The notes under the pieces were generated by a model. That model ran no database searches and was not told the origin of the DNA. It worked only from the letters and a program-made list of their open reading frames with translations. Source: a virus (lineage: Duplodnaviria > Caudoviricetes). Taken from it: 59,830 nucleotides of DNA. The DNA is taken from IMG/VR virus record IMGVR_UViG_3300000351_000079, positions 1 through 59,830 of that record. One strand, given 5' to 3'. Of the stretch, positions 1-59,830 are shown in pieces. The stretch's first letter is position 1. The number at the start of each line of letters is the position of its first letter. The translations under genes and the position numbers were made by a program.

Positions 1-44
1 CTGCAACTCCGTGAACACCGGTTCGAATCCGGTCGGGACCTCCA
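1..44 (+). tRNA. 3' half of tRNA-Cys(GCA), truncated by the window edge
   Basis: Anticodon loop CTGCAAC (1-7), T-arm ACCGG-TTCGAAT-CCGGT, discriminator T (typical of Cys) and encoded CCA. Confidence 0.85.
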
Positions 45-57
45 GGTTAAGTATACC

Positions 58-127
58 AAGTTGCTTTATACCCTTTTAATGGCTTTGTTAGTAAGTTATA
101 GCCGTTTAAAAGCAAAGCAACTTTTTT
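58..127 (+). terminator. long imperfect hairpin with T-tract downstream of the tRNA
   Basis: AAGTTGCTTT...CTTTTAATGGCT / AGCCGTTTAAAAG...AAAGCAACTT followed by TTTT. Confidence 0.6.
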
Positions 128-213
128 ATTAGAATTGAGCAAATTTGATGTTTTTTCATCACTTTTGCTCTTTTTTTATGATATAAAAGTATGGAAACAC
201 GCTCATTTTGTGG

Positions 214-260
214 ACCGGGTTTGAACTCTTGAATTTGCATGAACCCTACCGGGTTTGAAC
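214..260. repeat. direct repeat ACCGGGTTTGAAC x2 at the left end of element 1
   Basis: Exact 13-mers at 214-226 and 248-260; related pair at 44766-44801. Confidence 0.75.
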
Positions 261-297
261 ACCAAATAATAAAAAAAAGCGATCGATGTTGATCACT

Positions 298-1947
298 TTA
301 ATGAATTGTTAAATGACTCGAAAGTTTGTGAGCAGTTTGTCTAATTTTATATTCAATCTCTATCGTATTGTAGTATTTCTTATCAGTTTCTCTTTTTAGA
401 TTAAATGGATTAAGTATCAATTCAATATCATTTCTATTATTAATTGTTACCTTGCTAAAAAACTCTTTAAATGGAAATTCTTGAATATTCTCTATGGTAC
501 GTTTAAATGGTTTTAAGAGTTGTTTGTACTTGAGTAGTATTGCTTCAGAATTGTAGGTTGTTAATAATTCGTTCTTTAAACTTATCAGATTGATTTCTTC
601 GGTGTGTAGCTTAGATTTTAATTCCTCAAGTGTAATAAAATCGAACTCCTCTTTAACTTTGAAATTATTAATTACATTTTCCATTCTTTCGTTTGCTTCA
701 ATTAAGTTATTGATCTTATCTTTCACTTGCTTAATAACTGGATGTGAATCCAATAACAATTTAAGTTCAAGGAAAAAGTCAGTTTTGTTTCTTATTATGT
801 AATTACAATGGCTCAATATCATATCATCAAAAGTAGATACAAATATAGAATCATTATCACAATTTTTTCGCTCTCTATTGCTAGAGCAAATTAAAAGTTC
901 TCGCTGCCATTTCTTATCCTTGTTGTTAACTATAAAATGATAATTATTTCCGCAAATCCCACATTCAACAAATGAACTATAAATCGATTTATTTTTTGCT
1001 TTCTCTTTTAGAACTCGCATGTCTGTTGTTTTATTATATTTTTTCATACGTTGCTGTTTAATTTCTTTAACCTTTTCCCACAAATCCATAGATATGATTG
1101 CTGGGTGCGAGTTTTCGACATAATACATGGGGTGAGTAAGTTGGTTTTTTTCACCACGTCTATCACCTATACGTTGCCTTTTTGTCTTTTGCAATAATGC
1201 ATTCCCCGTATATTTCTCATTGTTTAAGATTCTTTGAACAGTACCAAATTTGTAGTCTAGATTATAGTGCTTTGTTTTTAAATTCTGTTTTCGCAACTCT
1301 GCAGCTATGTAACGTTGTGAATATCCTTTTGAATACATAGTGAATATTTTTCTAACAATCTTTGCTTCGTTCTTATCAATGATTATTTCGTTTTCTGCGT
1401 TCCTTGTATAGCCAAGCACCTTTGATGTTACCATTGATACAATTCCCTCTTCAAAACGTTGTTTTACACCCCATAGAGTGTTCTGGCTATTGCTTCTAGC
1501 TTCCTCTTCAGCAATGCTTGCATAAACTGTCATAGTTAAATCAATTTTTGGATCCAATGATGATATGTTTTCTCTTTCGAACCAGACCTCAACATTTATG
1601 ATCTTTAACTCGTTTAAGATTCTTAAACAGTCTACAGTATTGCGAGCGAATCTAGATATTGATTTTGTGATTATTAGGTCAATACCACCTGCCTTAGCAA
1701 GTTCAATCATATGATTGAATTTCTTTCTATGTGTGATGGATGTTCCAGTTCGACCAAAATCGGAAAAAACTCCCACAAAATTCCATTTATTATTTTCTTT
1801 AATCATGTTAGCATAATATTCGATTTGCATATTTAAAGACATTTCTTGTAGCTCTTTTTTTGTTGAAACTCGAGTATAAGCACATACGTTTTTCTTTTTG
1901 TTTTGACTTTCAATACGATCGAAATTTATAACTTCAACAAATTCCAT
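298..1947 (-). CDS. large serine recombinase (second of tandem pair)
   Basis: VCAYTRVST catalytic Ser motif, KSISRFARN, NEKYTG recombinase domain, CxxC Zn ribbon, coiled coil. Confidence 0.92.
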   Translation of the reverse strand: MEFVEVINFDRIESQNKKKNVCAYTRVSTKKELQEMSLNMQIEYYANMIKENNKWNFVGVFSDFGRTGTSITHRKKFNHMIELAKAGGIDLIITKSISRFARNTVDCLRILNELKIINVEVWFERENISSLDPKIDLTMTVYASIAEEEARSNSQNTLWGVKQRFEEGIVSMVTSKVLGYTRNAENEIIIDKNEAKIVRKIFTMYSKGYSQRYIAAELRKQNLKTKHYNLDYKFGTVQRILNNEKYTGNALLQKTKRQRIGDRRGEKNQLTHPMYYVENSHPAIISMDLWEKVKEIKQQRMKKYNKTTDMRVLKEKAKNKSIYSSFVECGICGNNYHFIVNNKDKKWQRELLICSSNRERKNCDNDSIFVSTFDDMILSHCNYIIRNKTDFFLELKLLLDSHPVIKQVKDKINNLIEANERMENVINNFKVKEEFDFITLEELKSKLHTEEINLISLKNELLTTYNSEAILLKYKQLLKPFKRTIENIQEFPFKEFFSKVTINNRNDIELILNPFNLKRETDKKYYNTIEIEYKIRQTAHKLSSHLTIH

Positions 1948-3644
1948 TAGTTTTTCCTCAAATCTATTACTTTATAGTTTATTGTGTGCTTTCCATTTTG
2001 ACTTGTCACTTTTCCTCTGTGTATTGATTTATGGTTTTTGTAATCAATAATTTCATTCTTAATGTTCTTTTTAATCATAGGTTCATCGTCAATAAGAAGA
2101 AGAACATTAGACTGGTCAATAGTAATGATGAACTTGTAAACACCAATCAATGTGTTCTTGGTAAGATCTGCTTGTCCAAGAATGAATTTCTTCATTTCTT
2201 TAATTCTTTCTGTTTGCTCATAGTGATTAACAAGTTCTAACTGTTTCTTTTTTAAATTTGATTTTAAAGCTAATAATTGTGCTTTCTTTTCATTGTATAT
2301 ATCTTTATAAAAGTCACCGTTTTTTGAAATTTCATCAACATTTATATTAATTATTTCTTTGATGTTCTTTTCACTTTTAATAATTTTAAGCTTTAAGTTT
2401 TCGATTTCCTTTTCAACATTGTTTGATGATAAACTATTTTTTATTGTAGACATTGTTTCGTCAATGATAGAGTTTTTAGTTATATTTAGTTCGTGAATAG
2501 ATTGTATGACTGCGCTTTCCAAAGTGTCATGATCAATTGGTTTACCCTTGCAAATATGTTTTGAATTATTCTTTTTGCATGTTAATGCGATCCTCTCGTT
2601 GGCTCTACCGTAGTTGTAATACGTGCGACTCATCACTTTTCCACACTTGCTACAGAAGACAAATCCACTTAGAGGATATTTGTTACTATAATTAGATTGT
2701 CTACGTTTGTGTGATCGTTTCTTCTTTAGTTCTTGAACCAAGTCAAATGTAGCGTTCGAAACAATACCTTCATGATTATTCTTAATAAAATACTGTGGCG
2801 CATGACCTTTATTCTTTATCGATTTATGTGTTAAGTAATCGACAGTAACTGTTTTTTGCAAAAGCACATCCCCTGTATATTTTTCATTGGTTAATACTGC
2901 ATTAACAGTTGATGGGACCCAATGCACAACACCACGACCATTCTTTCTTTCGTTTTTTGTAAGGAAATCACAGACTTCCTTTAAGGAACATCCAGCTAAA
3001 TACATGTTGAAAATCATTTTGACAGTTTTTGCTTCTTCCTGATTAATAATAATCTTTCCGTTCTCATCCCTATCGAATCCCAAAAAAGTTTTTGCATTCA
3101 ATCTTACCTTTCCGTTTTGGAAATTCTTTCTGATTCCCCACGTAACATTTTCGCTAATATTTCTAGATTCTTCTTGAGCAATTGAGGATAACAACGATAA
3201 CATGAAATCAACACCATTTTTGGATGTATATATATTTTCTTTTTCAAAGAATACATCAACATTGGCATCTCTTAATTGTTGAATAGTTGATAAAGTTTCT
3301 ACTGTGTTTCTAGCAAATCTAGATACTGATTTAGTTAATATTAGATCGATTTTCCCTTGTTTGGCGTCTTTTATCATTTTCATGAATTGTGGACGTTTCC
3401 TCATACTTGTTCCAGTCAAGCCTTCATCGGCATATAATCCTACAAATTCCCAGTTTTTATCTTCTTGAATTTTTTTAAGATAATATGATTTTTGAGCTTC
3501 AATACTATGCAATTGATCATCTGAATCAGTTGATACCCTCGCATAAGCGCAAACTTTTAAAATAGGTTTAAAAATTGGAATGCCACTATCGTTTTCATAT
3601 AAGGGTTGTGTTGGTTGAATTACTGTAATCTTTCTTTCTAACAT
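1947..3644 (-). CDS. large serine recombinase (first of tandem pair)
   Basis: VCAYARVST, KSVSRFARN, NEKYTG, CSKCG; start moved to ATG 3644 behind an AAGGAGG RBS. Confidence 0.92.
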   Translation of the reverse strand: MLERKITVIQPTQPLYENDSGIPIFKPILKVCAYARVSTDSDDQLHSIEAQKSYYLKKIQEDKNWEFVGLYADEGLTGTSMRKRPQFMKMIKDAKQGKIDLILTKSVSRFARNTVETLSTIQQLRDANVDVFFEKENIYTSKNGVDFMLSLLSSIAQEESRNISENVTWGIRKNFQNGKVRLNAKTFLGFDRDENGKIIINQEEAKTVKMIFNMYLAGCSLKEVCDFLTKNERKNGRGVVHWVPSTVNAVLTNEKYTGDVLLQKTVTVDYLTHKSIKNKGHAPQYFIKNNHEGIVSNATFDLVQELKKKRSHKRRQSNYSNKYPLSGFVFCSKCGKVMSRTYYNYGRANERIALTCKKNNSKHICKGKPIDHDTLESAVIQSIHELNITKNSIIDETMSTIKNSLSSNNVEKEIENLKLKIIKSEKNIKEIININVDEISKNGDFYKDIYNEKKAQLLALKSNLKKKQLELVNHYEQTERIKEMKKFILGQADLTKNTLIGVYKFIITIDQSNVLLLIDDEPMIKKNIKNEIIDYKNHKSIHRGKVTSQNGKHTINYKVIDLRKN

Positions 3645-3660
3645 ACCTAGTCCTCCTTTT

Positions 3661-3704
3661 TTCGTTATTACATATATCACTTAAAAAGCAAGTAATAGCA
3701 AGTG
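3661..3704 (-). promoter_or_regulatory. conserved promoter-like motif upstream of the recombinase pair
   Basis: CTTGCTATT-N12-AGTGATATATG; same spacing as copies at 15904-15936 and 48181-48225. Confidence 0.6.
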
Positions 3705-3848
3705 CTAAACGCTATTAGTTGCTTTATTTTTATATTCATCAATTAATGCTTCCAAACAAGAGTACCATTCTAAACCTGAAATCAAATCGCATTCTAAAAG
3801 TTTATCAATAATTTGTTTCTTTAGATGAAAATCAATAATATTATCCAT
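3705..3848 (-). CDS. 47-aa SHOCT-like small protein upstream of the recombinases (not in ORF track)
   Basis: MDNIIDFHLKKQIIDKLLECDLISGLEWYSCLEALIDEYKNKATNSV with GAAAGGA RBS; homologue in the same position at 48241-48390. Confidence 0.75.
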   Translation of the reverse strand: MDNIIDFHLKKQIIDKLLECDLISGLEWYSCLEALIDEYKNKATNSV

Positions 3849-3862
3849 AATATTCCTTTCTT

Positions 3863-3900
3863 GCAAAAGAAAAAGAGCCGCTCAAGAAAGCGACTCTTTT
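3863..3900 (-). terminator. intrinsic terminator after the repressor gene
   Basis: AAAAGAGCCGCT-CAAGAA-AGCGACTCTTTT hairpin with a U-tract on the minus strand. Confidence 0.7.
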
Positions 3901-3979
3901 AAGAAAGGATAAACTAAGAATATAAATTGTATGTCTAAACCACCAATAGTATTTTATCACTAAAGAATTAATAAGTGAA

Positions 3980-4576
3980 TTAGCGCAAAGCACTAAAAAA
4001 ATGGGGAATATCCATATATTTCTTTAAATCTGCCATTAACACACCTTTAAATACTATGTTCTCTGCATGTGCCTTGTTAAAATATCTTGGCTTATCATTT
4101 ATATAGAAATGTCCACCACCTGTAGGTTTAAAGTATACTTTTGAGATATATGTCATATCATAATAATCAAATATCATTACATGGCCATCTAAGTTTTGAT
4201 TAGTCTTCCAGAAGAAGCGAACATCATGATCAGGTTTCATATAACATATAACATCATCATTGATAGTAGAAATGGTAAAAGGCATGACTTCGCTAAGACC
4301 CTCATCGCTATTTTCAAACGATCTAAAAGCTAGAGTCTTATCATTTACCAGCGTGTAAGGATTACCAATGATAACATCAAGTGACACGTTATAAAACCCA
4401 CTTAGTTTGACTAAATCTTTCAAACTTATTTCACGATTACCATTTTCATAATTGACATAACCTTGCCTTGACTTACCGATTATATCTCCGACTTCTTTTG
4501 GTGATAATTTGTGAGATAAACGAAGTTGTTTTAAGTTTTGACTTACAAACCTACTATCAAAAAAATCATCATACAT
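3980..4576 (-). CDS. XRE-family HTH repressor (CI-like)
   Basis: N-terminal XRE HTH (LKQLR...YENGNREI); divergent from the cro-like gene. Confidence 0.85.
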   Translation of the reverse strand: MYDDFFDSRFVSQNLKQLRLSHKLSPKEVGDIIGKSRQGYVNYENGNREISLKDLVKLSGFYNVSLDVIIGNPYTLVNDKTLAFRSFENSDEGLSEVMPFTISTINDDVICYMKPDHDVRFFWKTNQNLDGHVMIFDYYDMTYISKVYFKPTGGGHFYINDKPRYFNKAHAENIVFKGVLMADLKKYMDIPHFFSALR

Positions 4577-4790
4577 ATAATTACTTCCTTTTCATCTAAT
4601 TTTATGAGCAACAAATGTAGCACAATAAAAATTACCGTTAACATTTAATCTATTTTAGCATAGAAATTTGAGAAATAACAACTCATTTTGTTGCAAAATA
4701 AAAAAAGTACTATGAACTTATTTTCAAGATAATCATTTCAATATAAAATAGTATCAGCGAAAAAAAATTAACAGAAAAGGGGGGCGTGCT

Positions 4791-5087
4791 TTGACGTCAA
4801 GGAATAAGAAGAACTACCGGGTTAGTTTACATAGGCAGTATTTAAAAAGTCAGCGAGAAAAGCTAGGATTAAAACATGAAGATGTAGCTTTTAAACTTAG
4901 AATCTCAACAGACTATTATGCTCAAATTGAAAACGGATTCCGGGGAACTAAAATGTCTGTTTTATTGCTAATTAAAATAGCTGAAGCATTGAAGCTAGAT
5001 ATAACAGAAGCAATATACAGTGAAAAACAATTTTCAGATCAACGAGAAAGGATGAAATTTGAATTAGAGAGAACACTCTCTGGATAA
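4791..5087 (+). CDS. Cro-like XRE HTH regulator
   Basis: YYAQIENGFRG HTH; first gene of the rightward operon. Confidence 0.8.
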   Translation: MTSRNKKNYRVSLHRQYLKSQREKLGLKHEDVAFKLRISTDYYAQIENGFRGTKMSVLLLIKIAEALKLDITEAIYSEKQFSDQRERMKFELERTLSG

Positions 5088-5100
5088 TAAACCCCTTTCT

Positions 5101-6000
5101 TTGCAAATAGACGATTATATAACTTTTAAGGATGTTAAACCAATAACAAAAGAAAGCTATAGAAGGATATTATTAGAGTATTTAAAGTATGTCAATAAAC
5201 TACCTAAACCACCAACTAGGGAAGATATAAAGACGTACCGAGAAATGTTATTAGGTCGACTAGAAGCAAGAAGTGTACAAAAACATATAGTTATTATAAA
5301 AGGATTTTATGAATGGATTTATGCCGAACAAAAAGGCGAGAATATTGCTATTGGCATAAAAGGAGTAAAAATTACAAACACGTTCAAAAGAGAACCATTA
5401 TCAAATGAACAAGCAAAAAAGCTATTAAATCATGCTAAAAGTTTGTCATCAAACGGAATTATAGAATTAAGAAATTATGCAATTATAAGTTTAATGCTTA
5501 CAACTGGGTTAAGGACAATAGAGGTTAGTCGTTCAAACAGTACAGATATTCATTATGTCGAAGATGCACAAGCATTATATATCCAAGGGAAGGGACACGA
5601 CTCAAAGGATTATTTTGTAAAAATACCTAAGACAGTTTATGAAACAATACTAGAATATCAGTTTGCTAGAGCGGATAATATCAAGCCATTATTTATTAAT
5701 CATAATAGGAATCATAAATATGATCGAATTAGTGCCAAAACCATCAGTAGAATGGTTAAAGATTACTTAAGAGATGTAGGGATAGACGAAAAAATCTATA
5801 CTGCTCACAGTTTGAGGCATACTGCTGCCGTAATTGCTATGAATTCGGGTGCGCCATTATTTAGTACCCAACAACTACTAAGACATAAAAACCCAGGTAC
5901 AACGCAGATTTATCTACAGAAAATTACTAGAAGAAAAGAGAATTATGAACAAGTAATTAGTGATGTGTTGTATGAACAAACAAGTGAGGATAAGAAATGA
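5101..6000 (+). CDS. tyrosine recombinase (XerC/D-like); start uncertain
   Basis: TGLR, QGKG, HSLRH, LLRH and TTQIY catalytic residues all present. Confidence 0.9.
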   Translation: MQIDDYITFKDVKPITKESYRRILLEYLKYVNKLPKPPTREDIKTYREMLLGRLEARSVQKHIVIIKGFYEWIYAEQKGENIAIGIKGVKITNTFKREPLSNEQAKKLLNHAKSLSSNGIIELRNYAIISLMLTTGLRTIEVSRSNSTDIHYVEDAQALYIQGKGHDSKDYFVKIPKTVYETILEYQFARADNIKPLFINHNRNHKYDRISAKTISRMVKDYLRDVGIDEKIYTAHSLRHTAAVIAMNSGAPLFSTQQLLRHKNPGTTQIYLQKITRRKENYEQVISDVLYEQTSEDKK

Positions 6001-6731
6001 TACAAGAATTTAGGAATGCAAATTTTGGTACTGTTAAAGCCACTTTAATGGATGACCAACCCTACTTTTGTTTAGTCGATGTTGCGAGAATATTAGATAT
6101 ACCAAATGCTCAAGATTGTCGAACTGGACTACCAAGCCAAGATATAAAAACGTTAGAAGTAAAAACTGAAAAATCTGCTATTAAGCGATTATTTATTAAT
6201 GCAAAACATATAAGTACTATTATGTTTAAATCAAAGAAAACTGAAGCACATCAGATTAATGACTGGTTATATCGAATTGTAATACCACAAATGATTACAC
6301 AATCACAATATGGCCTAGAAACTTTTGATGATCCAGAAACTGCAATGAAGTTTTTAGATGAGTTTCAAGAACTTAAGATTAGAAAAACAATATTAGAAAC
6401 AGATAGAAAACTTAATGCGCCTAAAATACATTACATAAATAAACTTTTAGGTAGTAAGTCATGTGTAGATTTAGACATGGTTACTCAAGTTATTAAGTTT
6501 CATAATTTAACCAATGTGGATTTATATAAAATATTACGATCAAGTCACATACTAGATGATAGTAATCAACCATATCAAGAATATTGTGATCGCAAATACT
6601 TTCGTGTAATTGAAGCTAAAGTTAGAGCTGGCGGTGAAGTAGTAACATCATATAGGACTTATGTATACAAAAAAGGGTTAACATTCATTGAAAGAATCCT
6701 AACTGAATACGAGGTAAGAAACCGTGATTAA
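5997..6731 (+). CDS. phage antirepressor (BRO-N plus KilAC/ANT)
   Basis: FRNANFGTV...PYFCLVDVARIL BRO-N domain; NQPYQEY...TYVYKKG C-terminal ANT domain. Confidence 0.85.
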   Translation: MIQEFRNANFGTVKATLMDDQPYFCLVDVARILDIPNAQDCRTGLPSQDIKTLEVKTEKSAIKRLFINAKHISTIMFKSKKTEAHQINDWLYRIVIPQMITQSQYGLETFDDPETAMKFLDEFQELKIRKTILETDRKLNAPKIHYINKLLGSKSCVDLDMVTQVIKFHNLTNVDLYKILRSSHILDDSNQPYQEYCDRKYFRVIEAKVRAGGEVVTSYRTYVYKKGLTFIERILTEYEVRNRD

Positions 6732-6921
6732 AAAAGAAACAGAGTTTTACACAATTGCAGAAGTAAAGAAGATATTAAAACTTTCTTCTCAAACGATATT
6801 AAAGTATGTAAGAAGAAAAGAACTTCTAGGATTTCAATCAGGAAGCAAATGGGTTATATCAAAAAAATCGGTAGAAGACTTTATTGATAGACATTCAAAC
6901 GAAGAAATACCCAAAATTTAA
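6724..6921 (+). CDS. excisionase-like HTH_17 DNA-binding protein
   Basis: YTIAEVKKILKLS...GSKWVISKKSVEDFI. Confidence 0.8.
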   Translation: MIKKETEFYTIAEVKKILKLSSQTILKYVRRKELLGFQSGSKWVISKKSVEDFIDRHSNEEIPKI

Positions 6922-7026
6922 CTACAGTGGAAATAATGCTTGTGATTGTATGTATGAGAGATGATTACACAATAAATCACGATAAACCACCATATTTCAC
7001 TATATAGAAAACTAAGAGGAAAAAGC

Positions 7027-7881
7027 ATGGCGAGACCAATTAAAAGAGGGTTATCATATTTCCCGTTGGACGTCCATGTGTTTAAAGATCCCAGAATTAA
7101 AAAACTTGAAAGAAGATTTGGAGCCTATGGCTCCATTATCTTCATTCGATTGTTAGCTTTGGTTTATGAGCAAGGGTACTACTTAGAAACTACGGTTGAA
7201 GATATTGTTCTTGAACTGCAAGAACAAGTAGGTACAAACAGGATTTCATACCAAAGAGTCCTCAATGTAATTCTGATGTGTTGTGAGCTAGACATTTTAA
7301 ATGGGTCGCTATTTCAACAGGGGGTTATTACATCCGATGGAATACAAAAACAATTCTTACGTATAGCAAAAAGACGCAAGGAAGTCGATATCAGCAAGTA
7401 CTGGTTGTTAGATTCCACAACCATGGATAAAATTGGGGTCCTTTTAAGCATGGACAAAAACGAGTCAAAAACAGTAAATGTTAACAATAATTCAGTTAAT
7501 GTTGACATTAATACACAAAGGAAAAGTAAAAGAGAAAGTAAAAAAGATAAAAAGATAAATTTAGATAAAAGCATTTATGGGGCTCCCAAAATGCATTATT
7601 TAACAAAATTGATTATTGAAAGAAAATACATTAATGAATACTCTTGTGATATTTTAAAATTTAATACTTTATTCGAATCGATGATTGAGACTTATGGCTA
7701 TGAATGTGTACTCAGTGGAGTAAACTATTTGATTTCATATGCTAAAAATCCAACACCACCCATTGATGATAAATTTAAGTTTATGGAAGTATCACTTAGT
7801 AACAATCTAGAAAGATTTAGAAAACAAGGAAATAGTGGAGGAATAAATTTTGAAAAATGGATCGAAGAAGTATTTTCTTGA
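7027..7881 (+). CDS. DUF4373 / Lin1244-like replication initiator
   Basis: MARPIKRGLSYFPLDV N-terminus, TSDGIQ motif, internal iteron-like repeats. Confidence 0.8.
   Translation: MARPIKRGLSYFPLDVHVFKDPRIKKLERRFGAYGSIIFIRLLALVYEQGYYLETTVEDIVLELQEQVGTNRISYQRVLNVILMCCELDILNGSLFQQGVITSDGIQKQFLRIAKRRKEVDISKYWLLDSTTMDKIGVLLSMDKNESKTVNVNNNSVNVDINTQRKSKRESKKDKKINLDKSIYGAPKMHYLTKLIIERKYINEYSCDILKFNTLFESMIETYGYECVLSGVNYLISYAKNPTPPIDDKFKFMEVSLSNNLERFRKQGNSGGINFEKWIEEVFS
7472..7560 (+). repeat. putative replication origin: 21-bp-period iterons plus purine-rich tract
   Basis: CAGTAAATGTTAACAATAAT (7472) / CAGTTAATGTTGACATTAAT (7493), then AAAGTAAAA/AAAGATAAA repeats. Confidence 0.55.
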
Positions 7882-8263
7882 TTATGTCGATGATATTCAA
7901 AGAGCTTATTCAAAGTTACCAGAATATAAAGAACGATTACAATTTTATGAATACGAGCTAACAAGATATCATGCTGTCACTTATGATGCTATTAATAGAT
8001 CTAATTCTAATAGAAACGTTGTTGAAGACAGATTGCTCTATAACTTGGAAAAAATAGAGGAGTATGAAAATAAAATACGTAATGCAGAAGCAACTATTAA
8101 GAAATATCAAGAGTTTAAGAAATGTCTAATGTTTAGAGAACGAACTATTATTGAACATATAGTAGAAGAAGGGATGAAAAAGACACATATTGCTCGAAAA
8201 TATGGAATCTCAAATTCAACACTATATTTCATGTTGAGACGAGTTAGAACTTATAAATACTAA
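7850..8263 (+). CDS. putative late transcriptional activator (ArpU/RinA-like, C-terminal sigma-r4-like HTH)
   Basis: Coiled coil then HIARKYGISNSTLY HTH; end of the early region; GGAGG RBS before TTG. Confidence 0.65.
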   Translation: MKNGSKKYFLDYVDDIQRAYSKLPEYKERLQFYEYELTRYHAVTYDAINRSNSNRNVVEDRLLYNLEKIEEYENKIRNAEATIKKYQEFKKCLMFRERTIIEHIVEEGMKKTHIARKYGISNSTLYFMLRRVRTYKY

Positions 8264-8305
8264 TCAAGTCTTAGTCAGTACCCACGAAATATTGACTAGG
8301 AGATA

Positions 8306-9394
8306 ATGATGCTAAAAGTAATTGAACTATTTGCAGGAATTGGAGCACAAAGAGAGGCTTTGAATGTAGCAAAAATACCACATGAAATTATTGGGATTTC
8401 AGAAATTGATAAATATGCATGTATGGCATATGAACTATTACATGGAGTAACACAAAATTTTGGCGACATAAGAAAAATAGATAAACTACCTCATTCAGAT
8501 TTATGGACTTACTCTTTTCCATGTACAGATATTTCATTAGCGGGTAAAATGGATGGATTTATAAAAGGATCTGATACTAAGAGTAGTTTGTTATGGGAAG
8601 TCGAAAGATTACTTAAAATAGCTAAAGAAAATAATACCTTACCTAAATACCTCTTAATGGAAAATGTAAAGAATCTGATTAGTAAAAAATTTATAACTGA
8701 TTTCAAGATATGGTTAAACATTTTAGAAGACTTGGGATATAAAAATTATTATAAAGTATTAAATGCAAAGGACTATGGGATTCCGCAAAATAGAGAGCGA
8801 GTCTTTATGATAAGTACTCTAGATAGTCAAGAGTATATTTTTCCTACAGCAGTCAAACTAGAAACTAGACTTGTTGATTACCTAGAAGACAAGGTCGATG
8901 ATAAATACTATTTGAGCGAAAGTTTAATTAAGAATTTCTCGTCAATGAAAAATAGAAATGGTTTTGTCCGAGGATCTAGATTTAGAGTACATGATGAGGA
9001 TAGTAATTATGCTTATACGATAACCACAAGACCAGGGAGTAGAGCAACCGATAATTTTATAATGATTCCAGAAGCAACAAAAAAAGGATATGCGATTGCA
9101 TATCCAGGAGATGGAGTTTATACAAATCGAACACACTCCAAGCGGGGCGTGGTACAAAAATCAATGATTCCTACTCTTAAAACATCGGTGCATGATTTAG
9201 GTGTTGTTTTAGAAGAAGAAAATCTAATTAGAATTAGAAGATTAACACCTAGAGAATGCCTTAGATTAATGGGGTGGAGAGATGAAAGAATAGATATTTT
9301 AGTCAAATGCGATATCTCTAATACACAACTATATAAGATGGCTGGTAATAGTATTGTAGTGAATGTAATTACTAATGTTTTTCAATTGTTATAA
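8306..9394 (+). CDS. dcm: orphan phage DNA (cytosine-5) methyltransferase
   Basis: FAGIGA, SFPC, ENV, QNRER, AGNSIV motifs. Confidence 0.92.
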   Translation: MMLKVIELFAGIGAQREALNVAKIPHEIIGISEIDKYACMAYELLHGVTQNFGDIRKIDKLPHSDLWTYSFPCTDISLAGKMDGFIKGSDTKSSLLWEVERLLKIAKENNTLPKYLLMENVKNLISKKFITDFKIWLNILEDLGYKNYYKVLNAKDYGIPQNRERVFMISTLDSQEYIFPTAVKLETRLVDYLEDKVDDKYYLSESLIKNFSSMKNRNGFVRGSRFRVHDEDSNYAYTITTRPGSRATDNFIMIPEATKKGYAIAYPGDGVYTNRTHSKRGVVQKSMIPTLKTSVHDLGVVLEEENLIRIRRLTPRECLRLMGWRDERIDILVKCDISNTQLYKMAGNSIVVNVITNVFQLL

Positions 9395-9473
9395 ATTATT
9401 TAATTAAAGGCTTCTATACTTTAAGATGTCAAGTTTTTATGATATAATTATCACAAGTTGAGAGGTGTAGAAT

Positions 9474-10658
9474 ATGACAAAAAAACAACTGACTTATATT
9501 AGCTTGTTTAGTAGTGCTGGAGTAGGATGCTACGGATTCAAAATGAATGGATTTGAATGTATAGCAACTAATGAGCTTATTACTAGGCGTTTAGAAGTCC
9601 AAAGAAACAATAACAAATGTAAATACTCAAATGGTTATATTGATGGTGATATCACTTTAGATGATACAAAAAACAGACTTTATGATGCTGTAGATTATTT
9701 TAAGACTAAAAACAATACTGAGGATATCACACTTATAGTTGCGACTCCACCTTGTCAAGGAATATCTATTGCTAATCACAAAAAAAATGATGATGATTTA
9801 AAAAGAAATTCTTTAGTGATAGAGTCAATAAAAATTATTGAAAAACTTAAACCACAGTTTTTTATTTTTGAAAATGTAGCTAGATTTATGAAAACAGTGT
9901 GTACTGATACAGACAATATTGATAAGTCTATAGAAGATGCAATTCGGAATCATTTATTAAAGGATTATGAATTTTCTGATAAAGTTATTAACTTTAAAAA
10001 TTATGGTGCTAATTCAAGTAGAACAAGAACACTTGTTATAGGTGTAAGAAGAGATTTATCAAGTATAATTAGCCCAGAATTATTATTTCCTAAGTATAGA
10101 GATGAAAAAAAATTGGAGGAAGTTATAGGACATTTACCTAAACTAAATATACCGGGACAGTTTAGTGATGATATTTATCACTTTTTTAGAAAATATCCAG
10201 CTCACATGAGAGCTTGGATTGAAAAACTTAATGAAGGCGAATCAGCATTTGATAATAAAGAAGTTCACAGAATACCTCATAGAATAGTCAAGGGAGAAGT
10301 TGTTTTTAATAAACGAAAGAATGGCGATAAATATACAAGACAATGTTGGGATAAAGTAGCTCCGTGTATTCATACAAGAAATGATCAACTAGCAAGCCAA
10401 AACACAATACATCCTACAGATGATAGAGTCTTTAGTATTAGAGAACTCATGTTAATGATGAGTATACCAGCAAGCTTTAAGTGGAGCAACGAATCTATTG
10501 AATCTCTTAACAAGCTAAATGTCAAAGATAAAGCAAGATACTTAAAGAAACATGAGATTAATATAAGACAATCAATTGGAGAAGCTGTTCCTACTAAAAT
10601 ATTTGAAGAAATTGGCAATGAGATAGTGAAACAATTACAAGGTATAGATCATGAGTAA
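9474..10658 (+). CDS. C5 methyltransferase of a type IIS R-M system (HpyAV/Hin4II-like)
   Basis: FSSAGVG, TPPCQ, ENV, IGEAVP; extended -10 TGATATAAT at 9440-9448. Confidence 0.85.
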   Translation: MTKKQLTYISLFSSAGVGCYGFKMNGFECIATNELITRRLEVQRNNNKCKYSNGYIDGDITLDDTKNRLYDAVDYFKTKNNTEDITLIVATPPCQGISIANHKKNDDDLKRNSLVIESIKIIEKLKPQFFIFENVARFMKTVCTDTDNIDKSIEDAIRNHLLKDYEFSDKVINFKNYGANSSRTRTLVIGVRRDLSSIISPELLFPKYRDEKKLEEVIGHLPKLNIPGQFSDDIYHFFRKYPAHMRAWIEKLNEGESAFDNKEVHRIPHRIVKGEVVFNKRKNGDKYTRQCWDKVAPCIHTRNDQLASQNTIHPTDDRVFSIRELMLMMSIPASFKWSNESIESLNKLNVKDKARYLKKHEINIRQSIGEAVPTKIFEEIGNEIVKQLQGIDHE

Positions 10659-11940
10659 AGCTAAAAATAGTAACAACGTTAATATGACACTAAGAGAAAT
10701 TGACAAGATAGCTTCTAATCACTCGAACTATTCATTTTTTGAATTATCTAAAATGGTTGAATTAGCGAATAATAAGAGAACAACTCACTCAGCATATTAT
10801 ACAGATGAAATTATATTAGATTCCGTATTGGAAGAACTTCCGACTTTTACTAAAAAACATATTAAAATATTGGAACCGAGCGTTGGTGCAGGTAATTTTA
10901 TTCCATATGTTATTAATAAATACTCTAACTATAATGTAGAACTTGATTTAGTTGATATTGATTCCGATATTTTAGGTATATTAAAAAATATGATAAAAAA
11001 ACTTAATGTTCCGAATAACTTCAGTATTCGGTTTATTAATGATGATTTCCTTGAACATAAATTCAGTAAGAAATATGATCTAGTACTAGGAAATCCACCA
11101 TTCTCAAAGATAACTAAGAAGTATGGTTTTACCTATGAGTTAGGTTTGTCGAGAAATTTATCATCATATTTTCTTGAAAAAGCACTTAGCATTGCTGATA
11201 ATGTCGTTCTGATAATGCCAAAAAACTATCTAAATACTCCTGAGTATAAAGAATCTAGAGAGAATGTACTAAATTATAATTTAAGTGGAATTATAGATTT
11301 TGGAGAAAAAGGCTTTAAAGGTGTATTGATAGAAACAATTTGTCTAATCTTCAAGAATGAAAAAAGTAATAAAACAAAAGTTTGTTCTGTCCCTTTAGAT
11401 ATCGAATTAAATCAATTTACTGACTACATTACTGATAATAATCTACCTTATTGGATTATATATCGAGATGACTTTTTTGACAATTTTTACAACCATTTAG
11501 ATTTAGGGATATTTAATGTATATAGAGATAGGCAAATAACAAATAAAATATTAAAAGCTAAAGGTGATATTAGAGTATTGAAATCTAGAAATATAAGTGA
11601 TGATGGAACTACTATTAATAATATTGAAAATTATGATACTTATGTGGATATTTCTGATGTAAATACATACACTTCTTTCAAATATTATAATGAAGAGGTA
11701 TTACTAACACCTAATATGACTTATAATTCACGAGTGTTTTTCAAACCCAAAGGATATCTAATGAATGGTTCTTTGGCTGTATTAATACCTAAATTCAGTT
11801 TTGATTTTAATCAAGAAGATGCAAAATATATTTCAACCCAAGAGTATAGAGACTTTTTGAGAATTGCTAGGAATCATCAAACTAGATCATTGAACATAGA
11901 TAAGAATAGCGTATATTTTTATGGGAAAAGGAGGCATTGA
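10651..11940 (+). CDS. N6-adenine methyltransferase of the same R-M system
   Basis: LEPSVGAGNF motif I followed by GNPPF motif IV; overlaps both neighbours. Confidence 0.85.
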   Translation: MSKAKNSNNVNMTLREIDKIASNHSNYSFFELSKMVELANNKRTTHSAYYTDEIILDSVLEELPTFTKKHIKILEPSVGAGNFIPYVINKYSNYNVELDLVDIDSDILGILKNMIKKLNVPNNFSIRFINDDFLEHKFSKKYDLVLGNPPFSKITKKYGFTYELGLSRNLSSYFLEKALSIADNVVLIMPKNYLNTPEYKESRENVLNYNLSGIIDFGEKGFKGVLIETICLIFKNEKSNKTKVCSVPLDIELNQFTDYITDNNLPYWIIYRDDFFDNFYNHLDLGIFNVYRDRQITNKILKAKGDIRVLKSRNISDDGTTINNIENYDTYVDISDVNTYTSFKYYNEEVLLTPNMTYNSRVFFKPKGYLMNGSLAVLIPKFSFDFNQEDAKYISTQEYRDFLRIARNHQTRSLNIDKNSVYFYGKRRH

Positions 11941-13172
11941 TTATGAGATGGCTATCAGAAAGTGATGTATATGATTTTTTAGACGCCAACAATTATGACA
12001 TTAGAGTTAAAAATAATGCTAGATGGATTGATCAAAAGTGTACTCCAGATGTGATTACTATTATTTCAGATTGTATTTTAAATTTAGAAAATATTGATAT
12101 AACTAATAATTGGTTTACCTCTCTGGATGTATGGCATTCAGATTTTACTGTTGAAAATGTCCAAAATATTTTTAAAAAACCTAACCCGAACGAAAAGAAA
12201 GCTAGAAACGAATATGATAAATTTTTCCAACAACCTATGGAGATGTTGTCATATGCTGGTGTATTAGAAAAAAAGAAGATTGGACAAAGAAATTATTATA
12301 AAGTCAATAGCATAGAGTTATTGGAATGGTTGTCAATTAGAGAGAAAAACTCTTTGCTATTTTTGAAATTTTATATAACAAAAGTACTTATTGATTCTAA
12401 CATTCACTATTTATTTCAAAACTTTTTTGATAATCCAAACTCGACAACATATAGACATATGAAAGAGGGTTACGCAGATTTTATCATTGAAAACACACCT
12501 ATTAACAAGAGATTGGAGCCATTTAGAATTTTTACAAAAGTTTTGAACCCATTAAGTTATTTTAATAACACATATGGAACTGAAAGAGGTAGGATTTCGA
12601 ATCATAAAATCACATACGATATGTTAATGTACAATAGGGATAACTTTAGAGACATATATATGAATAAACCAAAAGATATGACAAGAAAAGAATATGAAAA
12701 ATCTATTGGATATGTTCAAAGAGATAATTTAGACTTGTATAAATATCAATCTACAAAAGCCAAACGCTTGGTTAGAGATTATAATCAAACATTTAATTTT
12801 GGGCTTTCTGAAGTCTATCAAGAAAACCACTCAAAAGATTTGGCAACTCATATGCACCATATATTCCCTGAATCAGAGTATCCTGAGATAAGTGGATATC
12901 CAGAAAATATCATTGCTCTTACTCCAACACAGCATCTTAATTATGCACACATTGATGGTAATACACAAGTGATTAGTGAGACTTTTCAGCAAATTATTTT
13001 GCTAGCAAAAAACGAAACAATAAGAAAAGATTATATAGAAAAAATAGATGTTTATGACTTTAACAACTTTCTTTTAGTGCTATCTGTTGGCTTTGATAAA
13101 GATGATATCATTGAAATTGAACAATATGATTTTATTTCTACAGCCAGAGAAATTAATTTGAATTATGCTTAA
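11937..13172 (+). CDS. type IIS restriction endonuclease with HNH active site
   Basis: HHIFP...ENIIALTPTQH...AH HNH motif; coupled to the C5 and N6 MTases. Confidence 0.75.
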   Translation: MIMRWLSESDVYDFLDANNYDIRVKNNARWIDQKCTPDVITIISDCILNLENIDITNNWFTSLDVWHSDFTVENVQNIFKKPNPNEKKARNEYDKFFQQPMEMLSYAGVLEKKKIGQRNYYKVNSIELLEWLSIREKNSLLFLKFYITKVLIDSNIHYLFQNFFDNPNSTTYRHMKEGYADFIIENTPINKRLEPFRIFTKVLNPLSYFNNTYGTERGRISNHKITYDMLMYNRDNFRDIYMNKPKDMTRKEYEKSIGYVQRDNLDLYKYQSTKAKRLVRDYNQTFNFGLSEVYQENHSKDLATHMHHIFPESEYPEISGYPENIIALTPTQHLNYAHIDGNTQVISETFQQIILLAKNETIRKDYIEKIDVYDFNNFLLVLSVGFDKDDIIEIEQYDFISTAREINLNYA

Positions 13173-13236
13173 GTTTATTTGTTAAGTAGAGTCGTATTTG
13201 ACATTGATTTAAATTTAGGAGTTAGAGGTAGTCTCA

Positions 13237-13914
13237 ATGAATAGTAAACAGTTATCTAAAAGAATGTGCTATGTTTCAAAAAACTATTTTGATTCAGCTA
13301 TGATTTTAGAAAAAAATCTTTTTGTTTGTAATAACAATAATATTATATATCCAATTGTATACCTATTAAGACATTCATTGGAGCTGATTTTAAAATCTCT
13401 TATTTTGCAAGATATAAATTTACAGCATATTGATATCAAAAAGCCAGTAATTTATTATTCTAGATTAAAAGGTAAAAATTTTGATATTTCACGAACTCAT
13501 AGTTTGGTTGTTTTGTTTGACAGATTAGTTGACATTGATAATGCAAAAATAGAAGATTATGATCAACTTGTTGGATTTCATAAAGATACTATTAAAGAAC
13601 TGAAAAATCTTTTTTCCACTATAGATGATATTGATTATAATGGCGATATGTACAGATATCCTATCAGTAAAAAAGGTATCATTAATAATATGGAGTTTAT
13701 CGAAAAAGAGAATAAAGAAGACAGTTTAGTTTTTGGAGAGATAAAACCACATAAAATTGGGCATTTTATCTTCGGAAGCAAAGAAAACGATGATTTTGGT
13801 TTTTTGAAACATGTGTATATAAAGGATGAAGATACATATAAAATGAAAAACAGATTAAAAAATGTTATTTATAGAATGATTGATTATTCCCAATATAAAA
13901 AAATATTTGTATGA
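13237..13914 (+). CDS. HEPN-like hypothetical protein
   Basis: PIVYLLRHSLELILKSL...THSL...YRYP pattern. Confidence 0.5.
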   Translation: MNSKQLSKRMCYVSKNYFDSAMILEKNLFVCNNNNIIYPIVYLLRHSLELILKSLILQDINLQHIDIKKPVIYYSRLKGKNFDISRTHSLVVLFDRLVDIDNAKIEDYDQLVGFHKDTIKELKNLFSTIDDIDYNGDMYRYPISKKGIINNMEFIEKENKEDSLVFGEIKPHKIGHFIFGSKENDDFGFLKHVYIKDEDTYKMKNRLKNVIYRMIDYSQYKKIFV

Positions 13915-14107
13915 TATTCTATAATCATTGTGATTTGCTTTATGGAACAATATATCGCAATATCAGAAATGAATAGACAATAAATTGCTATACAATTTAG
14001 AGCCCTTGCTCAAGCAGTTTAGTGCTTTGCGCTAATGGACATAATTTGATATTTATGATAGAGTTTTATTATCGTGGAGTACTGGCTAAAAAAGCAACAG
14101 CCTAGAA

Positions 14108-14143
14108 GAAGAGGATCTCATTTTATGAGTTCCTTTTTCTTTT
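14108..14143 (+). terminator. terminator-like hairpin in the leader of the late region
   Basis: GAAGAGGA-TCTCAT-TTT-ATGAG-TTCCTTTTTCTTTT. Confidence 0.55.
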
Positions 14144-14221
14144 GCAGAAAAAATTGTAGTATTCAACTGGTAAGTCATTACAGTTTTGACAATAATAGCC
14201 TAACAGTTGGAGTGATTAAAA

Positions 14222-14716
14222 ATGAAAGGATACACGCTTGATTACTACGAAAAGTGGGAACGTGACGGTATACTTGATAAAAGGTTAAGCGAAATCAAAG
14301 AACTCGTTTCAAAAGGAGTTCCTCAAATAGAAATCGCTAAAATATTAGGGATGGCTGAAAAAACACTTTATAAGTTGAAAAAGCGTCATCCAAAAATGAA
14401 TCAAGCATTTGTGTTTGGAAATGATGAATTACAATACACATTAATTGATTCAATCATGAAAAAGGCAGTGGGATATGAGTATGAAGAAACGCAGACCACA
14501 ATCGAAGAAACTAAGTCTGGTACAAAGAAAAGGATTGTTAAACAAAAGAAAGTTGCACATCCTGATTTGAATGCTGCTAGATATCTACTCATTATTAAAT
14601 TTGGACGAAACTTTAATGATAGAAAAGAAGAAATAGATGTAATGTATGAACGGTTAAAGAATAGAGAGGACAAGTGGACGAATGCAAGTAGTAATGAAGA
14701 CGATAACGAGTCTTAA
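14222..14716 (+). CDS. HTH protein, terminase-small-subunit-like
   Basis: IAKILGMAEKTLYKLKK HTH, KKAVGYEYEE, PDLNAARYLL; homologue at 53660. Confidence 0.6.
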   Translation: MKGYTLDYYEKWERDGILDKRLSEIKELVSKGVPQIEIAKILGMAEKTLYKLKKRHPKMNQAFVFGNDELQYTLIDSIMKKAVGYEYEETQTTIEETKSGTKKRIVKQKKVAHPDLNAARYLLIIKFGRNFNDRKEEIDVMYERLKNREDKWTNASSNEDDNES

Positions 14717-15884
14717 AGAATATGACAATAATCCAAGAAACAATAATGAAGCAATTAATGCAGTAGCTAGTTCAATTGAAGCATTCGGATTTAAAGTTCC
14801 AATTGTAATAACAAAAGATAATATCATTGTTGCCGGTCACACAAGATTAAAGGCATCCATAAAACTTGGACTCAAAGAAGTACCTTGCATCATTGCTGAT
14901 GATCTAACAGAAGACCAAATCAAAGCTTATCGATTAGCTGATAATAAAACAGCTGAACTTGCTACATGGGATTTATCAAAACTTGAAGCTGAACTGTTAG
15001 ATATTGATATGGATATGCTACAGTTTGGATTTGAAGAACTAGAAGAAAGTTTACCTGATAATGCAACCGATGATGATTTTGATATTGATGAAGAAATCCC
15101 TGAAATACCTTTTTCACAACCTGGTGACATTTATGAACTTGATGGACATAGAGTCATGTGTGGTGATTCAACAAGCGAAGCAGATGTTTCTATATTAGTT
15201 GATGGAAAACAAGTGGATATGATTTTTACAGATCCACCATATAATGTGGATTACGAAGGAACTGCAGGTAAAATCAAAAATGATAAGATGGAAGATAATA
15301 GCTTCTATCTTTTTTTATACGATGCGTTTAATAATATGTTTCAAAGCATTAAACCTGGTGGTGCTATCTATGTTTGCCATGCAGATACTGAAGGACTCAA
15401 CTTTAGAAACGCATTCAAGAATGCTGGGTTTAAACTTGCTGAATGTTTAATCTGGGTTAAGAATGCTTTAGTGCTTGGCAGACAAGATTATCACTGGCGA
15501 CATGAACCGATTCTTTATGGTTGGAAAGAAGGCGCAGCTCATTACTTTGTGGATGATCGATCTCAAGATACTATATGGGAATATAATAAACCTAGAAAGA
15601 ATGAAGAACATCCAACAATGAAACCATTAGAATTAGTAGGAAAAGCTATCGCTAATTCATCAAGACGACATGAAACAATTCTTGATCTATTTGGTGGTTC
15701 AGGTTCAACAATGATCGCATCAGATCAACTTGATCGTAAATCATGTTTAATGGAACTTGATGAAAGATTTGTGGATGTTATTGTAAAAAGATATATTAAA
15801 CATAAAGAAACAAACGAAGATTGTTATTTAATTAGAAATGGTAAAAGGTCTAAGCTAAGCTCTTTTGATGTGTTTGAAATATAA
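14682..15884 (+). CDS. ParB-domain N4/N6 DNA methyltransferase
   Basis: ParB motifs (NNPR, AGHTR) plus DPPY, HPTMKP, LDLFGGSGST. Confidence 0.92.
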   Translation: MQVVMKTITSLKEYDNNPRNNNEAINAVASSIEAFGFKVPIVITKDNIIVAGHTRLKASIKLGLKEVPCIIADDLTEDQIKAYRLADNKTAELATWDLSKLEAELLDIDMDMLQFGFEELEESLPDNATDDDFDIDEEIPEIPFSQPGDIYELDGHRVMCGDSTSEADVSILVDGKQVDMIFTDPPYNVDYEGTAGKIKNDKMEDNSFYLFLYDAFNNMFQSIKPGGAIYVCHADTEGLNFRNAFKNAGFKLAECLIWVKNALVLGRQDYHWRHEPILYGWKEGAAHYFVDDRSQDTIWEYNKPRKNEEHPTMKPLELVGKAIANSSRRHETILDLFGGSGSTMIASDQLDRKSCLMELDERFVDVIVKRYIKHKETNEDCYLIRNGKRSKLSSFDVFEI

Positions 15885-15903
15885 TCACTATAGTGAGAAA
15901 AAT

Positions 15904-15936
15904 GACTTGCTATTTAGTCCCTTTAGAGTGATATAT
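15904..15936 (+). promoter_or_regulatory. promoter of a three-gene moron
   Basis: GACTTGCTATT-N12-AGTGATATAT, the same motif found upstream of the recombinases. Confidence 0.6.
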
Positions 15937-15970
15937 AGTGTAAGCAAAAAATACAAAGGAGACTAAGATT

Positions 15971-16396
15971 ATGCAAAAGGAAATGAAACTCAAAGACTTT
16001 ATTGAAAGATTTAAACAAGGCAATTTTGATTCTAAAGACGTACATGCTCAAATTGAAGCGGGTTGGTACGATTGGTTTTGTAAAGATGAAAGCTTAGCCA
16101 ACAAAACAAAACGTATGGGTAACATTGTCAAACAGTTAAAAGACGGTGGAAAAGTTAATCTAGAAACTATGTATGTATGGTTTAAGAATAACTGTCCACT
16201 TGCAGGACCACTCTATGATGATTTCAGAATCGCAGACATTGAGTCAGGTGATACATTATTTACTATAACAATCAATTGCTTTAGAGAAGAAAAAAGATAT
16301 ACGGTCTATGGTAGAAAAAATGACTTTATAGATCCACTCTTTGAAACAGATAAATCAAGAGAACTTATTAATTGGCTCAATGAAGGGTGGGCTTAA
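15971..16396 (+). CDS. hypothetical phage protein
   Basis: AAGGAG RBS; AGWYDWFC and FKNNCP motifs. Confidence 0.7.
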   Translation: MQKEMKLKDFIERFKQGNFDSKDVHAQIEAGWYDWFCKDESLANKTKRMGNIVKQLKDGGKVNLETMYVWFKNNCPLAGPLYDDFRIADIESGDTLFTITINCFREEKRYTVYGRKNDFIDPLFETDKSRELINWLNEGWA

Positions 16397-16397
16397 A

Positions 16398-16775
16398 ATG
16401 TATAAAGAATTCAATGCTCATCCTAAAGGACTAAAAACATCAGATTGTGTCGTAAGAGCAATCGCTACTGCGACTAACTCAGACTACATGGAAACAAGAC
16501 GAGAACTGAATAGAAGAAAGCGAGAACTTGGATATACGAGCTACAAAGATACCAAGTTCTTATATGATTATTTCAAAGACTATCCAAGACTTATCTTTAA
16601 ACCAGTTAAAGGTGAACCTAGAATTAAAGGTAGTGATTTTACAAAACTACATTCAAAGGGTACTTACATCCTTAAAATGGCTGGACACATCACAGCTTGT
16701 GTTGATGGTGTTATACTTGATACTTGGGATTGTAGTTACCGTTCAGTTTATACAGCATGGGAGATTAAAAAATGA
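16398..16775 (+). CDS. hypothetical protein, possible Cys-His-Asp papain-like fold
   Basis: DCVVRAI...GH...DG..LDTWD; start moved to ATG 16398. Confidence 0.6.
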   Translation: MYKEFNAHPKGLKTSDCVVRAIATATNSDYMETRRELNRRKRELGYTSYKDTKFLYDYFKDYPRLIFKPVKGEPRIKGSDFTKLHSKGTYILKMAGHITACVDGVILDTWDCSYRSVYTAWEIKK

Positions 16776-17071
16776 AAACAAAATTTATAAGCAAAGCATG
16801 TCATGAAGATTTAATACCACAAGATGAGTTTGTCATTGAAAAAGAAATAGTTTTAGATACATCAGCCTTTGAAGAGTTCATTAATAATCCCCTTGGATAT
16901 TATGACTTTATTAAAGACAATACAAACTTAATGTATTGTGACACCGATGGAGTTTTCCACTGCATTTATGTGACATCAAATGAGCATGACTTTGGGATAC
17001 TCGTTGAAAGTGAAGGCTATCATTATGCGAGGTATATAGCCTATTTACCAAAAACAAACCTTGGGAGCTAA
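16772..17071 (+). CDS. hypothetical phage protein (DUF6329-like)
   Basis: FHCIYV...GILVESEGYHYARY; ATGA overlap with the previous gene. Confidence 0.65.
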   Translation: MKTKFISKACHEDLIPQDEFVIEKEIVLDTSAFEEFINNPLGYYDFIKDNTNLMYCDTDGVFHCIYVTSNEHDFGILVESEGYHYARYIAYLPKTNLGS

Positions 17072-17086
17072 AAGCTCCTTTTTTTT
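17064..17086 (+). terminator. intrinsic terminator closing the moron
   Basis: GGAGCT-AAA-AGCTCC followed by T8. Confidence 0.75.
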
Positions 17087-17113
17087 CTACTTAAAAACGA
17101 AGGAGATTATATT

Positions 17114-18244
17114 ATGCAAAGAGTAACAAGTGAATCAGTATTTCAAGGACATCCTGATAAGGTATGTGACCAAATTAGTGATGCAATACTAGATGCATTA
17201 CTAGAACAAGACAAAGAATCAAGAGTAGCGGTAGAAACTGCCATTAAAGATAATTTAGTATTTATCTTTGGTGAAGTAACAACAGCTGCATCTTTAAACT
17301 ATAAAGCAATCGCTAAAACAGTATTAAAAGATATCGGCTATGATGAAGACTTTGTAGTCATAGAACAAATTAGTAAACAATCACCTGATATTGCATTAGG
17401 TGTTAATAAAACAGAGCATAAAGAACAAGGTGCAGGAGACCAAGGGATTATGTGTGGTTATGCTTGTAGTGAAACACAAGAGTTTATGCCATTACCAATT
17501 ATGCTCGCACATGAAATATCTAAAGAAGTTGATAGAGTCAGAAAAGAGCAGCACTCTCATATCTTTGGACCTGATGGCAAATGCCAAGTAAGTGTTGATT
17601 ACAAAGATGGAAAGCCAGTAAACATTCCAATCATTGTTGTATCTGCTCAAACAAAACCAGGGATTTATCGTGAAGTTTATGAAGAGATTATAAGACAAGC
17701 AATCCTTAGAGCAGTTGGCAGACATGATTTATTAAATGGTACACAAATACTCATTAATCCTACTGGTGAATTTATACTTGGTGGACCTAAAGCAGACTCG
17801 GGTCTAACTGGTAGAAAAATTATTGTCGATACTTATGGTGGTTACTCTAGACATGGGGGAGGTGCCTTCTCAGGAAAGGACATAAGCAAAGTTGATCGCA
17901 GTGCGGCTTACTACGCAAGATACGTAGCAAAAGCCGTTGTAGGGGCAGGTTTGGCGACACACTGCGAAGTCTGTTTAAGCTATGCAATTGGTGTTGCAGA
18001 GCCAACAAGTATTTTAATTAATACCTTTGATACTGGAGTAACATCTGATAATGAAATTACACAACTAGTTAATGAGGTATTTGATTTTAGACCAGGTAAA
18101 ATGAAAAAAGAACTTAAGCTAGATAACGTTAAGTTTAAACAATTAGCAACCTATGGTCATTTTGGTAGAGAAGATTTAGATGTTCCATGGGAAGATGTAG
18201 ATCAAAAAATTGAAGAACTACTAGAATTTTATGAAGAAGCCTAA
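17114..18244 (+). CDS. metK: S-adenosylmethionine synthetase
   Basis: TSESV..GHPDK, GAGDQG, PDGK, GLTGRKII, GGGAFSGKD signatures. Confidence 0.96.
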   Translation: MQRVTSESVFQGHPDKVCDQISDAILDALLEQDKESRVAVETAIKDNLVFIFGEVTTAASLNYKAIAKTVLKDIGYDEDFVVIEQISKQSPDIALGVNKTEHKEQGAGDQGIMCGYACSETQEFMPLPIMLAHEISKEVDRVRKEQHSHIFGPDGKCQVSVDYKDGKPVNIPIIVVSAQTKPGIYREVYEEIIRQAILRAVGRHDLLNGTQILINPTGEFILGGPKADSGLTGRKIIVDTYGGYSRHGGGAFSGKDISKVDRSAAYYARYVAKAVVGAGLATHCEVCLSYAIGVAEPTSILINTFDTGVTSDNEITQLVNEVFDFRPGKMKKELKLDNVKFKQLATYGHFGREDLDVPWEDVDQKIEELLEFYEEA

Positions 18245-18515
18245 GATACTGCATAACTTCTATAAATCCACAGTATGGCAAGTAGCAAGACAAATTAAAT
18301 ACCAAGAACAGAATGGTAAGTGTGAACGATGTGGTAGGGTAGGTGAAGAAGTTCATCATAAGATTAGGTTAACAGTCGAAAATGTCAAGGATCCAACGAT
18401 TAGTATTAATCAAGAAAACTTAGAACTTCTTTGTAAAGACTGTCACAACAAAGAACATAAAAGATTTACAAAAGGAAAAGAATTTGATAGTGATGGCAAC
18501 TTAATTCCAAGATAA
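18231..18515 (+). CDS. HNH endonuclease (terminase-associated, HK97 gp74-like)
   Basis: CERC...VHHK...NLELLCKDCHNKEH. Confidence 0.9.
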   Translation: MKKPKILHNFYKSTVWQVARQIKYQEQNGKCERCGRVGEEVHHKIRLTVENVKDPTISINQENLELLCKDCHNKEHKRFTKGKEFDSDGNLIPR

Positions 18516-18570
18516 CCTCGTATTTGTATTATAACTTTGGTATAATTATAAAAAAGCGAAGGGGATTATC

Positions 18571-19005
18571 ATGGAGATAACTAGTGTAAATGAAAAAAAG
18601 GTAGCAGACAATAGTTCAACAGCGAAGAACGAGATATTAAATTTAGCAACCAGTGAGTTTTTTAGTTTAATGGATAAATTTTCTAACGCAATAAATGAAG
18701 ACATAAAAAAATTATCTATTGAAGAACAAGTGAAATCAAAAGAAATAATTGATGGGTTTAATAAACGTTTAGAATTTATTGAAAGTTATAAATTGGAAGA
18801 GAATGTATCTGAAGAAATGAAGGAAAAGATTTATGATGACTTTAATAAGACTGCTAGCGAATTGGGAGAGTACGAGATTACTGTATATAAAGCAAAAAAT
18901 AAAGAAAAAACAATAAAACAAATAATTGGTGGCGTAATTGATGTTGTCAAAGTAATAGGTTTAAGTAGTGTAGCCATAGCATTAATAAAAAAAGGAAAAA
19001 ATTAA
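18571..19005 (+). CDS. hypothetical helical protein with hydrophobic C-terminus (moron)
   Basis: Own extended -10 (TGGTATAAT, 18538-18546) and RBS. Confidence 0.6.
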   Translation: MEITSVNEKKVADNSSTAKNEILNLATSEFFSLMDKFSNAINEDIKKLSIEEQVKSKEIIDGFNKRLEFIESYKLEENVSEEMKEKIYDDFNKTASELGEYEITVYKAKNKEKTIKQIIGGVIDVVKVIGLSSVAIALIKKGKN

Positions 19006-19009
19006 TCAT

Positions 19010-19327
19010 ATGGATAGACTTAACATTACTCGTGAGAATAAGAAAAAGTACCAAGAAAGATTTGTTGAATGGATGGAAAAGAAATATCCCAACATTGCAA
19101 GACCAGACATTATGGCTTCAAACGTAATGTATACAATCAATCAGAATCGTGGTTTTTCACTTAACGAGTTGATTAATAAAGAAATTACATTAGATGAATA
19201 TCGAGATAAGTTTGAACAGCACTTTGAAAAAATAAACAGAAAATCTCCAAGTGGACACGCTAATGTGCAAAAGTGGGGAGCTCAATACTTTATTGAGTTT
19301 ATTTCTGAAATCTATTTAAAGAATTAG
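19010..19327 (+). CDS. hypothetical protein (moron)
   Basis: 105-aa ORF tightly packed in the operon. Confidence 0.6.
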   Translation: MDRLNITRENKKKYQERFVEWMEKKYPNIARPDIMASNVMYTINQNRGFSLNELINKEITLDEYRDKFEQHFEKINRKSPSGHANVQKWGAQYFIEFISEIYLKN

Positions 19328-19340
19328 GGGGAATTATCTT

Positions 19341-19877
19341 ATGTCCTGGATATATATTAATTCAACATCAAATGCAGAAAGATATGTTCTCGGAGACGTA
19401 ACAGGTAACAATCCCTTTATTGTCTTTGGTATTAATCCTAGTTATGCAACACCTACAAAATTAGATCCAACTTTAAGAGAAGTTGCTTCAATGTCAGTGA
19501 AGCTTGGGTATACTGGATGGATTATGTTAAACATTTATCCACAAAGATCGACAAATCCAAAAGGTATTCATCCAACAATAAACAATACTTTACACAACAA
19601 TAATCTTATTGAAATTGAAAAGATAATTAAGCAATATCCTAATGTTAGGCTTCATGCAATGTGGGGAAACAATATCAATAGATTCTCCTATCTTAAAGCT
19701 ACTTGTTTTCCAAATGTGGATAATATTAGAGTGGCTCACTCAACATCAGATTGGTATTATCTAGGAGGCAAAACTCTAGCAAGTGAACCATGGCATCCTT
19801 TATATGTACTAAGACAGCAGAACAAAGCTAACAAAAAAGGTTTAAGTGTAAATTATTATACAGAATATGTTTTGTAA
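19341..19877 (+). CDS. DUF1643-family protein
   Basis: RYVL, GINPSYA, DPT, NIYPQRSTNP, AMWG, PWHPLY motifs. Confidence 0.75.
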   Translation: MSWIYINSTSNAERYVLGDVTGNNPFIVFGINPSYATPTKLDPTLREVASMSVKLGYTGWIMLNIYPQRSTNPKGIHPTINNTLHNNNLIEIEKIIKQYPNVRLHAMWGNNINRFSYLKATCFPNVDNIRVAHSTSDWYYLGGKTLASEPWHPLYVLRQQNKANKKGLSVNYYTEYVL

Positions 19878-19960
19878 CCCCCGCCCATTGCTTGTATTTA
19901 TTAGCGAAGGGTACCGCGTAGGGGGACGTTTAATTTACACAAAGTCAATTTTTTGAAAAT
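19877..19960 (+). other. putative cos packaging site of element 1
   Basis: GC-rich CCCCCGCCC...AGGGTACCGCGTAGGGGGAC...ATTTTTTGAAAA between HNH and terS, the usual cos position; core duplicated at 54701-54720. Confidence 0.75.
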
Positions 19961-20062
19961 CATAATTTTTGAACTGGTAATATAAAAGCAGAAGATTTTA
20001 AAATAATGAAACATATATTATGTTGATTAATAATTTGTAATAATATTAACGGAGGAGTATGT

Positions 20063-20749
20063 ATGATAACTACTGATTCAATTACCCGAGTTTTAAAAAT
20101 AAGATTTCGTGAGTCTTCAGCTACAGCCTTTACGATTGAAAAAAATGATGTTCAATATCTCGTCACAGCAAAACATCTTTTTGACAACATTAGTTCAGGA
20201 AGCAAGGTTGATTTAGAAGTAACTCGAGAGAAAAAGCAATACAATTTATCATGCCAAGTTTTCTTCCATGAGATTAAAGAGATTGATATTGCAGTTTTAA
20301 AACTGCTTATAAATTCAAATATAACAAATAGAACAAATGTTGATTTTAGTGGAAATCTTATAATACTGGGACATGATGCATATATATTGGGCTTTCCTTT
20401 TGGTTTATTGAATTCGGACATAGAGGGAAATTTTAATTATCCTACACCGTTTGTTAAACGTGGATGCATATCCGCTACATTAAGGGAAAATGATGTGGAT
20501 GTGATTTATGCTGATACAGTAAATAATGTCGGATTTTCTGGAGGTCCTATGGTTACATATGATCCTAAAAATTATAAAAATCAATATATTATAGGAGTTA
20601 TTAGTGGATATAGGATTCATGTTTCAAACGTTTTTAATAAGCAAAATAAAGAAATTGATTTTTATGTTAAAGAGAATAGTGGTTTAACAAAAGCATATTC
20701 TATCAAATATGTTTTTGATATTATAGATAAAATGCAATTGATGATTTAA
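20063..20749 (+). CDS. trypsin-like serine protease (moron)
   Basis: Triad motifs VTAKH, DIAVL, GFSGGP; no signal peptide. Confidence 0.85.
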   Translation: MITTDSITRVLKIRFRESSATAFTIEKNDVQYLVTAKHLFDNISSGSKVDLEVTREKKQYNLSCQVFFHEIKEIDIAVLKLLINSNITNRTNVDFSGNLIILGHDAYILGFPFGLLNSDIEGNFNYPTPFVKRGCISATLRENDVDVIYADTVNNVGFSGGPMVTYDPKNYKNQYIIGVISGYRIHVSNVFNKQNKEIDFYVKENSGLTKAYSIKYVFDIIDKMQLMI

Positions 20750-20762
20750 ACTCAGCATATAT

Positions 20763-21131
20763 ATGTCATATAACAATTATAATAGAGGTGATGATTTTCT
20801 GAAAACAGCAGAGATTATATTAGAGTACAAGCGGCTAAAGTCGCTTTTTTCATTGGTTGACGATTCAAAAAAAGAGTTGGTAGACAATCTGATTTATCAA
20901 GCTGCTTTCATGAATGTAGAGTTATCTAAACTTCAGGAACAGATGATTAAGTATGGCGCAATACAAATTTCTACCAAAGGCGCACAAAGACAAACTGAAG
21001 CAGCTAAGTATTATACAAAGCTTGTTAATTCATATGGAACAGTTATAAAGACTTTAAACTCAATTCTAGGAACTCAAGTCAATGATGGAGATGATGCCTT
21101 TGATGAATTTCTTAAGAGAGCAAGTGAATGA
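20763..21131 (+). CDS. terminase small subunit (P27-like); start uncertain
   Basis: Helical ~120-aa ORF ending DDAFDEFL, overlapping terL (ATGA). Confidence 0.75.
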   Translation: MSYNNYNRGDDFLKTAEIILEYKRLKSLFSLVDDSKKELVDNLIYQAAFMNVELSKLQEQMIKYGAIQISTKGAQRQTEAAKYYTKLVNSYGTVIKTLNSILGTQVNDGDDAFDEFLKRASE

Positions 21132-22771
21132 ACTACCTAATTGAGTATTACAATGAAATCCAAAAAGGCAACATTATAGTTGGTGATGAACTAAAAAAGC
21201 AAATTGATAAGTTAATACTTGATCTAAGTGATCCAAGATATGTATTTGATGAAAAACCAGGGAACTTAAGAATAGATTTTATTCAAACATTCTGTAAACA
21301 TACTAAATCACCATTTAATGGACAACCATTTATATTAGAACTTTGGGAAAAAGCAATTATTCAAACTGCGTATGGGTTTAAAATAGCAAGTTCAGGGTTA
21401 AGACGTTTTAATGAAGTCATATTACTTATTGCGCGTAAGAACGGTAAAACAACTTTCATCGCTGGTGTAGATCTTGCTGAATTCTTTTTATCAAGAGGTG
21501 GTGTTGATATTGTATGTGCTTCAAATACAACAGAACAAGCAAACATCCTTTTTGAAGAGATAAATAACATGCGTGAGCAATCACCTTCGCTATCTAAAGA
21601 TACCAGAAGTAAAAAGAACATCTTCTTTATCTATTCACCTAAAACTAAGAACAAGATAAAGAAGTTATCAGCCCAATCAAGAAATAAAGATGGGTACAAT
21701 ATTGAAGTTGGTTGTATAGATGAAGTTCATGAAATGACGGATTCAAAAGTTTATGATGCGATTAAACAATCACAATCTACAAAGAAAGAACCATTAATTT
21801 TTATTATAACCACCGAGGGGACATCTGTAGGTGGTTTTTTAGATAGTAAGTTAGAGTATGCTAGAAAAATGATTAAAGATGAAATAGAAGATGAGAGAGT
21901 ATTACCTTGGCTATACACTCAAGACTCAGCTAAAGAGATCTATGATGATCCTAACACATGGCAAAAGTCTAATCCAAGCTTAGGTGTTGTTAAGACAAGG
22001 TCATATCTTGAAGACGTTATGAACAAATCCAAACACGACTTATCAACAAGAGTTACAATGCTTTGTAAGGACTTTAACATCAAACAAGCAGATTCTGGTT
22101 CATGGTTATCTTATGATGATCTAAATAATGAAGAAAGATATAACCTTGATGATTTAAGGGATAGTTATGCTATTGGTGGTGTAGACTTATCATCAACTAC
22201 AGATTTAACAGCTGCAGTTCTTATTATTCAAAAAAGAGATAGTAATAAGAAGTATATTATCCCACATTTCTTTATGCCTAGTGAAGTATTAGAAAAAAGA
22301 ATCACAGAAGATAATGTGCCTTATGATATTTGGATTAAAAAAGGATTTGTAACATTAACAGATGGCAATCAAAACGATTTCAGTCTAGTTACTAAATGGT
22401 TTATGAAAATGATTCAAACGTATGGTATAAGACCTCTTTGGGTAGGATACGATCCTTGGAACTCACAGTATTGGATTAAAGAGATGGAAGACTTAGGATT
22501 CAATATGGAAAAAGTAAGACAAGGTATTTATTCGTTATCAGAACCTATGAAGCAAATGGAAGCTGACTTAAAAAATAAATTAATTGTTTACGATAATAAT
22601 CCAATCTTAAAATGGTGTTTAGCTAATACACAAGCTAAAGTAGATTTAAATGGGAACATACAACCATCGAAGTTAAATTCAAAGTATAAAAGAATTGATG
22701 GAACTGTAGCATTGATTATTACTTATACAGTGCTTAACAGATATAAAATTGATTATGAAAATATGATATAA
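21128..22771 (+). CDS. terL: terminase large subunit (Terminase_1, cos type)
   Basis: ARKNGKT Walker A, IDEVH, GVDLSSTTDLT nuclease motif, KRIDG. Confidence 0.95.
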   Translation: MNYLIEYYNEIQKGNIIVGDELKKQIDKLILDLSDPRYVFDEKPGNLRIDFIQTFCKHTKSPFNGQPFILELWEKAIIQTAYGFKIASSGLRRFNEVILLIARKNGKTTFIAGVDLAEFFLSRGGVDIVCASNTTEQANILFEEINNMREQSPSLSKDTRSKKNIFFIYSPKTKNKIKKLSAQSRNKDGYNIEVGCIDEVHEMTDSKVYDAIKQSQSTKKEPLIFIITTEGTSVGGFLDSKLEYARKMIKDEIEDERVLPWLYTQDSAKEIYDDPNTWQKSNPSLGVVKTRSYLEDVMNKSKHDLSTRVTMLCKDFNIKQADSGSWLSYDDLNNEERYNLDDLRDSYAIGGVDLSSTTDLTAAVLIIQKRDSNKKYIIPHFFMPSEVLEKRITEDNVPYDIWIKKGFVTLTDGNQNDFSLVTKWFMKMIQTYGIRPLWVGYDPWNSQYWIKEMEDLGFNMEKVRQGIYSLSEPMKQMEADLKNKLIVYDNNPILKWCLANTQAKVDLNGNIQPSKLNSKYKRIDGTVALIITYTVLNRYKIDYENMI

Positions 22772-22791
22772 TTCTCATAAGAGGTGGTATT

Positions 22792-23970
22792 ATGTCAAAT
22801 GAGTCAATTGAAAAGTTAAAATATCAACATTTGAAACCTAGAACAATCAGTGATAAAAATCTTTATCTAACGGATTTAAATATGGCTGTAAGTAGAAGCT
22901 TTTCTGGAAGAATAGGAGCTGAGATTTCTACAGGGTTTTTATTTGAAGCTGAACATATGATAGCTAATTCAATAAAACAATATGAACTAGGAATGTTTGA
23001 TGCAGCCTTTTACAGTTTGAGAGCTACTTTAGAAATATTCATGCTACTAGTTTACTTTATAGAACATCAAGACTTAGAAATCAGTGAGCATGTAAAGAAA
23101 TGGGATAGTCTAGGGCGAATGGATACATATTCAATCATGGACAAGTATTTATCTAAGAAAAGTGAATTATATATTGATATAAAAGGTTCGATGAATTTGT
23201 ATTTTGAATCACTTAAAATATTGAACAGAAAACTGAATAAAAAAGTCCATAAGCAAAGTTTTATGAATTTTTATACACATAGAACTCACTTCGTCATTGG
23301 AGAAAATTATGATATTGACGCTGAGCAAGTTTTCTATGAGGAATCATTACGTAAAATTATTGGTGCAGTAGTAGTTTTTAGATTATTTATTGATCCTATG
23401 CCAATATTATTAATGGATGAAGAAATTTTCTTTAGAACTAGAGATACAATGTCAGGACCACTGTATGAAGAATTTGTTGACCGTTACATAGGTAAAGAAA
23501 ATATTGAAGATTATAAGAAATGCGAATTGTATCAAAATCACTATCAAGATTTTATGCAAGATAAAAAACTGCATACTTCTGTTGCATATTTACTAAAGTT
23601 TAAAACGATTGATATAACAAAAAAAGAAGAGATAGAAGACCAATTCTCTGAATTGTATGAGGACGATAAACTAGCATTCAGAATTGCCTGTGAATCTAAT
23701 AAAATATATGCTATAGATATTTACAATGGAATGAGAAAATATTTGATAAATACAGTTCCGGAAGATATGCAACCATATTATAGAAACATGGAACATAAAA
23801 AATACTTCAAGCTAGAAGAAGACATACACAACCAACCTTTTGAAGATATCTTTATTTCCATATTTGTATTTAATAATCATAGACTCTTCATAGAACAGGC
23901 TGAGAAACTAGATGAAAATTGCTTAACAAAAATTAGAAGTCATATTGATGAATATTCCAACAAAACTTAG
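22792..23970 (+). CDS. hypothetical protein inserted between terL and portal
   Basis: GAGGTG RBS; N-terminal AAFYSLRATLE...NKKVH HEPN-like pattern. Confidence 0.65.
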   Translation: MSNESIEKLKYQHLKPRTISDKNLYLTDLNMAVSRSFSGRIGAEISTGFLFEAEHMIANSIKQYELGMFDAAFYSLRATLEIFMLLVYFIEHQDLEISEHVKKWDSLGRMDTYSIMDKYLSKKSELYIDIKGSMNLYFESLKILNRKLNKKVHKQSFMNFYTHRTHFVIGENYDIDAEQVFYEESLRKIIGAVVVFRLFIDPMPILLMDEEIFFRTRDTMSGPLYEEFVDRYIGKENIEDYKKCELYQNHYQDFMQDKKLHTSVAYLLKFKTIDITKKEEIEDQFSELYEDDKLAFRIACESNKIYAIDIYNGMRKYLINTVPEDMQPYYRNMEHKKYFKLEEDIHNQPFEDIFISIFVFNNHRLFIEQAEKLDENCLTKIRSHIDEYSNKT

Positions 23971-23979
23971 GAGGTGCTC

Positions 23980-25200
23980 ATGGCCATATTTAAGAGAAAA
24001 AATAAAACTGGCTCGATTGATGCCTTACAAATCATTAATAATACAAACACATTTTATACACCTTTTGGAACTAACATTTCAAAAAGTGATGTGGTTAAGA
24101 TTTGTATAGATCGTGTGGCCAGTCAATGCGCAAAACTAAAACCAAGATATATTAAAACAGAAAACGATAAGACAGTATCCGAGAAAAGCGGAAAACTGTC
24201 TTTTCTTTTGAAGCATAAACCAAACGAAGTCATGACACCTTATGATTTTATCTACAAGGTTGTTACAATTCTATTGTTAAATGATAATGCCTTTATTTAT
24301 CCAAGGTTTGATAAATTTACAGGACACCTCATAGGGCTTTATCCATTAAAGCCGATTACGGTTGAAATGATAATTGATCAACAAGATCAATATTATGTTA
24401 AATTCTTATTTGTGAATGGAGATTCCTATACACTCCCTTATGAAAACATCATTCATTTAAGGAAGCATTATGGCCAAAACGATATCTTTGGTGGTAATGG
24501 ATCAAGTGGTGATCATGAAGCGATTCTTAAAACAATATCAATTAATGACAGTTTACTACAAGGTATTGATAATGCCATAAAATCATCGATGCAAATTAAA
24601 GGTATTGTTAAGATGAATGGGATGTTATCAGAAGTCGATAAGAAAAAACAAAGAGAACTCTTTGATAGTGCACTCTCAGATTCTATTAACAATAAAGGCA
24701 GTTCTATTATCCCGATTGATTTAAAGAGTGAATATATACCATTAGAAGTTGATCCTAAACTGATAGATAAAGATACACTTGAATTCTTACAGTCAAAGAT
24801 ATTAGATTATTTTGGAGTATCAGTACCAATCTTTACAAACAAGTACACAGAAGATGAATATAACTCGTTTTACGAGTCAACCATTGAGCCTTTAGCTATT
24901 CAACTTAGCGAGGCTTTTTCTATAGGTTTACTAACTAATAACCAACTAGAACGTGGTGAGGAGATTGTCTTCTTTAGTGAAAGATTACAATATGCATCCT
25001 GGAACACAAAAGTAACAGCGATTGAAAAGCTCATGAGCCTCGGTATCATGTCACTTAATGAATCAAGAGCATTATTAGGGCTAGAACCTATTGAAGGTGG
25101 ACACAAACGACTTCAATCATTAAACTTTGTTGATGCGGATAAAGCAAACCTATATCAAGTTGGAAAGAAAGAGGAAGAAGAATATGAAAGTAACGATTAA
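23980..25200 (+). CDS. HK97-family portal protein
   Basis: LLKHKPN, IIHLR, NESRALLGLEP; ATG 23980 after GGAGG. Confidence 0.93.
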   Translation: MAIFKRKNKTGSIDALQIINNTNTFYTPFGTNISKSDVVKICIDRVASQCAKLKPRYIKTENDKTVSEKSGKLSFLLKHKPNEVMTPYDFIYKVVTILLLNDNAFIYPRFDKFTGHLIGLYPLKPITVEMIIDQQDQYYVKFLFVNGDSYTLPYENIIHLRKHYGQNDIFGGNGSSGDHEAILKTISINDSLLQGIDNAIKSSMQIKGIVKMNGMLSEVDKKKQRELFDSALSDSINNKGSSIIPIDLKSEYIPLEVDPKLIDKDTLEFLQSKILDYFGVSVPIFTNKYTEDEYNSFYESTIEPLAIQLSEAFSIGLLTNNQLERGEEIVFFSERLQYASWNTKVTAIEKLMSLGIMSLNESRALLGLEPIEGGHKRLQSLNFVDADKANLYQVGKKEEEEYESND

Positions 25201-25402
25201 TGGCAAGATATCAAATGAAGCGTTAAAAAGTATCTTAGAAACACAAAAAGAAAAAACAAAAACGATTGCTGATTTTTGTAAGAAAGAAAAACTAGATACA
25301 TTTTCATATAAGGATTCAGAACTTGAGTTTGACTATGAACAAGAAACAAAACCAAAACAAGTAAAGAAAGTTGAGGTTAGACAAAATGATAAAAGAAACT
25401 AG
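25184..25402 (+). CDS. 72-aa hypothetical protein between portal and protease
   Basis: ATG 25184 after GAGGAAG; overlaps both neighbours. Confidence 0.55.
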   Translation: MKVTINGKISNEALKSILETQKEKTKTIADFCKKEKLDTFSYKDSELEFDYEQETKPKQVKKVEVRQNDKRN

Positions 25403-25976
25403 ACTTGCTGATGTAACACTTCATGAAGATGAAGGTAAGATGATCTTAGAAGGCTATGCTTTAGTCTTTAATAATGAAACATTAATTGGTGATGAGACTT
25501 ATGGATTTATAGAAGAAATATCACCTACAGCCTTACAAGAAACCAAAATGAAGGATGTTCCTATGAAATACAATCATATGGACTCCTTTTTAATTATTGC
25601 AAGAACAAAGAATAAATCACTTGAACTTACAGTTGATCATATCGGACTAAAGGTAAGAGCAGAACTCTTAGATACCAGTCATAACCAAGATATTTACAAA
25701 ATGGTTAGAAGTGGACTGTTAGATAAGATGAGTTTTGCTTTTACGGTTGATGAACAGGTATGGAACCGTGAAGGGGACATTCCTAAAAGAACTATTACAA
25801 AGATAGAAAGGTTGTATGATGTGTCGGTTGTGGATACACCGGCCTATGATGCAACGTCTATATACGCTCGTTCTTTAGAATCCATGGAGTTGGAACTAAA
25901 GACTATGGAGTTAGCAGAGCAAAATGAAAAATCAAATTTAATTAAAAAACGTATCAAAATTAAAACTCAAATCTAA
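25386..25976 (+). CDS. HK97-family prohead protease
   Basis: EGYALVFN, YNH, MSFAF, DVSVVDTPAY. Confidence 0.93.
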   Translation: MIKETRLADVTLHEDEGKMILEGYALVFNNETLIGDETYGFIEEISPTALQETKMKDVPMKYNHMDSFLIIARTKNKSLELTVDHIGLKVRAELLDTSHNQDIYKMVRSGLLDKMSFAFTVDEQVWNREGDIPKRTITKIERLYDVSVVDTPAYDATSIYARSLESMELELKTMELAEQNEKSNLIKKRIKIKTQI

Positions 25977-25990
25977 GGAGAGAAAGATCT

Positions 25991-27130
25991 ATGAATTTAG
26001 AATTAAGAAGAAAAGAAATCGAATCAAGATTAAAAGAAATTAGAAGCCTAGTAGATAGTGAAGCTGATCTAGAAAAGCTAGAAGCTTTGGAATCAGAAAC
26101 AACTACCCTTCAAGAAGAAAGAACATCAATTGATAAAAAGATGTTGATTGCTTCTAAAACTGAATTTAAACCCATTCAAGTAGATAATCGCCAAATGGTG
26201 GATAAAGAGAAACTAGAAACAAGAGGGCAAAGCTTAAAAGAAAGCAGAGTCATCCAAGTATCTAGTTCAGAGATATTACTTCCTGATCACACATCAACGA
26301 ACCTTGCACCAGTTCCATTTGCTCAAGTGTCAAGTTTAGTTGATCGTGTGAATGTGATTAACTTAAACGGTGGTGAAACCTATAAGAAATCATTTGTCAA
26401 AACAAATGGTATTGCTGGAACCACTGCAGAAGGTGCGGCTTACTCTGAAACAGAACCTGCATTTGGTTATTTAACCATTTCAAAAGTAAAGATTACTGCT
26501 TATACAGAGATTACTGAAGAGTTAGAAAAACTACCTTCAATTCCTTATCAAGCGGAAGTCTTACGTAATATCAATATTTCACTTAAAAAGAAGATTAGTG
26601 AACAAATCTTACGTGGTGCAGGAACAACCAATACATTCACTGGAATCTTTAGTGAAGCTGCGATTGCACTTGCTGATAAAGCAGCACTTGAAATTGAAGC
26701 GATTACGGATTCAACACTTGATGACATCGTATTTGCCTATGGTGGTGATGAAGAAGTCGAAGGTGGTGCAGTTCTTATTTTAAATAAGAATGATTTAAGA
26801 GCATTTGCTGGACTTAAGACACAAGAAGGACGTAAGGTTCATACCATTGATTATGTCAACAAAACGATTGATGGCATTCCTTATATCATCAACTCACATT
26901 GTAAAGCAATCTCAGATACAAACACAGCTGCAGGTGAATATGCAATCGCTTATGGTGCACTTAAAAATTATGAAGTCCCAGTATTCTCACCAGTAGAAAT
27001 TGGTAAGTCAACAGATTACAAATTTAAAGACGGTATCATCAGTTATAAAGCTTCAGTCTTTACCGGTGGTAACGTTGTGGGATATAACGGATTCTTACGT
27101 ATCAAAAAGAAAGCTGCACCTGCAGGATAA
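25991..27130 (+). CDS. major capsid protein (HK97 fold with N-terminal delta domain)
   Basis: Coiled-coil N-terminus, AEGAAYSE, ILRGAGT, position after the protease. Confidence 0.92.
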   Translation: MNLELRRKEIESRLKEIRSLVDSEADLEKLEALESETTTLQEERTSIDKKMLIASKTEFKPIQVDNRQMVDKEKLETRGQSLKESRVIQVSSSEILLPDHTSTNLAPVPFAQVSSLVDRVNVINLNGGETYKKSFVKTNGIAGTTAEGAAYSETEPAFGYLTISKVKITAYTEITEELEKLPSIPYQAEVLRNINISLKKKISEQILRGAGTTNTFTGIFSEAAIALADKAALEIEAITDSTLDDIVFAYGGDEEVEGGAVLILNKNDLRAFAGLKTQEGRKVHTIDYVNKTIDGIPYIINSHCKAISDTNTAAGEYAIAYGALKNYEVPVFSPVEIGKSTDYKFKDGIISYKASVFTGGNVVGYNGFLRIKKKAAPAG

Positions 27131-27154
27131 ACTCGTTAAGAAAGGATTGATTTC

Positions 27155-27451
27155 ATGGCCATACTAGATATTGTAAAAAAGGCACTACTTATCCCCCAAG
27201 TAGAGACTTATGCAGATGATGAGTTGTCAACACACATCAATAGTTGTAAACACTACCTGATGAGTTGTGGGATTGATCCTTCTTATATAAATGATGAATC
27301 AAATCCAATGGTTAGTACAGCCATTATTATTTATGTGAAGACATTTTACGGCTTTAAAAACGATGGAAGCGCAAAAGAACTACCGAAGTCATTTGATATG
27401 CTGGTAGGTCAACTCGCATTAACAAAAGGAAGTGCAGCAAATGTATCCTAA
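27155..27451 (+). CDS. head-tail connector (gp6-like)
   Basis: LDIVKKALLI...DDEL; position after capsid. Confidence 0.8.
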   Translation: MAILDIVKKALLIPQVETYADDELSTHINSCKHYLMSCGIDPSYINDESNPMVSTAIIIYVKTFYGFKNDGSAKELPKSFDMLVGQLALTKGSAANVS

Positions 27452-27776
27452 TTCCCCCAATATAAGAATGCACTTACTAACCTTGGAGATGGTTCCAAAC
27501 ACCATGGGTGTGATGAACTATCAGTTTATCTCAAAAAAAGAAGTGATCGGTATTAACTTTAGTATTACTTCAAGAGAATATTATGAGAGTAAACGTTCAG
27601 ATATAAGAATTGATGTCGCAGTTAAAGTACAAAGTTTTATCTATGATCATTCAAAGTATGTCGATATTGGAAATGTCATCTATAAAGTGGAAAGAACTTA
27701 TTCAGCAGGGCAGTTCATAGAACTCTATTTAAAAAGAACATCAATAAAGCTAGGTGAGATTATTGATTACACTTGA
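27441..27776 (+). CDS. head closure protein
   Basis: SITSREYY...YKVERTY...IELY; synteny. Confidence 0.75.
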   Translation: MYPNSPNIRMHLLTLEMVPNTMGVMNYQFISKKEVIGINFSITSREYYESKRSDIRIDVAVKVQSFIYDHSKYVDIGNVIYKVERTYSAGQFIELYLKRTSIKLGEIIDYT

Positions 27777-28143
27777 TGATCTTGGCAAGGCCATAGAAGA
27801 TGAAGTCGATACGTATGTTGAAGGACTTATTCCAAAACTAGAATTGAGACTGAATGAAACAGCTGAAGACATCTTAAACTACATGAAACGTAATGCACCA
27901 AGAAGTGGTTATAAAAATGCCTTTGCTGATTCATTTGTCACTGCGTCATCTGGAACAGGTATGAACAAATCAATATCTATATATTCAGAAGGTAAAGGTG
28001 GACTCACCCATTTACTTGAGTTTGGCTATACACACCGTAGTGGAAAGTATGTCGGTCCAAGACCCTTTATGCGTCCAGCTTACGATATGTTTACACCAAA
28101 AATGTTGGAAGATATCAAAGAAATCATTACTAAAGGAAATTGA
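27763..28143 (+). CDS. HK97 gp10-like protein
   Basis: LTHLLEFG...RPFMRPA. Confidence 0.85.
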   Translation: MITLDDLGKAIEDEVDTYVEGLIPKLELRLNETAEDILNYMKRNAPRSGYKNAFADSFVTASSGTGMNKSISIYSEGKGGLTHLLEFGYTHRSGKYVGPRPFMRPAYDMFTPKMLEDIKEIITKGN

Positions 28144-28144
28144 T

Positions 28145-28480
28145 ATGAAAGAAATTTTAGAATCACTTTATCAAACACTAAGTTCTGTATTACCTGGACA
28201 AGTGAACTATGGTAAAAAAGAAACGATTGATAGTGCTGATGATTATATCATTTATCAAGAAATATCGAATAGAGGCACACTATACGCAGATGATCGAGTG
28301 ACCATGCGTATATTAACGATACAGTTAAATTTAATTACAAAACAGAAGAACCTCGAGTTAGAAGAAAAGCTCGAGGTATCTTTGTATTATGGTGGTTATG
28401 AATTTCAAATGATCACCGAATATCAAAATGAGGACGGCTCAATAAACCGAGTATATGAAATCAAATTGGAGGTTTTATAA
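28145..28480 (+). CDS. tail terminator / completion protein
   Basis: YIIYQE...YADD; ATG 28145; synteny. Confidence 0.7.
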   Translation: MKEILESLYQTLSSVLPGQVNYGKKETIDSADDYIIYQEISNRGTLYADDRVTMRILTIQLNLITKQKNLELEEKLEVSLYYGGYEFQMITEYQNEDGSINRVYEIKLEVL

Positions 28481-28482
28481 CA

Positions 28483-29049
28483 ATGAGTAATAAAGTAACA
28501 TTTGGTTTAACCAATGTGCATTATGCACTAGCAACACAAACAGAAGATGGTAGTTGGACCTTTGGAGTACCTAAAAGATTAGAAGGTGCACAAGAAATTA
28601 CAACAGAAGCGATTGGTGGAAGTGCACAAGTCTATGCAGATGATAAAGTGATCGCAACTTTAGTTTCAAATTCAGGGTCTAACGTGACGCTAAAGTTTAC
28701 GGAAATTGATGAAACATTTAAAAAAGATATCTTTGGTTTTTTAGAAGATACAAATGGAAACTTAGTAGAAATCCTAAACGCAGAAACAAAAACATTTGCA
28801 TTAGGCTATGAAATCCAAGGTGATATCAAAGCAAGACGCATTTGGTATTACTTATGTACAGCAACACCATCTGGCGATTCAAGCAAATCTAAAGCAGATT
28901 CCATTGAAGCAAACTCAATTGAGCTTAATATAACCGCTAGACCAATCGAATCTGGTGATATGTTAATCTTAAGAACCATTGCAGGAGCAAGCGACTCAAA
29001 CTATGCATCGTTTTTGACAACAGCACCTGCCTTACCAACATTCATTTAA
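28483..29049 (+). CDS. major tail protein (phi13-like)
   Basis: NKVTFGLTNVHYA, YADD, FALGYE. Confidence 0.9.
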   Translation: MSNKVTFGLTNVHYALATQTEDGSWTFGVPKRLEGAQEITTEAIGGSAQVYADDKVIATLVSNSGSNVTLKFTEIDETFKKDIFGFLEDTNGNLVEILNAETKTFALGYEIQGDIKARRIWYYLCTATPSGDSSKSKADSIEANSIELNITARPIESGDMLILRTIAGASDSNYASFLTTAPALPTFI

Positions 29050-29059
29050 GGAGTAGCAA

Positions 29060-29407
29060 ATGGAAAAAACACTAAAACTAGGTGATCATGACTATCGCCT
29101 ACATTCATCATTATTTACAATCATTGATTACCGCAATGTCTTTTCAACTGAACTATTTAGTGATATTAAAAAGCTAGAAAAAACCGGTAAAAAAGAAGAA
29201 GATTTATCAACAGTCATTGATACAATCTTTAGAATTATCTATGTGCTTCATAGACCCTTTAGCAAACAATCTTATAATGACTTTTTAATGTCCCTAGACT
29301 TTGGTTTATTAAGTAACCAGGATGAACTACAAAATCTGACGAATACGATAGGTGAAATGCTCGGGACATTTCAGAAAAGCACAACCACACCCAGTAAATC
29401 AAAGTAG
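29060..29407 (+). CDS. tail assembly chaperone (gpG-like)
   Basis: Between major tail and tape measure genes; AAGGAG RBS. Confidence 0.75.
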   Translation: MEKTLKLGDHDYRLHSSLFTIIDYRNVFSTELFSDIKKLEKTGKKEEDLSTVIDTIFRIIYVLHRPFSKQSYNDFLMSLDFGLLSNQDELQNLTNTIGEMLGTFQKSTTTPSKSK

Positions 29408-29597
29408 CAATGAAGAAAAAGACATCACAGCTAACATTATTTTTAATCTTGCGCATTTAGGATTATCGATTGAAGATACAAAATCATTTGATTTAGAAAC
29501 ATACTTTTCTATTGTTGAACTTGAGAAAAATGTGATAAGTGGAAATAAATCTAGTAAACGAGCAACACAGTATGATATCGATAACTTTCTTATTTAG
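29370..29597 (+). CDS. tail chaperone extension (gpT-like), probably reached by frameshift
   Basis: Overlapping +1 frame with no RBS; ends RATQYDIDNF like other gpT-type ORFs. Confidence 0.6.
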   Translation, partial: FRKAQPHPVNQSSNEEKDITANIIFNLAHLGLSIEDTKSFDLETYFSIVELEKNVISGNKSSKRATQYDIDNFLI

Positions 29598-29608
29598 GAG
29601 GTGGAAAC

Positions 29609-31621
29609 ATCGCAGAAACAGTCAAAGGACTCAATATTAAACTTAGTCTTGATGGTAGAGATTTAGAAAACGAACTTAAAGATATCAAAAAGGATCTCAA
29701 AGAACAAAATAAAGATCTAAAAGCCATCAATGCTAATTTAAGATATGATAGTTCAAATCTTGATTTATGGAAATCAAAACAAGATAAATTAAATAGCATA
29801 TTACAGACAACAAAGAAAAGACTAGATACACAAAATCTAGAACTTGAAAAAGCAAAAAAGGCAGTTCAGATAGGTGACATGAGTCAAGATGAATTTAATA
29901 AGCTCAAACGTAATGTTCAATACACTGAAGCTGAACTTGCTAAACTCAATGGCCAATTAAGTAATACAAATAATAAAATAAAAGAATTAAGCAATGCTAA
30001 GTTTGATAAACTTGGTAAGCTTGGATCAACACTCACAAAATCTGTAACGGTTCCTATCTTAGGAGCCGTTTCTGCTTTAACTGCCTTTTCTATTAAAACT
30101 GCCTATACCGCAGATGAAATTGGTGATACCGCAGAAAAGATAGGATTATCAGCTGAAGCATTTCAAGAGTGGAATCATACCGCAACCATTTTAGGTGTTT
30201 CAACTGAACGCATGGAAAGAGCCTTTGTTAAGGTTAACGGTATCTTAGGTGATATCGCAACTGGTAATGGCGATAAGTTTGCTGATAGTTTAGGTTTAAT
30301 TGGATTAACCGTTGATGATTTAAAAGGTAAAAATGCTGATGAAGCATTCTTAATCATTAGAGATGCTTTAAGTAAAGTGGAAGATGAAGCGGTAAGACTT
30401 GGTGTTGCTAATGACTTATTAAGTGAAAGGGTAGCCGCAGACATTATTCTTGTTTTATCTAAAGAAGCAGAAGTCATAGACGACTTAAGAAATGAAGCTA
30501 GAGAACTAGGTATTGTTACAAATGAACAAGCAGCTCAAGCTGGTGAGTTTACAGATGCACTTGATAGAACCAAACAAGCCTTATCAAGTTTAGCAGTTGA
30601 TATAGCGAGTACATTAATGCCTGTCATTCAAACACTGATTATTAAAGTTCGAGATGAAATGATACCTACTGTGAAAGACTGGATTGATAAATGGAATAAT
30701 TTAGATGCAGGCACTCAAAAAATGATTGCGACACTGATTGGATTAGTCGCTGCTGTTGGACCTGTCCTCATGATTGTTGGTAAGGTTGGTCCGCTTTTAA
30801 ATATTGTTGCCATGACGCTTAAAGGTGTGGGTACAGCGGGGCTTTTTGCAGGTGCAGGTATAAACTTTGCCACCCTTGGTATAGGCGCTCTCATCGCAAT
30901 TTTAGCGCTAGCTTTATTTCAAAGTGAGGAATTTAGAGCGCTTCTAGATAGACTCATGGAAACCTTCATGCAACTCTTACCACCAATCATGATGATCGTT
31001 GATGCTTTGCTCACTGCATTGACACCAATCTTAGATGTGATCATTGATTTAGTTGTGATGTTGGTTGATTTACTCGTACCAATATTAGATGTCATATTAA
31101 TGCCACTGATTATGCAAGTGACCATGTTTGCTGAAATCTTAGAAGCACTAGCACCACTCATTACAACACTGGGCCAAGTCTTACAAGCAATCTTAGTACC
31201 AGCTATAAAAGTGTTAAAGACAGTGCTTGATCCCATTTTAAAAGTTGTTCAAAAAATTATCGAGTTTATTCAAAAGATATTTGAATGGATTGGTGATCTC
31301 CCTAAAAAAATAGGTGATTTTGGTGGTAAAGTTAAAAACGTCTTTGGTAATGTGACAGAAGGTATTAGTAATATAGCAACAAGTGTGACTGATGGTATTA
31401 GTGATTTTGCAGGTAAAGCTGCAGATAAAGTTGGTGGTTTCTTTGGTAAGGTTGGCGGGTTTTTTAGTGATACATTTAACCTAAAAGGGTCCAGCCAGAC
31501 CTCTAATACAACCAACTCATCAACAAGTACTGCAAATACAAATAATATTACGATTAACACAACCTCACCAACGTTTGATATTGATTCAATTAATCAAGCT
31601 TTAGGAGGTAGTGTCATTTGA
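29609..31621 (+). CDS. tape measure protein, 670 aa from a non-canonical ATC start
   Basis: AGGAGGTG RBS then ATC-GCA-GAA (xAETVKGLNIKLSLDG), 90 codons in frame upstream of the tracked ATG; hydrophobic periodic C-terminal repeats. Confidence 0.85.
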   Translation: MAETVKGLNIKLSLDGRDLENELKDIKKDLKEQNKDLKAINANLRYDSSNLDLWKSKQDKLNSILQTTKKRLDTQNLELEKAKKAVQIGDMSQDEFNKLKRNVQYTEAELAKLNGQLSNTNNKIKELSNAKFDKLGKLGSTLTKSVTVPILGAVSALTAFSIKTAYTADEIGDTAEKIGLSAEAFQEWNHTATILGVSTERMERAFVKVNGILGDIATGNGDKFADSLGLIGLTVDDLKGKNADEAFLIIRDALSKVEDEAVRLGVANDLLSERVAADIILVLSKEAEVIDDLRNEARELGIVTNEQAAQAGEFTDALDRTKQALSSLAVDIASTLMPVIQTLIIKVRDEMIPTVKDWIDKWNNLDAGTQKMIATLIGLVAAVGPVLMIVGKVGPLLNIVAMTLKGVGTAGLFAGAGINFATLGIGALIAILALALFQSEEFRALLDRLMETFMQLLPPIMMIVDALLTALTPILDVIIDLVVMLVDLLVPILDVILMPLIMQVTMFAEILEALAPLITTLGQVLQAILVPAIKVLKTVLDPILKVVQKIIEFIQKIFEWIGDLPKKIGDFGGKVKNVFGNVTEGISNIATSVTDGISDFAGKAADKVGGFFGKVGGFFSDTFNLKGSSQTSNTTNSSTSTANTNNITINTTSPTFDIDSINQALGGSVI

Positions 31622-32448
31622 TCAGAGCATTTTATTTAGAAAATGAATATGGTGAACTTTATTACTTTAATCATAAAAATCATACAATTATAACCCAAGC
31701 CAGTGGTCTTGGGTTTTCTTTAGATATTAAGTATTTAGAATACAACAAGTATTTTGCTAAAACAGAGAGCAACTTGCCTTTAACGGATATCACAGAAACA
31801 CTGATTTTCTTAAAAGGATATCTTGGCTATAAAGTATTTGTTGATTATCTATCAAGGTCAAAAGAAGCATTAAAGCTTCATTATGAAACGCCTGCATTTA
31901 AAGCGTACTGTTATGTTGATGTCTTAAGTTTATCAAAGGGTGAACTCGTCGCATCAACCTTGCAAAGTCAAATCGTCTTTAAGAAAGTATCGATGTGGTA
32001 TAAAGAAAAAACATTTGAGATTGTTGCGAATGGCAATCAATCAGGAAAAGTATATCCATACACTTATCCACATCATTATGAAAGTTCCTATCAAGGTGTT
32101 ATCAACATTAATAACCAAGGATTAGATGAAGCACCACTTAATATTGAAGTTCATGGTGCTTTTTATCATCCTGAAGTAGCAATACTAAAAAACGGCTATG
32201 TTATATCAAAGTTGAAGCTCTACGTTGAATCAGATAGTGCCACGTTAAGGATTACATCAATTCCAAGTAAACAAGAAATCACCATGATTGAAAATGGTAC
32301 AGCAACGGATATCTATGGGTTGCAGGATTTTGAAGAAGACAATTTTTTGTTTATCAATCATGGTAACTATGAGATTGAATTTAAACCAGGAGTCGCAACG
32401 GAGTCTTTATGTAAGATTACATTACTAGAAGGCTATATGGGTATCTAA
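31618..32448 (+). CDS. distal tail (Dit) / baseplate protein
   Basis: RAFYLENEYG N-terminus, YPYTYP, NQGLDEAPL; follows TMP. Confidence 0.75.
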   Translation: MIRAFYLENEYGELYYFNHKNHTIITQASGLGFSLDIKYLEYNKYFAKTESNLPLTDITETLIFLKGYLGYKVFVDYLSRSKEALKLHYETPAFKAYCYVDVLSLSKGELVASTLQSQIVFKKVSMWYKEKTFEIVANGNQSGKVYPYTYPHHYESSYQGVININNQGLDEAPLNIEVHGAFYHPEVAILKNGYVISKLKLYVESDSATLRITSIPSKQEITMIENGTATDIYGLQDFEEDNFLFINHGNYEIEFKPGVATESLCKITLLEGYMGI

Positions 32449-32449
32449 A

Positions 32450-33565
32450 ATGAAACTGATATTTTTAGATAGAAAAACTCTGCAATACAAAGATTACGCA
32501 CCCGTTGGAAAAGAGTATGAAATCAATCTTGATATGGTACTGATTCAGCGTTCATCTTTTAAGGCAAATAAAACCAATATAAACACATCGATTGGTGATA
32601 TTGTGATTGCCTCAAATGAAGTATTTTCTTATATCGGTATTTTAGAAAGTATCGAACAAAAAGACGATCATTCCACAATCATTAAATCTCTCGATTTTAG
32701 AGAGATTTTTAATTTGGATATACCAGTATCAAGTTTTACTGGAGACTTAATCGAGTATCTATATCAAGTCATACATGCACACTTTAAGGTGAATCCAGAT
32801 GCCATGCAAAATCTAGATTATTTAACGGTTCAAAAAGAAGCCAGTGTCCATGGCTCCTTAACCTTTGAAGCAGATAAGATTGAAAGCATATCAAAGCTAT
32901 TTGAACTTGTATCAAAAACATATGGCATTAGTTTTCAAACAGAGGTTATTTATGTTAGAGGAAGAATCACAGGTATCTTATTTAAGATTGTTCATGTAAA
33001 AGATGGTCTTGTGATGAAGAGCAACTTTTCATCGATATTAAATGTTGAGACGAACGACTCCTCATCTCAAGTCATTAATAAAGTGATTTTTTATCCTAGA
33101 AGTGATAATGAACAATATAAGAACACAAAAATCTATTATTTATTAACTACAGGAGACATAACAGAAGATGTCAATCACCTCAAAAGGTACAACTCAGTCA
33201 TGGCCAAGTCATTTATCTATGGAGATAAAGAATATGAAACCTTAGAAACAAAAGCAAGAAGTGAAATGATGACCTCTAAGCTTGATCATTACATTTCCTT
33301 TAATTTAGATCTTAATAATAAAGTCTTTAAACCATTTTCAAATTTTCATTTAGGTGATTACATATCATTCATTCATAAACACAAAACCTATGACACAGTG
33401 GTTACAGGCACCCTATTTAAAGACACACTTAAGGTTGCGAAAATTACACTAGGTGAATACCGAGTGAAACTCACGGAAAAGATTCAACTCTTAAGTAAAG
33501 TAAAAACCAATCAAACTAGTAATGTAACGATTACCAATACCAATTTAGATGGAGGTGAATTCTAA
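32450..33565 (+). CDS. tail hub / Tal-like protein
   Basis: Synteny; FHLGDYI C-terminal pattern; no recognisable hydrolase domain. Confidence 0.65.
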   Translation: MKLIFLDRKTLQYKDYAPVGKEYEINLDMVLIQRSSFKANKTNINTSIGDIVIASNEVFSYIGILESIEQKDDHSTIIKSLDFREIFNLDIPVSSFTGDLIEYLYQVIHAHFKVNPDAMQNLDYLTVQKEASVHGSLTFEADKIESISKLFELVSKTYGISFQTEVIYVRGRITGILFKIVHVKDGLVMKSNFSSILNVETNDSSSQVINKVIFYPRSDNEQYKNTKIYYLLTTGDITEDVNHLKRYNSVMAKSFIYGDKEYETLETKARSEMMTSKLDHYISFNLDLNNKVFKPFSNFHLGDYISFIHKHKTYDTVVTGTLFKDTLKVAKITLGEYRVKLTEKIQLLSKVKTNQTSNVTITNTNLDGGEF

Positions 33566-34341
33566 TGGGAATTCAAAAAGTGACTTTTGAAAGTGGCAAT
33601 GTCACAGCGAAAATTGATGCAGACTTATATCATTTTTTCTATTCAAAGGATATCGGTATATTAAAAGGACTTAAAAATGAGTGTCAGGTGACACTTGCTA
33701 ATAATACATTAACTTTTCAAGATGGATATGTTTCAGTATATGGTCGTATTATCTATATTGAAAATCAAACAACAATCGGGATAACACCTGACTCTAATAA
33801 GAGTGGCTATGTCGTTTTAGGGGTTAATACTGCAACGAATGAAGTCAGTCTTTATTTAAAAGAACAAACAAGTGGCTATCCTTCTTTAGTCCTTACTAAC
33901 TTACTTACAACTGAAGGCTTATACGAGTTTGTTTTATGTGCATACACAAAAACGACAACATCAGTATCGATTAATCAAAGTTACACAAGAAAAGTCATCA
34001 TCAGTGATAAAGATAAGATTAGTGAGCTTGAAACAAAACTCGTTGAAAAATACATACCGGTAAGAAAGTCATTAACCAAAGTGTCAAATGGTGTTTATCG
34101 TTTTTATGGGACATCATCTGTGGAACTATCTGAGTCTTTAGTTTATGTCTTAATCAACAATACAACGATTATAAGCTTTCCAGGAGATAGTTTATTTATT
34201 CATGTAGGATCTAATAGAAATATAAGTTACCGTTATGCAGGCGCTGACTATAGTTTAAGTGTTTTATATGAACAAGGTGTCGTTACCTTAAGCTGTGGAA
34301 ATACGACGCATAACATTACATCAGCATATCTAAAAAAATAG
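33565..34341 (+). CDS. baseplate / tail protein
   Basis: DGYVSVYGR, YEFVLCAY pattern of upper-baseplate proteins. Confidence 0.6.
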   Translation: MGIQKVTFESGNVTAKIDADLYHFFYSKDIGILKGLKNECQVTLANNTLTFQDGYVSVYGRIIYIENQTTIGITPDSNKSGYVVLGVNTATNEVSLYLKEQTSGYPSLVLTNLLTTEGLYEFVLCAYTKTTTSVSINQSYTRKVIISDKDKISELETKLVEKYIPVRKSLTKVSNGVYRFYGTSSVELSESLVYVLINNTTIISFPGDSLFIHVGSNRNISYRYAGADYSLSVLYEQGVVTLSCGNTTHNITSAYLKK

Positions 34342-34350
34342 GAGGAAGTT

Positions 34351-35202
34351 ATGGCAACAATACAAATTAAAAGAAGAACCTCTGCAGGAACAGGACCCCT
34401 TGTAGGAACAACTGGGGCAGTGAAAGCTGGGGAGCCACAAGTTGATTTTAATGGGGAACATTTATATATTGCGAAAGCTGATAAAGTCGCATCAAGTTCA
34501 GTCCCACTTGCTGATAGTGATTATTTAAAAATACCCTCTGCAGGTAAGGTTAATGATCAGATTGATACAAAGATTACTGCCCTTGGTCTAGGGTCAGCCG
34601 CAACGAAGAATACAGGAACAGGCAATGGGAACATTCCGATACTTAATTCTAGTGGGAAACTCGCAGATAGTGTGGTTCCTAAAATTGCGATGACAAATAC
34701 CTTTGTGGTTGCAAGTCAAACAGCAATGCTTGGTTTAACGACTGCACAAGAAGGAGATGTTGCAGTAAGAACTGACTTAAATAAGTCATTCATCTTAAAA
34801 GCAGCACCTTATTCAACTCTAGCAAACTGGCAAGAACTCTTAACACCAACGGACTCAGTTACAAGTGTTAATGGATCAACTGGTGCAGTGACTGTAACGT
34901 TAGCTGATTTAGGCGGTGTTGCAGGGTCAACTTATAACTCGCATGTTTCAAGTAATCTTCATTTAACAACAGAGCAAAGAACGAAACTAGCGAATGCGAA
35001 AATATCAGAAATCATTAGTGCAGATGGTATGGCATTAGCATCAAGTGAATCAAATTATGATTCAACAGTCATTGCAAATGCACTTAGATATTTTCCAGTG
35101 ATAGATACAGGGTATACACCTACAAAGATTAAGTATAAACTTGGGATTGATACTTCAAAAGTACTCACACCTTCATCGGTGATTGATGGTGGAACCTATT
35201 AA
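34351..35202 (+). CDS. tail fibre protein with Mtd_N-like N-terminus
   Basis: MATIQIKRR...GE, AQEGDVAVRTD, VTSVNGSTGAV, IDGG end. Confidence 0.7.
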   Translation: MATIQIKRRTSAGTGPLVGTTGAVKAGEPQVDFNGEHLYIAKADKVASSSVPLADSDYLKIPSAGKVNDQIDTKITALGLGSAATKNTGTGNGNIPILNSSGKLADSVVPKIAMTNTFVVASQTAMLGLTTAQEGDVAVRTDLNKSFILKAAPYSTLANWQELLTPTDSVTSVNGSTGAVTVTLADLGGVAGSTYNSHVSSNLHLTTEQRTKLANAKISEIISADGMALASSESNYDSTVIANALRYFPVIDTGYTPTKIKYKLGIDTSKVLTPSSVIDGGTY

Positions 35203-35882
35203 TGGCCATCATCAGAGTCAAAAGAGGAAATACTACTCCAACCACATCAAAACTATCCTACCTTGGTGAACTTGCCTTTGATTATGGGTCAAATGCACTG
35301 TATGCAAGAGGTTCATCCTCGGTTGTAAAAATTGGTGGGGAAATGGAGGTTGTTTATTACTATGAGGGTTATGGTTACACCCATACACTTCAATATAACT
35401 TTGATCCAGACTATATCTACAAAGTACATATCATCTCATCAACTTATGGAAGTTCAGCCGATGTATCTGATACCTATATTTATTATAGAACGAGTGCTTC
35501 ATCAAATTTACAAGGGTCCTATCTTGTTCATCATGTGAATACAGAAGATAGTATTCATACGACAAGAACGGCTAAAGGTTCTACCGTTCAGTATATTGAA
35601 GATAGCTACGTAAGTGGTCCAGTCATTACAAGTGGGATTACAAAGGTTATTGATTTTGAAATCTCTCCAACCTTTAAAACAAGTTATAGTGATGTTGCCC
35701 AGTGGCTAGCATATGGGAAAAGTATCGCCACCTTATCAGGTCAAAGTGATGGCTCGATAAAACTTGCGGACTTTGTCCACTCAGTTCATGGGGATTTAGG
35801 TGCCTTATATATCAACACAGGGTTAAATATAGGATCTCCTGATGCAATCGCAATTACCCTTTATAGAATAAAAAGAAAGTAG
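35202..35882 (+). CDS. tail fibre / receptor-binding protein with Mtd_N-like N-terminus
   Basis: MAIIRVKRG...GELAFD followed by a beta-rich C-terminus. Confidence 0.65.
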   Translation: MAIIRVKRGNTTPTTSKLSYLGELAFDYGSNALYARGSSSVVKIGGEMEVVYYYEGYGYTHTLQYNFDPDYIYKVHIISSTYGSSADVSDTYIYYRTSASSNLQGSYLVHHVNTEDSIHTTRTAKGSTVQYIEDSYVSGPVITSGITKVIDFEISPTFKTSYSDVAQWLAYGKSIATLSGQSDGSIKLADFVHSVHGDLGALYINTGLNIGSPDAIAITLYRIKRK

Positions 35883-35888
35883 GCTATT

Positions 35889-36233
35889 ATGGCAATTATT
35901 AGAGAATTAGAAACAAAGTTTGGTATGAAGGCATCCTATCACAGAATTACAGCCTTTAATATCAGTTATTCAAATAAAAAGATTAGCTTATGTGTCGCAA
36001 CTTATATCTCAAAAAAAGCACGAGCAACCTTTCATCAACCAGTAGAAGAAATCGATATAGAAATCCCATTTGGTGATTTCACCAGTTTCTTAAACGTGAA
36101 TCCAATAGAAAGAGGTTATCTTTGGTTAAAAGAAAACGTCATCGGATTTGAAGATGCTGTTGATGATTTTGATGTCATAGAACCAATCATTGAACCGGTG
36201 ATAGATGATGGACTTAATCCTGACGAAAATTAA
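35889..36233 (+). CDS. hypothetical tail-associated protein
   Basis: G..ASYHRI...YLWLK...FEDAVD; synteny. Confidence 0.55.
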   Translation: MAIIRELETKFGMKASYHRITAFNISYSNKKISLCVATYISKKARATFHQPVEEIDIEIPFGDFTSFLNVNPIERGYLWLKENVIGFEDAVDDFDVIEPIIEPVIDDGLNPDEN

Positions 36234-36831
36234 AGGGATATTTCCTTACCACAAAATCCTACTTGCTTATTACAGCGGATCGATTGCTTATGGGATTAAT
36301 GACGAATATAGTGATACCGATGTGACAGTTGTTTTAGATGATTTTCGGGACAATATTCATTTGAACTTAGGACAAGTTGATTTGTTTGTCTTTTCAAAAG
36401 AAAGGTTTCTAGCAAGACATAACTTTGATAAAAGCATCACAGCTTATCATAGAGCAAGTACTGATACCTTATTAAGTTTAGATAGGACTTTAATCCACAT
36501 GGACCTAGATTTTAAAGCAACAGTAGATAAGCTTTTAGACATTAATCACAAAGCATTTTTAAGAAATTTACTTATAGCTGGACTTGAATATGGTAAGGCA
36601 AGATATGAGATATCGAAATCCTTTAAATCAAATTATCACTTTCTAAGATATCGAGGCATGATTGAACATTTTGAAAAGACAGGTAAATGTGAACTTATCT
36701 GCCCTGAACCCTGGTACACATACATGATGGATTACAAAACCAACTGGGACAACATTAAGGGCAGTCAGTATTACGAACTTATAGAAGAGTCAATTAGATT
36801 TATAGAAAAATACATAGAAGGGATGACATAG
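36205..36831 (+). CDS. Pol-beta-superfamily nucleotidyltransferase-like protein
   Basis: GSIAYG...SDTD motif plus a third Asp in VDLF. Confidence 0.7.
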   Translation: MMDLILTKIKGIFPYHKILLAYYSGSIAYGINDEYSDTDVTVVLDDFRDNIHLNLGQVDLFVFSKERFLARHNFDKSITAYHRASTDTLLSLDRTLIHMDLDFKATVDKLLDINHKAFLRNLLIAGLEYGKARYEISKSFKSNYHFLRYRGMIEHFEKTGKCELICPEPWYTYMMDYKTNWDNIKGSQYYELIEESIRFIEKYIEGMT

Positions 36832-36832
36832 G

Positions 36833-37159
36833 TTGGACTGGGACAATTTAATTACATTTTTTAGAATGGAAAATCTCATCTATTGGATTGTAACTATGGT
36901 TGTAGTCATTCTCACAACCATCAAACAATTCAATAGACAAGACAAAAAGAGTAAGACGAACAATGAAGAGATATTAAATAATCTACAAAAAATCGATCGT
37001 CAGAATGTTAAAATGCTCAACTTACTTGAAATGCACTCTCAGGACATTCGCTCTTTAAAGAAAGATGTTAATGTGCTTGAACATCGTGTTTCAAGATTAG
37101 AAGATTCGCAAGTCAATATTTACAAACGTCTAGGAGGACAAAAAAATGACAATACTTGA
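36833..37159 (+). CDS. holin/haemolysin-like membrane protein
   Basis: Single N-terminal TM segment plus coiled coil; lysis position. Confidence 0.55.
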   Translation: MDWDNLITFFRMENLIYWIVTMVVVILTTIKQFNRQDKKSKTNNEEILNNLQKIDRQNVKMLNLLEMHSQDIRSLKKDVNVLEHRVSRLEDSQVNIYKRLGGQKNDNT

Positions 37160-37640
37160 AATCATATTGTTACTACTTAATATCGTATTAGCATCGCTTT
37201 ATATCACATCAAAACTCAAAGACAATAAAAGCTTAGCTTCTATTGTCAAAGAAGTGAAAGAAGATATTAAACTTTCATCTGAAGCTGTATCAGATCTGGT
37301 ATCAAAAGCCAAAGATATCGTCTTTGATGAAACTGTGCAAAAAACAATTAAAGAATTTATTATGATTGTAGAAGAAAAGAACCAACTGGCCAAAAGCAAA
37401 GGTGAGTCCTATTTAACAGGCGATGATAAAAAACATGCGGTTATTGGAAGATTAAGTGAATGGGTATCTAACTTAACTGGATCAACAGAAAAAGCTGTTC
37501 ACTTTGTAGAAGACAACCAAAGCAAAATAGAATCCATCATTGATGAATACATATCCTTCAGCAATAAAATGCATGGGAAATCAAGCATGTCTGAAGCAGA
37601 AAGAATTATTGCAGAGAAACTACTTAATAACCAATCATAA
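37146..37640 (+). CDS. holin-like membrane protein (LL-H-like)
   Basis: N-terminal TM; TGDDKK...IESIIDE pattern; last late gene. Confidence 0.55.
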   Translation: MTILEIILLLLNIVLASLYITSKLKDNKSLASIVKEVKEDIKLSSEAVSDLVSKAKDIVFDETVQKTIKEFIMIVEEKNQLAKSKGESYLTGDDKKHAVIGRLSEWVSNLTGSTEKAVHFVEDNQSKIESIIDEYISFSNKMHGKSSMSEAERIIAEKLLNNQS

Positions 37641-37646
37641 TAAAAC

Positions 37647-37685
37647 AAGACCATACTTTGGAGAAATCCTGTATGGTCTTTTTTT
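37647..37685 (+). terminator. late operon terminator
   Basis: AAGACCATAC...GTATGGTCTT 10-bp stem plus T-tract. Confidence 0.8.
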
Positions 37686-37738
37686 GTTTGCAAAATCAGT
37701 GTATAATTTAAATAGAGTTAAAAATGGGGAGAAAAAAT

Positions 37739-37960
37739 ATGAGTAAAGCATTATTTATTTTAATAGCGTTTATCATTGGAGAACTTGTAAATGTTATATT
37801 TTTATTGCCGATAATGAATGATTTATATGAACCTTTTATTGATTATGCTTTTGCAGTTAGGTCTTTAGTTTGGGTTTTGATTTATCTAATCTTACCAATG
37901 ATAATTGGTGCCGCAATTGAAGGTGCTGTTATCGTATTTTTAGAGCGGTTCAAAAATTAA
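37739..37960 (+). CDS. small two-TM membrane protein
   Basis: Two hydrophobic segments; TATAAT and GGGGAG RBS upstream. Confidence 0.6.
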   Translation: MSKALFILIAFIIGELVNVIFLLPIMNDLYEPFIDYAFAVRSLVWVLIYLILPMIIGAAIEGAVIVFLERFKN

Positions 37961-38044
37961 TTAGAGTAAATAGCCTTACAAAACTAAACATATGATAAAT
38001 GTTATGATATACTTATCATATTAAGGGCAACAAGGGGGATACAC

Positions 38045-38533
38045 ATGGATAACTACGAATTAGCTATGATGGGCGTTAAGATTGCATCTAAGATATTACA
38101 GATAGACGCGCCAGAGGTGCGTTTTTTTATTGATGAAATTGCGTATGGAAGAAGTATAAATGCAGTCTTCAATCCACGACATTATGCAATAGCATTTAAT
38201 GAGAACTGGATAGAGAGCTTAGAAAACAACTTAGAGATTATGGTCACTTGTTTCCATGAATCAAGACATGCGTTTCAACATAATGTAATTAATGGTTTAT
38301 TTAAGGGAGAAGAGACTGTTACTATAGAAACTATAAAACAATGGAAGCAAGAGTTTGAAAGTTATCATAGTGGCAGTGGTATTCCTTCAAAGGACAGTAA
38401 ATATTTAGTTCAGGACATAGAAATTGATGCAATTGCTTTTGCACATAAAATGATGTTAGAGCATTTTCAAGTTAAGACAATAATACCACACCAAATTAAA
38501 AAGGATGTTGCAAGAAAGTTTGAGAGGAGATAA
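38045..38533 (+). CDS. HExxH zinc-metallopeptidase-like protein
   Basis: CFHESRHAFQ and downstream EIDA third ligand. Confidence 0.7.
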   Translation: MDNYELAMMGVKIASKILQIDAPEVRFFIDEIAYGRSINAVFNPRHYAIAFNENWIESLENNLEIMVTCFHESRHAFQHNVINGLFKGEETVTIETIKQWKQEFESYHSGSGIPSKDSKYLVQDIEIDAIAFAHKMMLEHFQVKTIIPHQIKKDVARKFERR

Positions 38534-38535
38534 GT

Positions 38536-39438
38536 ATGGAAAACGATGTGAAAAGGAATGAAAAGTATCAGTTTAATTCAAGGTTGATTTCTTCAGCCCA
38601 CTTAAATTTTTTCTTTGGGGCAGGAGTAAATGGAAGAGCAATTTGTCAAATGAATGATCTAAAGGAAACAGTGAAGTTGATTGAGGATAAACTTGAGAAA
38701 AAACTAGACAATTTCGAGAAAGACCTGTTATGTCTTTCTGAAGAACATAAGCAAGAAGTGTTGGAAATATTTCTAGATGAACTAGGTGGTAGCATTAATA
38801 AATTTGATATAAACCATGAAGATTTGAATGACTTTTCTAATATGTTAGCTAGCTTTAATAAGTTGATTGTTAACTCGGAAAATAGAACCAAGACAATGAA
38901 ACGGGTTAATATTTATACTACTAATTATGATGATGTAATCGAAAGACTACTTAATAAATTAGGCTATTTATGTAATGTCATTTCATCAAGTAACTTGGAA
39001 AATAAAGATAAATTTTTTGATTTGATAGGTTATGATTATGGAAAAGAAATATTTTTACCAACTTATCTAATTTCAAAAATTCATGGAGATTTAGAAAATC
39101 CAATACTACCTACAAAGAACAAATTTGATGAAACTCTCCAAAGGAAAAGATTTGAGATTCTATTTAGAATGAAGTCACAACTATCAAAAAAGAACTCAAT
39201 TTTATTTGTTATTGGTTATTCTGGAAACGATGAACATCTTAATTCTTTAATTTACGATGCTATTAGTTTTGGATTAACTGTATTTTGGTTTAAATATGAT
39301 AATGATGAGATTATTCCATCACTTCTAGAACATAAGGTAATTACAATTAATCAAGAGGATAATGATAATAAAAAAAATCCTACATTGATATGTAGTGAAA
39401 TGATTGGTGAATTATGGGAAAACTTATTGGAAGAATAG
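38536..39438 (+). CDS. SIR2-like NADase of a Sir2-HerA defence system
   Basis: FFGAG, TTNYD, KIHG, GYSGNDEH. Confidence 0.88.
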   Translation: MENDVKRNEKYQFNSRLISSAHLNFFFGAGVNGRAICQMNDLKETVKLIEDKLEKKLDNFEKDLLCLSEEHKQEVLEIFLDELGGSINKFDINHEDLNDFSNMLASFNKLIVNSENRTKTMKRVNIYTTNYDDVIERLLNKLGYLCNVISSSNLENKDKFFDLIGYDYGKEIFLPTYLISKIHGDLENPILPTKNKFDETLQRKRFEILFRMKSQLSKKNSILFVIGYSGNDEHLNSLIYDAISFGLTVFWFKYDNDEIIPSLLEHKVITINQEDNDNKKNPTLICSEMIGELWENLLEE

Positions 39439-41180
39439 TAGAAGTTAAAGGGTTGAATGTAAAAGCAAAATTAAACGAGTTATTACCGCCATATCTAGTT
39501 GAAGATGGAAAATATGAAAATTCACCTAAAATAAATGGGTTTTTAAAAACTAAGGTAGGTATAGAGACCATTATTTGTCAAGTAGTTGGAGAGTTTTCAG
39601 AATATAAGAACGGTAAGGTAGATTCACATTTTTTAGATTTAAAAGTAAAAGGGTATATACAAAAAAATATATTTATTCAAGGATTGAGAATGTTACCAAT
39701 AGTATCGGCTGAAGTAGAATTACTAGATCAACTTGATTATAAGTATATTTATAATTCAGGAGCTGAGCATACAATTGCGATAGGAAATGATTTGTTTGAT
39801 ATAACAAAAAAAATAGATGTAGATATAAACAATTTGATTCCATCTCACATTGGTGTTTTTGGAAATACTGGGTCCGGGAAATCTAATACGTTGGCAAAAA
39901 TATTGCTTGAATATGAAAAGCAAATATCTAATGCAAAAACTAATAGAGGTAAATATATTATTTTTGATATTAATAATGAGTATTCAAAAGATGCTATTTG
40001 TTTAGAAAATAAAAAAAAGGTCTATAAGTTAAGAACAAGAAATGCTGATGGAGATAAAATACCTTTAAATTTGAAGTCACTTACAGAAGACAATTTTGTT
40101 GTATTAATGAATGCTTCAGAAAAAACACAAGTACCAGTAATAAAAAATGCTTATCGATGGACTTTTGCAACAGAAAGTGAGCAGAGAGAGAAAAAGTACT
40201 ATTTAGATAGAATTAAATCTATGCTCAAAAACGGAAAAAGATACTTGTTTTATTCATTAAGATTTCATTTGCAGGAATATTTAGAAAACGTTGAGAATTT
40301 TAAATATCACTCAGTAGCATCTGTATTTTATTATGAAGGCGAATCTAGTAAAACCTATTCTAATGAAGATTATTTTGATCATTACTTAGATGAGATTAAT
40401 ATTGACTTACCACCAGAACCGTTAGATAGGTTTATATTTGAACTTTATTTTTCAGTAGCACACGAGAATGAGAATGGTGTTCAATTGGATTTCATGATGC
40501 CATTAATTTCTCGAGCAAACAAACTAGTTTTAGATTTTAAAAAAGTTTTTGATTTTAAAGCTAGCGATGAAAAAAATATTATTTTTGATAACAAAAACAT
40601 TTGTGTTATTCAATTGGGGGATGTTAATAAGGATATGAAAGAAATCATTCCATCACTAATTGCAAATAAAATTTTTGATTCTTTAGCAGAGAAGAAAGAT
40701 GAAAAGGATGATATAGTACAGATAATTAATATTATTGTTGATGAAGCTCACAATTTACTATATGAAGAAGTTGGGAGTTCATCCTCTCATAAAAATGTGC
40801 TAGAGGTTTTTGAGAGAATTGTTAAAGAGGGCAGAAAGTTTGGATGCTTTCTAATGCTAGCTAGCCAAAGACCTAGTGATATTTCTCAGACAATTATCTC
40901 GCAATTACATAATTATTTTATTCATAAATTAGTCAATCCTTCTGACATACAAAAAATAAGAAAGGCTGTTGCCTATTTGGATGAAAATTCTTTAGATTTT
41001 TTGACCGTGTTAGCACCTGGAGAATGCATTGTTTCTGGGACCGCATTTCAAATGCCGAATTTTGTTTATGTTAATCAGGTGAAAGCTAATAATAGACCTC
41101 AAAGCGAAAATGTTAAGTTGTACAACCACGACAAAACTGGATTGTTTCAAAAAGAGATTTTGGTTGATGAAAGTGATTAA
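39414..41180 (+). CDS. HerA-family ATPase of the Sir2-HerA system
   Basis: GNTGSGKS, VDEAH, KEGRKFG, ASQRP. Confidence 0.9.
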   Translation: MGKLIGRIVEVKGLNVKAKLNELLPPYLVEDGKYENSPKINGFLKTKVGIETIICQVVGEFSEYKNGKVDSHFLDLKVKGYIQKNIFIQGLRMLPIVSAEVELLDQLDYKYIYNSGAEHTIAIGNDLFDITKKIDVDINNLIPSHIGVFGNTGSGKSNTLAKILLEYEKQISNAKTNRGKYIIFDINNEYSKDAICLENKKKVYKLRTRNADGDKIPLNLKSLTEDNFVVLMNASEKTQVPVIKNAYRWTFATESEQREKKYYLDRIKSMLKNGKRYLFYSLRFHLQEYLENVENFKYHSVASVFYYEGESSKTYSNEDYFDHYLDEINIDLPPEPLDRFIFELYFSVAHENENGVQLDFMMPLISRANKLVLDFKKVFDFKASDEKNIIFDNKNICVIQLGDVNKDMKEIIPSLIANKIFDSLAEKKDEKDDIVQIINIIVDEAHNLLYEEVGSSSSHKNVLEVFERIVKEGRKFGCFLMLASQRPSDISQTIISQLHNYFIHKLVNPSDIQKIRKAVAYLDENSLDFLTVLAPGECIVSGTAFQMPNFVYVNQVKANNRPQSENVKLYNHDKTGLFQKEILVDESD

Positions 41181-41290
41181 GTTTTTAGGGACTAAAGAAA
41201 ACAATATTGATTTTTAGAAATAGATGATAGTTATATAGCATTTTATTAAAGAGTTTAGTAGCAAGCAACTTTTTATATTGGGAGGCAAGG

Positions 41291-42916
41291 ATGATGATTA
41301 TAGAAAAGCTTAGAATATTCAATTTTAAATTATTTGATGATACTGGAAAGATATTTTATTTTCACGATGATTTAAACATTATTGTGGGAAACAATGATAC
41401 TGGGAAAAGCACTATTCTTGATGCGCTGCAATTAGTAACCACCGGGAAAATTGCTGGTATATATGCTGAAAGATCTTTAACCATGAACTTATTTAACAAA
41501 GAAGCTCAAGTAGGTTTTGTAGAAAGTTTAACAAAAGAAGACCCGATTTTACCAGAAATTACTATTGAAATATATGGTAAACAAGACGATAGATATGCCG
41601 AGTTTTCAGGTTTGAATAACACTTTAGGAGAAAACTGTCCTGGTATGCAATTTAAACTTGAATTTGATGAAACATATTCAGAGGAGTTTAAAGATCGGGT
41701 ATCAAAAAAAGAAATCACACAAATCCCAATAGAATATTATAAAATATCAAAACATTATTTTAGTGGCAGTTCAATAGAGTATAGAAAAACTCCATTCAAG
41801 ACAGCCTATCTTGATGCATCAAAGAATAACTACTCTAGATATATTAATCAGTATATTGATACTAACATTGCAGATTATCTAGATCCAGCTGATAAAGCAA
41901 ACTTAAGTTTTGAATATCGAAGTAATAGAGATAAGTTTACTCAAAGTGAACAGATTATGAAATTGAATCAATCACTTCAAAAGGATAAACATATTCTTAA
42001 CGATAAGAGTGTCTCAATAGACCTATACGATGAATCTGTAGATGAGTGGAAAAAACATGTAACAATTAAAATCGATGAAAACCCAATTGAAACATTAGGT
42101 TATGGAACTCAAAATAGTATAAAAATTGAGTTAGCTTTAAGAAATAATAGTGATCTAACTAATTTAGTTTTGATTGAAGAACCAGAGAATAATCTATCTT
42201 ACGCAAACATGAGCAAACTCATTAAGAAAATAGTTAATGTATCAACATCGCAAATCTTTATTACAACTCATAGTAGTTTTGTAGCAAACAAGTCTAAACT
42301 AGACAACTTGATTGTTCTTGGGAATGTTGAAAACACAAATTTAGCCAACTTATCCAACGAAACAATTGAGTATTTTGAAAAACTACCAGGTTATGATACT
42401 TTACGAATTGTTTTATGTGAAAAATCAATACTAGTTGAAGGTCCATCAGATGAGCTCATACTACAGCGTGCTTATAAGGATGTTCATGGGAACTTACCTA
42501 TTGAAGATGGAGTTGATGTTATATCAGTTGATTCCCTCGCCTTTAAACGTTATTTAGAAATCGCTCAAATAATTAAGAAAGATACAGTTGTTGTAACTGA
42601 CAATGATGGAGATATTAAAAAGAATATTAACGAAAAATACTCTAAATATATCAATGTTGAAAACATAACATTCTCTTATGAAAGTAATGAAGAACTAAAC
42701 ACATTAGAACCCAGTATAGTTGAAGCGAATATTTCTTCTTCTGAAGATTGGGATAAGTTCAGATTAGTAATTTCCAAGAATACTAGTATGAATAACAAAT
42801 CAAAAGAAGAAATTCTCTCGTTCATGAGAAATCATAAAACAGAATGGAGCTTCCGTGTATTTGATAGTGTTGATAAGATTAAATATCCGAGGTATATTTT
42901 AAATGCCGTCAACTAA
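41291..42916 (+). CDS. gajA: Gabija GajA (ABC ATPase plus TOPRIM OLD nuclease)
   Basis: GNNDTGKS, IEEPE, TTHS, LVEGPSDE, TDND. Confidence 0.85.
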   Translation: MMIIEKLRIFNFKLFDDTGKIFYFHDDLNIIVGNNDTGKSTILDALQLVTTGKIAGIYAERSLTMNLFNKEAQVGFVESLTKEDPILPEITIEIYGKQDDRYAEFSGLNNTLGENCPGMQFKLEFDETYSEEFKDRVSKKEITQIPIEYYKISKHYFSGSSIEYRKTPFKTAYLDASKNNYSRYINQYIDTNIADYLDPADKANLSFEYRSNRDKFTQSEQIMKLNQSLQKDKHILNDKSVSIDLYDESVDEWKKHVTIKIDENPIETLGYGTQNSIKIELALRNNSDLTNLVLIEEPENNLSYANMSKLIKKIVNVSTSQIFITTHSSFVANKSKLDNLIVLGNVENTNLANLSNETIEYFEKLPGYDTLRIVLCEKSILVEGPSDELILQRAYKDVHGNLPIEDGVDVISVDSLAFKRYLEIAQIIKKDTVVVTDNDGDIKKNINEKYSKYINVENITFSYESNEELNTLEPSIVEANISSSEDWDKFRLVISKNTSMNNKSKEEILSFMRNHKTEWSFRVFDSVDKIKYPRYILNAVN

Positions 42917-44024
42917 TACTGTAATCATCTCAGCTGCTGGTTCAGGAAAAACCTATAATATCTGTAATCATGCAATCAGTAATCTTAATTCTCATAATAA
43001 AGTTTTATTAATTACATATACCAATAGAGGGAAAGAAGCAATCATTAAGGAGTATAGGAAACAAAATCTTGGAGTTTTAGACAAAAATGTAATTGTTAAA
43101 ACTTGGTTTCAATTTTTATTATCTGACTGGATTAAACCTTATCAAGCATCATTTTTTACTAAGATAAATTTAGTTAAGTCATTCGATTTTACAAAGGCCT
43201 ATGGATATGTTAATAAACGACCGATATCTTCACCAAGTAGATATATTACAAACGGAGGAAACATTTTAAATAATGAAGCATCTAGATTATCACTATTACT
43301 TAATATTAAATCTTCTAATGCCGTTATCAAAAGGTTAGAAAGAATTTATGATAATATTTACATTGATGAAGTGCAAGATCTAACGGGTGATGACATTAAC
43401 ATATTAGAGGTATTGTTTAATTCAGCGATCAATACATTCTGTGTTGGAGATCCGAAGCAATCTACTTATCAAACTTACAATACAAAGAAATACAGAAGCA
43501 AGACTGGGAGGAATATTTACCAATATTTCAATGCATTAAACAAAGACTCTATTGTTAAATTAGAAATAAATAACAAATCCAGACGGTGTAATTCAGATAT
43601 TTGTAAATTGGCAAATATTGTTCATCCAAATGAACCTACAATTGAGTCGCTGGAAAATGAAAATAATCAACATAAAGGGGTATTCATAATCGCAAGATCG
43701 GATGTAAATGAGTACTATGATAATTTCAAACCAATGATTTTAAGATATGATAAACGCACACAATGTGATTACACCGGAGTACTTAATTATGGGGTTTCAA
43801 AAGGAATGACATTTGAGAGAGTAATTATTTATCCAAACCAACCTCTAGCTAAACTCATCAAAAATGGTACACCATTAAAATCCCCTGAAAAGTACTATGT
43901 AGCAGTAACTCGAGCTAGACACAGCATATGTATTGTAATCGACAAAATGAAAACAAATGCTTTATTTAAATCAGTAGAACTTGAATTAGATAATGGAAAG
44001 AAGATTCATGCCTACAAAATGTAA
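42903..44024 (+). CDS. gajB: Gabija GajB (UvrD-like helicase)
   Basis: AAGSGKT, IDEVQD, VGDPKQS, KGMTF, YVAVTRAR; overlaps gajA. Confidence 0.85.
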   Translation: MPSTNTVIISAAGSGKTYNICNHAISNLNSHNKVLLITYTNRGKEAIIKEYRKQNLGVLDKNVIVKTWFQFLLSDWIKPYQASFFTKINLVKSFDFTKAYGYVNKRPISSPSRYITNGGNILNNEASRLSLLLNIKSSNAVIKRLERIYDNIYIDEVQDLTGDDINILEVLFNSAINTFCVGDPKQSTYQTYNTKKYRSKTGRNIYQYFNALNKDSIVKLEINNKSRRCNSDICKLANIVHPNEPTIESLENENNQHKGVFIIARSDVNEYYDNFKPMILRYDKRTQCDYTGVLNYGVSKGMTFERVIIYPNQPLAKLIKNGTPLKSPEKYYVAVTRARHSICIVIDKMKTNALFKSVELELDNGKKIHAYKM

Positions 44025-44093
44025 TTCTGGCTCATGTTACAATTATTAATCAGTATGATGTTATTTTAAAATTCTAATTAGGAGAAAAAGACT

Positions 44094-44375
44094 ATGGATG
44101 ACAAATATTTTGAAACAATAAAGATGGTTGAAGATGTGTTGAGTCGTGATTATGATCTACCAAAATTCCCAGATATTAATCTAGAAATTATTGAGAGTCC
44201 ATTAATTGAGCAAAATGAAATCCTTAAAAAGACACTTGAAGTTATAACAAAAAGTCTGGAGTTAGCAATTGAGGATATCGATGAAGCAAAGAAAGAATCT
44301 AGAAGAAATCTAATCATTGCAATTGCTTCTATTTTAGTTGCAATTAGTATTGCAATTTTGGGCTTTGTTTTTTAG
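44094..44375 (+). CDS. hypothetical protein with C-terminal TM anchor
   Basis: AGGAG RBS; coiled coil plus hydrophobic tail. Confidence 0.6.
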   Translation: MDDKYFETIKMVEDVLSRDYDLPKFPDINLEIIESPLIEQNEILKKTLEVITKSLELAIEDIDEAKKESRRNLIIAIASILVAISIAILGFVF

Positions 44376-44518
44376 GTTGCAACATTCCAAATGATGCCTT
44401 TGCAGTACAAGATTAGACTAAGTTAGATATAAACGAATGATACCAAGAAATTTGAAAAAGATTTGCAAAGCTAAATTACTTATTTCTTCAATTGTAAAAA
44501 GCAACACACAACATTATA

Positions 44519-44599
44519 GGGTAAAACTCCGTACATTATACATCAAAATCGGGTAAAACTCCGTAATAAAGACACATGATTTTAATACGGAGTTTATTT
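44519..44599. repeat. junction repeat cluster: GGGTAAAACTCCGTA x2 plus inverted TACGGAGTTT
   Basis: Exact 15-mers at 44519-44533 and 44551-44565; inverted 10-mer at 44586-44595. Confidence 0.75.
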
Positions 44600-44684
44600 G
44601 TAAAACTGCCTAAAATAAGCATTTTAATGGTTATATAGGCTGGATTTTATTAAAATAAACATCCTTTTCTATAAAATAGAGAAT

Positions 44685-44741
44685 AAAAAGACGAACTTAA
44701 ATTCTAAAAGTTGATTTTAGAACTAGAGCTTGTCTTTTTTT
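44685..44741. terminator. bidirectional terminator-like hairpin
   Basis: AAAAAGAC...TTCTAAAA-GTTGA-TTTTAGAA...GTCTTTTTT. Confidence 0.6.
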
Positions 44742-44765
44742 CTTTTGATACCATATATAAACTCA

Positions 44766-44802
44766 ACCGGATTTGAACTATCTAATAAAGCGGATTTGAA
44801 CT
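44766..44802. repeat. direct repeat CGGATTTGAACT x2 at the left end of element 2
   Basis: Copies at 44768-44779 and 44791-44802; homologous to the 214-260 pair. Confidence 0.75.
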
Positions 44803-44804
44803 TA

Positions 44805-46466
44805 CTAAAAAAATATAATACCATGTTCAGCATCATAATTAGTCTTCCTTATTCGGTATTGGATTGAACCAGGAAGATATAATTCTTTTATTAAATTAAT
44901 GTTTTCGTAATCATCACGTTTGCCTATAACAAAGATAATCTTATTACGTTCTAGAACAACGATTTTTGAGAAGAATTGCTTGTATGGAAACTCATCTATT
45001 GATGTAATTGGGCTATTATAGTTTTTTAAACTAGATTTGATATTAACTAAAAAGTTATCCACATTTAGATCTACTATAATTTTGTTTTGAAGCTCAGCAG
45101 AATGAATTTTCAATTCATAAATACTTTTGCTTAGTTGGTCCATAACTGCTTTATGGAAACTATCTGTTTCTGATGTCATCTTTCCTAACTTTGCTTCTAA
45201 GGCCGATAATTTTTCCTGTGTTGCTTTAAGTTCTTGTTTTGCAATGACAAGTCGTTCATCACTATTTAAAGCCTTAGATAAGGTGTTTAGGAACTCATTT
45301 TTATTATTAATGATTAAATTGATTTGATTCAAAATCTCTTGATCTATGACATCACAAGATAAGGTATCAGCTTCACACGATTTTTTTGATGCATTAGATA
45401 AACATTGTAAAAACCTATTGGCAAATGCATTGCTGTTTTTATTGACTTTCATATTAAAGTGTTTCCCACAATGAGCGCATCTTATAAGACCTGTATATGG
45501 AGATTTCTTGTTTCCAAAAGTTTCTTCCATATTCTTGATATGGCTTTTTTGATATTTAATGCTTTTTTGTTTTCTTATTTCCTGAACCTTGTTAAACATA
45601 GATAAAGATATGATTGCTGGATGTGAATCTACTACATAAAACTGTGGTAGTTCACCTTTATTATTGACAGTATGTTTTGATTTGAACGATGGCCTGTATG
45701 TTTTTTGCAATAAGGCATTGCCTGTATATTTTTCATTTTTTAATATGCCATAAATTGCTGTTTTACTCCAATGTTTATTACCATAAGTTGTAGGAATATT
45801 ATGATCTTCTAGATATCTTATAATAGGTGTTGCTCCAAATCCATCTAAGAATAGTTCATATATTTTTCTTACAGTAGAGGCTTCTTGTTCATTGATGACT
45901 AGGTTTCCAAACTCATCATGATCATATCCAAGCATACCTTTAGTGACAACATGAAACTCTCCCTTTTCAAATCTTTTTGTATTACCCCATTTGACATTTT
46001 CACTTATAGATCTTGATTCCTCCTCAGCCATTCCACTAAGAACTGACATAATCAACTCAATCTTTGGATCGAAAGTTGAGATGTTCTCTTTTTCGAAGAA
46101 CACTTCAACATTTTTATTTTTTAGCTCTTGTATTAACTTGATACTATCAAGTGTATTTCTAGAAAACCTAGAGATTGATTTTGTGATAATTAAATCAATT
46201 AGTCCATTTCTTGCAGCTTCAATCATCAAATTAAACTGTTTTCGCTTGGAGATATTGGTGCCACTTTTACCTTCGTCTGCGTAAACTCCTACAAAGTTCC
46301 AATCAGGATGGCTCATGATTTGTTTGGCATATGTCGATACTTGCGTATCAAAACTTAATAGTTGAACTTCAGAAGAAGTAGAAACCCTTGCATAAGCACA
46401 GACGTTTCGCTTTTTTTTATGAAGGGATAAATCTTTATAATTAATAACTTCCTTTAGTTCAATCAT
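44805..46466 (-). CDS. large serine recombinase
   Basis: VCAYARVST, KSISRFSRN, NEKYTG, CAHCG; counterpart of 298-1947. Confidence 0.92.
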   Translation of the reverse strand: MIELKEVINYKDLSLHKKKRNVCAYARVSTSSEVQLLSFDTQVSTYAKQIMSHPDWNFVGVYADEGKSGTNISKRKQFNLMIEAARNGLIDLIITKSISRFSRNTLDSIKLIQELKNKNVEVFFEKENISTFDPKIELIMSVLSGMAEEESRSISENVKWGNTKRFEKGEFHVVTKGMLGYDHDEFGNLVINEQEASTVRKIYELFLDGFGATPIIRYLEDHNIPTTYGNKHWSKTAIYGILKNEKYTGNALLQKTYRPSFKSKHTVNNKGELPQFYVVDSHPAIISLSMFNKVQEIRKQKSIKYQKSHIKNMEETFGNKKSPYTGLIRCAHCGKHFNMKVNKNSNAFANRFLQCLSNASKKSCEADTLSCDVIDQEILNQINLIINNKNEFLNTLSKALNSDERLVIAKQELKATQEKLSALEAKLGKMTSETDSFHKAVMDQLSKSIYELKIHSAELQNKIIVDLNVDNFLVNIKSSLKNYNSPITSIDEFPYKQFFSKIVVLERNKIIFVIGKRDDYENINLIKELYLPGSIQYRIRKTNYDAEHGIIFF

Positions 46467-48166
46467 ATAAGTTCCTCTCCAATTTCAATAACACTATATT
46501 TGATTTGAAATCCATTTTTCTCGTTTTTAATGGATGAATCAAACAGTGAATCGTAGGTTCTTAGAAGTTCAATTTTATCAGTGAAATCTTTAGATGATAT
46601 TTCTAAATTACTCATACATAAAATCACTTCCTGGTTTGATATTTGAATAATTTTCTTAAATATTAGAAGAAGAGCATCTCGGCTTAGGATTTGAGTTTTC
46701 TGTAAGAATTCCTGAAGTTTTTGTATGCGCTTATTGTTGATATGAAGAGAAGCCAATTGGTTTTGAAATTGTTCAAGTTCATTCTGCAAATCTTCAATCT
46801 CTTGTTTCTTTTCTTCAAAAGCTTTGACAAGATATTTATCGTTTTGATTTGATACATCAGATATTCTTAAGTTTATTAATCCCTTAATCTCATCTTCAAC
46901 TTTACTTATTTGTTTTTGTTTTAATTCTATTGAATCGATAATTTGACTTGAATCTAAATTCTTAATTACTGTATGTGATATCTGATCTATCAAAGTAGGA
47001 TTGATAATTTCCAGTTTTAATAAAGCATCACTACAAACCATTTCCAGTGTTTCATTATCGATGGGCAAGTTATTACATTTGATTTTTTTCTTAGAGGTAT
47101 TTTTACAGGTTAGGACAACTCTTTCGTTTTCTGTCCGATAATTATAGTAGTTTCTATTTAAAACGCGTCCACAACAACTACAATGTACAATACCACTTAA
47201 TGGAAACTGATTCCCATAGCGAGAAGACTCATTACTTGTCGAGCGAACTTTTGTTATTTGTTGGACAACATCGAACAACTCTTTTGAAATAATAGCCTCA
47301 TGATTATTTTCAATATAATATTGGGGAGCTTGACCAGTATTGATGACTGACTTATGAGATAAATAATCGAGTGTCACTCTTTTTTGAAGAAGTACGTCTC
47401 CCATATATTTTTCATTCTTAAGAATATTCATTATGTTCGCTGGATGCCATACAACTTCTTTTCTACCATTTTTGAAATTATTGTCAATTAAGTGTTTGGC
47501 TATTTCTCTATATGACATTCCTGATATATATAGGTTATATATCATTTTAACTACTTTAGCTTCTGAATCGTTGACAATGATTTTTCCATGCGCATCTTTA
47601 TCGTATCCTAGAAATCTACTTGTATTGATTCGAATCGTGCCTTCTTTGTATCTTTTTCTAATACCCCATTTAACATTTTCACTTATATTTCTAGCTTCTT
47701 CTTGAGCAATGGAAGAGAATATTGTCAACATTAAATCTACTTTTGAATCAGTAGAACTGAGGTTTTCCTTTTCAAAGAAGACTTCAACATTAATTAATCT
47801 TAGTTCTTGGATGATCGATAAACAGTCCACAGTATTTCTTGCGAATCTTGATAATGATTTTGTCAAAATTAAATCAATTTTTCCATTTCTTGCATCTTCA
47901 AGCATTCTTAAAAAATTAACCCTTTTTTTGGTGCTGGTTCCTGATGTTCCTTCATCTGCATATAAGTCTACAAAGTCCCAATCTTTATTATCTTGAATTC
48001 TTTTTGTATATTCAGTGATTTGAGCATTATAAGAATTAAGTTGATCGGTTGAATCTGTTGAGACCCTTGCATAAGCACATACACGCCTCTTTTTTGGAAT
48101 TACATCTGCATTACCAGGAATAAATGCTGGGGTAGCGTCTATTCTGATTACTTTTCTTTCATTCAC
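46463..48166 (-). CDS. large serine recombinase
   Basis: VCAYARVST, KSLSRFARN, NEKYMG, CSCCG; counterpart of 1947-3644. Confidence 0.92.
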   Translation of the reverse strand: MNERKVIRIDATPAFIPGNADVIPKKRRVCAYARVSTDSTDQLNSYNAQITEYTKRIQDNKDWDFVDLYADEGTSGTSTKKRVNFLRMLEDARNGKIDLILTKSLSRFARNTVDCLSIIQELRLINVEVFFEKENLSSTDSKVDLMLTIFSSIAQEEARNISENVKWGIRKRYKEGTIRINTSRFLGYDKDAHGKIIVNDSEAKVVKMIYNLYISGMSYREIAKHLIDNNFKNGRKEVVWHPANIMNILKNEKYMGDVLLQKRVTLDYLSHKSVINTGQAPQYYIENNHEAIISKELFDVVQQITKVRSTSNESSRYGNQFPLSGIVHCSCCGRVLNRNYYNYRTENERVVLTCKNTSKKKIKCNNLPIDNETLEMVCSDALLKLEIINPTLIDQISHTVIKNLDSSQIIDSIELKQKQISKVEDEIKGLINLRISDVSNQNDKYLVKAFEEKKQEIEDLQNELEQFQNQLASLHINNKRIQKLQEFLQKTQILSRDALLLIFKKIIQISNQEVILCMSNLEISSKDFTDKIELLRTYDSLFDSSIKNEKNGFQIKYSVIEIGEELI

Positions 48167-48180
48167 TATATAACCTCCAT

Positions 48181-48225
48181 TTCGTTATCACACATATTCG
48201 CTCTAAAACAAACAATTATCAAGTC
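48181..48225 (-). promoter_or_regulatory. promoter-like motif upstream of the element 2 recombinases
   Basis: GACTTGATAAT-N12-AGCGAATATG...TAACGAA, same spacing as 3661-3704. Confidence 0.55.
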
Positions 48226-48240
48226 AATTCGATACGGAGT

Positions 48241-48390
48241 TTATTTTGCATGAACTATCTTGTATTCTTCTAGTAGATCAATGAGCGATTCATAATATTC
48301 AATAAAGGATATTAACCCTTCCTGATGAAGTTTATATATCATGGTTTTTTTGTAATGATACTCAAGTTGATTTTGCTTATCTATTTTCAC
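48241..48390 (-). CDS. 49-aa SHOCT-like small protein (not in ORF track)
   Basis: GTG start after GAAGGAG; MKIDKQNQLEYHYKKTMIYKLHQEGLISFIEYYESLIDLLEEYKIVHAK. Confidence 0.75.
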   Translation of the reverse strand: MKIDKQNQLEYHYKKTMIYKLHQEGLISFIEYYESLIDLLEEYKIVHAK

Positions 48391-48410
48391 TAAAACTCCT
48401 TCTAAAGAAC

Positions 48411-48440
48411 AAAAAATCCTACGCGTAAGAACACGTAGGA
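48411..48440 (-). terminator. intrinsic terminator after the element 2 repressor
   Basis: TCCTACGCG-TAAGAA-CACGTAGGA with an A6 run (U-tract on minus strand). Confidence 0.7.
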
Positions 48441-48530
48441 CATCTTAGGTCAAATAGACCAATTCAATTATATCGCCAAAATGATTATAACAAATCTCAA
48501 AATAATTTGTGACCAAGTAGTGTAGACAAA

Positions 48531-49196
48531 TTAAAAATCTTTGATCGCCTTTTTGATTGTACCAATTAAGATTGTATCTATTTCATCTTTGGTAGCTATA
48601 ATTGGCATCATGTTTTGGTTTAGGTATGTATAACTATTCTTTCTTCTTGGGGTAGGTGTGAATTTTACTACAGAAGGATAATAGTAATCTTTATCACGTA
48701 GTAACGCATAAACACCTTTATTATCGATTTGATCTATTACATATAGATTCATATCAACTAATAGCGTAGTACCCATAGGCATTTTAAGAAGTAATGAATC
48801 AGACATTAAATCTACAGCAACTAGTCTTTTGGACTCTTTAAGATTACTATCGAACACAAAGTTCTCAACTTTAGGCTGTTGTTCATATCTACCATCTGCA
48901 CTTAATTTATATCTTGTAATCATATGGTTTTCACCAAATGAATAAGTATTCTTTCTTTTTAATAGGGCATCAATTGATGTATCAAGCACATAAGATAGCA
49001 TCATCAAGTTAGATGCTTTTGCATCAGTTTGACCTTGTTCATAGGATATTAGTGTTTTCTTGCTAATGGTTCCATGACAGCGTTTAACGACTTCGTCTAA
49101 TGTGAGATTTCTTGATTTCCTAATGCTTTGATCAATTCCAGAATAATCTACATATGAGTTGTGGAAAACAAATTTTTCTTTTGCCATAATCTTCAC
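48531..49196 (-). CDS. XRE-family repressor with degenerate S24-like C-terminus
   Basis: TISKKTLISYEQGQT HTH; SDSL...GTTLLVD resembles GDSM..GD.VLVD. Confidence 0.75.
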   Translation of the reverse strand: MKIMAKEKFVFHNSYVDYSGIDQSIRKSRNLTLDEVVKRCHGTISKKTLISYEQGQTDAKASNLMMLSYVLDTSIDALLKRKNTYSFGENHMITRYKLSADGRYEQQPKVENFVFDSNLKESKRLVAVDLMSDSLLLKMPMGTTLLVDMNLYVIDQIDNKGVYALLRDKDYYYPSVVKFTPTPRRKNSYTYLNQNMMPIIATKDEIDTILIGTIKKAIKDF

Positions 49197-49207
49197 TTCC
49201 TTTTCAG

Positions 49208-49435
49208 TAACACTATTTTATCACGTATTAAACACTGTGTCATTTCTTTTATCTAATCTACGTAAAAAGTGAAGAATATTACACTATAAATGAATAAGTA
49301 ATTCTTATGTATCCTTTAAAAAGTGTAGTTTCGATATTTGAGGTTTTAGTGTTAAATTGAGTCCGATATTAGCTATCTGTGCCCAGCGTCAAAGAATCAA
49401 ACATAAACATATTATTATAAGTGTATAGGTGTTAA
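49208..49435. promoter_or_regulatory. divergent switch region with repeated ACACT/AGTGT operator-like half-sites
   Basis: ACACT at ~49210, 49232, 49281; AGTGT or GGTGT at ~49322, 49348, 49420, 49428. Confidence 0.4.
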
Positions 49436-49461
49436 ACAACATAAAACAAGGAGGATTATAA

Positions 49462-49713
49462 ATGGATTTAAGGATGTATTTGGTAAGTGCTAGACAGAAT
49501 AAAGGTTATTCTCAAAGAAGAACTGCAAGGGAATCTGGAGTATCTTATCAACACTATGCGAAAATTGAAAATGGTGATCGTGGACGAAAAGTATCATTCC
49601 TAATCATAGGAAGAATTGCAGCAGTATTAGACATTTCTCTTGATGATCTATATCAATTGGAAAAAGCATATCTAGAAGAAATCGAACTAAAAAATGAATC
49701 AAAACCGTATTGA
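49462..49713 (+). CDS. Cro-like XRE regulator
   Basis: HYAKIENGDRG; homologue of 4791-5087. Confidence 0.82.
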   Translation: MDLRMYLVSARQNKGYSQRRTARESGVSYQHYAKIENGDRGRKVSFLIIGRIAAVLDISLDDLYQLEKAYLEEIELKNESKPY

Positions 49714-50623
49714 TTTTAAGAGATTGATAGAAGCCTATATTCAAAGCCTGGATAGAAAAGAGATAACCAAACAATCATATTTGAAGATCTTATTAACATT
49801 TAATGAGTACTTAATAGCAAATTCAATTTTATCGCCAAATAAAAAGGATATCTTATGCTATAAAGAGTACTTATCTAAAAAAGTTAGATCTGCTTCAATT
49901 CAAAAAACAATTGTTGTGCTAAGAGGTTTCTTTACCTATCTTGATTCAGAGGACACATATAGAAATGTTATGACAGGTGTAAGAGGAGTTAAAATAGAAC
50001 CAACCTTTAAACGAGCATCACTAACTCTATTAGAAATGTTAAATTTGCTAGATAAAGCAGAAGAGTTATCTAATACAATTGAGGGCAAAAGAAACTATGC
50101 AATAATCGCTTTACTTGCAACTACGGGTCTAAGAACAATTGAAGTGGAAAGAGCTAATGTGAGCGATTTAGTAGCCGTTAGTGATGGATATAAACTCTAT
50201 ATTCAAGGTAAGGGTCATGATGATAAAGATTTATATGTCAAGATATCAGATGACGTTTATCAAATCATTATGGAGTATCTTTTATTAAGAGAAGATTCAT
50301 TTGAAGCATTATTCATCACTCATGGTCGCAATAATCATGGGAAGAGAATTCAAACAAGAACGATAAGAGGTATTGTCAAAGAAATCCTAAGAAGAACTGG
50401 TATAGATGACAAAAGATATACCGCCCATAGCTTAAGACATTCTTTGGCAACAAACTTAATCCTTCATGGAAATGGTTCGCTGGAAGAAGCAAAACAAATT
50501 TTAAGACATAAAGACATCGCAACAACACAGATATATAATCATTCATTAGCTAGGTCCCAAAATGATGGAGAACTCAAAATGAGCAAGTTACTGTTTGATA
50601 GAAAGGGTAAAAAGTATGAATGA
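49694..50623 (+). CDS. tyrosine recombinase
   Basis: TGLR, QGKG, HSLRH, ILRH, TTQIY; homologue of 5101-6000. Confidence 0.9.
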   Translation: MNQNRIDFKRLIEAYIQSLDRKEITKQSYLKILLTFNEYLIANSILSPNKKDILCYKEYLSKKVRSASIQKTIVVLRGFFTYLDSEDTYRNVMTGVRGVKIEPTFKRASLTLLEMLNLLDKAEELSNTIEGKRNYAIIALLATTGLRTIEVERANVSDLVAVSDGYKLYIQGKGHDDKDLYVKISDDVYQIIMEYLLLREDSFEALFITHGRNNHGKRIQTRTIRGIVKEILRRTGIDDKRYTAHSLRHSLATNLILHGNGSLEEAKQILRHKDIATTQIYNHSLARSQNDGELKMSKLLFDRKGKKYE

Positions 50624-50810
50624 TAAAGTGGTATTATATGATATCAATGATCTTATTGAGATTCTAAAAGTTACTCGAGTAACAATCATCAGGTATATCA
50701 ATCAAAAAAAGATAAGAGCATTCAAGGTTGGCCAAGGATGGAGAGTGACCAAAGAAGCTCTCGAAGAATTTATCAAGATAAGCGAAAAGAATCATGGCTG
50801 GAAAACCTAA
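50616..50810 (+). CDS. excisionase-like HTH_17 protein
   Basis: YDINDLIEILKV...KVGQGWRV; ATG 50616. Confidence 0.8.
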   Translation: MNDKVVLYDINDLIEILKVTRVTIIRYINQKKIRAFKVGQGWRVTKEALEEFIKISEKNHGWKT

Positions 50811-51684
50811 ACTAGGACTTGAATACTTTTCTGTTGATGTTGATATGACAAGAAATATGAAAATTAAAAGGTTGATGAGAGCATTTGGGACTGAAGGGTA
50901 TGCAGCCTTTATGTTCCTTGTTTCATGGATTTATGAAAAAGGTCAGTTCTGGCGGTATGATAATCTAGATGATGTGCTGTTTGGATTATCAGAAGCCATT
51001 CATGTAGAGGAAGATAAAGCATTATCCATTATTAACTATCTTCTAGATGTTGGGTTGCTAGATAGAAAATCCTTTGATCAAGGATATCTCACATCCAAAG
51101 CTATTCAAGAAAGATATTATTATGCAACGAAAAGAAGAAAAGTTCGCATTCTAGAAGAATGCTGTCTGTTATCGGAAGAAGAAATGAAACACATTGATAG
51201 TAAGACCGATTACCAAAATAACATCTCTGTTAGCAAAGATGTTATTCATGCAAGCAAAGATGAGGTTTCTGTATTCAAAGATAGACAAAGTAATAGTCAT
51301 AATAAAAGTAATAGTAAAAAAGATAAAGGAATGATAAATCATGATATTGGATCTGTCGATCCTAATACTATCCCATTTAAAATAAATTATTATCTTCAAG
51401 TCTTAATAAATAATGAAATCGTTTCTGGAACTGAAGACTGGATTACGGTATTAAATGACTTCTTGTATATGATAACTAAGAAGCATAATAAAGATGATGT
51501 TAGAAAGGCGATTTTTTATTCGATAAAAAGAATTAAGTTCAATCAATGGAAAGATGAACATGGATATGAAATTGCAAACAGAGAGCCTTATCTAGAAGAA
51601 ACAATTTCTAATAACATTGCATATAACGAGTCAACAATAGATAGAATCGAACGTATGAAAAATTTCAGTGCAGTGTTTTATTGA
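50794..51684 (+). CDS. DUF4373 replication initiator
   Basis: MAGKPKLGLEYFSVDV, LTSKAIQ; homologue of 7027-7881. Confidence 0.8.
   Translation: MAGKPKLGLEYFSVDVDMTRNMKIKRLMRAFGTEGYAAFMFLVSWIYEKGQFWRYDNLDDVLFGLSEAIHVEEDKALSIINYLLDVGLLDRKSFDQGYLTSKAIQERYYYATKRRKVRILEECCLLSEEEMKHIDSKTDYQNNISVSKDVIHASKDEVSVFKDRQSNSHNKSNSKKDKGMINHDIGSVDPNTIPFKINYYLQVLINNEIVSGTEDWITVLNDFLYMITKKHNKDDVRKAIFYSIKRIKFNQWKDEHGYEIANREPYLEETISNNIAYNESTIDRIERMKNFSAVFY
51232..51326 (+). repeat. putative origin of element 2: 21-bp-period iterons
   Basis: CAAAGAT at 51234, 51255, 51276 followed by AAAGTAATAG repeats. Confidence 0.55.
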
Positions 51685-51730
51685 CGATATGTTTGAATGT
51701 TTAAGTTGGATTATATAGAATTTAAATAAT

Positions 51731-51792
51731 TGCAACGGAATTTCTTATTCGATTAGAAAAACCGTTGCATTTTGTGTTTTATATGCTATACT
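51731..51792 (+). promoter_or_regulatory. abiE promoter with inverted-repeat operator
   Basis: TGCAACGG..TTTCT / AGAAA..CCGTTGCA overlapping -35 TTGCAT; extended -10 TGCTATACT. Confidence 0.7.
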
Positions 51793-51819
51793 ATATATGA
51801 AAAGAAGTGTGGTGATGAT

Positions 51820-52482
51820 ATGAAAAGTCCAAAGAAAAAAGATATAATTCTAGAATACATAAAAAAAAACTATGATAACAAAACACCTATATTTGTAAAT
51901 GATATCTATAAAGAATTCACTGAAATTAGTGAAGGTACGATTAGATCCTTATTTAAACGTTTTAGTGATGCTGATGTTTTAGAAAAAGTGGATAATGGTG
52001 TATACGCTTTACCTAATAAGGAGAGCGTTTTAGGCAAAGCTACTGTTTATGTTTCAAATGTTATTGAAAATAAATATATTCGAAATGAAAAAGGGCAGAG
52101 AATAGGATACATCAGTGGCATAAACTTTTCGAATCAAATAGGACTTACATCACAAACCGCAAGTGTTAATACAATCTATTCAAATAATGTATCAAATAAG
52201 AAAAGAATGACAACACTAAAAAACAGTAGACTGATAATTAATGCACCAAGAGTTAAAGTTACTGATGAAAACTATAAATTGCTTCAGATATTAGACTTGT
52301 TAAATGAATTTGAAAAACTTAGTGAACAAGATTTAAAAACGGCCTCAAACAAAATACTAGAGTTTTTAGAGAAAATAAAATTAACAAAGGAAGAAGTAGA
52401 ATTAATTGTATCTAAATATCCATTAGAGGCACAAGTGAAATTCTATAAAATAGGGGGAGCAAATGCTATTACATCAACATAA
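51820..52482 (+). CDS. AbiEi-like antitoxin (DUF6088-like)
   Basis: wHTH with GVY motif, GYISG...NQIGLTSQ; start moved to ATG 51820. Confidence 0.78.
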   Translation: MKSPKKKDIILEYIKKNYDNKTPIFVNDIYKEFTEISEGTIRSLFKRFSDADVLEKVDNGVYALPNKESVLGKATVYVSNVIENKYIRNEKGQRIGYISGINFSNQIGLTSQTASVNTIYSNNVSNKKRMTTLKNSRLIINAPRVKVTDENYKLLQILDLLNEFEKLSEQDLKTASNKILEFLEKIKLTKEEVELIVSKYPLEAQVKFYKIGGANAITST

Positions 52483-53407
52483 AGAAGAATTTGAACAAAT
52501 TGTACAAGCGACTGCTGATGATTTGGGGTTAGGTAATTTTCAAGTTGAAAAAGACTACTATGTATCATTGTTTTTAAAAGAACTACAAAAAATAGATAAT
52601 GATATCCAAATTGTTTTTAAAGGCGGGACATCTCTTTCAAAATGTTATGATATAATTGATCGATTTTCAGAAGATATTGATTTGTCGGTTAAATTTAACA
52701 CAGATAAAATCACAACATCAGAAAGAAGAAAACTTAAAACAAGTATTACTAAAATTATTGAATTATTAGGCATGAACTTCATCAACCCTGAAGAAGTAAG
52801 ATCAAAAAGAGACCATAACCAATACAATGTAGGATATGATCATATATTTCAGCCTGATGAAAACACGGTACCGCACATTATAGTTGAAACAATTGTCGTA
52901 TATAGACCGTATCCTATAAAAGAAATGGAAATAAGTAATTACATTACTAAGTATTTGAAGAAAAATAATAGAGCTGACTTAATTGAGAAATATGAATTGT
53001 CTCCATTTGTAATGCCAATACAAACAATGGAAAGAACATTTATTGATAAACTTTTTGCTATATGTGATTACCATTTACAAAAAGAGTATAATCGTTACTC
53101 AAGACACATTTACGATATACATATGATTTGGAACAGTGGAAAACTAGATGAAGACATCATGAGAAAAATAGTTCTGGATGTTATTAAAGATCGACAACTA
53201 TTTGGCAGGCGAAATTTATCCTGTCAATCAGGAGCTTCACCAAATGATGTATTGAAAGAGATAGTTGCACTAAAAGTATACGAAACAGATTATAATAATA
53301 TTACTGCAAAATTTATCTACAAACCTGTTGATTATAATGCTTGTATAGAGAGTTTAAAGAAAATTACTGATACAAAAATCATCCCCAATCTGATAAAAGA
53401 GTACTAG
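52463..53407 (+). CDS. AbiEii nucleotidyltransferase toxin
   Basis: VEKDYY, FKGGTSLSK, RFSEDID, RHIYD. Confidence 0.9.
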   Translation: MLLHQHKEEFEQIVQATADDLGLGNFQVEKDYYVSLFLKELQKIDNDIQIVFKGGTSLSKCYDIIDRFSEDIDLSVKFNTDKITTSERRKLKTSITKIIELLGMNFINPEEVRSKRDHNQYNVGYDHIFQPDENTVPHIIVETIVVYRPYPIKEMEISNYITKYLKKNNRADLIEKYELSPFVMPIQTMERTFIDKLFAICDYHLQKEYNRYSRHIYDIHMIWNSGKLDEDIMRKIVLDVIKDRQLFGRRNLSCQSGASPNDVLKEIVALKVYETDYNNITAKFIYKPVDYNACIESLKKITDTKIIPNLIKEY

Positions 53408-53564
53408 AGAATGGTTGGCTACTTCAGTAGATTGTTTTTTCTAAATATTTATTACCGATAATCTATGTTAATGGACATGTGAGTAATGCAATTTCAATTA
53501 ACACTAGTGCAATAATGATATTTTCAATGTCAATTACATATCAAAATAATTCAAGTAAAACGTC

Positions 53565-53600
53565 GCCACTGGTTGCCTATGCAAACAGTGGTTTCTTTTT
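53565..53600 (+). terminator. terminator-like hairpin upstream of the HTH gene
   Basis: GCCACTG-GTTGC-CTAT-GCAAA-CAGTGGT then TTCTTTTT. Confidence 0.6.
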
Positions 53601-53659
53601 GTATAATGGATAGGTGAACAAAGGGTGAGCGATTTACCCTCTCAAAGGAGAAATGATTT

Positions 53660-54157
53660 TTGGCTAAAGTTTTAGACTCATTTGAAAGATGGGAAAATCA
53701 AGGACTATTAAAGAATAAATTAAAAATAATAGAAGAACTAGTGGCAAAGAATGTAACACAGGAAAAGATTGCCAAAGTCATTGGGATATCTGAAAAGACA
53801 CTGCAAAAATTAAAAAATAAGCATGTTGAATTTGCTCGTGCATTCTCTAGAGGTCAGTTAGATCTTAAAGATAACCTTATAGGAGCAATCTATAAAAAAG
53901 CTATGGGATTTGAACATGAAGACATTCAAACGCAAATGGAAGATCATAATGGAAAGCCTAAAAAGAAAATTGTTAAAACAATGAAGTATTATCCACCTGA
54001 TCTAAATGCTGCAAAATATCTTCTAATTATCAAGTTTGGTAGATCTTTTAATGAGAAAAAAGATGAACTTGATCTAATGGAAAGAAGAATTGATGAAAAA
54101 GAAAATGAGTGGACCAACGAACAAAATTTCTATAAGGAGGTAAATCATGAAGTTTGA
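53660..54157 (+). CDS. HTH terminase-small-like protein, homologue of 14222-14716
   Basis: IAKVIGISEKTL, KKAMGFE, PDLNAAKYLLIIKFGR. Confidence 0.7.
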   Translation: MAKVLDSFERWENQGLLKNKLKIIEELVAKNVTQEKIAKVIGISEKTLQKLKNKHVEFARAFSRGQLDLKDNLIGAIYKKAMGFEHEDIQTQMEDHNGKPKKKIVKTMKYYPPDLNAAKYLLIIKFGRSFNEKKDELDLMERRIDEKENEWTNEQNFYKEVNHEV

Positions 54158-54533
54158 CTTAAATGATTTGTTTAATGAGAATATTCCTTTATATCATAGA
54201 ACAATGATTAGTGATTGTTCTTCAAATGAGTATATATTTGGCAAACTTATTGGGAAGTTAAAAGAAAACTTCAAGGATTACCAACAATCTGAAATCATAT
54301 ATATAACCTATCGAAAAGAAATGTTTAATTATCTTGTTATGATATATCACTTTGATGATGTGGAAATTACATTAACCCCTATTGAAATCAAGGTTTTTAA
54401 AGCATGGGACCAAATGAAAGACTATATTAGAAGTATTCAAGTGCATATCGATGATAATTCATATCAAATAGAAAGAAAACATGCGGGTGTTTCAGATGCT
54501 TTTGATTATAATGTATTTGACTCCGATAGATAA
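54147..54533 (+). CDS. hypothetical protein
   Basis: AAGGAGGT RBS; overlaps the upstream gene. Confidence 0.65.
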   Translation: MKFDLNDLFNENIPLYHRTMISDCSSNEYIFGKLIGKLKENFKDYQQSEIIYITYRKEMFNYLVMIYHFDDVEITLTPIEIKVFKAWDQMKDYIRSIQVHIDDNSYQIERKHAGVSDAFDYNVFDSDR

Positions 54534-54553
54534 TTAGCAATTTAGAAATATAT

Positions 54554-54597
54554 AAAACGTCACATAAAGTCTTAAATTCGACTTGTGTGACGTTTTT
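54554..54597 (+). terminator. terminator before the element 2 cos copy
   Basis: AAAACGTCACAT-AAAGTC...GACTT-GTGTGACGTTTTT. Confidence 0.7.
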
Positions 54598-54670
54598 ATT
54601 GTGTAATAGAATAGAATAATCACCTTGCTCACAATTCATTAATAATCGTATATAAAATCATCTTAATGAT

Positions 54671-54753
54671 ACCCCCCCATTGAATGTAATTCTCGAGTAC
54701 AGGGTACCGCGTAGGGGGACCTTTAAAATACGGAAGATACATTTTTTGAAAAA
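54671..54753 (+). other. copy of the putative cos site in element 2
   Basis: AGGGTACCGCGTAGGGGGAC identical to 19908-19927; upstream CCCATTG and ATTTTTTGAAAA 20 bp downstream also conserved. Confidence 0.8.
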
Positions 54754-54872
54754 GGCTAATTGCATAAACAAAAAATATTGGCAAACATCAAGGAAATATA
54801 CGGTTTAATGTATAAAATATAGGACAAAAATGTTATAATTTAGAAAACAAGTGTTTAACAGGCGGTGATGGG

Positions 54873-57800
54873 ATGTCGATCGTACTTGATACAAATAAGC
54901 ACGGTTCAGTTGGGGAGTATGTTAAAGACAACACTTTGAGAAAAGCAAACATCGATATTGCTTCCTCCATTTTTACAATTTATGCATATGATGAACTGAA
55001 AAAAGTATTAGACGATACTAGCAAATTTAGGTTCCTTTTTAATGAACCTACTTTTATTGAGAAATTAGAGTCAAATCAAAAAGAAGTAAAAGAGTTTCAG
55101 TTACAGATGTTGAAAAGAGAAAGGAATGTTTCTGAATATTTCTTGGAGATAGGATTGAAAAATAATTTAGACCAAAATCAAGTAGCAAATCAATGCTATC
55201 AGTTCATTCAATCTAAAGCTGAAGTCAAATCAGTTCTTAAATCGGGCACTATAACATCAAGCAACATCTATGTTAAAAATAGAAATGAAAAAGATTTTGT
55301 TATATCAGGAAATGGTATAAACTTTTCTTTAGATGGATTAGGGTATTCAAACCGAACAAGATGGGATTTTAACACTGTTTTAACAGAAAAGAATGTCATA
55401 AATGACTTTGAATCCTTTTTTAATTCAATTTGGAACAATCCTAACTTAGTTGTTGATGTTAAAGAGACTCTACTAGAACATATTACAAATTTATATAAAG
55501 AAAACGCACCAGAATTGGTGTATTTTGTTACGTTATATCATTTGTTCAATGAAAAACTAACAAATATGGATGACATGGCAAAAATTAAAGAAAAGACAGG
55601 TATTCACAATACAAAAATTTGGCAGATGCTTTATAATTTCCAACAAGATGCTGCAGTAGGAGCTATCAAGAAATTAGAGTTATATAATGGTTGTATTATA
55701 GCTGATTCTGTTGGGTTAGGGAAAACATTTGAGGCACTTGCTGTCATGAAGTATTATGAGCTTAGAAATGCTAGAGTTCTAGTTTTAGCGCCTAAGAAAC
55801 TTAGAGGTAACTGGACAGGATTTAAACAAAACTCTATTACTAATCCTTTAGTTGATGATAGATTTAACTATGATGTGCTTAATCATACCGATTTATCAAG
55901 AGATTTTGGAACTTCTGGAGAAATAAATTTATCTAAAATAAATTGGGGCAATTATGATTTAGTTGTTATAGAAGAATCGCATAATTTTAGGAATAATCCT
56001 GCCTTAAAAGGCAAAAAAACCAGATACCAAAAGTTAATGGAAGATATCATTAAAAGTGGTATTAAAACAAAGGTACTTATGCTATCTGCTACTCCAGTAA
56101 ATAATAGATTAGCGGATCTTAAGAATCAAATCATGTTTATCACTGAAGATAAAGATGATGCATTTAATGATAATTTAAATATTGAAAGTATTGAAAACAC
56201 GCTGAGAATTGCACAATATCGCTTTGGTGAATGGTCTAAACTTCCTAAAGAAGAACAAATTATAGAAAATCTATTACCAATGTTAGATTACAGTTTTTTC
56301 AATCTTTTAAATACTGTGACAATCGCAAGAAGCAGAAAACACATTCAAAAATACTATGATACGAAAGATATTGGAGAATTTCCGAATAGATTAAAGCCAA
56401 TATCAGTCAAAACCGATATAGATGTAAAGAATCAATTTCCAGAACTTAATGAAATTAATGGATTAATCGCGAAACTTAATTTACCTGTTTATTCTCCATT
56501 ACTATATGTTATGCCATCAAAGATGGATGAGTATGAAAAACTCTATGAACAAATTGTAAAAGGTGGTCAGGGTAGTTTTAAACAATCAGATCGAGAGCGA
56601 AACCTTGTAAATTTAATGCGTGTGAATATTTTAAAGCGTTTAGAAAGTAGTATTCATTCCTTTAAACTAACTGTGGAACGCATTAAAGATAAAATGGATG
56701 CCATGCTTTCTAAAATAGAACAGGGATTAGATTATCAAGTAGATCTAGAAGAAGAAATTGATGATGATGAAGTTGATGATTTAGAATTAGGAACAAAAGT
56801 TAAAGTAAAACTCAAAGATTTAGATTTGATTCGATTGAAAGCGGATTTAAAAGAAGATCAAGCAGCTTTAGAGTATCTTCTTCAAGTAACTTCAAAAGTA
56901 AGTGTTGAGGAGGATGCAAAACTCATCCAACTCAAAAAACAAATAACTGATAAAATCAAACAGCCACTTAATGTTGGAAATAAGAAGGTTATTATTTTTA
57001 CTGCTTTTGCGGATACAGCAGCATACTTACATGATAATTTATCAGATTGGCTTTATACAACTTTTGGAATTTATACCGGGATCGTAACTGGTTCTCAAGT
57101 AACCAAATCAAATGTTCCAAAAGCTCGAAATAATTTTGAAGAAATATTATCAATGTTTTCTCCTAAATCTAATAAAGCTACAGTTAAGCATCAAATCAAT
57201 GTATTAATCGCTACAGATTGTATTAGCGAGGGTCAAAACTTGCAAGACTGTGACTACTTAATTAACTATGATATCCATTGGAATCCAGTAAGAATCATAC
57301 AGCGTTTCGGTAGAATAGATAGAATTGGATCAGAAAATAAAGATATACAACTCGTTAACTTCTGGCCAAATCTTGACCTAGATGAGTATATCAATCTTGA
57401 GTCTAGAGTTAGAAACCGAATGACGATGGTTGATATTTCAGCTACTGGAGAAGATGACTTACTTAATCCTGAAAGCAAGAACTTAAAATATCGTAAAGAC
57501 CAATTAAAACAACTTCAAGATGAAGTCGTAGATTTAGAAGACTTATCTGGAGGAATTTCAATCACTGACTTAACATTAGATGATTTTATAATGTCACTTG
57601 ATAAGTATTTAAAATCACATCCAGGACTTTTAGAATCTTATCCTACGGGTATATACGCAGTGACAGATATTAATGAAAAGCTTAAAAACGATATCAGTTC
57701 TGGTGTTATTTTTTGTTTGAAACAAAAGAATTTTACAGAGAGTGAGAAAGGACAAAACTCACTTTATCCATATCACTTAGTATATGTTAAAGAAGATGGA

Positions 57801-58097
57801 ACCATAGAGATAAAAAATACGAACCCTAAAAAAATATTAGATATTTATAAAGCAATTACCAGTAATAAAAACGAAACGATTAAAAAATTAGTGAATGAGT
57901 TTAATCAAGAAACAAAAAATGGAAACAAAATGGATAAATATACAGGACTCCTTGAAAAAGCCATCTTTGATATAAAAGGGTATATTGAAGAAAAAGGGGT
58001 TAAATCATTATTTAGACTTGGAAAATCGACAATACTAGATAATAAAGTAACAGGTTTAGATGATTTTGAATTGATTACATTCTTGGTGATAAAATGA
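54873..58097 (+). CDS. SNF2-like SF2 helicase with degenerate PLD-like N-terminal domain
   Basis: ADSVGLGKT, IEESH, LSATP, SEGQNLQ, QRFGRIDR. Confidence 0.85.
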   Translation: MSIVLDTNKHGSVGEYVKDNTLRKANIDIASSIFTIYAYDELKKVLDDTSKFRFLFNEPTFIEKLESNQKEVKEFQLQMLKRERNVSEYFLEIGLKNNLDQNQVANQCYQFIQSKAEVKSVLKSGTITSSNIYVKNRNEKDFVISGNGINFSLDGLGYSNRTRWDFNTVLTEKNVINDFESFFNSIWNNPNLVVDVKETLLEHITNLYKENAPELVYFVTLYHLFNEKLTNMDDMAKIKEKTGIHNTKIWQMLYNFQQDAAVGAIKKLELYNGCIIADSVGLGKTFEALAVMKYYELRNARVLVLAPKKLRGNWTGFKQNSITNPLVDDRFNYDVLNHTDLSRDFGTSGEINLSKINWGNYDLVVIEESHNFRNNPALKGKKTRYQKLMEDIIKSGIKTKVLMLSATPVNNRLADLKNQIMFITEDKDDAFNDNLNIESIENTLRIAQYRFGEWSKLPKEEQIIENLLPMLDYSFFNLLNTVTIARSRKHIQKYYDTKDIGEFPNRLKPISVKTDIDVKNQFPELNEINGLIAKLNLPVYSPLLYVMPSKMDEYEKLYEQIVKGGQGSFKQSDRERNLVNLMRVNILKRLESSIHSFKLTVERIKDKMDAMLSKIEQGLDYQVDLEEEIDDDEVDDLELGTKVKVKLKDLDLIRLKADLKEDQAALEYLLQVTSKVSVEEDAKLIQLKKQITDKIKQPLNVGNKKVIIFTAFADTAAYLHDNLSDWLYTTFGIYTGIVTGSQVTKSNVPKARNNFEEILSMFSPKSNKATVKHQINVLIATDCISEGQNLQDCDYLINYDIHWNPVRIIQRFGRIDRIGSENKDIQLVNFWPNLDLDEYINLESRVRNRMTMVDISATGEDDLLNPESKNLKYRKDQLKQLQDEVVDLEDLSGGISITDLTLDDFIMSLDKYLKSHPGLLESYPTGIYAVTDINEKLKNDISSGVIFCLKQKNFTESEKGQNSLYPYHLVYVKEDGTIEIKNTNPKKILDIYKAITSNKNETIKKLVNEFNQETKNGNKMDKYTGLLEKAIFDIKGYIEEKGVKSLFRLGKSTILDNKVTGLDDFELITFLVIK

Positions 58098-58852
58098 GAA
58101 ATATTTTAGAGTATTTAAATATTCCTAAATCAGGAAAAACAAAACAAAGAATTGCACTCAAAGATATCATTGAACAATTAGACCCATCTGCTAAAGAAAA
58201 GAGGATTTTATCATCAGAAATTGAATCAATTTATCTTGTTGGTGTTCTTAATCTAGACACAATAAGAATTCAATCCTATATTGATGAAGATTATCGTTAT
58301 GAATCTATTTATGTGATTCGTGTCATGTTAAAATCAAACGTGCATTTTGCAACCATTAATGAGAGACTTCATATGGCATTCCCTAATCCAGTAATCATTG
58401 TATTTGAATGGGAAGAAAATATAGTGCTTTCAACTGCGCCAAAAAGAATTAATAAGAACGTTAGAGAAAAAAGTGTCATCGAATCAATATATACAACAAA
58501 TATATTTATAATCGATGGTAAACATAATTTTCTTTTGAAACACTTGAATCTTCAAACTGTCAAGGCTTTGAATCTTAAAGAACTTTATGAAACTCTAACT
58601 GATTATATATTTTCAGAAAGACTTATTGAATTGATTGGTGAATATCCTAAACAAATTCCAAACACCTCAGAGTTAAAACAGACAATTAAGTTGATAGAAT
58701 CTGAAAAATCTCATTTGAATGCATACAAAGAAAGTTACAAACAAGCATCAATGATGGCTGAAAAAATGGAATTACATATGAAGATCCAAAAGACACAAAA
58801 AAATATTGAAGACATCATTTTAAATTTAAAGGAGGCATTATTACATGAATAA
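58094..58852 (+). CDS. DUF4391-like protein
   Basis: LHMAFPNP, KRIN, C-terminal coiled coil; lies between helicase and mod. Confidence 0.65.
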   Translation: MRNILEYLNIPKSGKTKQRIALKDIIEQLDPSAKEKRILSSEIESIYLVGVLNLDTIRIQSYIDEDYRYESIYVIRVMLKSNVHFATINERLHMAFPNPVIIVFEWEENIVLSTAPKRINKNVREKSVIESIYTTNIFIIDGKHNFLLKHLNLQTVKALNLKELYETLTDYIFSERLIELIGEYPKQIPNTSELKQTIKLIESEKSHLNAYKESYKQASMMAEKMELHMKIQKTQKNIEDIILNLKEALLHE

Positions 58853-59741
58853 AATGGAAGGCAAAAGTCTTGATTTAGAAAAGCTAAATATAGAAAAAAT
58901 CAAAGAACTATTTCCGAATGTTGTTACCGAAGGAAAAGTGGATTTTGATAAACTTAGAATTATATTAGGTGACCAAATAGATGATCGTGTAGAAAAATAC
59001 CAATTCACTTGGAATGGGAAATCAGACACAATTAAATTAGCACAATCGCCATCAACTGGAACATTAATTCCAAGTAAAGAAGACAGTAAAAACTGGGATA
59101 CTACAGGAAACCTTTATATTGAAGGTGACAACTTAGAAGTCTTGAAGCAACTCCAAAAGACTTATTACGGAAAAGTTAAAATGATATATATAGATCCCCC
59201 TTATAATACAGGTGGAGATTTTGTGTATAAAGATGATTTCAAGGATAACATTAAGAATTATAAAGAACAGACTCAACAAACCAGTAGAGCTAATCCGGAA
59301 ACTAATGGTAGATATCATACTGATTGGCTTAATATGATGTATTCTAGATTGATGTTAGCTAAAAATTTACTCTCCAATGAAGGTGTTATTTTTATAAGCA
59401 TTGACGAGAATGAAAATTACAATTTAATTAAGCTTTGTAATGAAATTTTTGGCGAATTTAATAGAATAAGTGACATGGTTAATATTACAGGAGCTAGTCA
59501 AAATGGAGAAGGAGTTTTAATACAAAAAAACTATGAGACATGTTTAGTATATTGCAAAAATCTGAGTTTGTTAAAAATTAATAAGGTTGACAAGGCAAAT
59601 GAGTCACTAAGGAGTCTAGCTGATGCACCAACACCTCTAAACACTAGGCCAGACATGGGGTACACAATATATTATAACGAATTGAATGATGATATAATTC
59701 CCTTGAAAGATTATGATAAAAATTTAATACCAGACTGTTGA
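58845..59741 (+). pseudogene. mod: type III R-M methyltransferase (mod), 5' part, interrupted
   Basis: FTWNGK, NLYIEGDNLE, IDPPYNTG, WLNMMY; SAM-binding FxGxG half missing; stop lies inside IS-like sequence. Confidence 0.8.
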
Positions 59742-59830
59742 CAAAGTCGCCTAGAAATAGGCGGCTTTTTCTTTTCGATTAAGATTCACGAGCAAACATG
59801 TAGAAGTTTCGAGTTTTCCACGTGGATAAG
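59731..59830. mobile_element. probable IS terminus (IS1182/IS5-like end)
   Basis: CAGACTGTTGACAAAG begins where mod breaks, followed by hairpin AAAGTCGCCTA-GAAA-TAGGCGGCTTT; no transposase visible. Confidence 0.55.

Follow-up and report, generated by a model that had tools for sequence, protein, structure and literature searches.

What is a 20-nucleotide sequence that is identical in two neighbouring integrated elements, and why has each of them kept it? The stretch of DNA analysed here (the window, 59,830 nucleotides) contains AGGGTACCGCGTAGGGGGAC at 19908-19927 and 54701-54720, both on the + strand, and nowhere else, even if up to three mismatches are allowed. In 100 dinucleotide-preserving shuffles, no match arose. 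The initial annotation read this 20-mer as a cos core shared by the two elements, and we confirmed both copies, their common orientation and the presence of flanking subsites. Each copy lies within a longer site:

19878..19960 (+): packaging-type site of element 1, consisting of a C run (19878-19886), a spacer, the core (19908-19927), TTAA (19930-19933) and TTTTGAAAAT (19951-19960)
54672..54753 (+): packaging-type site of element 2, with a C run (54672-54678), the core (54701-54720), TTAA (54723-54726) and TTTTGAAAAA (54744-54753)

On the upstream side, CCCCCGCCCATTG at 19878-19890 ends 17 nt before the core of element 1, and CCCCCCCATTG at 54672-54682 ends 18 nt before that of element 2. Both cores are immediately followed by G/C-TTTAA..TAC, and ATTTTTTGAAAA begins exactly 20 nt past the core in both elements (19948 and 54741). 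Between these shared blocks, the bases of the two sites differ.

The 20-mer is the core of a composite site of ~82 bp, in which a C5 run at a fixed distance is followed by a spacer, by GGGTACCGC with a G-rich variable half, by an A-tract and by T4GAAAAT. In 175 distinct copies, conserved blocks lie at -29..-25, 0..9, 13..19, 22..29, 34..37 and 43..52, and the spacer carries no information. The patchy conservation that had been taken to outline protein-binding subsites is real and family-wide, with blocks spaced ~10.5 bp apart. The terminase-side A-tract occupies +22..+29 from the core start, and together with the T4GAAAAT block it spans +22..+52. The C run initially described is likewise conserved family-wide, with one phage-type copy (G002:C74) missing it, but the CCCATTG at its end is not conserved across the family.

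Element 1 is an HK97-like prophage of 44.5 kb that is integrated at a tRNA-Cys gene. Its features are:

1..44 (+): remaining 3' portion of a tRNA-Cys(GCA) gene, at which element 1 is inserted (read directly)
298..3680 (-): tandem pair of large serine recombinases (Pfam Resolvase, Recombinase and Zn_ribbon_recom)
3980..7881 (.): early module (Pfam and PHROGs), with a repressor-like HTH protein (3980-4576, -), a Cro-like HTH protein (4791-5087), a tyrosine recombinase (5101-6000), an antirepressor, an HTH_17 protein and a Lin1244_N replication initiator (7027-7881)
7850-8263: small sigma/activator-like HTH protein
14222..14716 (+): TerS-like HTH protein, 164 aa (phrog_309 'terminase small subunit', E 9e-18)
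17114-18244: SAM synthetase gene, preceding the HNH gene
18231..18515 (+): HNH endonuclease, 94 aa (Pfam HNH and PHROG HNH families)
18571..19877 (+): cargo slot A, between HNH and the site, with three variable ORFs, the last of which is DUF1643
20063..20749 (+): cargo slot B, a trypsin-like peptidase (Pfam Trypsin_2) with a weak LmuA-like match (PADLOC LmuA, E 1e-11)
20763..21131 (+): 122-aa helical protein in the terS position, overlapping the TerL start and named by position only
21128..27130 (+): TerL (21128-22771; TerL_ATPase and TerL_nuclease), an inserted ORF, portal (23974-25200; Phage_portal), S78 protease and HK97-type capsid (25991-27130; Phage_capsid), with the tail genes next (Pfam)
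38536..44024 (+): right-end defence cargo, SIR2-HerA and Gabija (GajA, GajB) (Pfam, PADLOC)
44496..44610 (+): junction of element 1 and element 2

ARAGORN did not call the tRNA-Cys in the window because the gene is cut off. Element 1 thus encodes a set of head and packaging proteins (TerL_ATPase, TerL_nuclease, HNH, Phage_portal, Peptidase_S78 and Phage_capsid in Pfam). Isolated phages are distant from it: the nearest ones by DNA cover only 3-8% of the query, and the nearest TerL in the isolated-phage collection has only 39% identity. The site was not found in this collection, where nine weak blastn rows were chance matches to AT-rich flanks. A paper on Butyrivibrio phages, which form the nearest TerL clade, makes no statement on cos.

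In uncultured relatives, the site has a consistent position. The exact 20-mer occurs in 17 IMG/VR contigs, with an HNH homolog upstream in 17/17 and with homologs of the terS-position protein and TerL downstream in 16/17. The HNH protein of element 1 has 149 relatives in IMG/VR, and in the best 80 of these loci the site follows HNH by 325-2832 bp in 80/80. A complete prophage in another genome (G018) has the same layout, with the site between HNH and the terminase genes. Among 117 metagenome loci found, 80 were examined, and 62 of them are phage-type. The prophages that carry the site form a large HK97-like family in uncultured low-GC bacteria. The expectation that the site lies between HNH and terS therefore holds in every locus of both sets, but HNH is not adjacent to the site, and cargo genes lie on both sides. 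In the phages, both cargo slots are hypervariable, and cargo genes of up to ~2 kb separate the site from the terminase genes, an uncommon arrangement for a cos site.

The family also qualifies the identity of the two cores. Their right-half variant is present in 12 of the 62 phage-type metagenome copies, so the identity is weak evidence of pair-specific matching. HNH proteins that are 67-97% identical to that of element 1 all occur with this one core variant (judged by eye), and HNH is thus not an obvious determinant of the variable half.

The site is rare. There are two copies in the record, one per element, and one copy in each of the 17 other viral contigs. It occurs in 6 contigs among 185,579 species genomes and in 11 of the 158 genomes of the order to which G001, a metagenome-assembled genome discussed below, belongs, with at most two copies per genome. 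This rarity rules out a host-wide dispersed repeat, the possibility that the initial annotation had raised against its own reading.

The features of element 2 are:

44805..48166 (-): tandem pair of large serine recombinases
48531..53407 (.): early module (Pfam, PHROGs, PADLOC), with a repressor-like HTH protein (-), a Cro-like HTH protein, an HTH_17 protein, a tyrosine recombinase (49694-50623), a Lin1244_N replication initiator (50794-51684) and AbiEi/AbiEii (51772-53407)
53660..54533 (+): TerS-like HTH protein, 165 aa (53660-54157, +; phrog_309, E 5e-22), followed by a 128-aa ORF without assigned function (+)
54554..54596 (+): strong hairpin and adjoining U run, 100 nt upstream of the core
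54873..59741 (+): start of the cargo, with an SNF2 helicase (1074 aa), DUF4391 and a type III methyltransferase (Pfam, PADLOC)

Element 2 begins near 44575, directly next to the right-end segment of element 1. The type III methyltransferase is truncated by the window end, and its continuation is present in a homologous element in G001 (contig C22), which has 96.3% identity to element 2 over 14.9 kb. This homolog is ~34.8 kb long, adjoins a complete tRNA-Cys (aragorn) and has a right end that resembles 44496-44581; the corresponding segment at the right end of element 1 matches it with 85% identity. Elements 1 and 2 are integrated at the same tRNA-Cys, and the terminal recombinases of element 2 are its two large serine recombinases. 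The hairpin (-20.4 kcal/mol, z -5.8; 0/200 shuffles equally stable) probably terminates the operon that precedes it.

Rather than a phage, element 2 is a phage-derived island of ~35 kb. No structural or terminase family was found in the 36 element-2 ORFs scanned (at least 70 aa). Past the site, the G001 homolog contains only defence systems, and in the stretch from the 128-aa ORF to past the right end, the 21 ORFs of 70 aa or more belong to defence or host-type families only. The HNH, terS-position, TerL and SAM synthetase proteins had no tblastn match on the contig of this homolog, and no capsid-like gene was found in the homolog. G001 contains three islands. Neither a TerL homolog nor a helper phage was found in this genome, which is incomplete. 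A search for relatives of the island DUF4391 in IMG/VR gave 14 pattern matches, none confirmed, and is uninformative.

What lies downstream of the site differs by element: late genes, defence genes, polysaccharide genes or thr genes. In all loci, the site is at the boundary between early and late or cargo genes and has the same orientation as the genes that follow. This placement could suggest a regulatory element that heads the late or cargo operon, as a target of a late activator or alternative sigma factor that would make the island cargo respond to infection. The small sigma/activator-like protein of element 1 could supply such a factor, and phased blocks also suit an activator array. Nevertheless, we consider a regulatory element quite unlikely. 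There is no conserved -35/-10 pair; the sole + strand candidate in element 1 matches at 9/12 positions and is not shared, and the + strand of element 2 has none. In several phages, the ribosome-binding site of the next ORF begins ~20 nt after GAAAAT. The island cargo has its own conserved TATAAAAT ~100 nt beyond the site, the element 2 site sits after a strong terminator, and the first cargo is a restriction-modification-type operon, which presumably must be constitutive. Moreover, the activator-like protein has no homolog in element 2, and a GC-rich invariant 9-mer is untypical of promoters in genomes of 30% G+C.

We also rejected a sigma-70 promoter or terminator as the main function of the site, as neither has a conserved match. 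An RNA element was rejected as well: the window has no Rfam match at gathering thresholds, and both copies, on both strands, fold no better than shuffles (z -1.4 to +0.3).

Given that element 2 descends from this phage family, with which it shares early gene order, the tRNA-Cys site and a homolog of the 164-aa protein, its copy of a phage cos could be a functionless relic in a domesticated or decaying prophage remnant that is now a fixed defence island. The lack of a detected helper in the incomplete G001 genome would fit this idea, as would an apparently truncated element in genome G003, whose tyrosine recombinase is shortened and whose site is directly followed by host-type genes. However, the pattern of conservation makes a relic unlikely. 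Blastn (E<=1e-3) aligns 54672-54752 with 19880-19959 at 76.5% identity over 81 bp, and this site and the recombinase genes are the only DNA of the two elements that aligns. Their proteins are just 32-49% identical (38-45% for the large serine recombinases), and with no other non-coding alignment at this divergence, a neutral relic should have decayed. In seven island copies, the site blocks are 73-100% identical beside flanks with identities down to 20-37%, and all subsites are retained at the same spacing in islands with at least four unrelated kinds of cargo. The island has intact ORFs and has retained its recombinases and replication gene; intact ORFs and subsites conserved against diverged flanks also set element 2 apart from a cryptic prophage. 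These comparisons indicate that the site in element 2 and its relatives is kept under constraint while the flanks diverged, in agreement with the selection that had been proposed for it.

The G003 element has a threonine biosynthesis operon directly after the site, which a pure satellite model does not predict. The G+C profile of this element and of another in G001 (contig C21) is uniform at 27-34% and does not separate cargo from host genes.

Other sequencing runs contain swapped versions of the cargo slots. The slot A segment is swapped with a break point at 19908, and slot B is swapped between 19933-19936 and 20826-20830. The 16 runs found consist of assembled contigs, which cannot show molecule ends, and these contigs show module swaps only. 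Related elements lose their homology precisely at the core's left edge and 6-9 bp beyond its right edge, everything downstream of the site differs between the elements, and a tyrosine recombinase and an HTH_17 protein are encoded by elements 1 and 2 alike. The site could accordingly be imagined as the substrate of a site-specific recombinase, such as the tyrosine recombinase of each element, with cassette-like exchange of cargo. We regard such a role as very unlikely. The sole conserved dyad is the 6-bp GGTACC, without inverted arms around a spacer, and each element has one copy rather than two. In one locus (L185), the site and a serine recombinase are 0.7 kb apart, and no tyrosine recombinase lies between them. 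Homologous recombination also yields break points at short conserved islands, and an asymmetric, phased layout of 82 bp fits terminase sites better. Two metagenome contigs (L147 and L214) end 3-4 nt to the left of GGGTACCGC. We rejected them as molecule ends, since their number is not significant against a rough expectation of ~0.6 such ends; they are probably assembly breaks at the mosaic joint.

Two kinds of protein are candidates for the small terminase. The TerS-like proteins of the two elements have 49% identity (blastp). An AF2 model of the element 2 protein (pLDDT 78) has an HTH, a long helix and a beta hairpin, and the five best VIA rows for this model are small terminases, of which the top one is Sf6 (Z 6.9, rmsd 2.2 over 59 residues). 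Foldseek alone gave weak matches, at best E 0.055 to an SPP1-like small terminase, and a profile search against PDB sequences gave nothing meaningful. The TerS-like gene is 5 kb upstream of the site in the phage and 0.5 kb from it in element 2. The second candidate, the 122-aa protein, belongs to phrog_1066, whose function is unknown, and its AF2 model (pLDDT 80) had no match in the fold search at E <= 0.001. One of its 18 homologs has a marginal Pfam match to Terminase_4 (E 0.11). We recognised no TerS fold or family for this protein.

We favour, with moderate confidence, the interpretation that the 20-mer is the core of a cos-type packaging recognition and cleavage site of HK97-like temperate phages with TerL and HNH, and that a satellite-like island of ~35 kb has retained it. 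We infer the cos function from the position and architecture of the site. The C5 run may act like the termination subsite cosQ, the GC-rich core would be the presumed nicking region, and the A-tract and T4GAAAAT block on the terminase side would be the presumed region of small-terminase binding and bending. Since the phage and the island share a likely packaging site, the island probably travels in the phage's particles. Element 2 appears to have kept its recombinases, immunity switch, replication initiator, TerS-like protein and site, while its late region would have been wholly replaced by ~25 kb of defence systems. Upon induction of, or infection by, a helper of the element 1 type, the island would excise and replicate, and the terminase and HNH of the helper would cut island concatemers at the island's own site. 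Unit lengths of ~35 kb, or ~78% of the helper genome, would then enter ordinary helper capsids. At 78% of helper length, the island is near the lower limit for lambda, which counts against this mechanism.

Several known systems resemble parts of this proposal. The small terminase of HK97 is described as binding on the terminase side, 15-29 bp past the cut, and as reading an A-tract, while the HNH protein gp74 stimulates cutting (PMC11331095). Here, the A-tract is at +22..+29, counted from the core start. Element 1 and HK97 share the HK97-type capsid, S78 protease, portal and TerL, and an HNH gene at the end of the early or right arm. By contrast, the site has no sequence similarity to the HK97 cos, cargo genes separate HNH and terS from it, and no similarity to known TerS was detected for the terS-position protein.

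The cos SaPIs are described as carrying the cos of their helpers (PMC5052747). SaPIbov4 and SaPIbov5, with the helpers phi12 and phiSLT, resemble element 2 in having a highly conserved copy of the helper cos and no packaging enzymes. According to the same source, these helpers are cos phages that depend on HNH and infect a low-GC Gram-positive host, and the satellite needs unit-length packaging from cos to cos (PMC5052747). However, SaPIbov5 is ~14 kb, has the capsid homolog Ccm and uses small capsids, whereas element 2 would need full-size capsids because it is ~35 kb and no capsid-like gene was found. Unlike SaPIs, element 2 has two serine recombinases, an attachment site common to the phage, a phage-like regulatory module of the repressor/Cro type and ~25 kb of defence systems as cargo. 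PICIs are given a median size of 9.5 kb, and few reach 20-28 kb (PMC10085698). Among the properties that define PICIs and SaPIs, element 2 has a helper site, and its ORFs of 70 aa or more include no structural, lysis or terminase gene, but it does not have the size of ~10-15 kb with capsid-size redirection (ccm, cpm, sid), nor an attachment site that prophages leave unused, nor a terminal tyrosine integrase.

For P2 and P4, cos is described as the only region homologous between them, and defence hotspots adjoin it (PMC9122126). Here, two variable slots flank the phage site, and the defence cargo of the island starts at the site. The P2 and P4 hotspots are 1-5 kb, in contrast to ~25 kb of cargo here. 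P4 is ~10-12 kb and shrinks the capsid, and element 2 differs from it in size, host phylum and recombinases. The P4 core genes psu, delta, sid, alpA, epsilon and primase were not found among the Pfam hits of the 36 element-2 ORFs.

In E. coli, cos PICIs of the EcCICFT073 type are described as having their own cos and Rpp, which redirects the helper terminase (PMC6739421). Element 2 is similar in that it has a TerS-like protein 0.5 kb from its own site, with terminase-side blocks that differ from those of the helper at several positions. However, the TerS-like protein also occurs in the phage and so is not island-specific, and size and cargo differ.

A more far-reaching version of the satellite proposal is possible, but doubtful. 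These islands could represent a distinct class of cos satellites of full capsid size, in which a late module of ~24.7 kb was swapped for defence cargo of nearly equal length, so that packaging would require no capsid remodelling. Measured from the site to the right end, the phage has 24.67 kb and the island ~24.72 kb. Such islands would integrate in tandem with the helper at one tRNA-Cys, and their own TerS-like protein, beside a site with the helper core and diverged terminase-side blocks, might steer the TerL and HNH of the helper. The site would also anchor the two defence-gene hotspots of the phage, and so could serve as a hub at which phages and islands, among them islands with genes for polysaccharide or amino-acid biosynthesis, exchange immune cargo.

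The site is a practical search anchor for phage hotspots and islands in short metagenome contigs; Rousset et al. reportedly proposed conserved anchors next to cos. If the satellite interpretation is true, large defence islands of uncultured low-GC bacteria would move as phage satellites that have kept, of all morphogenesis, only a packaging signal of ~82 bp. Piracy of cos would then extend from SaPIs of 10-15 kb, P4 and PICIs to elements of 35 kb in normal capsids, and whole multi-system islands (type III restriction-modification, Wadjet, Gabija, AbiE, SoFic) would have a mechanism of horizontal spread.

The window has two copies of the 20-mer AGGGTACCGCGTAGGGGGAC, one in element 1, a prophage, and one in element 2, its neighbour. 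The 20-mer forms the core of a putative packaging site of about 82 bp. The features on which the argument draws are as follows.

1-44: 3′ part of a tRNA-Cys gene
45 to about 44574: element 1, an HK97-like temperate phage
14222-14716: 164-aa candidate TerS-like protein of element 1
19908-19927, + strand: core of the site in element 1
20763-21131: 122-aa ORF of element 1 in the terS position
From near 44575: element 2
53660-54157: 165-aa candidate TerS-like protein of element 2
54701-54720, + strand: core of the site in element 2

The initial annotation had proposed that an identical 20-mer is common to both elements. This holds: a pattern search allowing up to 3 mismatches found no third copy in the window, and 100 shuffles gave 0 matches. 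The flanks also proved to be as it had described them, with patches of conservation around the core. On direct reading, an upstream C run with ATTG ends 17 nt before the core in element 1 and 18 nt before it in element 2, TTTAA..TAC directly follows the core in both copies, and ATTTTTTGAAAA starts exactly 20 nt past the core in both. The alignment confirms that the intervening bases differ, and blastn aligns 81 bp of the two sites at 76.5% identity.

The exact 20-mer is found in 17 other IMG/VR contigs, one copy apiece. An HNH homolog lies 0.9-1.7 kb upstream in all 17, and homologs of the terS-position protein and TerL lie at most 2 kb downstream in 16. IMG/VR yielded 149 HNH relatives. In each of the best 80, the site is located 325-2832 bp past the HNH gene, and it contains GGTACCG in 79 cases and GGGACCG in one. 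In 185,579 species genomes, six contigs carry the exact 20-mer. Three of them are phage-type, and a fourth has TerL 2.3 kb downstream. The others are the element-2 homolog and a contig with a serine recombinase, a tyrosine recombinase that is truncated, and an HTH_17 gene, followed by a threonine operon. In this last contig (G003:C121, 4383-5990), thrC, thrB, hom, asd and aspartokinase genes directly follow the site, the truncated recombinase lies upstream of it, and G+C content is uniform. The thr genes could be cargo, or they could be host genes adjoining a truncated element.

A degenerate site pattern matched 117 metagenome stretches, 80 of which were examined as loci. Of these 80, 62 are phage-type, 5 are islands of the element-2 type, and 9 have flanks too short for classing. 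The other 4 lack a phage marker in flanks of 1.5 kb or more, e.g., a serine recombinase followed by a type I restriction enzyme R subunit, or Fic, the site, and then EVE, MarR and ABC transporter genes. In the order of genome G001, 11 of 158 genomes have the pattern, at 12 sites (10 phage-type and 2 in islands). Both islands are in G001, which has a third with a one-mismatch core. In two of the three G001 islands (G001:C21 and G001:C1), the early module and site are followed by a MarR-like gene and polysaccharide biosynthesis clusters, which may modify phage receptors.

Blocks of the site in 175 distinct copies (gapless alignment on the core; core start = 0)
-29 to -25: C5 run, 90-98% conserved
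-23 to -1: spacer, almost no information
0 to 9: AGGGTACCGC, near-invariant, partly forced by the anchor
10 to 19: G-rich half, variable at positions 10-13, 15 and 18
22 to 29: TTAAAAAA, conserved
34 to 37: AGGC, conserved
43 to 52: TTTTGAAAAT, conserved

The blocks recur with a period of about 10.5 bp, i.e., on one helix face. The right half of the core has at least 15 variants among the 62 phage-type metagenome copies, and the window's variant accounts for 12 of these copies. Other than the 6-bp GGTACC, no conserved dyad was found in the site.

By blastn, the only alignable DNA of elements 1 and 2 is the recombinase genes (67-71%) and the site, and the proteins that they have in common are 32-49% identical. 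We also compared the seven element-2-type copies (the window, G001 and five metagenome loci), which fall into two island sub-lineages. Between these, identity is 86-100% in the C run, 90-100% in the left core and 73-79% in +20 to +52, versus 20-37% in the stretch before the C run, the spacer and the distal flank. All subsites keep their spacing in islands of unrelated cargo. The C run is absent from one phage-type copy.

The sequence that related elements have in common reaches the core's left edge and disappears 6-9 bp 3′ of the core. In contigs from other runs, 18556-19907 is swapped for other sequence, as is 19934/19937-20825/20829. Two hypervariable cargo slots therefore flank the site (HNH to site, and site to terS); their contents include DUF1643, a trypsin-like/LmuA-like protein, KAP NTPase and AbiE. 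Two metagenome contigs (L147 and L214) end 3-4 nt left of GGGTACCGC; the coincidence is not significant, and a break in assembly at the mosaic joint probably accounts for it.

Readings of the site other than packaging were also considered. An RNA element was rejected, as no Rfam family matches and neither a stable nor a conserved fold was found, and a sigma-70 promoter or terminator over the site was rejected as its main function, as none is conserved. Element 2 has a strong hairpin, probably a terminator, 5′ of the site (-20.4 kcal/mol, z -5.8). About 100 nt past the site and about 155 nt past the core start, TATAAAAT (54855-54865) is kept in all seven island copies (the window, L024, L152, L171, L175, L176 and L210), where it probably serves the cargo operon as its -10 element. 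With a terminator before it and a separate TATAAAAT after it, the site lies between transcription units.

Element 1, of a phage type that occurs in sludge or digester habitats, starts with a pair of large serine recombinases, followed by a repressor and Cro, a tyrosine recombinase, an antirepressor and a replication initiator. Next come four DNA methyltransferases and a SAM synthetase, and then the 94-aa HNH nuclease and three small ORFs that precede the site. A trypsin-like ORF, the 122-aa ORF and TerL follow the site, and then come portal, S78 protease, capsid and tail genes; the right end carries SIR2-HerA and Gabija. Two of the methyltransferases are C5 enzymes, one is Eco57I-like and one is a ParB_N-fused N6/N4 enzyme; together with the SAM synthetase they occupy 8306-18244 and probably have an anti-restriction role. 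Between TerL and portal is a 392-aa ORF (22792-23970) with a weak DUF5677 match; a prophage in genome G018 has a 416-aa ORF at this position. In every element of the family, a tandem pair of large serine recombinases lies at the end (298-3680 and 44805-48166 in the window), and a tyrosine recombinase and HTH_17 protein lie within the early operon (5101-6000 and 49694-50623).

The early genes of element 2 are laid out as in element 1: two serine recombinases, repressor/Cro, a tyrosine recombinase, HTH_17 and a replication initiator. AbiE, the 165-aa ORF and a 128-aa ORF then lead up to the site, after which an SNF2 helicase, DUF4391 and a methyltransferase reach the window end. A homolog that is 96.3% identical to window 44575-59452 occurs in G001:C22, a 49.6-kb contig of a metagenome-assembled genome. 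It starts directly 3′ of a tRNA-Cys CCA end and extends for about 34.8 kb to an 86-bp segment with 85% identity to the right end of element 1 (window 44496-44581). Both elements use tRNA-Cys, and they are arranged in tandem in the window. Although these right ends are 85% identical, the recombinases of the two elements are only 38-45% identical.

The G001:C22 island has only defence systems 3′ of the site: SNF2-DUF4391-type III methyltransferase-type III restriction enzyme; Wadjet JetABCD, Gabija and a second AbiE; and a DUF6933/PDC-S63 protein, SoFic and a transglutaminase-like protein. On this contig, tblastn found no homolog of HNH, the terS-position protein, TerL or SAM synthetase, and no TerL homolog was found in the G001 genome, whose assembly is incomplete. 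Because of this cargo and these missing homologs, we rule out that element 2 is a second phage; its gene content indicates an island that derives from a phage and lacks morphogenesis genes.

The phage has 24.67 kb between the site and its right end (window 19908-44574), and the island has about 24.72 kb (G001:C22 39252 to about 14535). Therefore, the tandem cos-to-cos distance (34.79 kb) equals the island's own length, a match that may be due to chance.

Both elements also encode a protein matching phrog_309, “terminase small subunit” (5e-22 for the 165-aa island protein and 9e-18 for its 164-aa phage homolog). Structure prediction (pLDDT 78) gives an HTH at the N terminus, then a long helix and a beta hairpin. 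The model's five best VIA matches are small terminases, namely three Sf6 entries (Z 6.1-6.9), a phBC6A51 phage protein (Z 5.0) and PaP3 (Z 4.5), covering residues 5-73 only. Since Z values of this size can stem from a common arrangement, the TerS-like assignment is moderately supported. The 122-aa terS-position protein is helical, and sequence and fold searches found no recognizable relatives.

In HK97, according to PMC11331095, the small terminase binds on the terminase side of the cut, 15-29 bp away from it, where it reads a G and an A-tract; cutting is stimulated by HNH gp74 and leaves 10-nt 3′ overhangs. The layout of the present site, with a GC-rich core and then an A-tract at +22 to +29, fits this type. 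The comparative evidence makes it quite probable that the phage site is cos. The broader proposal, a phage cos that also mobilizes the island, is one that we favor slightly.

Satellites offer precedents. PMC5052747 describes cos SaPIs that carry their helpers' cos and are packaged cos-to-cos, and PMC9122126 describes cos as the sole homologous region of P2 and P4, with defence hotspots adjoining it. Element 2 would work like cos SaPIs and P4, yet belongs to neither family. It differs in having no capsid-remodelling gene, in using serine recombinases and in having an attachment site in common with the phage. It is also about 35 kb long, whereas known satellites have medians of about 10 kb (PMC10085698). 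At 78% of helper length, we infer that the island could fit in normal capsids. No description of this site-bearing family was found in the full-text literature, bioRxiv supplements and subscription journals aside. The present case would be another form of two known phenomena, cos piracy by a satellite and defence hotspots next to cos.

Across the phage family (the window and loci L003-L019 and L056-L135), the two slots, which in the window are 18571-19877 and 20063-20749, hold candidate defence genes such as a KAP NTPase, AbiE and a LmuA-like peptidase. For the discovery of new systems, the site makes a useful anchor.

Follow-up and report, generated by a model that had tools for sequence, protein, structure and literature searches.

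A putative cos-type satellite within a family of phage-derived integrative defence islands of Izemoplasmatales

The cos-type SaPIs (SaPIbov4/SaPIbov5, a PICI subfamily) are described as lacking a terminase of their own while bearing a highly conserved copy of the helper cos site, and as being packaged by cos phages with the same site, the helpers being HNH-bearing siphophages of 42-45 kb (PMC5052747). A survey of satellites portrays the P4-like, PICI, cfPICI, PLE and PICMI families as small, with few core genes shared with phages, and as recorded from hardly any hosts other than Proteobacteria and classical Firmicutes (PMC10085698). It gives PICIs a median size of 9.5 kb and few core genes homologous to phages, and for SatelliteFinder it defines a PICI by an integrase (a serine recombinase being exchangeable), a MerR/AlpA regulator and a terS-like gene, with structural and lysis genes absent (PMC10085698). 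P4-like satellites are packaged by cos, use a temperate phage as helper and carry variable defence cargo (PMC10085698; PMC13586616).

The window analysed here is an entire virus record of 59,830 nt, in which a complete prophage (element 1) is followed by a second element (element 2) that is visible for 15.2 kb only (Table 1). The initial annotation had read element 2 as a putative new type of cos-hijacking satellite in tandem with its helper. The backbone of element 1, the putative helper, consists of a recombinase pair, a lysogeny switch, Ant, a Lin1244_N initiator, methyltransferases and a SAM synthetase, the order after the recombinases being HTH_3 repressor, cro, tyrosine recombinase, Ant, HTH_17 and Lin1244_N (Pfam). 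Its packaging and virion part comprises HNH, a cos-like site, a terS-like gene, TerL, portal, protease, capsid and tail. The terS-like gene (122-aa product, phrog_1066) overlaps the start of TerL, whose identity to the TerL proteins of Firmicute siphophages, among them those of Clostridioides, is ~39%. Element 1 also encodes a sigma/activator-like HTH protein at 7850-8263 (PHROGs), and its cargo includes SIR2-HerA and Gabija (PADLOC). The tRNA at its left flank was read by eye as tRNA-Cys(GCA) from the anticodon-loop text CTGCAAC; ARAGORN called no tRNA at 1..44, because the record start cuts the gene.

Table 1. Coordinates of the features of elements 1 and 2 in the window.
Feature	Position	Strand	Basis or remark
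tRNA 3' end, closing ...CCTCCA; left attachment flank of element 1	1..44	+	read by eye
Element 1: complete siphovirus-type prophage, ~44.5 kb, putative helper	45..44576	+	Pfam, PHROGs, PADLOC
Element 1 large serine recombinase pair	298-3680	-	Pfam
Element 1 HNH endonuclease, 94 aa	18231..18515	+	PF01844
Element 1 cos-like site	19878..19959	+	between HNH and terS-TerL
Element 1 terS-like gene and TerL	20763..22771	+	Pfam, PHROGs
Element 1/element 2 junction with element 2 left end (attL arm)	44500..44600	.	
Element 2	~44577 to window end		
Large serine recombinase pair, 553 and 567 aa	44805..48166	-	Resolvase, Recombinase and Zn_ribbon_recom domains
49-aa ORF, upstream of recombinase genes	48241..48390	-	
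Divergent lysogeny switch of element 2	48531..49713	.	Pfam, PHROGs
Repressor-like HTH_3 protein	48531-49196	-	
Cro-like protein	49462-49713	+	
Tyrosine recombinase (309 aa) and HTH_17 (Xis/AlpA/MerR-like, 71 aa)	49694..50810	+	Pfam
Lin1244_N (formerly DUF4373) replication initiator, phrog_2562	50794..51684	+	Pfam, PHROGs
AbiEi/AbiEii defence pair	51772..53407	+	PADLOC
phrog_309 HTH protein (165 aa) and 128-aa orphan protein	53660..54533	+	PHROGs
Element 2 cos-like site	54672..54753	+	core 54701-54720
SNF2/HKD helicase (1074 aa), DUF4391, broken type III Mod gene	54873..59741	+	Pfam, PADLOC
Multicopy repeat start, probable IS	59731..59830	.	depth in run X1; branch points at 59730-59760

As initially annotated, element 2 repeats the gene order of element 1 without Ant, the same Pfam domains following in the same order from 44805 to 51684, and the proteins have diverged: seven of the 14 element 2 proteins match an element 1 protein at E<=1e-3, with identities of 32-49%. 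The two serine recombinases, presumed to be an integrase/excisionase pair, are 38% and 45% identical to their counterparts, cro 35%, HTH_17 34%, the phrog_309 HTH proteins 49% and the initiators 32%, the last over the N-terminal 119 aa only. The tyrosine recombinase shares 45% identity with that of element 1, against 31% with its best public-phage match. By annotation, element 2 has integration, regulation and replication modules of its own (recombinase pair, repressor/cro, Lin1244_N initiator), and the terminator announced between the repressor and the recombinase operon was found at 48441-48416 on the minus strand.

Other details of the initial annotation fared less well. The ORF called SHOCT-like exists as a 49-aa ORF, with a TACGGAGTTTATTT motif by it at 48233, but a scan of its element 1 counterpart (3705-3866) and of the homologue in locus L018 gave no SHOCT match at E<=1. 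Iterons said to differ between the elements were reduced, in a repeat search, to weak two-copy repeats in both initiator regions. The pairing of terS-like HTH proteins stood in part: element 2 does encode a phrog_309 'terminase small subunit'-type HTH protein at 53660-54157 (E=5e-22, PHROGs), but its counterpart is element 1 14222-14716 and not 7850-8263. A TerS role for this protein is doubtful, since the element 1 homologue lies 6 kb from TerL, beside a ParB-methyltransferase. The 128-aa orphan protein is family-specific (14 database relatives, none annotated), and no informative fold was found with its structure model (pLDDT 70). The AbiE pair occupies a variable cargo slot, with nSTAND3 or Schlafen/AlbA_2 there in relatives. 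No primase or helicase domain was found between the regulators and the cos-like site (Pfam, PHROGs), and no capsid-redirection or interference gene was recognised among the element 2 proteins (Pfam, PHROGs, structure model of the orphan).

The record stops in a multicopy repeat inside the type III mod gene of element 2, which is broken after ~aa 295 and matches only positions 2-262 of the 621-position type III MTase profile. In run X1, positions 59731-59830 recur in a 1609-nt record at a depth of 21.8, versus 3.9 for element 2, in agreement with the IS initially placed at the window end. Genes missing from element 2 have therefore to be judged on relatives: the announced lack of HNH, terminase, head, tail and lysis genes holds for the visible 15.2 kb and for the relatives, but the window alone would not suffice to establish it. 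A stop within an IS-like repeat leaves room for a second complete prophage, with packaging, head and tail genes beyond the IS, and element-1-type phages do carry variable cargo on both sides of their cos-like site, between site and terS in 11 of 17 loci and over more than 2 kb in L004. We nevertheless regard this reading as very improbable. Window positions 44575-59452 are matched colinearly by the closest relative, G005, at 96.3% nucleotide identity (14,881 columns); beyond the window, G005 goes on with full Mod and Res, Wadjet JetABCD, a Gabija-like GajA/B pair, the right-end site and then host genes including Sua5, MFS and DegV; terS, TerL, portal and capsid were not found in this element. 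The same holds for G002, G004 and G007 up to their right ends. Furthermore, an HNH gene lies upstream of the site in 17/17 phages and has no counterpart in element 2.

Searching related genomes for the cassette without terL, as had been proposed, yielded 10 further element-2-type loci devoid of virion genes (11 with the window) in Izemoplasmatales/Tenericutes genomes and IMG/VR records. No element 1 structural homologue was found inside any of these elements, TerL was found in none of the three element-2-type virus records, and neither HNH upstream of the site nor terS downstream of it occurs at these loci. The architecture is kept across island lineages with 60-87% protein identity, and the ends are intact. 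The graph of run X1 branches at the junction (44566-44577), where the 41-mer depth is 6 versus 3.7-3.9, so that a remnant left by a single deletion, or two related phages wrongly joined in assembly, might be suspected. Either is however extremely improbable given 11 loci of the same architecture in different assemblies, the recurrence of the element-1-type/element-2-type order in a complete genome, and an island joined directly to a tRNA end in run X3, at a depth of 130-180 versus 0-10 for the element 1 cargo. The relatives at 10 further loci effectively exclude both a second full prophage and a one-off remnant, the two cases that the initial annotation had named as refuting it.

Element 2 thus belongs to a family of integrative, phage-derived defence islands that is real and recurrent, its host order being Izemoplasmatales (wall-less Bacillota/Tenericutes). 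The family goes back to the phage lineage from which element 1 also comes; the recombinase pair, lysogeny switch, tyrosine recombinase with HTH_17, Lin1244_N initiator and phrog_309 HTH protein were kept, and the virion, HNH and terminase genes were all lost. Arithmetic from mapped ends gives sizes of ~22.7, 25, 29 and 31.5 kb (the last for G004), i.e. about 23-32 kb or 51-71% of element 1 (44.5 kb); L026 may measure ~13 kb. Defence cargo consists of AbiE and SNF2-DUF4391-type III R-M in the window, and of Wadjet, Gabija, SIR2, nSTAND3 and others in relatives.

At the junction, two copies of GGGTAAAACTCCGTA precede ...AAAGACACA, directly followed by TGATTTTAATACGGAGTTTATTTG, the left arm of element 2; homology to G005 begins at 44575. 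In G005, G006 and G007 this left arm adjoins a tRNA ending in ...CCA, of the same kind as at window 1..44 in G005 and G006 and a different one in G007. The right arm AAATAAACAAACTCCATACTAATCACA of G004 and G005 is an imperfect inverted repeat of the left arm, and a right-end signature, GCAAACTTGGTTGTGACAACC..., is common to G002, G004, G005 and G007. The unlike left and right arms suggest that each recombinase of the pair binds one half-site. The tandem arrangement with a helper held for the window and for the complete genome G004, where an element-1-type prophage lies to the left of the island, but in other places the island borders a tRNA directly, the phage being absent. Element-1-type TerL occurs in three of five genomes holding an island and was not found in G005 and G006, both incomplete MAGs; a full-length one (at least 74% identity) was counted in some 18 of the 201 genomes sampled from the order. 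Public runs X1 and X3 were compared as assembled contigs, which carry no information on molecule ends.

The cos-like site of element 1 is composed of a C-run, a spacer, the core AGGGTACCGCGTAGGGGGAC (19908-19927), TTTAA and TTTTTTGAAAA. Over 52 nt, positions 19908-19959 match 54701-54752 at 83% identity, with no difference between the elements in the first 20 nt, the GC-rich core, as the initial annotation had noted. All element-1-type phages examined carry the site in the interval from HNH to terS-TerL, the canonical place of a cos site. Among the 17 IMG/VR loci with the exact 20-mer, SAM synthetase and HNH are upstream in all, a terS homologue is within 2 kb downstream in 16 and TerL is present in 15. 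From this position and by analogy, it is probably a cos site. In two element-1-type contigs the sequence begins 1-2 nt ahead of the core and terS/TerL follow downstream; a break in the assembly graph at the edge of a block that co-occurring strains have conserved would explain such starts equally well. The site has no match in Rfam. In islands, its architecture is as in the phages, and it keeps one position, 3' of the orphan gene and ahead of SNF2, in 6 of the 8 loci that extend far enough to show it. We compared columns after excluding the 25 used for the searches: of 18 columns invariant in 54 element-1-type sites, 14 keep the same base throughout the six element-2-type sites, whereas only 13 of the 60 columns that vary in element 1 type are invariant there (Fisher p=2.5e-5).

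Three lineages of islands differ in their cores. The core of lineage A (window, G005) is that of the window's element 1 and of at least 17 phage contigs. That of lineage B (G002, G007, G008), GGTACCGTACGAGGGGAC, equals the core of one element-1-type phage contig, which has SAM synthetase, HNH, the site, terS and a TerL with 74% identity over a 263-aa blastx match and 78% over 253 aa. For the core of lineage C (G001), no phage partner was found in IMG/VR. The resident element-1-type phages of G007 and G008 have the core GGTACCGTACAGGGTGGC, which departs from the island core at four positions, and those of G007 carry a CGCACAAGGGGGC core as well. As a candidate packaging signal matched to a helper, element 2 offers a core identical to that of element 1 and a common conservation profile; two complete members of the family, G004 and L026, lack the site.

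These observations bear on whether the islands are packaged at all. An unpackaged, phage-derived defence island, moving, if at all, by its recombinases or by generalized routes and keeping the site as an ancestral leftover, is in our opinion unlikely but deserves consideration. The persistence of the two complete members without the site speaks for it, as do the other cores of the G007 and G008 resident phages, the lack of any recognised capsid-redirection or interference gene, and a size of 23-32 kb, which is far above that of known satellites and fits poorly with cos packaging in a 44.5-kb capsid. A neutral relic should however decay, and nearby intergenic DNA does vary between lineages, whereas the columns conserved in phages are kept in islands and two lineages with different cores each match a phage exactly.

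The site is always accompanied in islands by the orphan gene and the SNF2-type III module (6/6), so that it could belong to the history of this module. The site might also be a regulatory element, i.e. the late-operon control region of element-1-type phages copied by the island as a phage sensor or decoy, on which phage late regulators, or terminase/HNH, would trigger the SNF2-DUF4391-type III R-M operon. The site indeed lies 65-112 nt ahead of the late operon (cargo, terS, TerL) in phages and ahead of the SNF2 operon in all six islands, and element 2 lacks the sigma/activator-like HTH of element 1. We consider this explanation distinctly improbable, because a conserved extended -10 belonging to the SNF2 operon itself (TGTTATAAT) follows the site at ~90 nt, a conserved hairpin lies upstream, and a consensus promoter scan found no sigma-70 promoter in the site. 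Moreover, among SNF2 homologues in 80 viral contigs, the site was seen only in the two of element 2 type, leaving 78 homologous modules without it. With its C-run and G-run, a GC-rich core within a genome of 30% GC is typical of cos cores rather than promoters, which also counts against regulation.

We favour a cos-type satellite, a reading of element 2 that we hold to be about evenly balanced and that predicts encapsidation, induction and a cos cut. The island would integrate immediately behind a tRNA gene's 3' end or beside an element-1-type prophage via its recombinase pair, as the junction sequences indicate, and would stay silent under its own repressor until derepressed on induction or infection by an element-1-type phage. 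It would then excise and, judging from annotation, replicate from its own initiator; concatemers would be cut at the cos-like site by phage TerS/TerL and HNH, and the DNA packed into phage capsids, thereby spreading the defence cargo. The exact copy of the helper core and the phage-like conservation pattern are what suggest cutting and packing at this site, and with these steps element 2 would work like a cos-type satellite. Slightly short of even stands the broader proposal of a large (23-32 kb) cos-type satellite family of Izemoplasmatales, with reduction of the helper lineage, a serine-recombinase pair, phage-delivered multi-system defence and helper-tracking cores, and without recognisable capsid remodelling. 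In lambda-type cos packaging the lower limit is roughly 75%; the islands, at 51-71% of element 1, fall below it, which counts against cos packaging, and no recognisable capsid-size gene was found in them.

Such satellites would belong to no described family. Element 2 resembles cos-SaPIs in having no terminase and a copy of the presumed helper's cos-like site; packaging of cos-SaPIs reportedly depends on HNH, according to Quiles-Puchalt et al. in 2014. SaPIs, however, are ~14 kb with small capsids made via Ccm and have a tyrosine integrase, Stl and a primase-replicase. Element-2-type islands are larger and have two serine recombinases, a repressor/cro switch, an extra tyrosine recombinase and a Lin1244_N initiator, and element 2 has no capsid-protein homologue and a backbone homologous to that of its presumed helper. 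As in PICIs, there are an integrase and HTH_17 and neither structural nor lysis genes, together with a terS-like gene whose TerS role is doubtful, but element 2 lacks a primase-replicase or capsid-morphogenesis gene, half of its proteins have element 1 homologues, and the islands exceed the PICI range of about 7-20 kb, except perhaps L026. No capsid, portal or terminase genes of their own, as expected of cfPICIs, were found in element-2-type elements, and no match to psu/delta/sid, epsilon or the alpha primase-helicase of P4 was found among the 14 element 2 proteins (Pfam, PHROGs). The layout thus differs from PICI, cfPICI and P4, as initially claimed; P4-like elements, moreover, have Enterobacterales hosts, and P4 measures ~11 kb.

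Large serine recombinases also move other islands. In the PLE of Vibrio cholerae one integrates and excises the element; PLE differs by its single recombinase, its lytic helper ICP1, its ~18 kb and the absence of any sequence relationship, the comparison being by domain content only. In SCCmec-type islands two adjacent, different large serine recombinases, ccrA/ccrB, move the cargo, but SCC, which attaches in orfX/rlmH, lacks an initiator, a cos-like site and a switch of phage type. Defective prophages and phage-derived defence islands likewise join a lysogeny module to defence cargo without virion genes; element-2-type elements differ by an architecture kept across lineages, intact ends and a selectively conserved packaging-type site. 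The full set that marks a complete element-1-type phage (SAM synthetase, HNH, site, terS, TerL, morphogenesis operon) is not present in element 2.

In the open-access literature searched, no account of the island family was found. Matches listed for phage satellites with a cos site and a serine recombinase all concern other systems, no paper was found linking DUF4373 to satellites or pairing DUF4391 with SNF2, and among the matches listed there was no phage satellite in Tenericutes, Mollicutes, Mycoplasmatota or Izemoplasmatales; titles and abstract openings on Izemoplasma prophages held nothing relevant. If the islands are packaged, satellites can arise from their helper's lineage by loss of the virion module with cos kept, near-phage-size defence islands with up to four or five systems travel in phage capsids, and free-living wall-less bacteria join the hosts of satellite-helper systems. 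Because its three lineages carry different core variants, the island family offers a clean natural test of cos specificity.

The window spans the entire record, a single contig of 59,830 nt classed as viral. It has a GC content of about 30% and opens with the 3′ end of a tRNA gene (...GGTTCGAATCC...CCTCCA) that ARAGORN misses because the gene is truncated by the record start. The closest cellular relatives are Izemoplasmatales/Tenericutes. Element 1, annotated with Pfam, PHROGs and PADLOC, is a complete siphovirus-type prophage of 44.5 kb. Its left part encodes, in order, two large serine recombinases (minus strand), an HTH_3 repressor, cro, a tyrosine recombinase, Ant (BRO-N/KilAC), HTH_17, a Lin1244_N initiator and a sigma/activator-like HTH protein. 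The middle part comprises four DNA methyltransferases, a phrog_309 HTH protein, a ParB-N6_N4 methyltransferase, SAM synthetase and an HNH protein, and is followed by a GC-rich site, an LmuA-like trypsin-fold protein, a 122-aa terS-like gene overlapping TerL, and the portal, S78 protease, capsid, connector, tail tube, Dit and tail genes. The TerL protein shares about 39% identity with its counterparts in Clostridioides and other Firmicute siphophages. A Pfam scan of 22 ORFs in the late region (E ≤ 0.01) revealed no endolysin family, which is consistent with a wall-less host; only small membrane-like ORFs occur there. With SIR2+HerA and Gabija (GajA/GajB) at its right end, the element 1 phage is a defence carrier in its own right. 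Public phage records contain no close DNA match to element 1, element 2 or the region of the cos-like site.

Coordinates of the features of elements 1 and 2 in the window
Feature	Position (nt)	Remark
tRNA gene, 3′ end	1-44	record start
Element 1	45-44576
phrog_309 HTH protein, element 1	14222-14716
HNH protein, element 1	18231-18515	after SAM synthetase
Surroundings of the site, element 1	19341-21131	cargo hot spots on both sides
GC-rich site, element 1	19878-19959
LmuA-like trypsin-fold protein	20063-20749	the downstream cargo
Late region, element 1	27155-38533
Small membrane-like ORF	37724-37960	example
SIR2+HerA and Gabija	38536-44024	right end of element 1
GajA	41291-42916
GajB	42903-44024
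TACGGAGTTT repeats in the arms	44508-44600
Element 2, start	~44577
TACGGAGTTT motif	48233	upstream of recombinase operon, element 2
GC-rich site, element 2	54672-54753
SNF2/HKD helicase, DUF4391	54873-58852
Loss of homology to mod of G005	59452
Stop of the mod ORF	59741	adjoins multicopy repeat
End segment of the window	59452-59830

Element 2 begins with two serine recombinases, a 49-aa ORF, a terminator, repressor, cro, tyrosine recombinase, HTH_17 and a Lin1244_N initiator, and continues with AbiEi/AbiEii, a phrog_309 HTH protein (165 aa), a 128-aa orphan protein and a second GC-rich site. To the right of this site lies an SNF2/HKD helicase, for which 'HKD+Snf2' is the best PADLOC model, and then come DUF4391 and a type III Mod. 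The initial annotation had described this as a diverged repetition of the element 1 gene order, and this description holds for the recombinases, terminator, repressor, cro, tyrosine recombinase, HTH_17, initiator and HTH protein; BLASTP found element 1 homologues for 7 of the 14 element 2 proteins, at 32–49% identity. An HTH terS-like gene had been assigned to both elements as well. Homologues do exist, but the element 2 protein pairs with the phrog_309 HTH protein of element 1 and not with the HTH protein beside the element 1 initiator. Two smaller details were not recovered: the copies of the supposed SHOCT-like ORF in element 1 and in a related locus (L018) have no SHOCT match, and a search for the iterons said to differ between the elements yielded none that was convincing. 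The tyrosine recombinase of element 2 is 45% identical to that of element 1, against a best value of 31% among 50,697 public phage records, and this closer relationship supports a common descent of the two backbones.

The orphan protein has 14 database relatives, all unannotated; a pattern search of viral contigs gave no relatives and an Atlas search nothing above chance. Its AlphaFold model (pLDDT 70) produced no informative Foldseek match in PDB or BFVD, the best being fragments of a C11 protease (E = 1.4e-3, TM 0.4) and an unnamed protein, respectively. At the right edge of the window, Mod covers profile positions up to 262 of 621 only. The final 100 nt lie in a repeat with a depth of 21.8 in the source-like public run X1, compared with 3.9 for element 2; mod is therefore broken by an IS-like repeat at which the record ends. 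In this copy, the type III system has probably lost its function. Homology to the intact mod of the genome bin G005 is lost some distance before the stop codon, probably in the variable target-recognition region.

Relatives of element 2 were searched with its initiator protein and were found in three IMG/VR contigs (G001-G003) and seven genome contigs, all ten of which contain the element 2-type backbone. At 97% identity, the initiator recurs in 'Tenericutes bacterium MO-XQ' (G004), a complete genome, and at 98% in the MAG G005; more copies occur in four other MAGs. Among 201 genomes of the order, 5 have a match, 2 of them at 69% identity or more, too few for co-occurrence statistics. G005 is colinear with window positions 44575-59452 in a single alignment of 14,881 columns (96.3% identity). 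Beyond this homology it carries a full Mod (644 aa), Res (996 aa), Wadjet JetA/DUF4194/JetC/JetD, a 186-aa ORF and a Gabija-like OLD-ATPase/UvrD pair, and then the right-end site. Next comes a 3.7-kb mini-island (DUF6577 + AbiEii) ended by a second copy of the right-end site, then Fic and others, and finally the housekeeping genes Sua5/TsaC, MFS, DegV and an ABC transporter. The slot after the initiator varies, being occupied by AbiE, nSTAND3 or Schlafen/AlbA_2. The 25 kb of G002 from the recombinases to the right-end site contain nSTAND3, an SNF2-type III module, SIR2, an OLD-like gene and three unknown ORFs; G007 ends with Res, a PHP/AAA protein and DUF6602, with a GGDEF-EAL gene beyond; the G004 island bears different cargo plus Wadjet.

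Homologues of the element 1 terS, TerL, portal and capsid proteins are absent from the elements of G002, G004, G005 and G007. The proposed lack of terminase and head genes, which the window leaves undecided, is thus borne out by complete relatives. That element 2 is the start of a second full prophage is effectively excluded, since its relatives reach host genes without virion genes, and a one-off remnant or a chimera is effectively excluded as well. The element 2-type element is a recurrent, bounded, phage-derived integrative island without virion genes, loaded with defence systems.

In G005 and in a further MAG, G006, the left arm TGATTTTAATACGGAGTTTATTTG comes immediately after the CCA end of a tRNA, and in G007 it comes after a different tRNA; a contig of another public run (X3) shows the arm joined to a tRNA-like end as well. 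In G004 and G005 the right arm AAATAAACAAACTCCATACTAATCACA repeats the left one imperfectly in inverted orientation, and the signature downstream of it recurs at the right ends of G002 and G007. Such an arrangement has the appearance expected of a serine-integrase attP split on integration. Arithmetic from coordinates gives islands of about 29.0 kb (G005), 31.5 kb (G004), 22.7 kb (G007) and about 25 kb (G002, left end approximate). The tandem placement with a putative helper prophage is correct for the window and G004, where the island lies directly right of an element 1-type prophage in the same orientation, but does not extend to G005, G006, G007 and X3, where it sits at a tRNA without the phage. 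An element 1-type TerL was not found in the MAGs G005 and G006, although absence from a MAG is no proof of absence.

The core of the GC-rich site, a 20-mer, occurs exactly in 17 IMG/VR contigs, all of element 1 type. SAM synthetase and HNH lie upstream at all 17 loci, a terS homologue is found within 2 kb downstream in 16 and TerL in 15. The layout is constant: a C-run, about 22–32 nt, GGGTACCG, 5–7 variable nt, a G-run, TTAA and TTTTTGAAA. Rfam contains no family for it. From the order HNH, site, terS, TerL, element 1 would belong to the HNH-dependent cos class, a packaging mode reportedly described by Kala et al. (2014) and Quiles-Puchalt et al. (2014). Unrelated ORFs separate HNH from the site, and in 11 of the 17 loci also the site from terS, so that the site is bordered by cargo hot spots; genome ends are often flanked in this way, as in P2/P4. 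Downstream of the window's element 1 site this cargo is the LmuA-like protein. Two independent element 1-type contigs begin 1–2 nt ahead of the core and have TerL about 1 kb further on. A cos left end would produce such a start, a weak indication because de Bruijn graph assemblers also break at the edges of strain-shared blocks. In a 14-mer metagenome scan, most of the matches listed were chance occurrences in unrelated DNA.

In the islands, the site has one place, between the orphan and the SNF2 operon, in 6 of the 8 loci that extend far enough (window, G001, G002, G005, G007, G008). G004 and L026 have neither the site nor the orphan nor the SNF2 module, and L020, L027 and L028 do not reach this place. 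With 25 search columns excluded, 14 of the 18 columns invariant in 54 distinct element 1-type sites have the same base in all six island sites, compared with only 13 of 60 element 1-variable columns that are invariant there (Fisher p = 2.5e-5), the six sites representing three lineages rather than independent samples. The island carries a selectively conserved copy of the site found at the cos position of its sister phages; that it is not packaged and has simply retained this site seems unlikely. The lineage A core (window, G005) equals that of element 1 and the 17 phage contigs. The lineage B core (G002, G007, G008) is identical over 18 nt to that of an element 1-type contig with SAM synthetase, HNH, site, terS and TerL, and the lineage C core (G001) has no partner in IMG/VR. 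Element 1-type phages resident in G007 and G008 have other cores, which argues against a strict matching of island and phage.

A regulatory or sensor role of the site, at its place before the SNF2 operon, is improbable in our estimation. Among 80 viral contigs with SNF2 homologues (40–86% identity), only two element 2-type ones have the site, which is therefore not a general companion of this module; a conserved TGTTATAAT that belongs to the operon itself lies further downstream. The combination of SNF2/HKD helicase, DUF4391 and type III Mod/Res is itself widespread in viral contigs (L316-L395), where 62 of the 80 SNF2 loci have Mod, 49 Res and 6 a detectable DUF4391 homologue. We found no mention of DUF4391 together with SNF2 in the open-access literature searched.

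Cos-type satellitism on element 1-type phages would be the most economical mechanism, and we see an even chance that the island is such a satellite, analogous to SaPIbov5. The main reservations concern its size, which is large and variable while no capsid-size gene is present, the family members without a cos-like site and the imperfect match to the resident phages of two MAGs. According to PMC5052747, SaPIbov5 carries the conserved cos site of its helpers. The defining features of PICIs include a primase-replicase and a size range (PMC10085698); the island has no primase-replicase and falls outside this range. It also differs from cfPICIs in having no capsid genes and from P4-like elements in lacking psu, delta, sid and alpha. 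PLEs have only the use of a serine recombinase in common with it, and SCC elements only the paired recombinases. If a satellite, the island would form a new family within a known kind.

Several minor observations concern the ends of the elements, with those of the window compared to the right ends of G004 and L026. The motif TACGGAGTTT(ATTT) or its complement is present in the element 2 left arm, in two or three copies at element 1-type right ends, and upstream of the element 2 recombinase operon; triple repeats of TACGGAGTTT follow the initiator at three loci (L018, L026, L027). The element 1 left arm (ACCAAGTTG) resembles CAAACTTGGTT repeats at element 2-type right ends. Given this distribution, the two arms of each element are unlike; each serine recombinase may bind its own half-site, or the elements may be nested rather than simply in tandem. 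In run X1, a second continuation follows the element 1 right-end 41-mer at 44577 (loose end AAGTATTTAACACCTGTTTAACGGGT; depth 6 versus 3.7–3.9); it may stem from a further element end that shares this arm, or from cells that lack element 2 at this place. Public runs in which the sequence occurs come from landfill, wastewater and sludge. The run data are Logan contigs, and candidate excision joints, with sides of 21–52 letters, were flagged as unreliable. The mini-island of G005 (contig C22, L041/L042, reversed coordinates 15538-19300) contains three small ORFs besides DUF6577 and AbiEii between its two right-end copies, and G004 has two element 1-type right-end repeat clusters separated by about 2 kb; small elements seem to accumulate in arrays at the tRNA site. 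A second, replicon-sized contig of G004 (C2, 93 kb) carries at 35240-39280 another element 1-type packaging region, which has a core variant of its own (..CGCGTAGGTGGGC).
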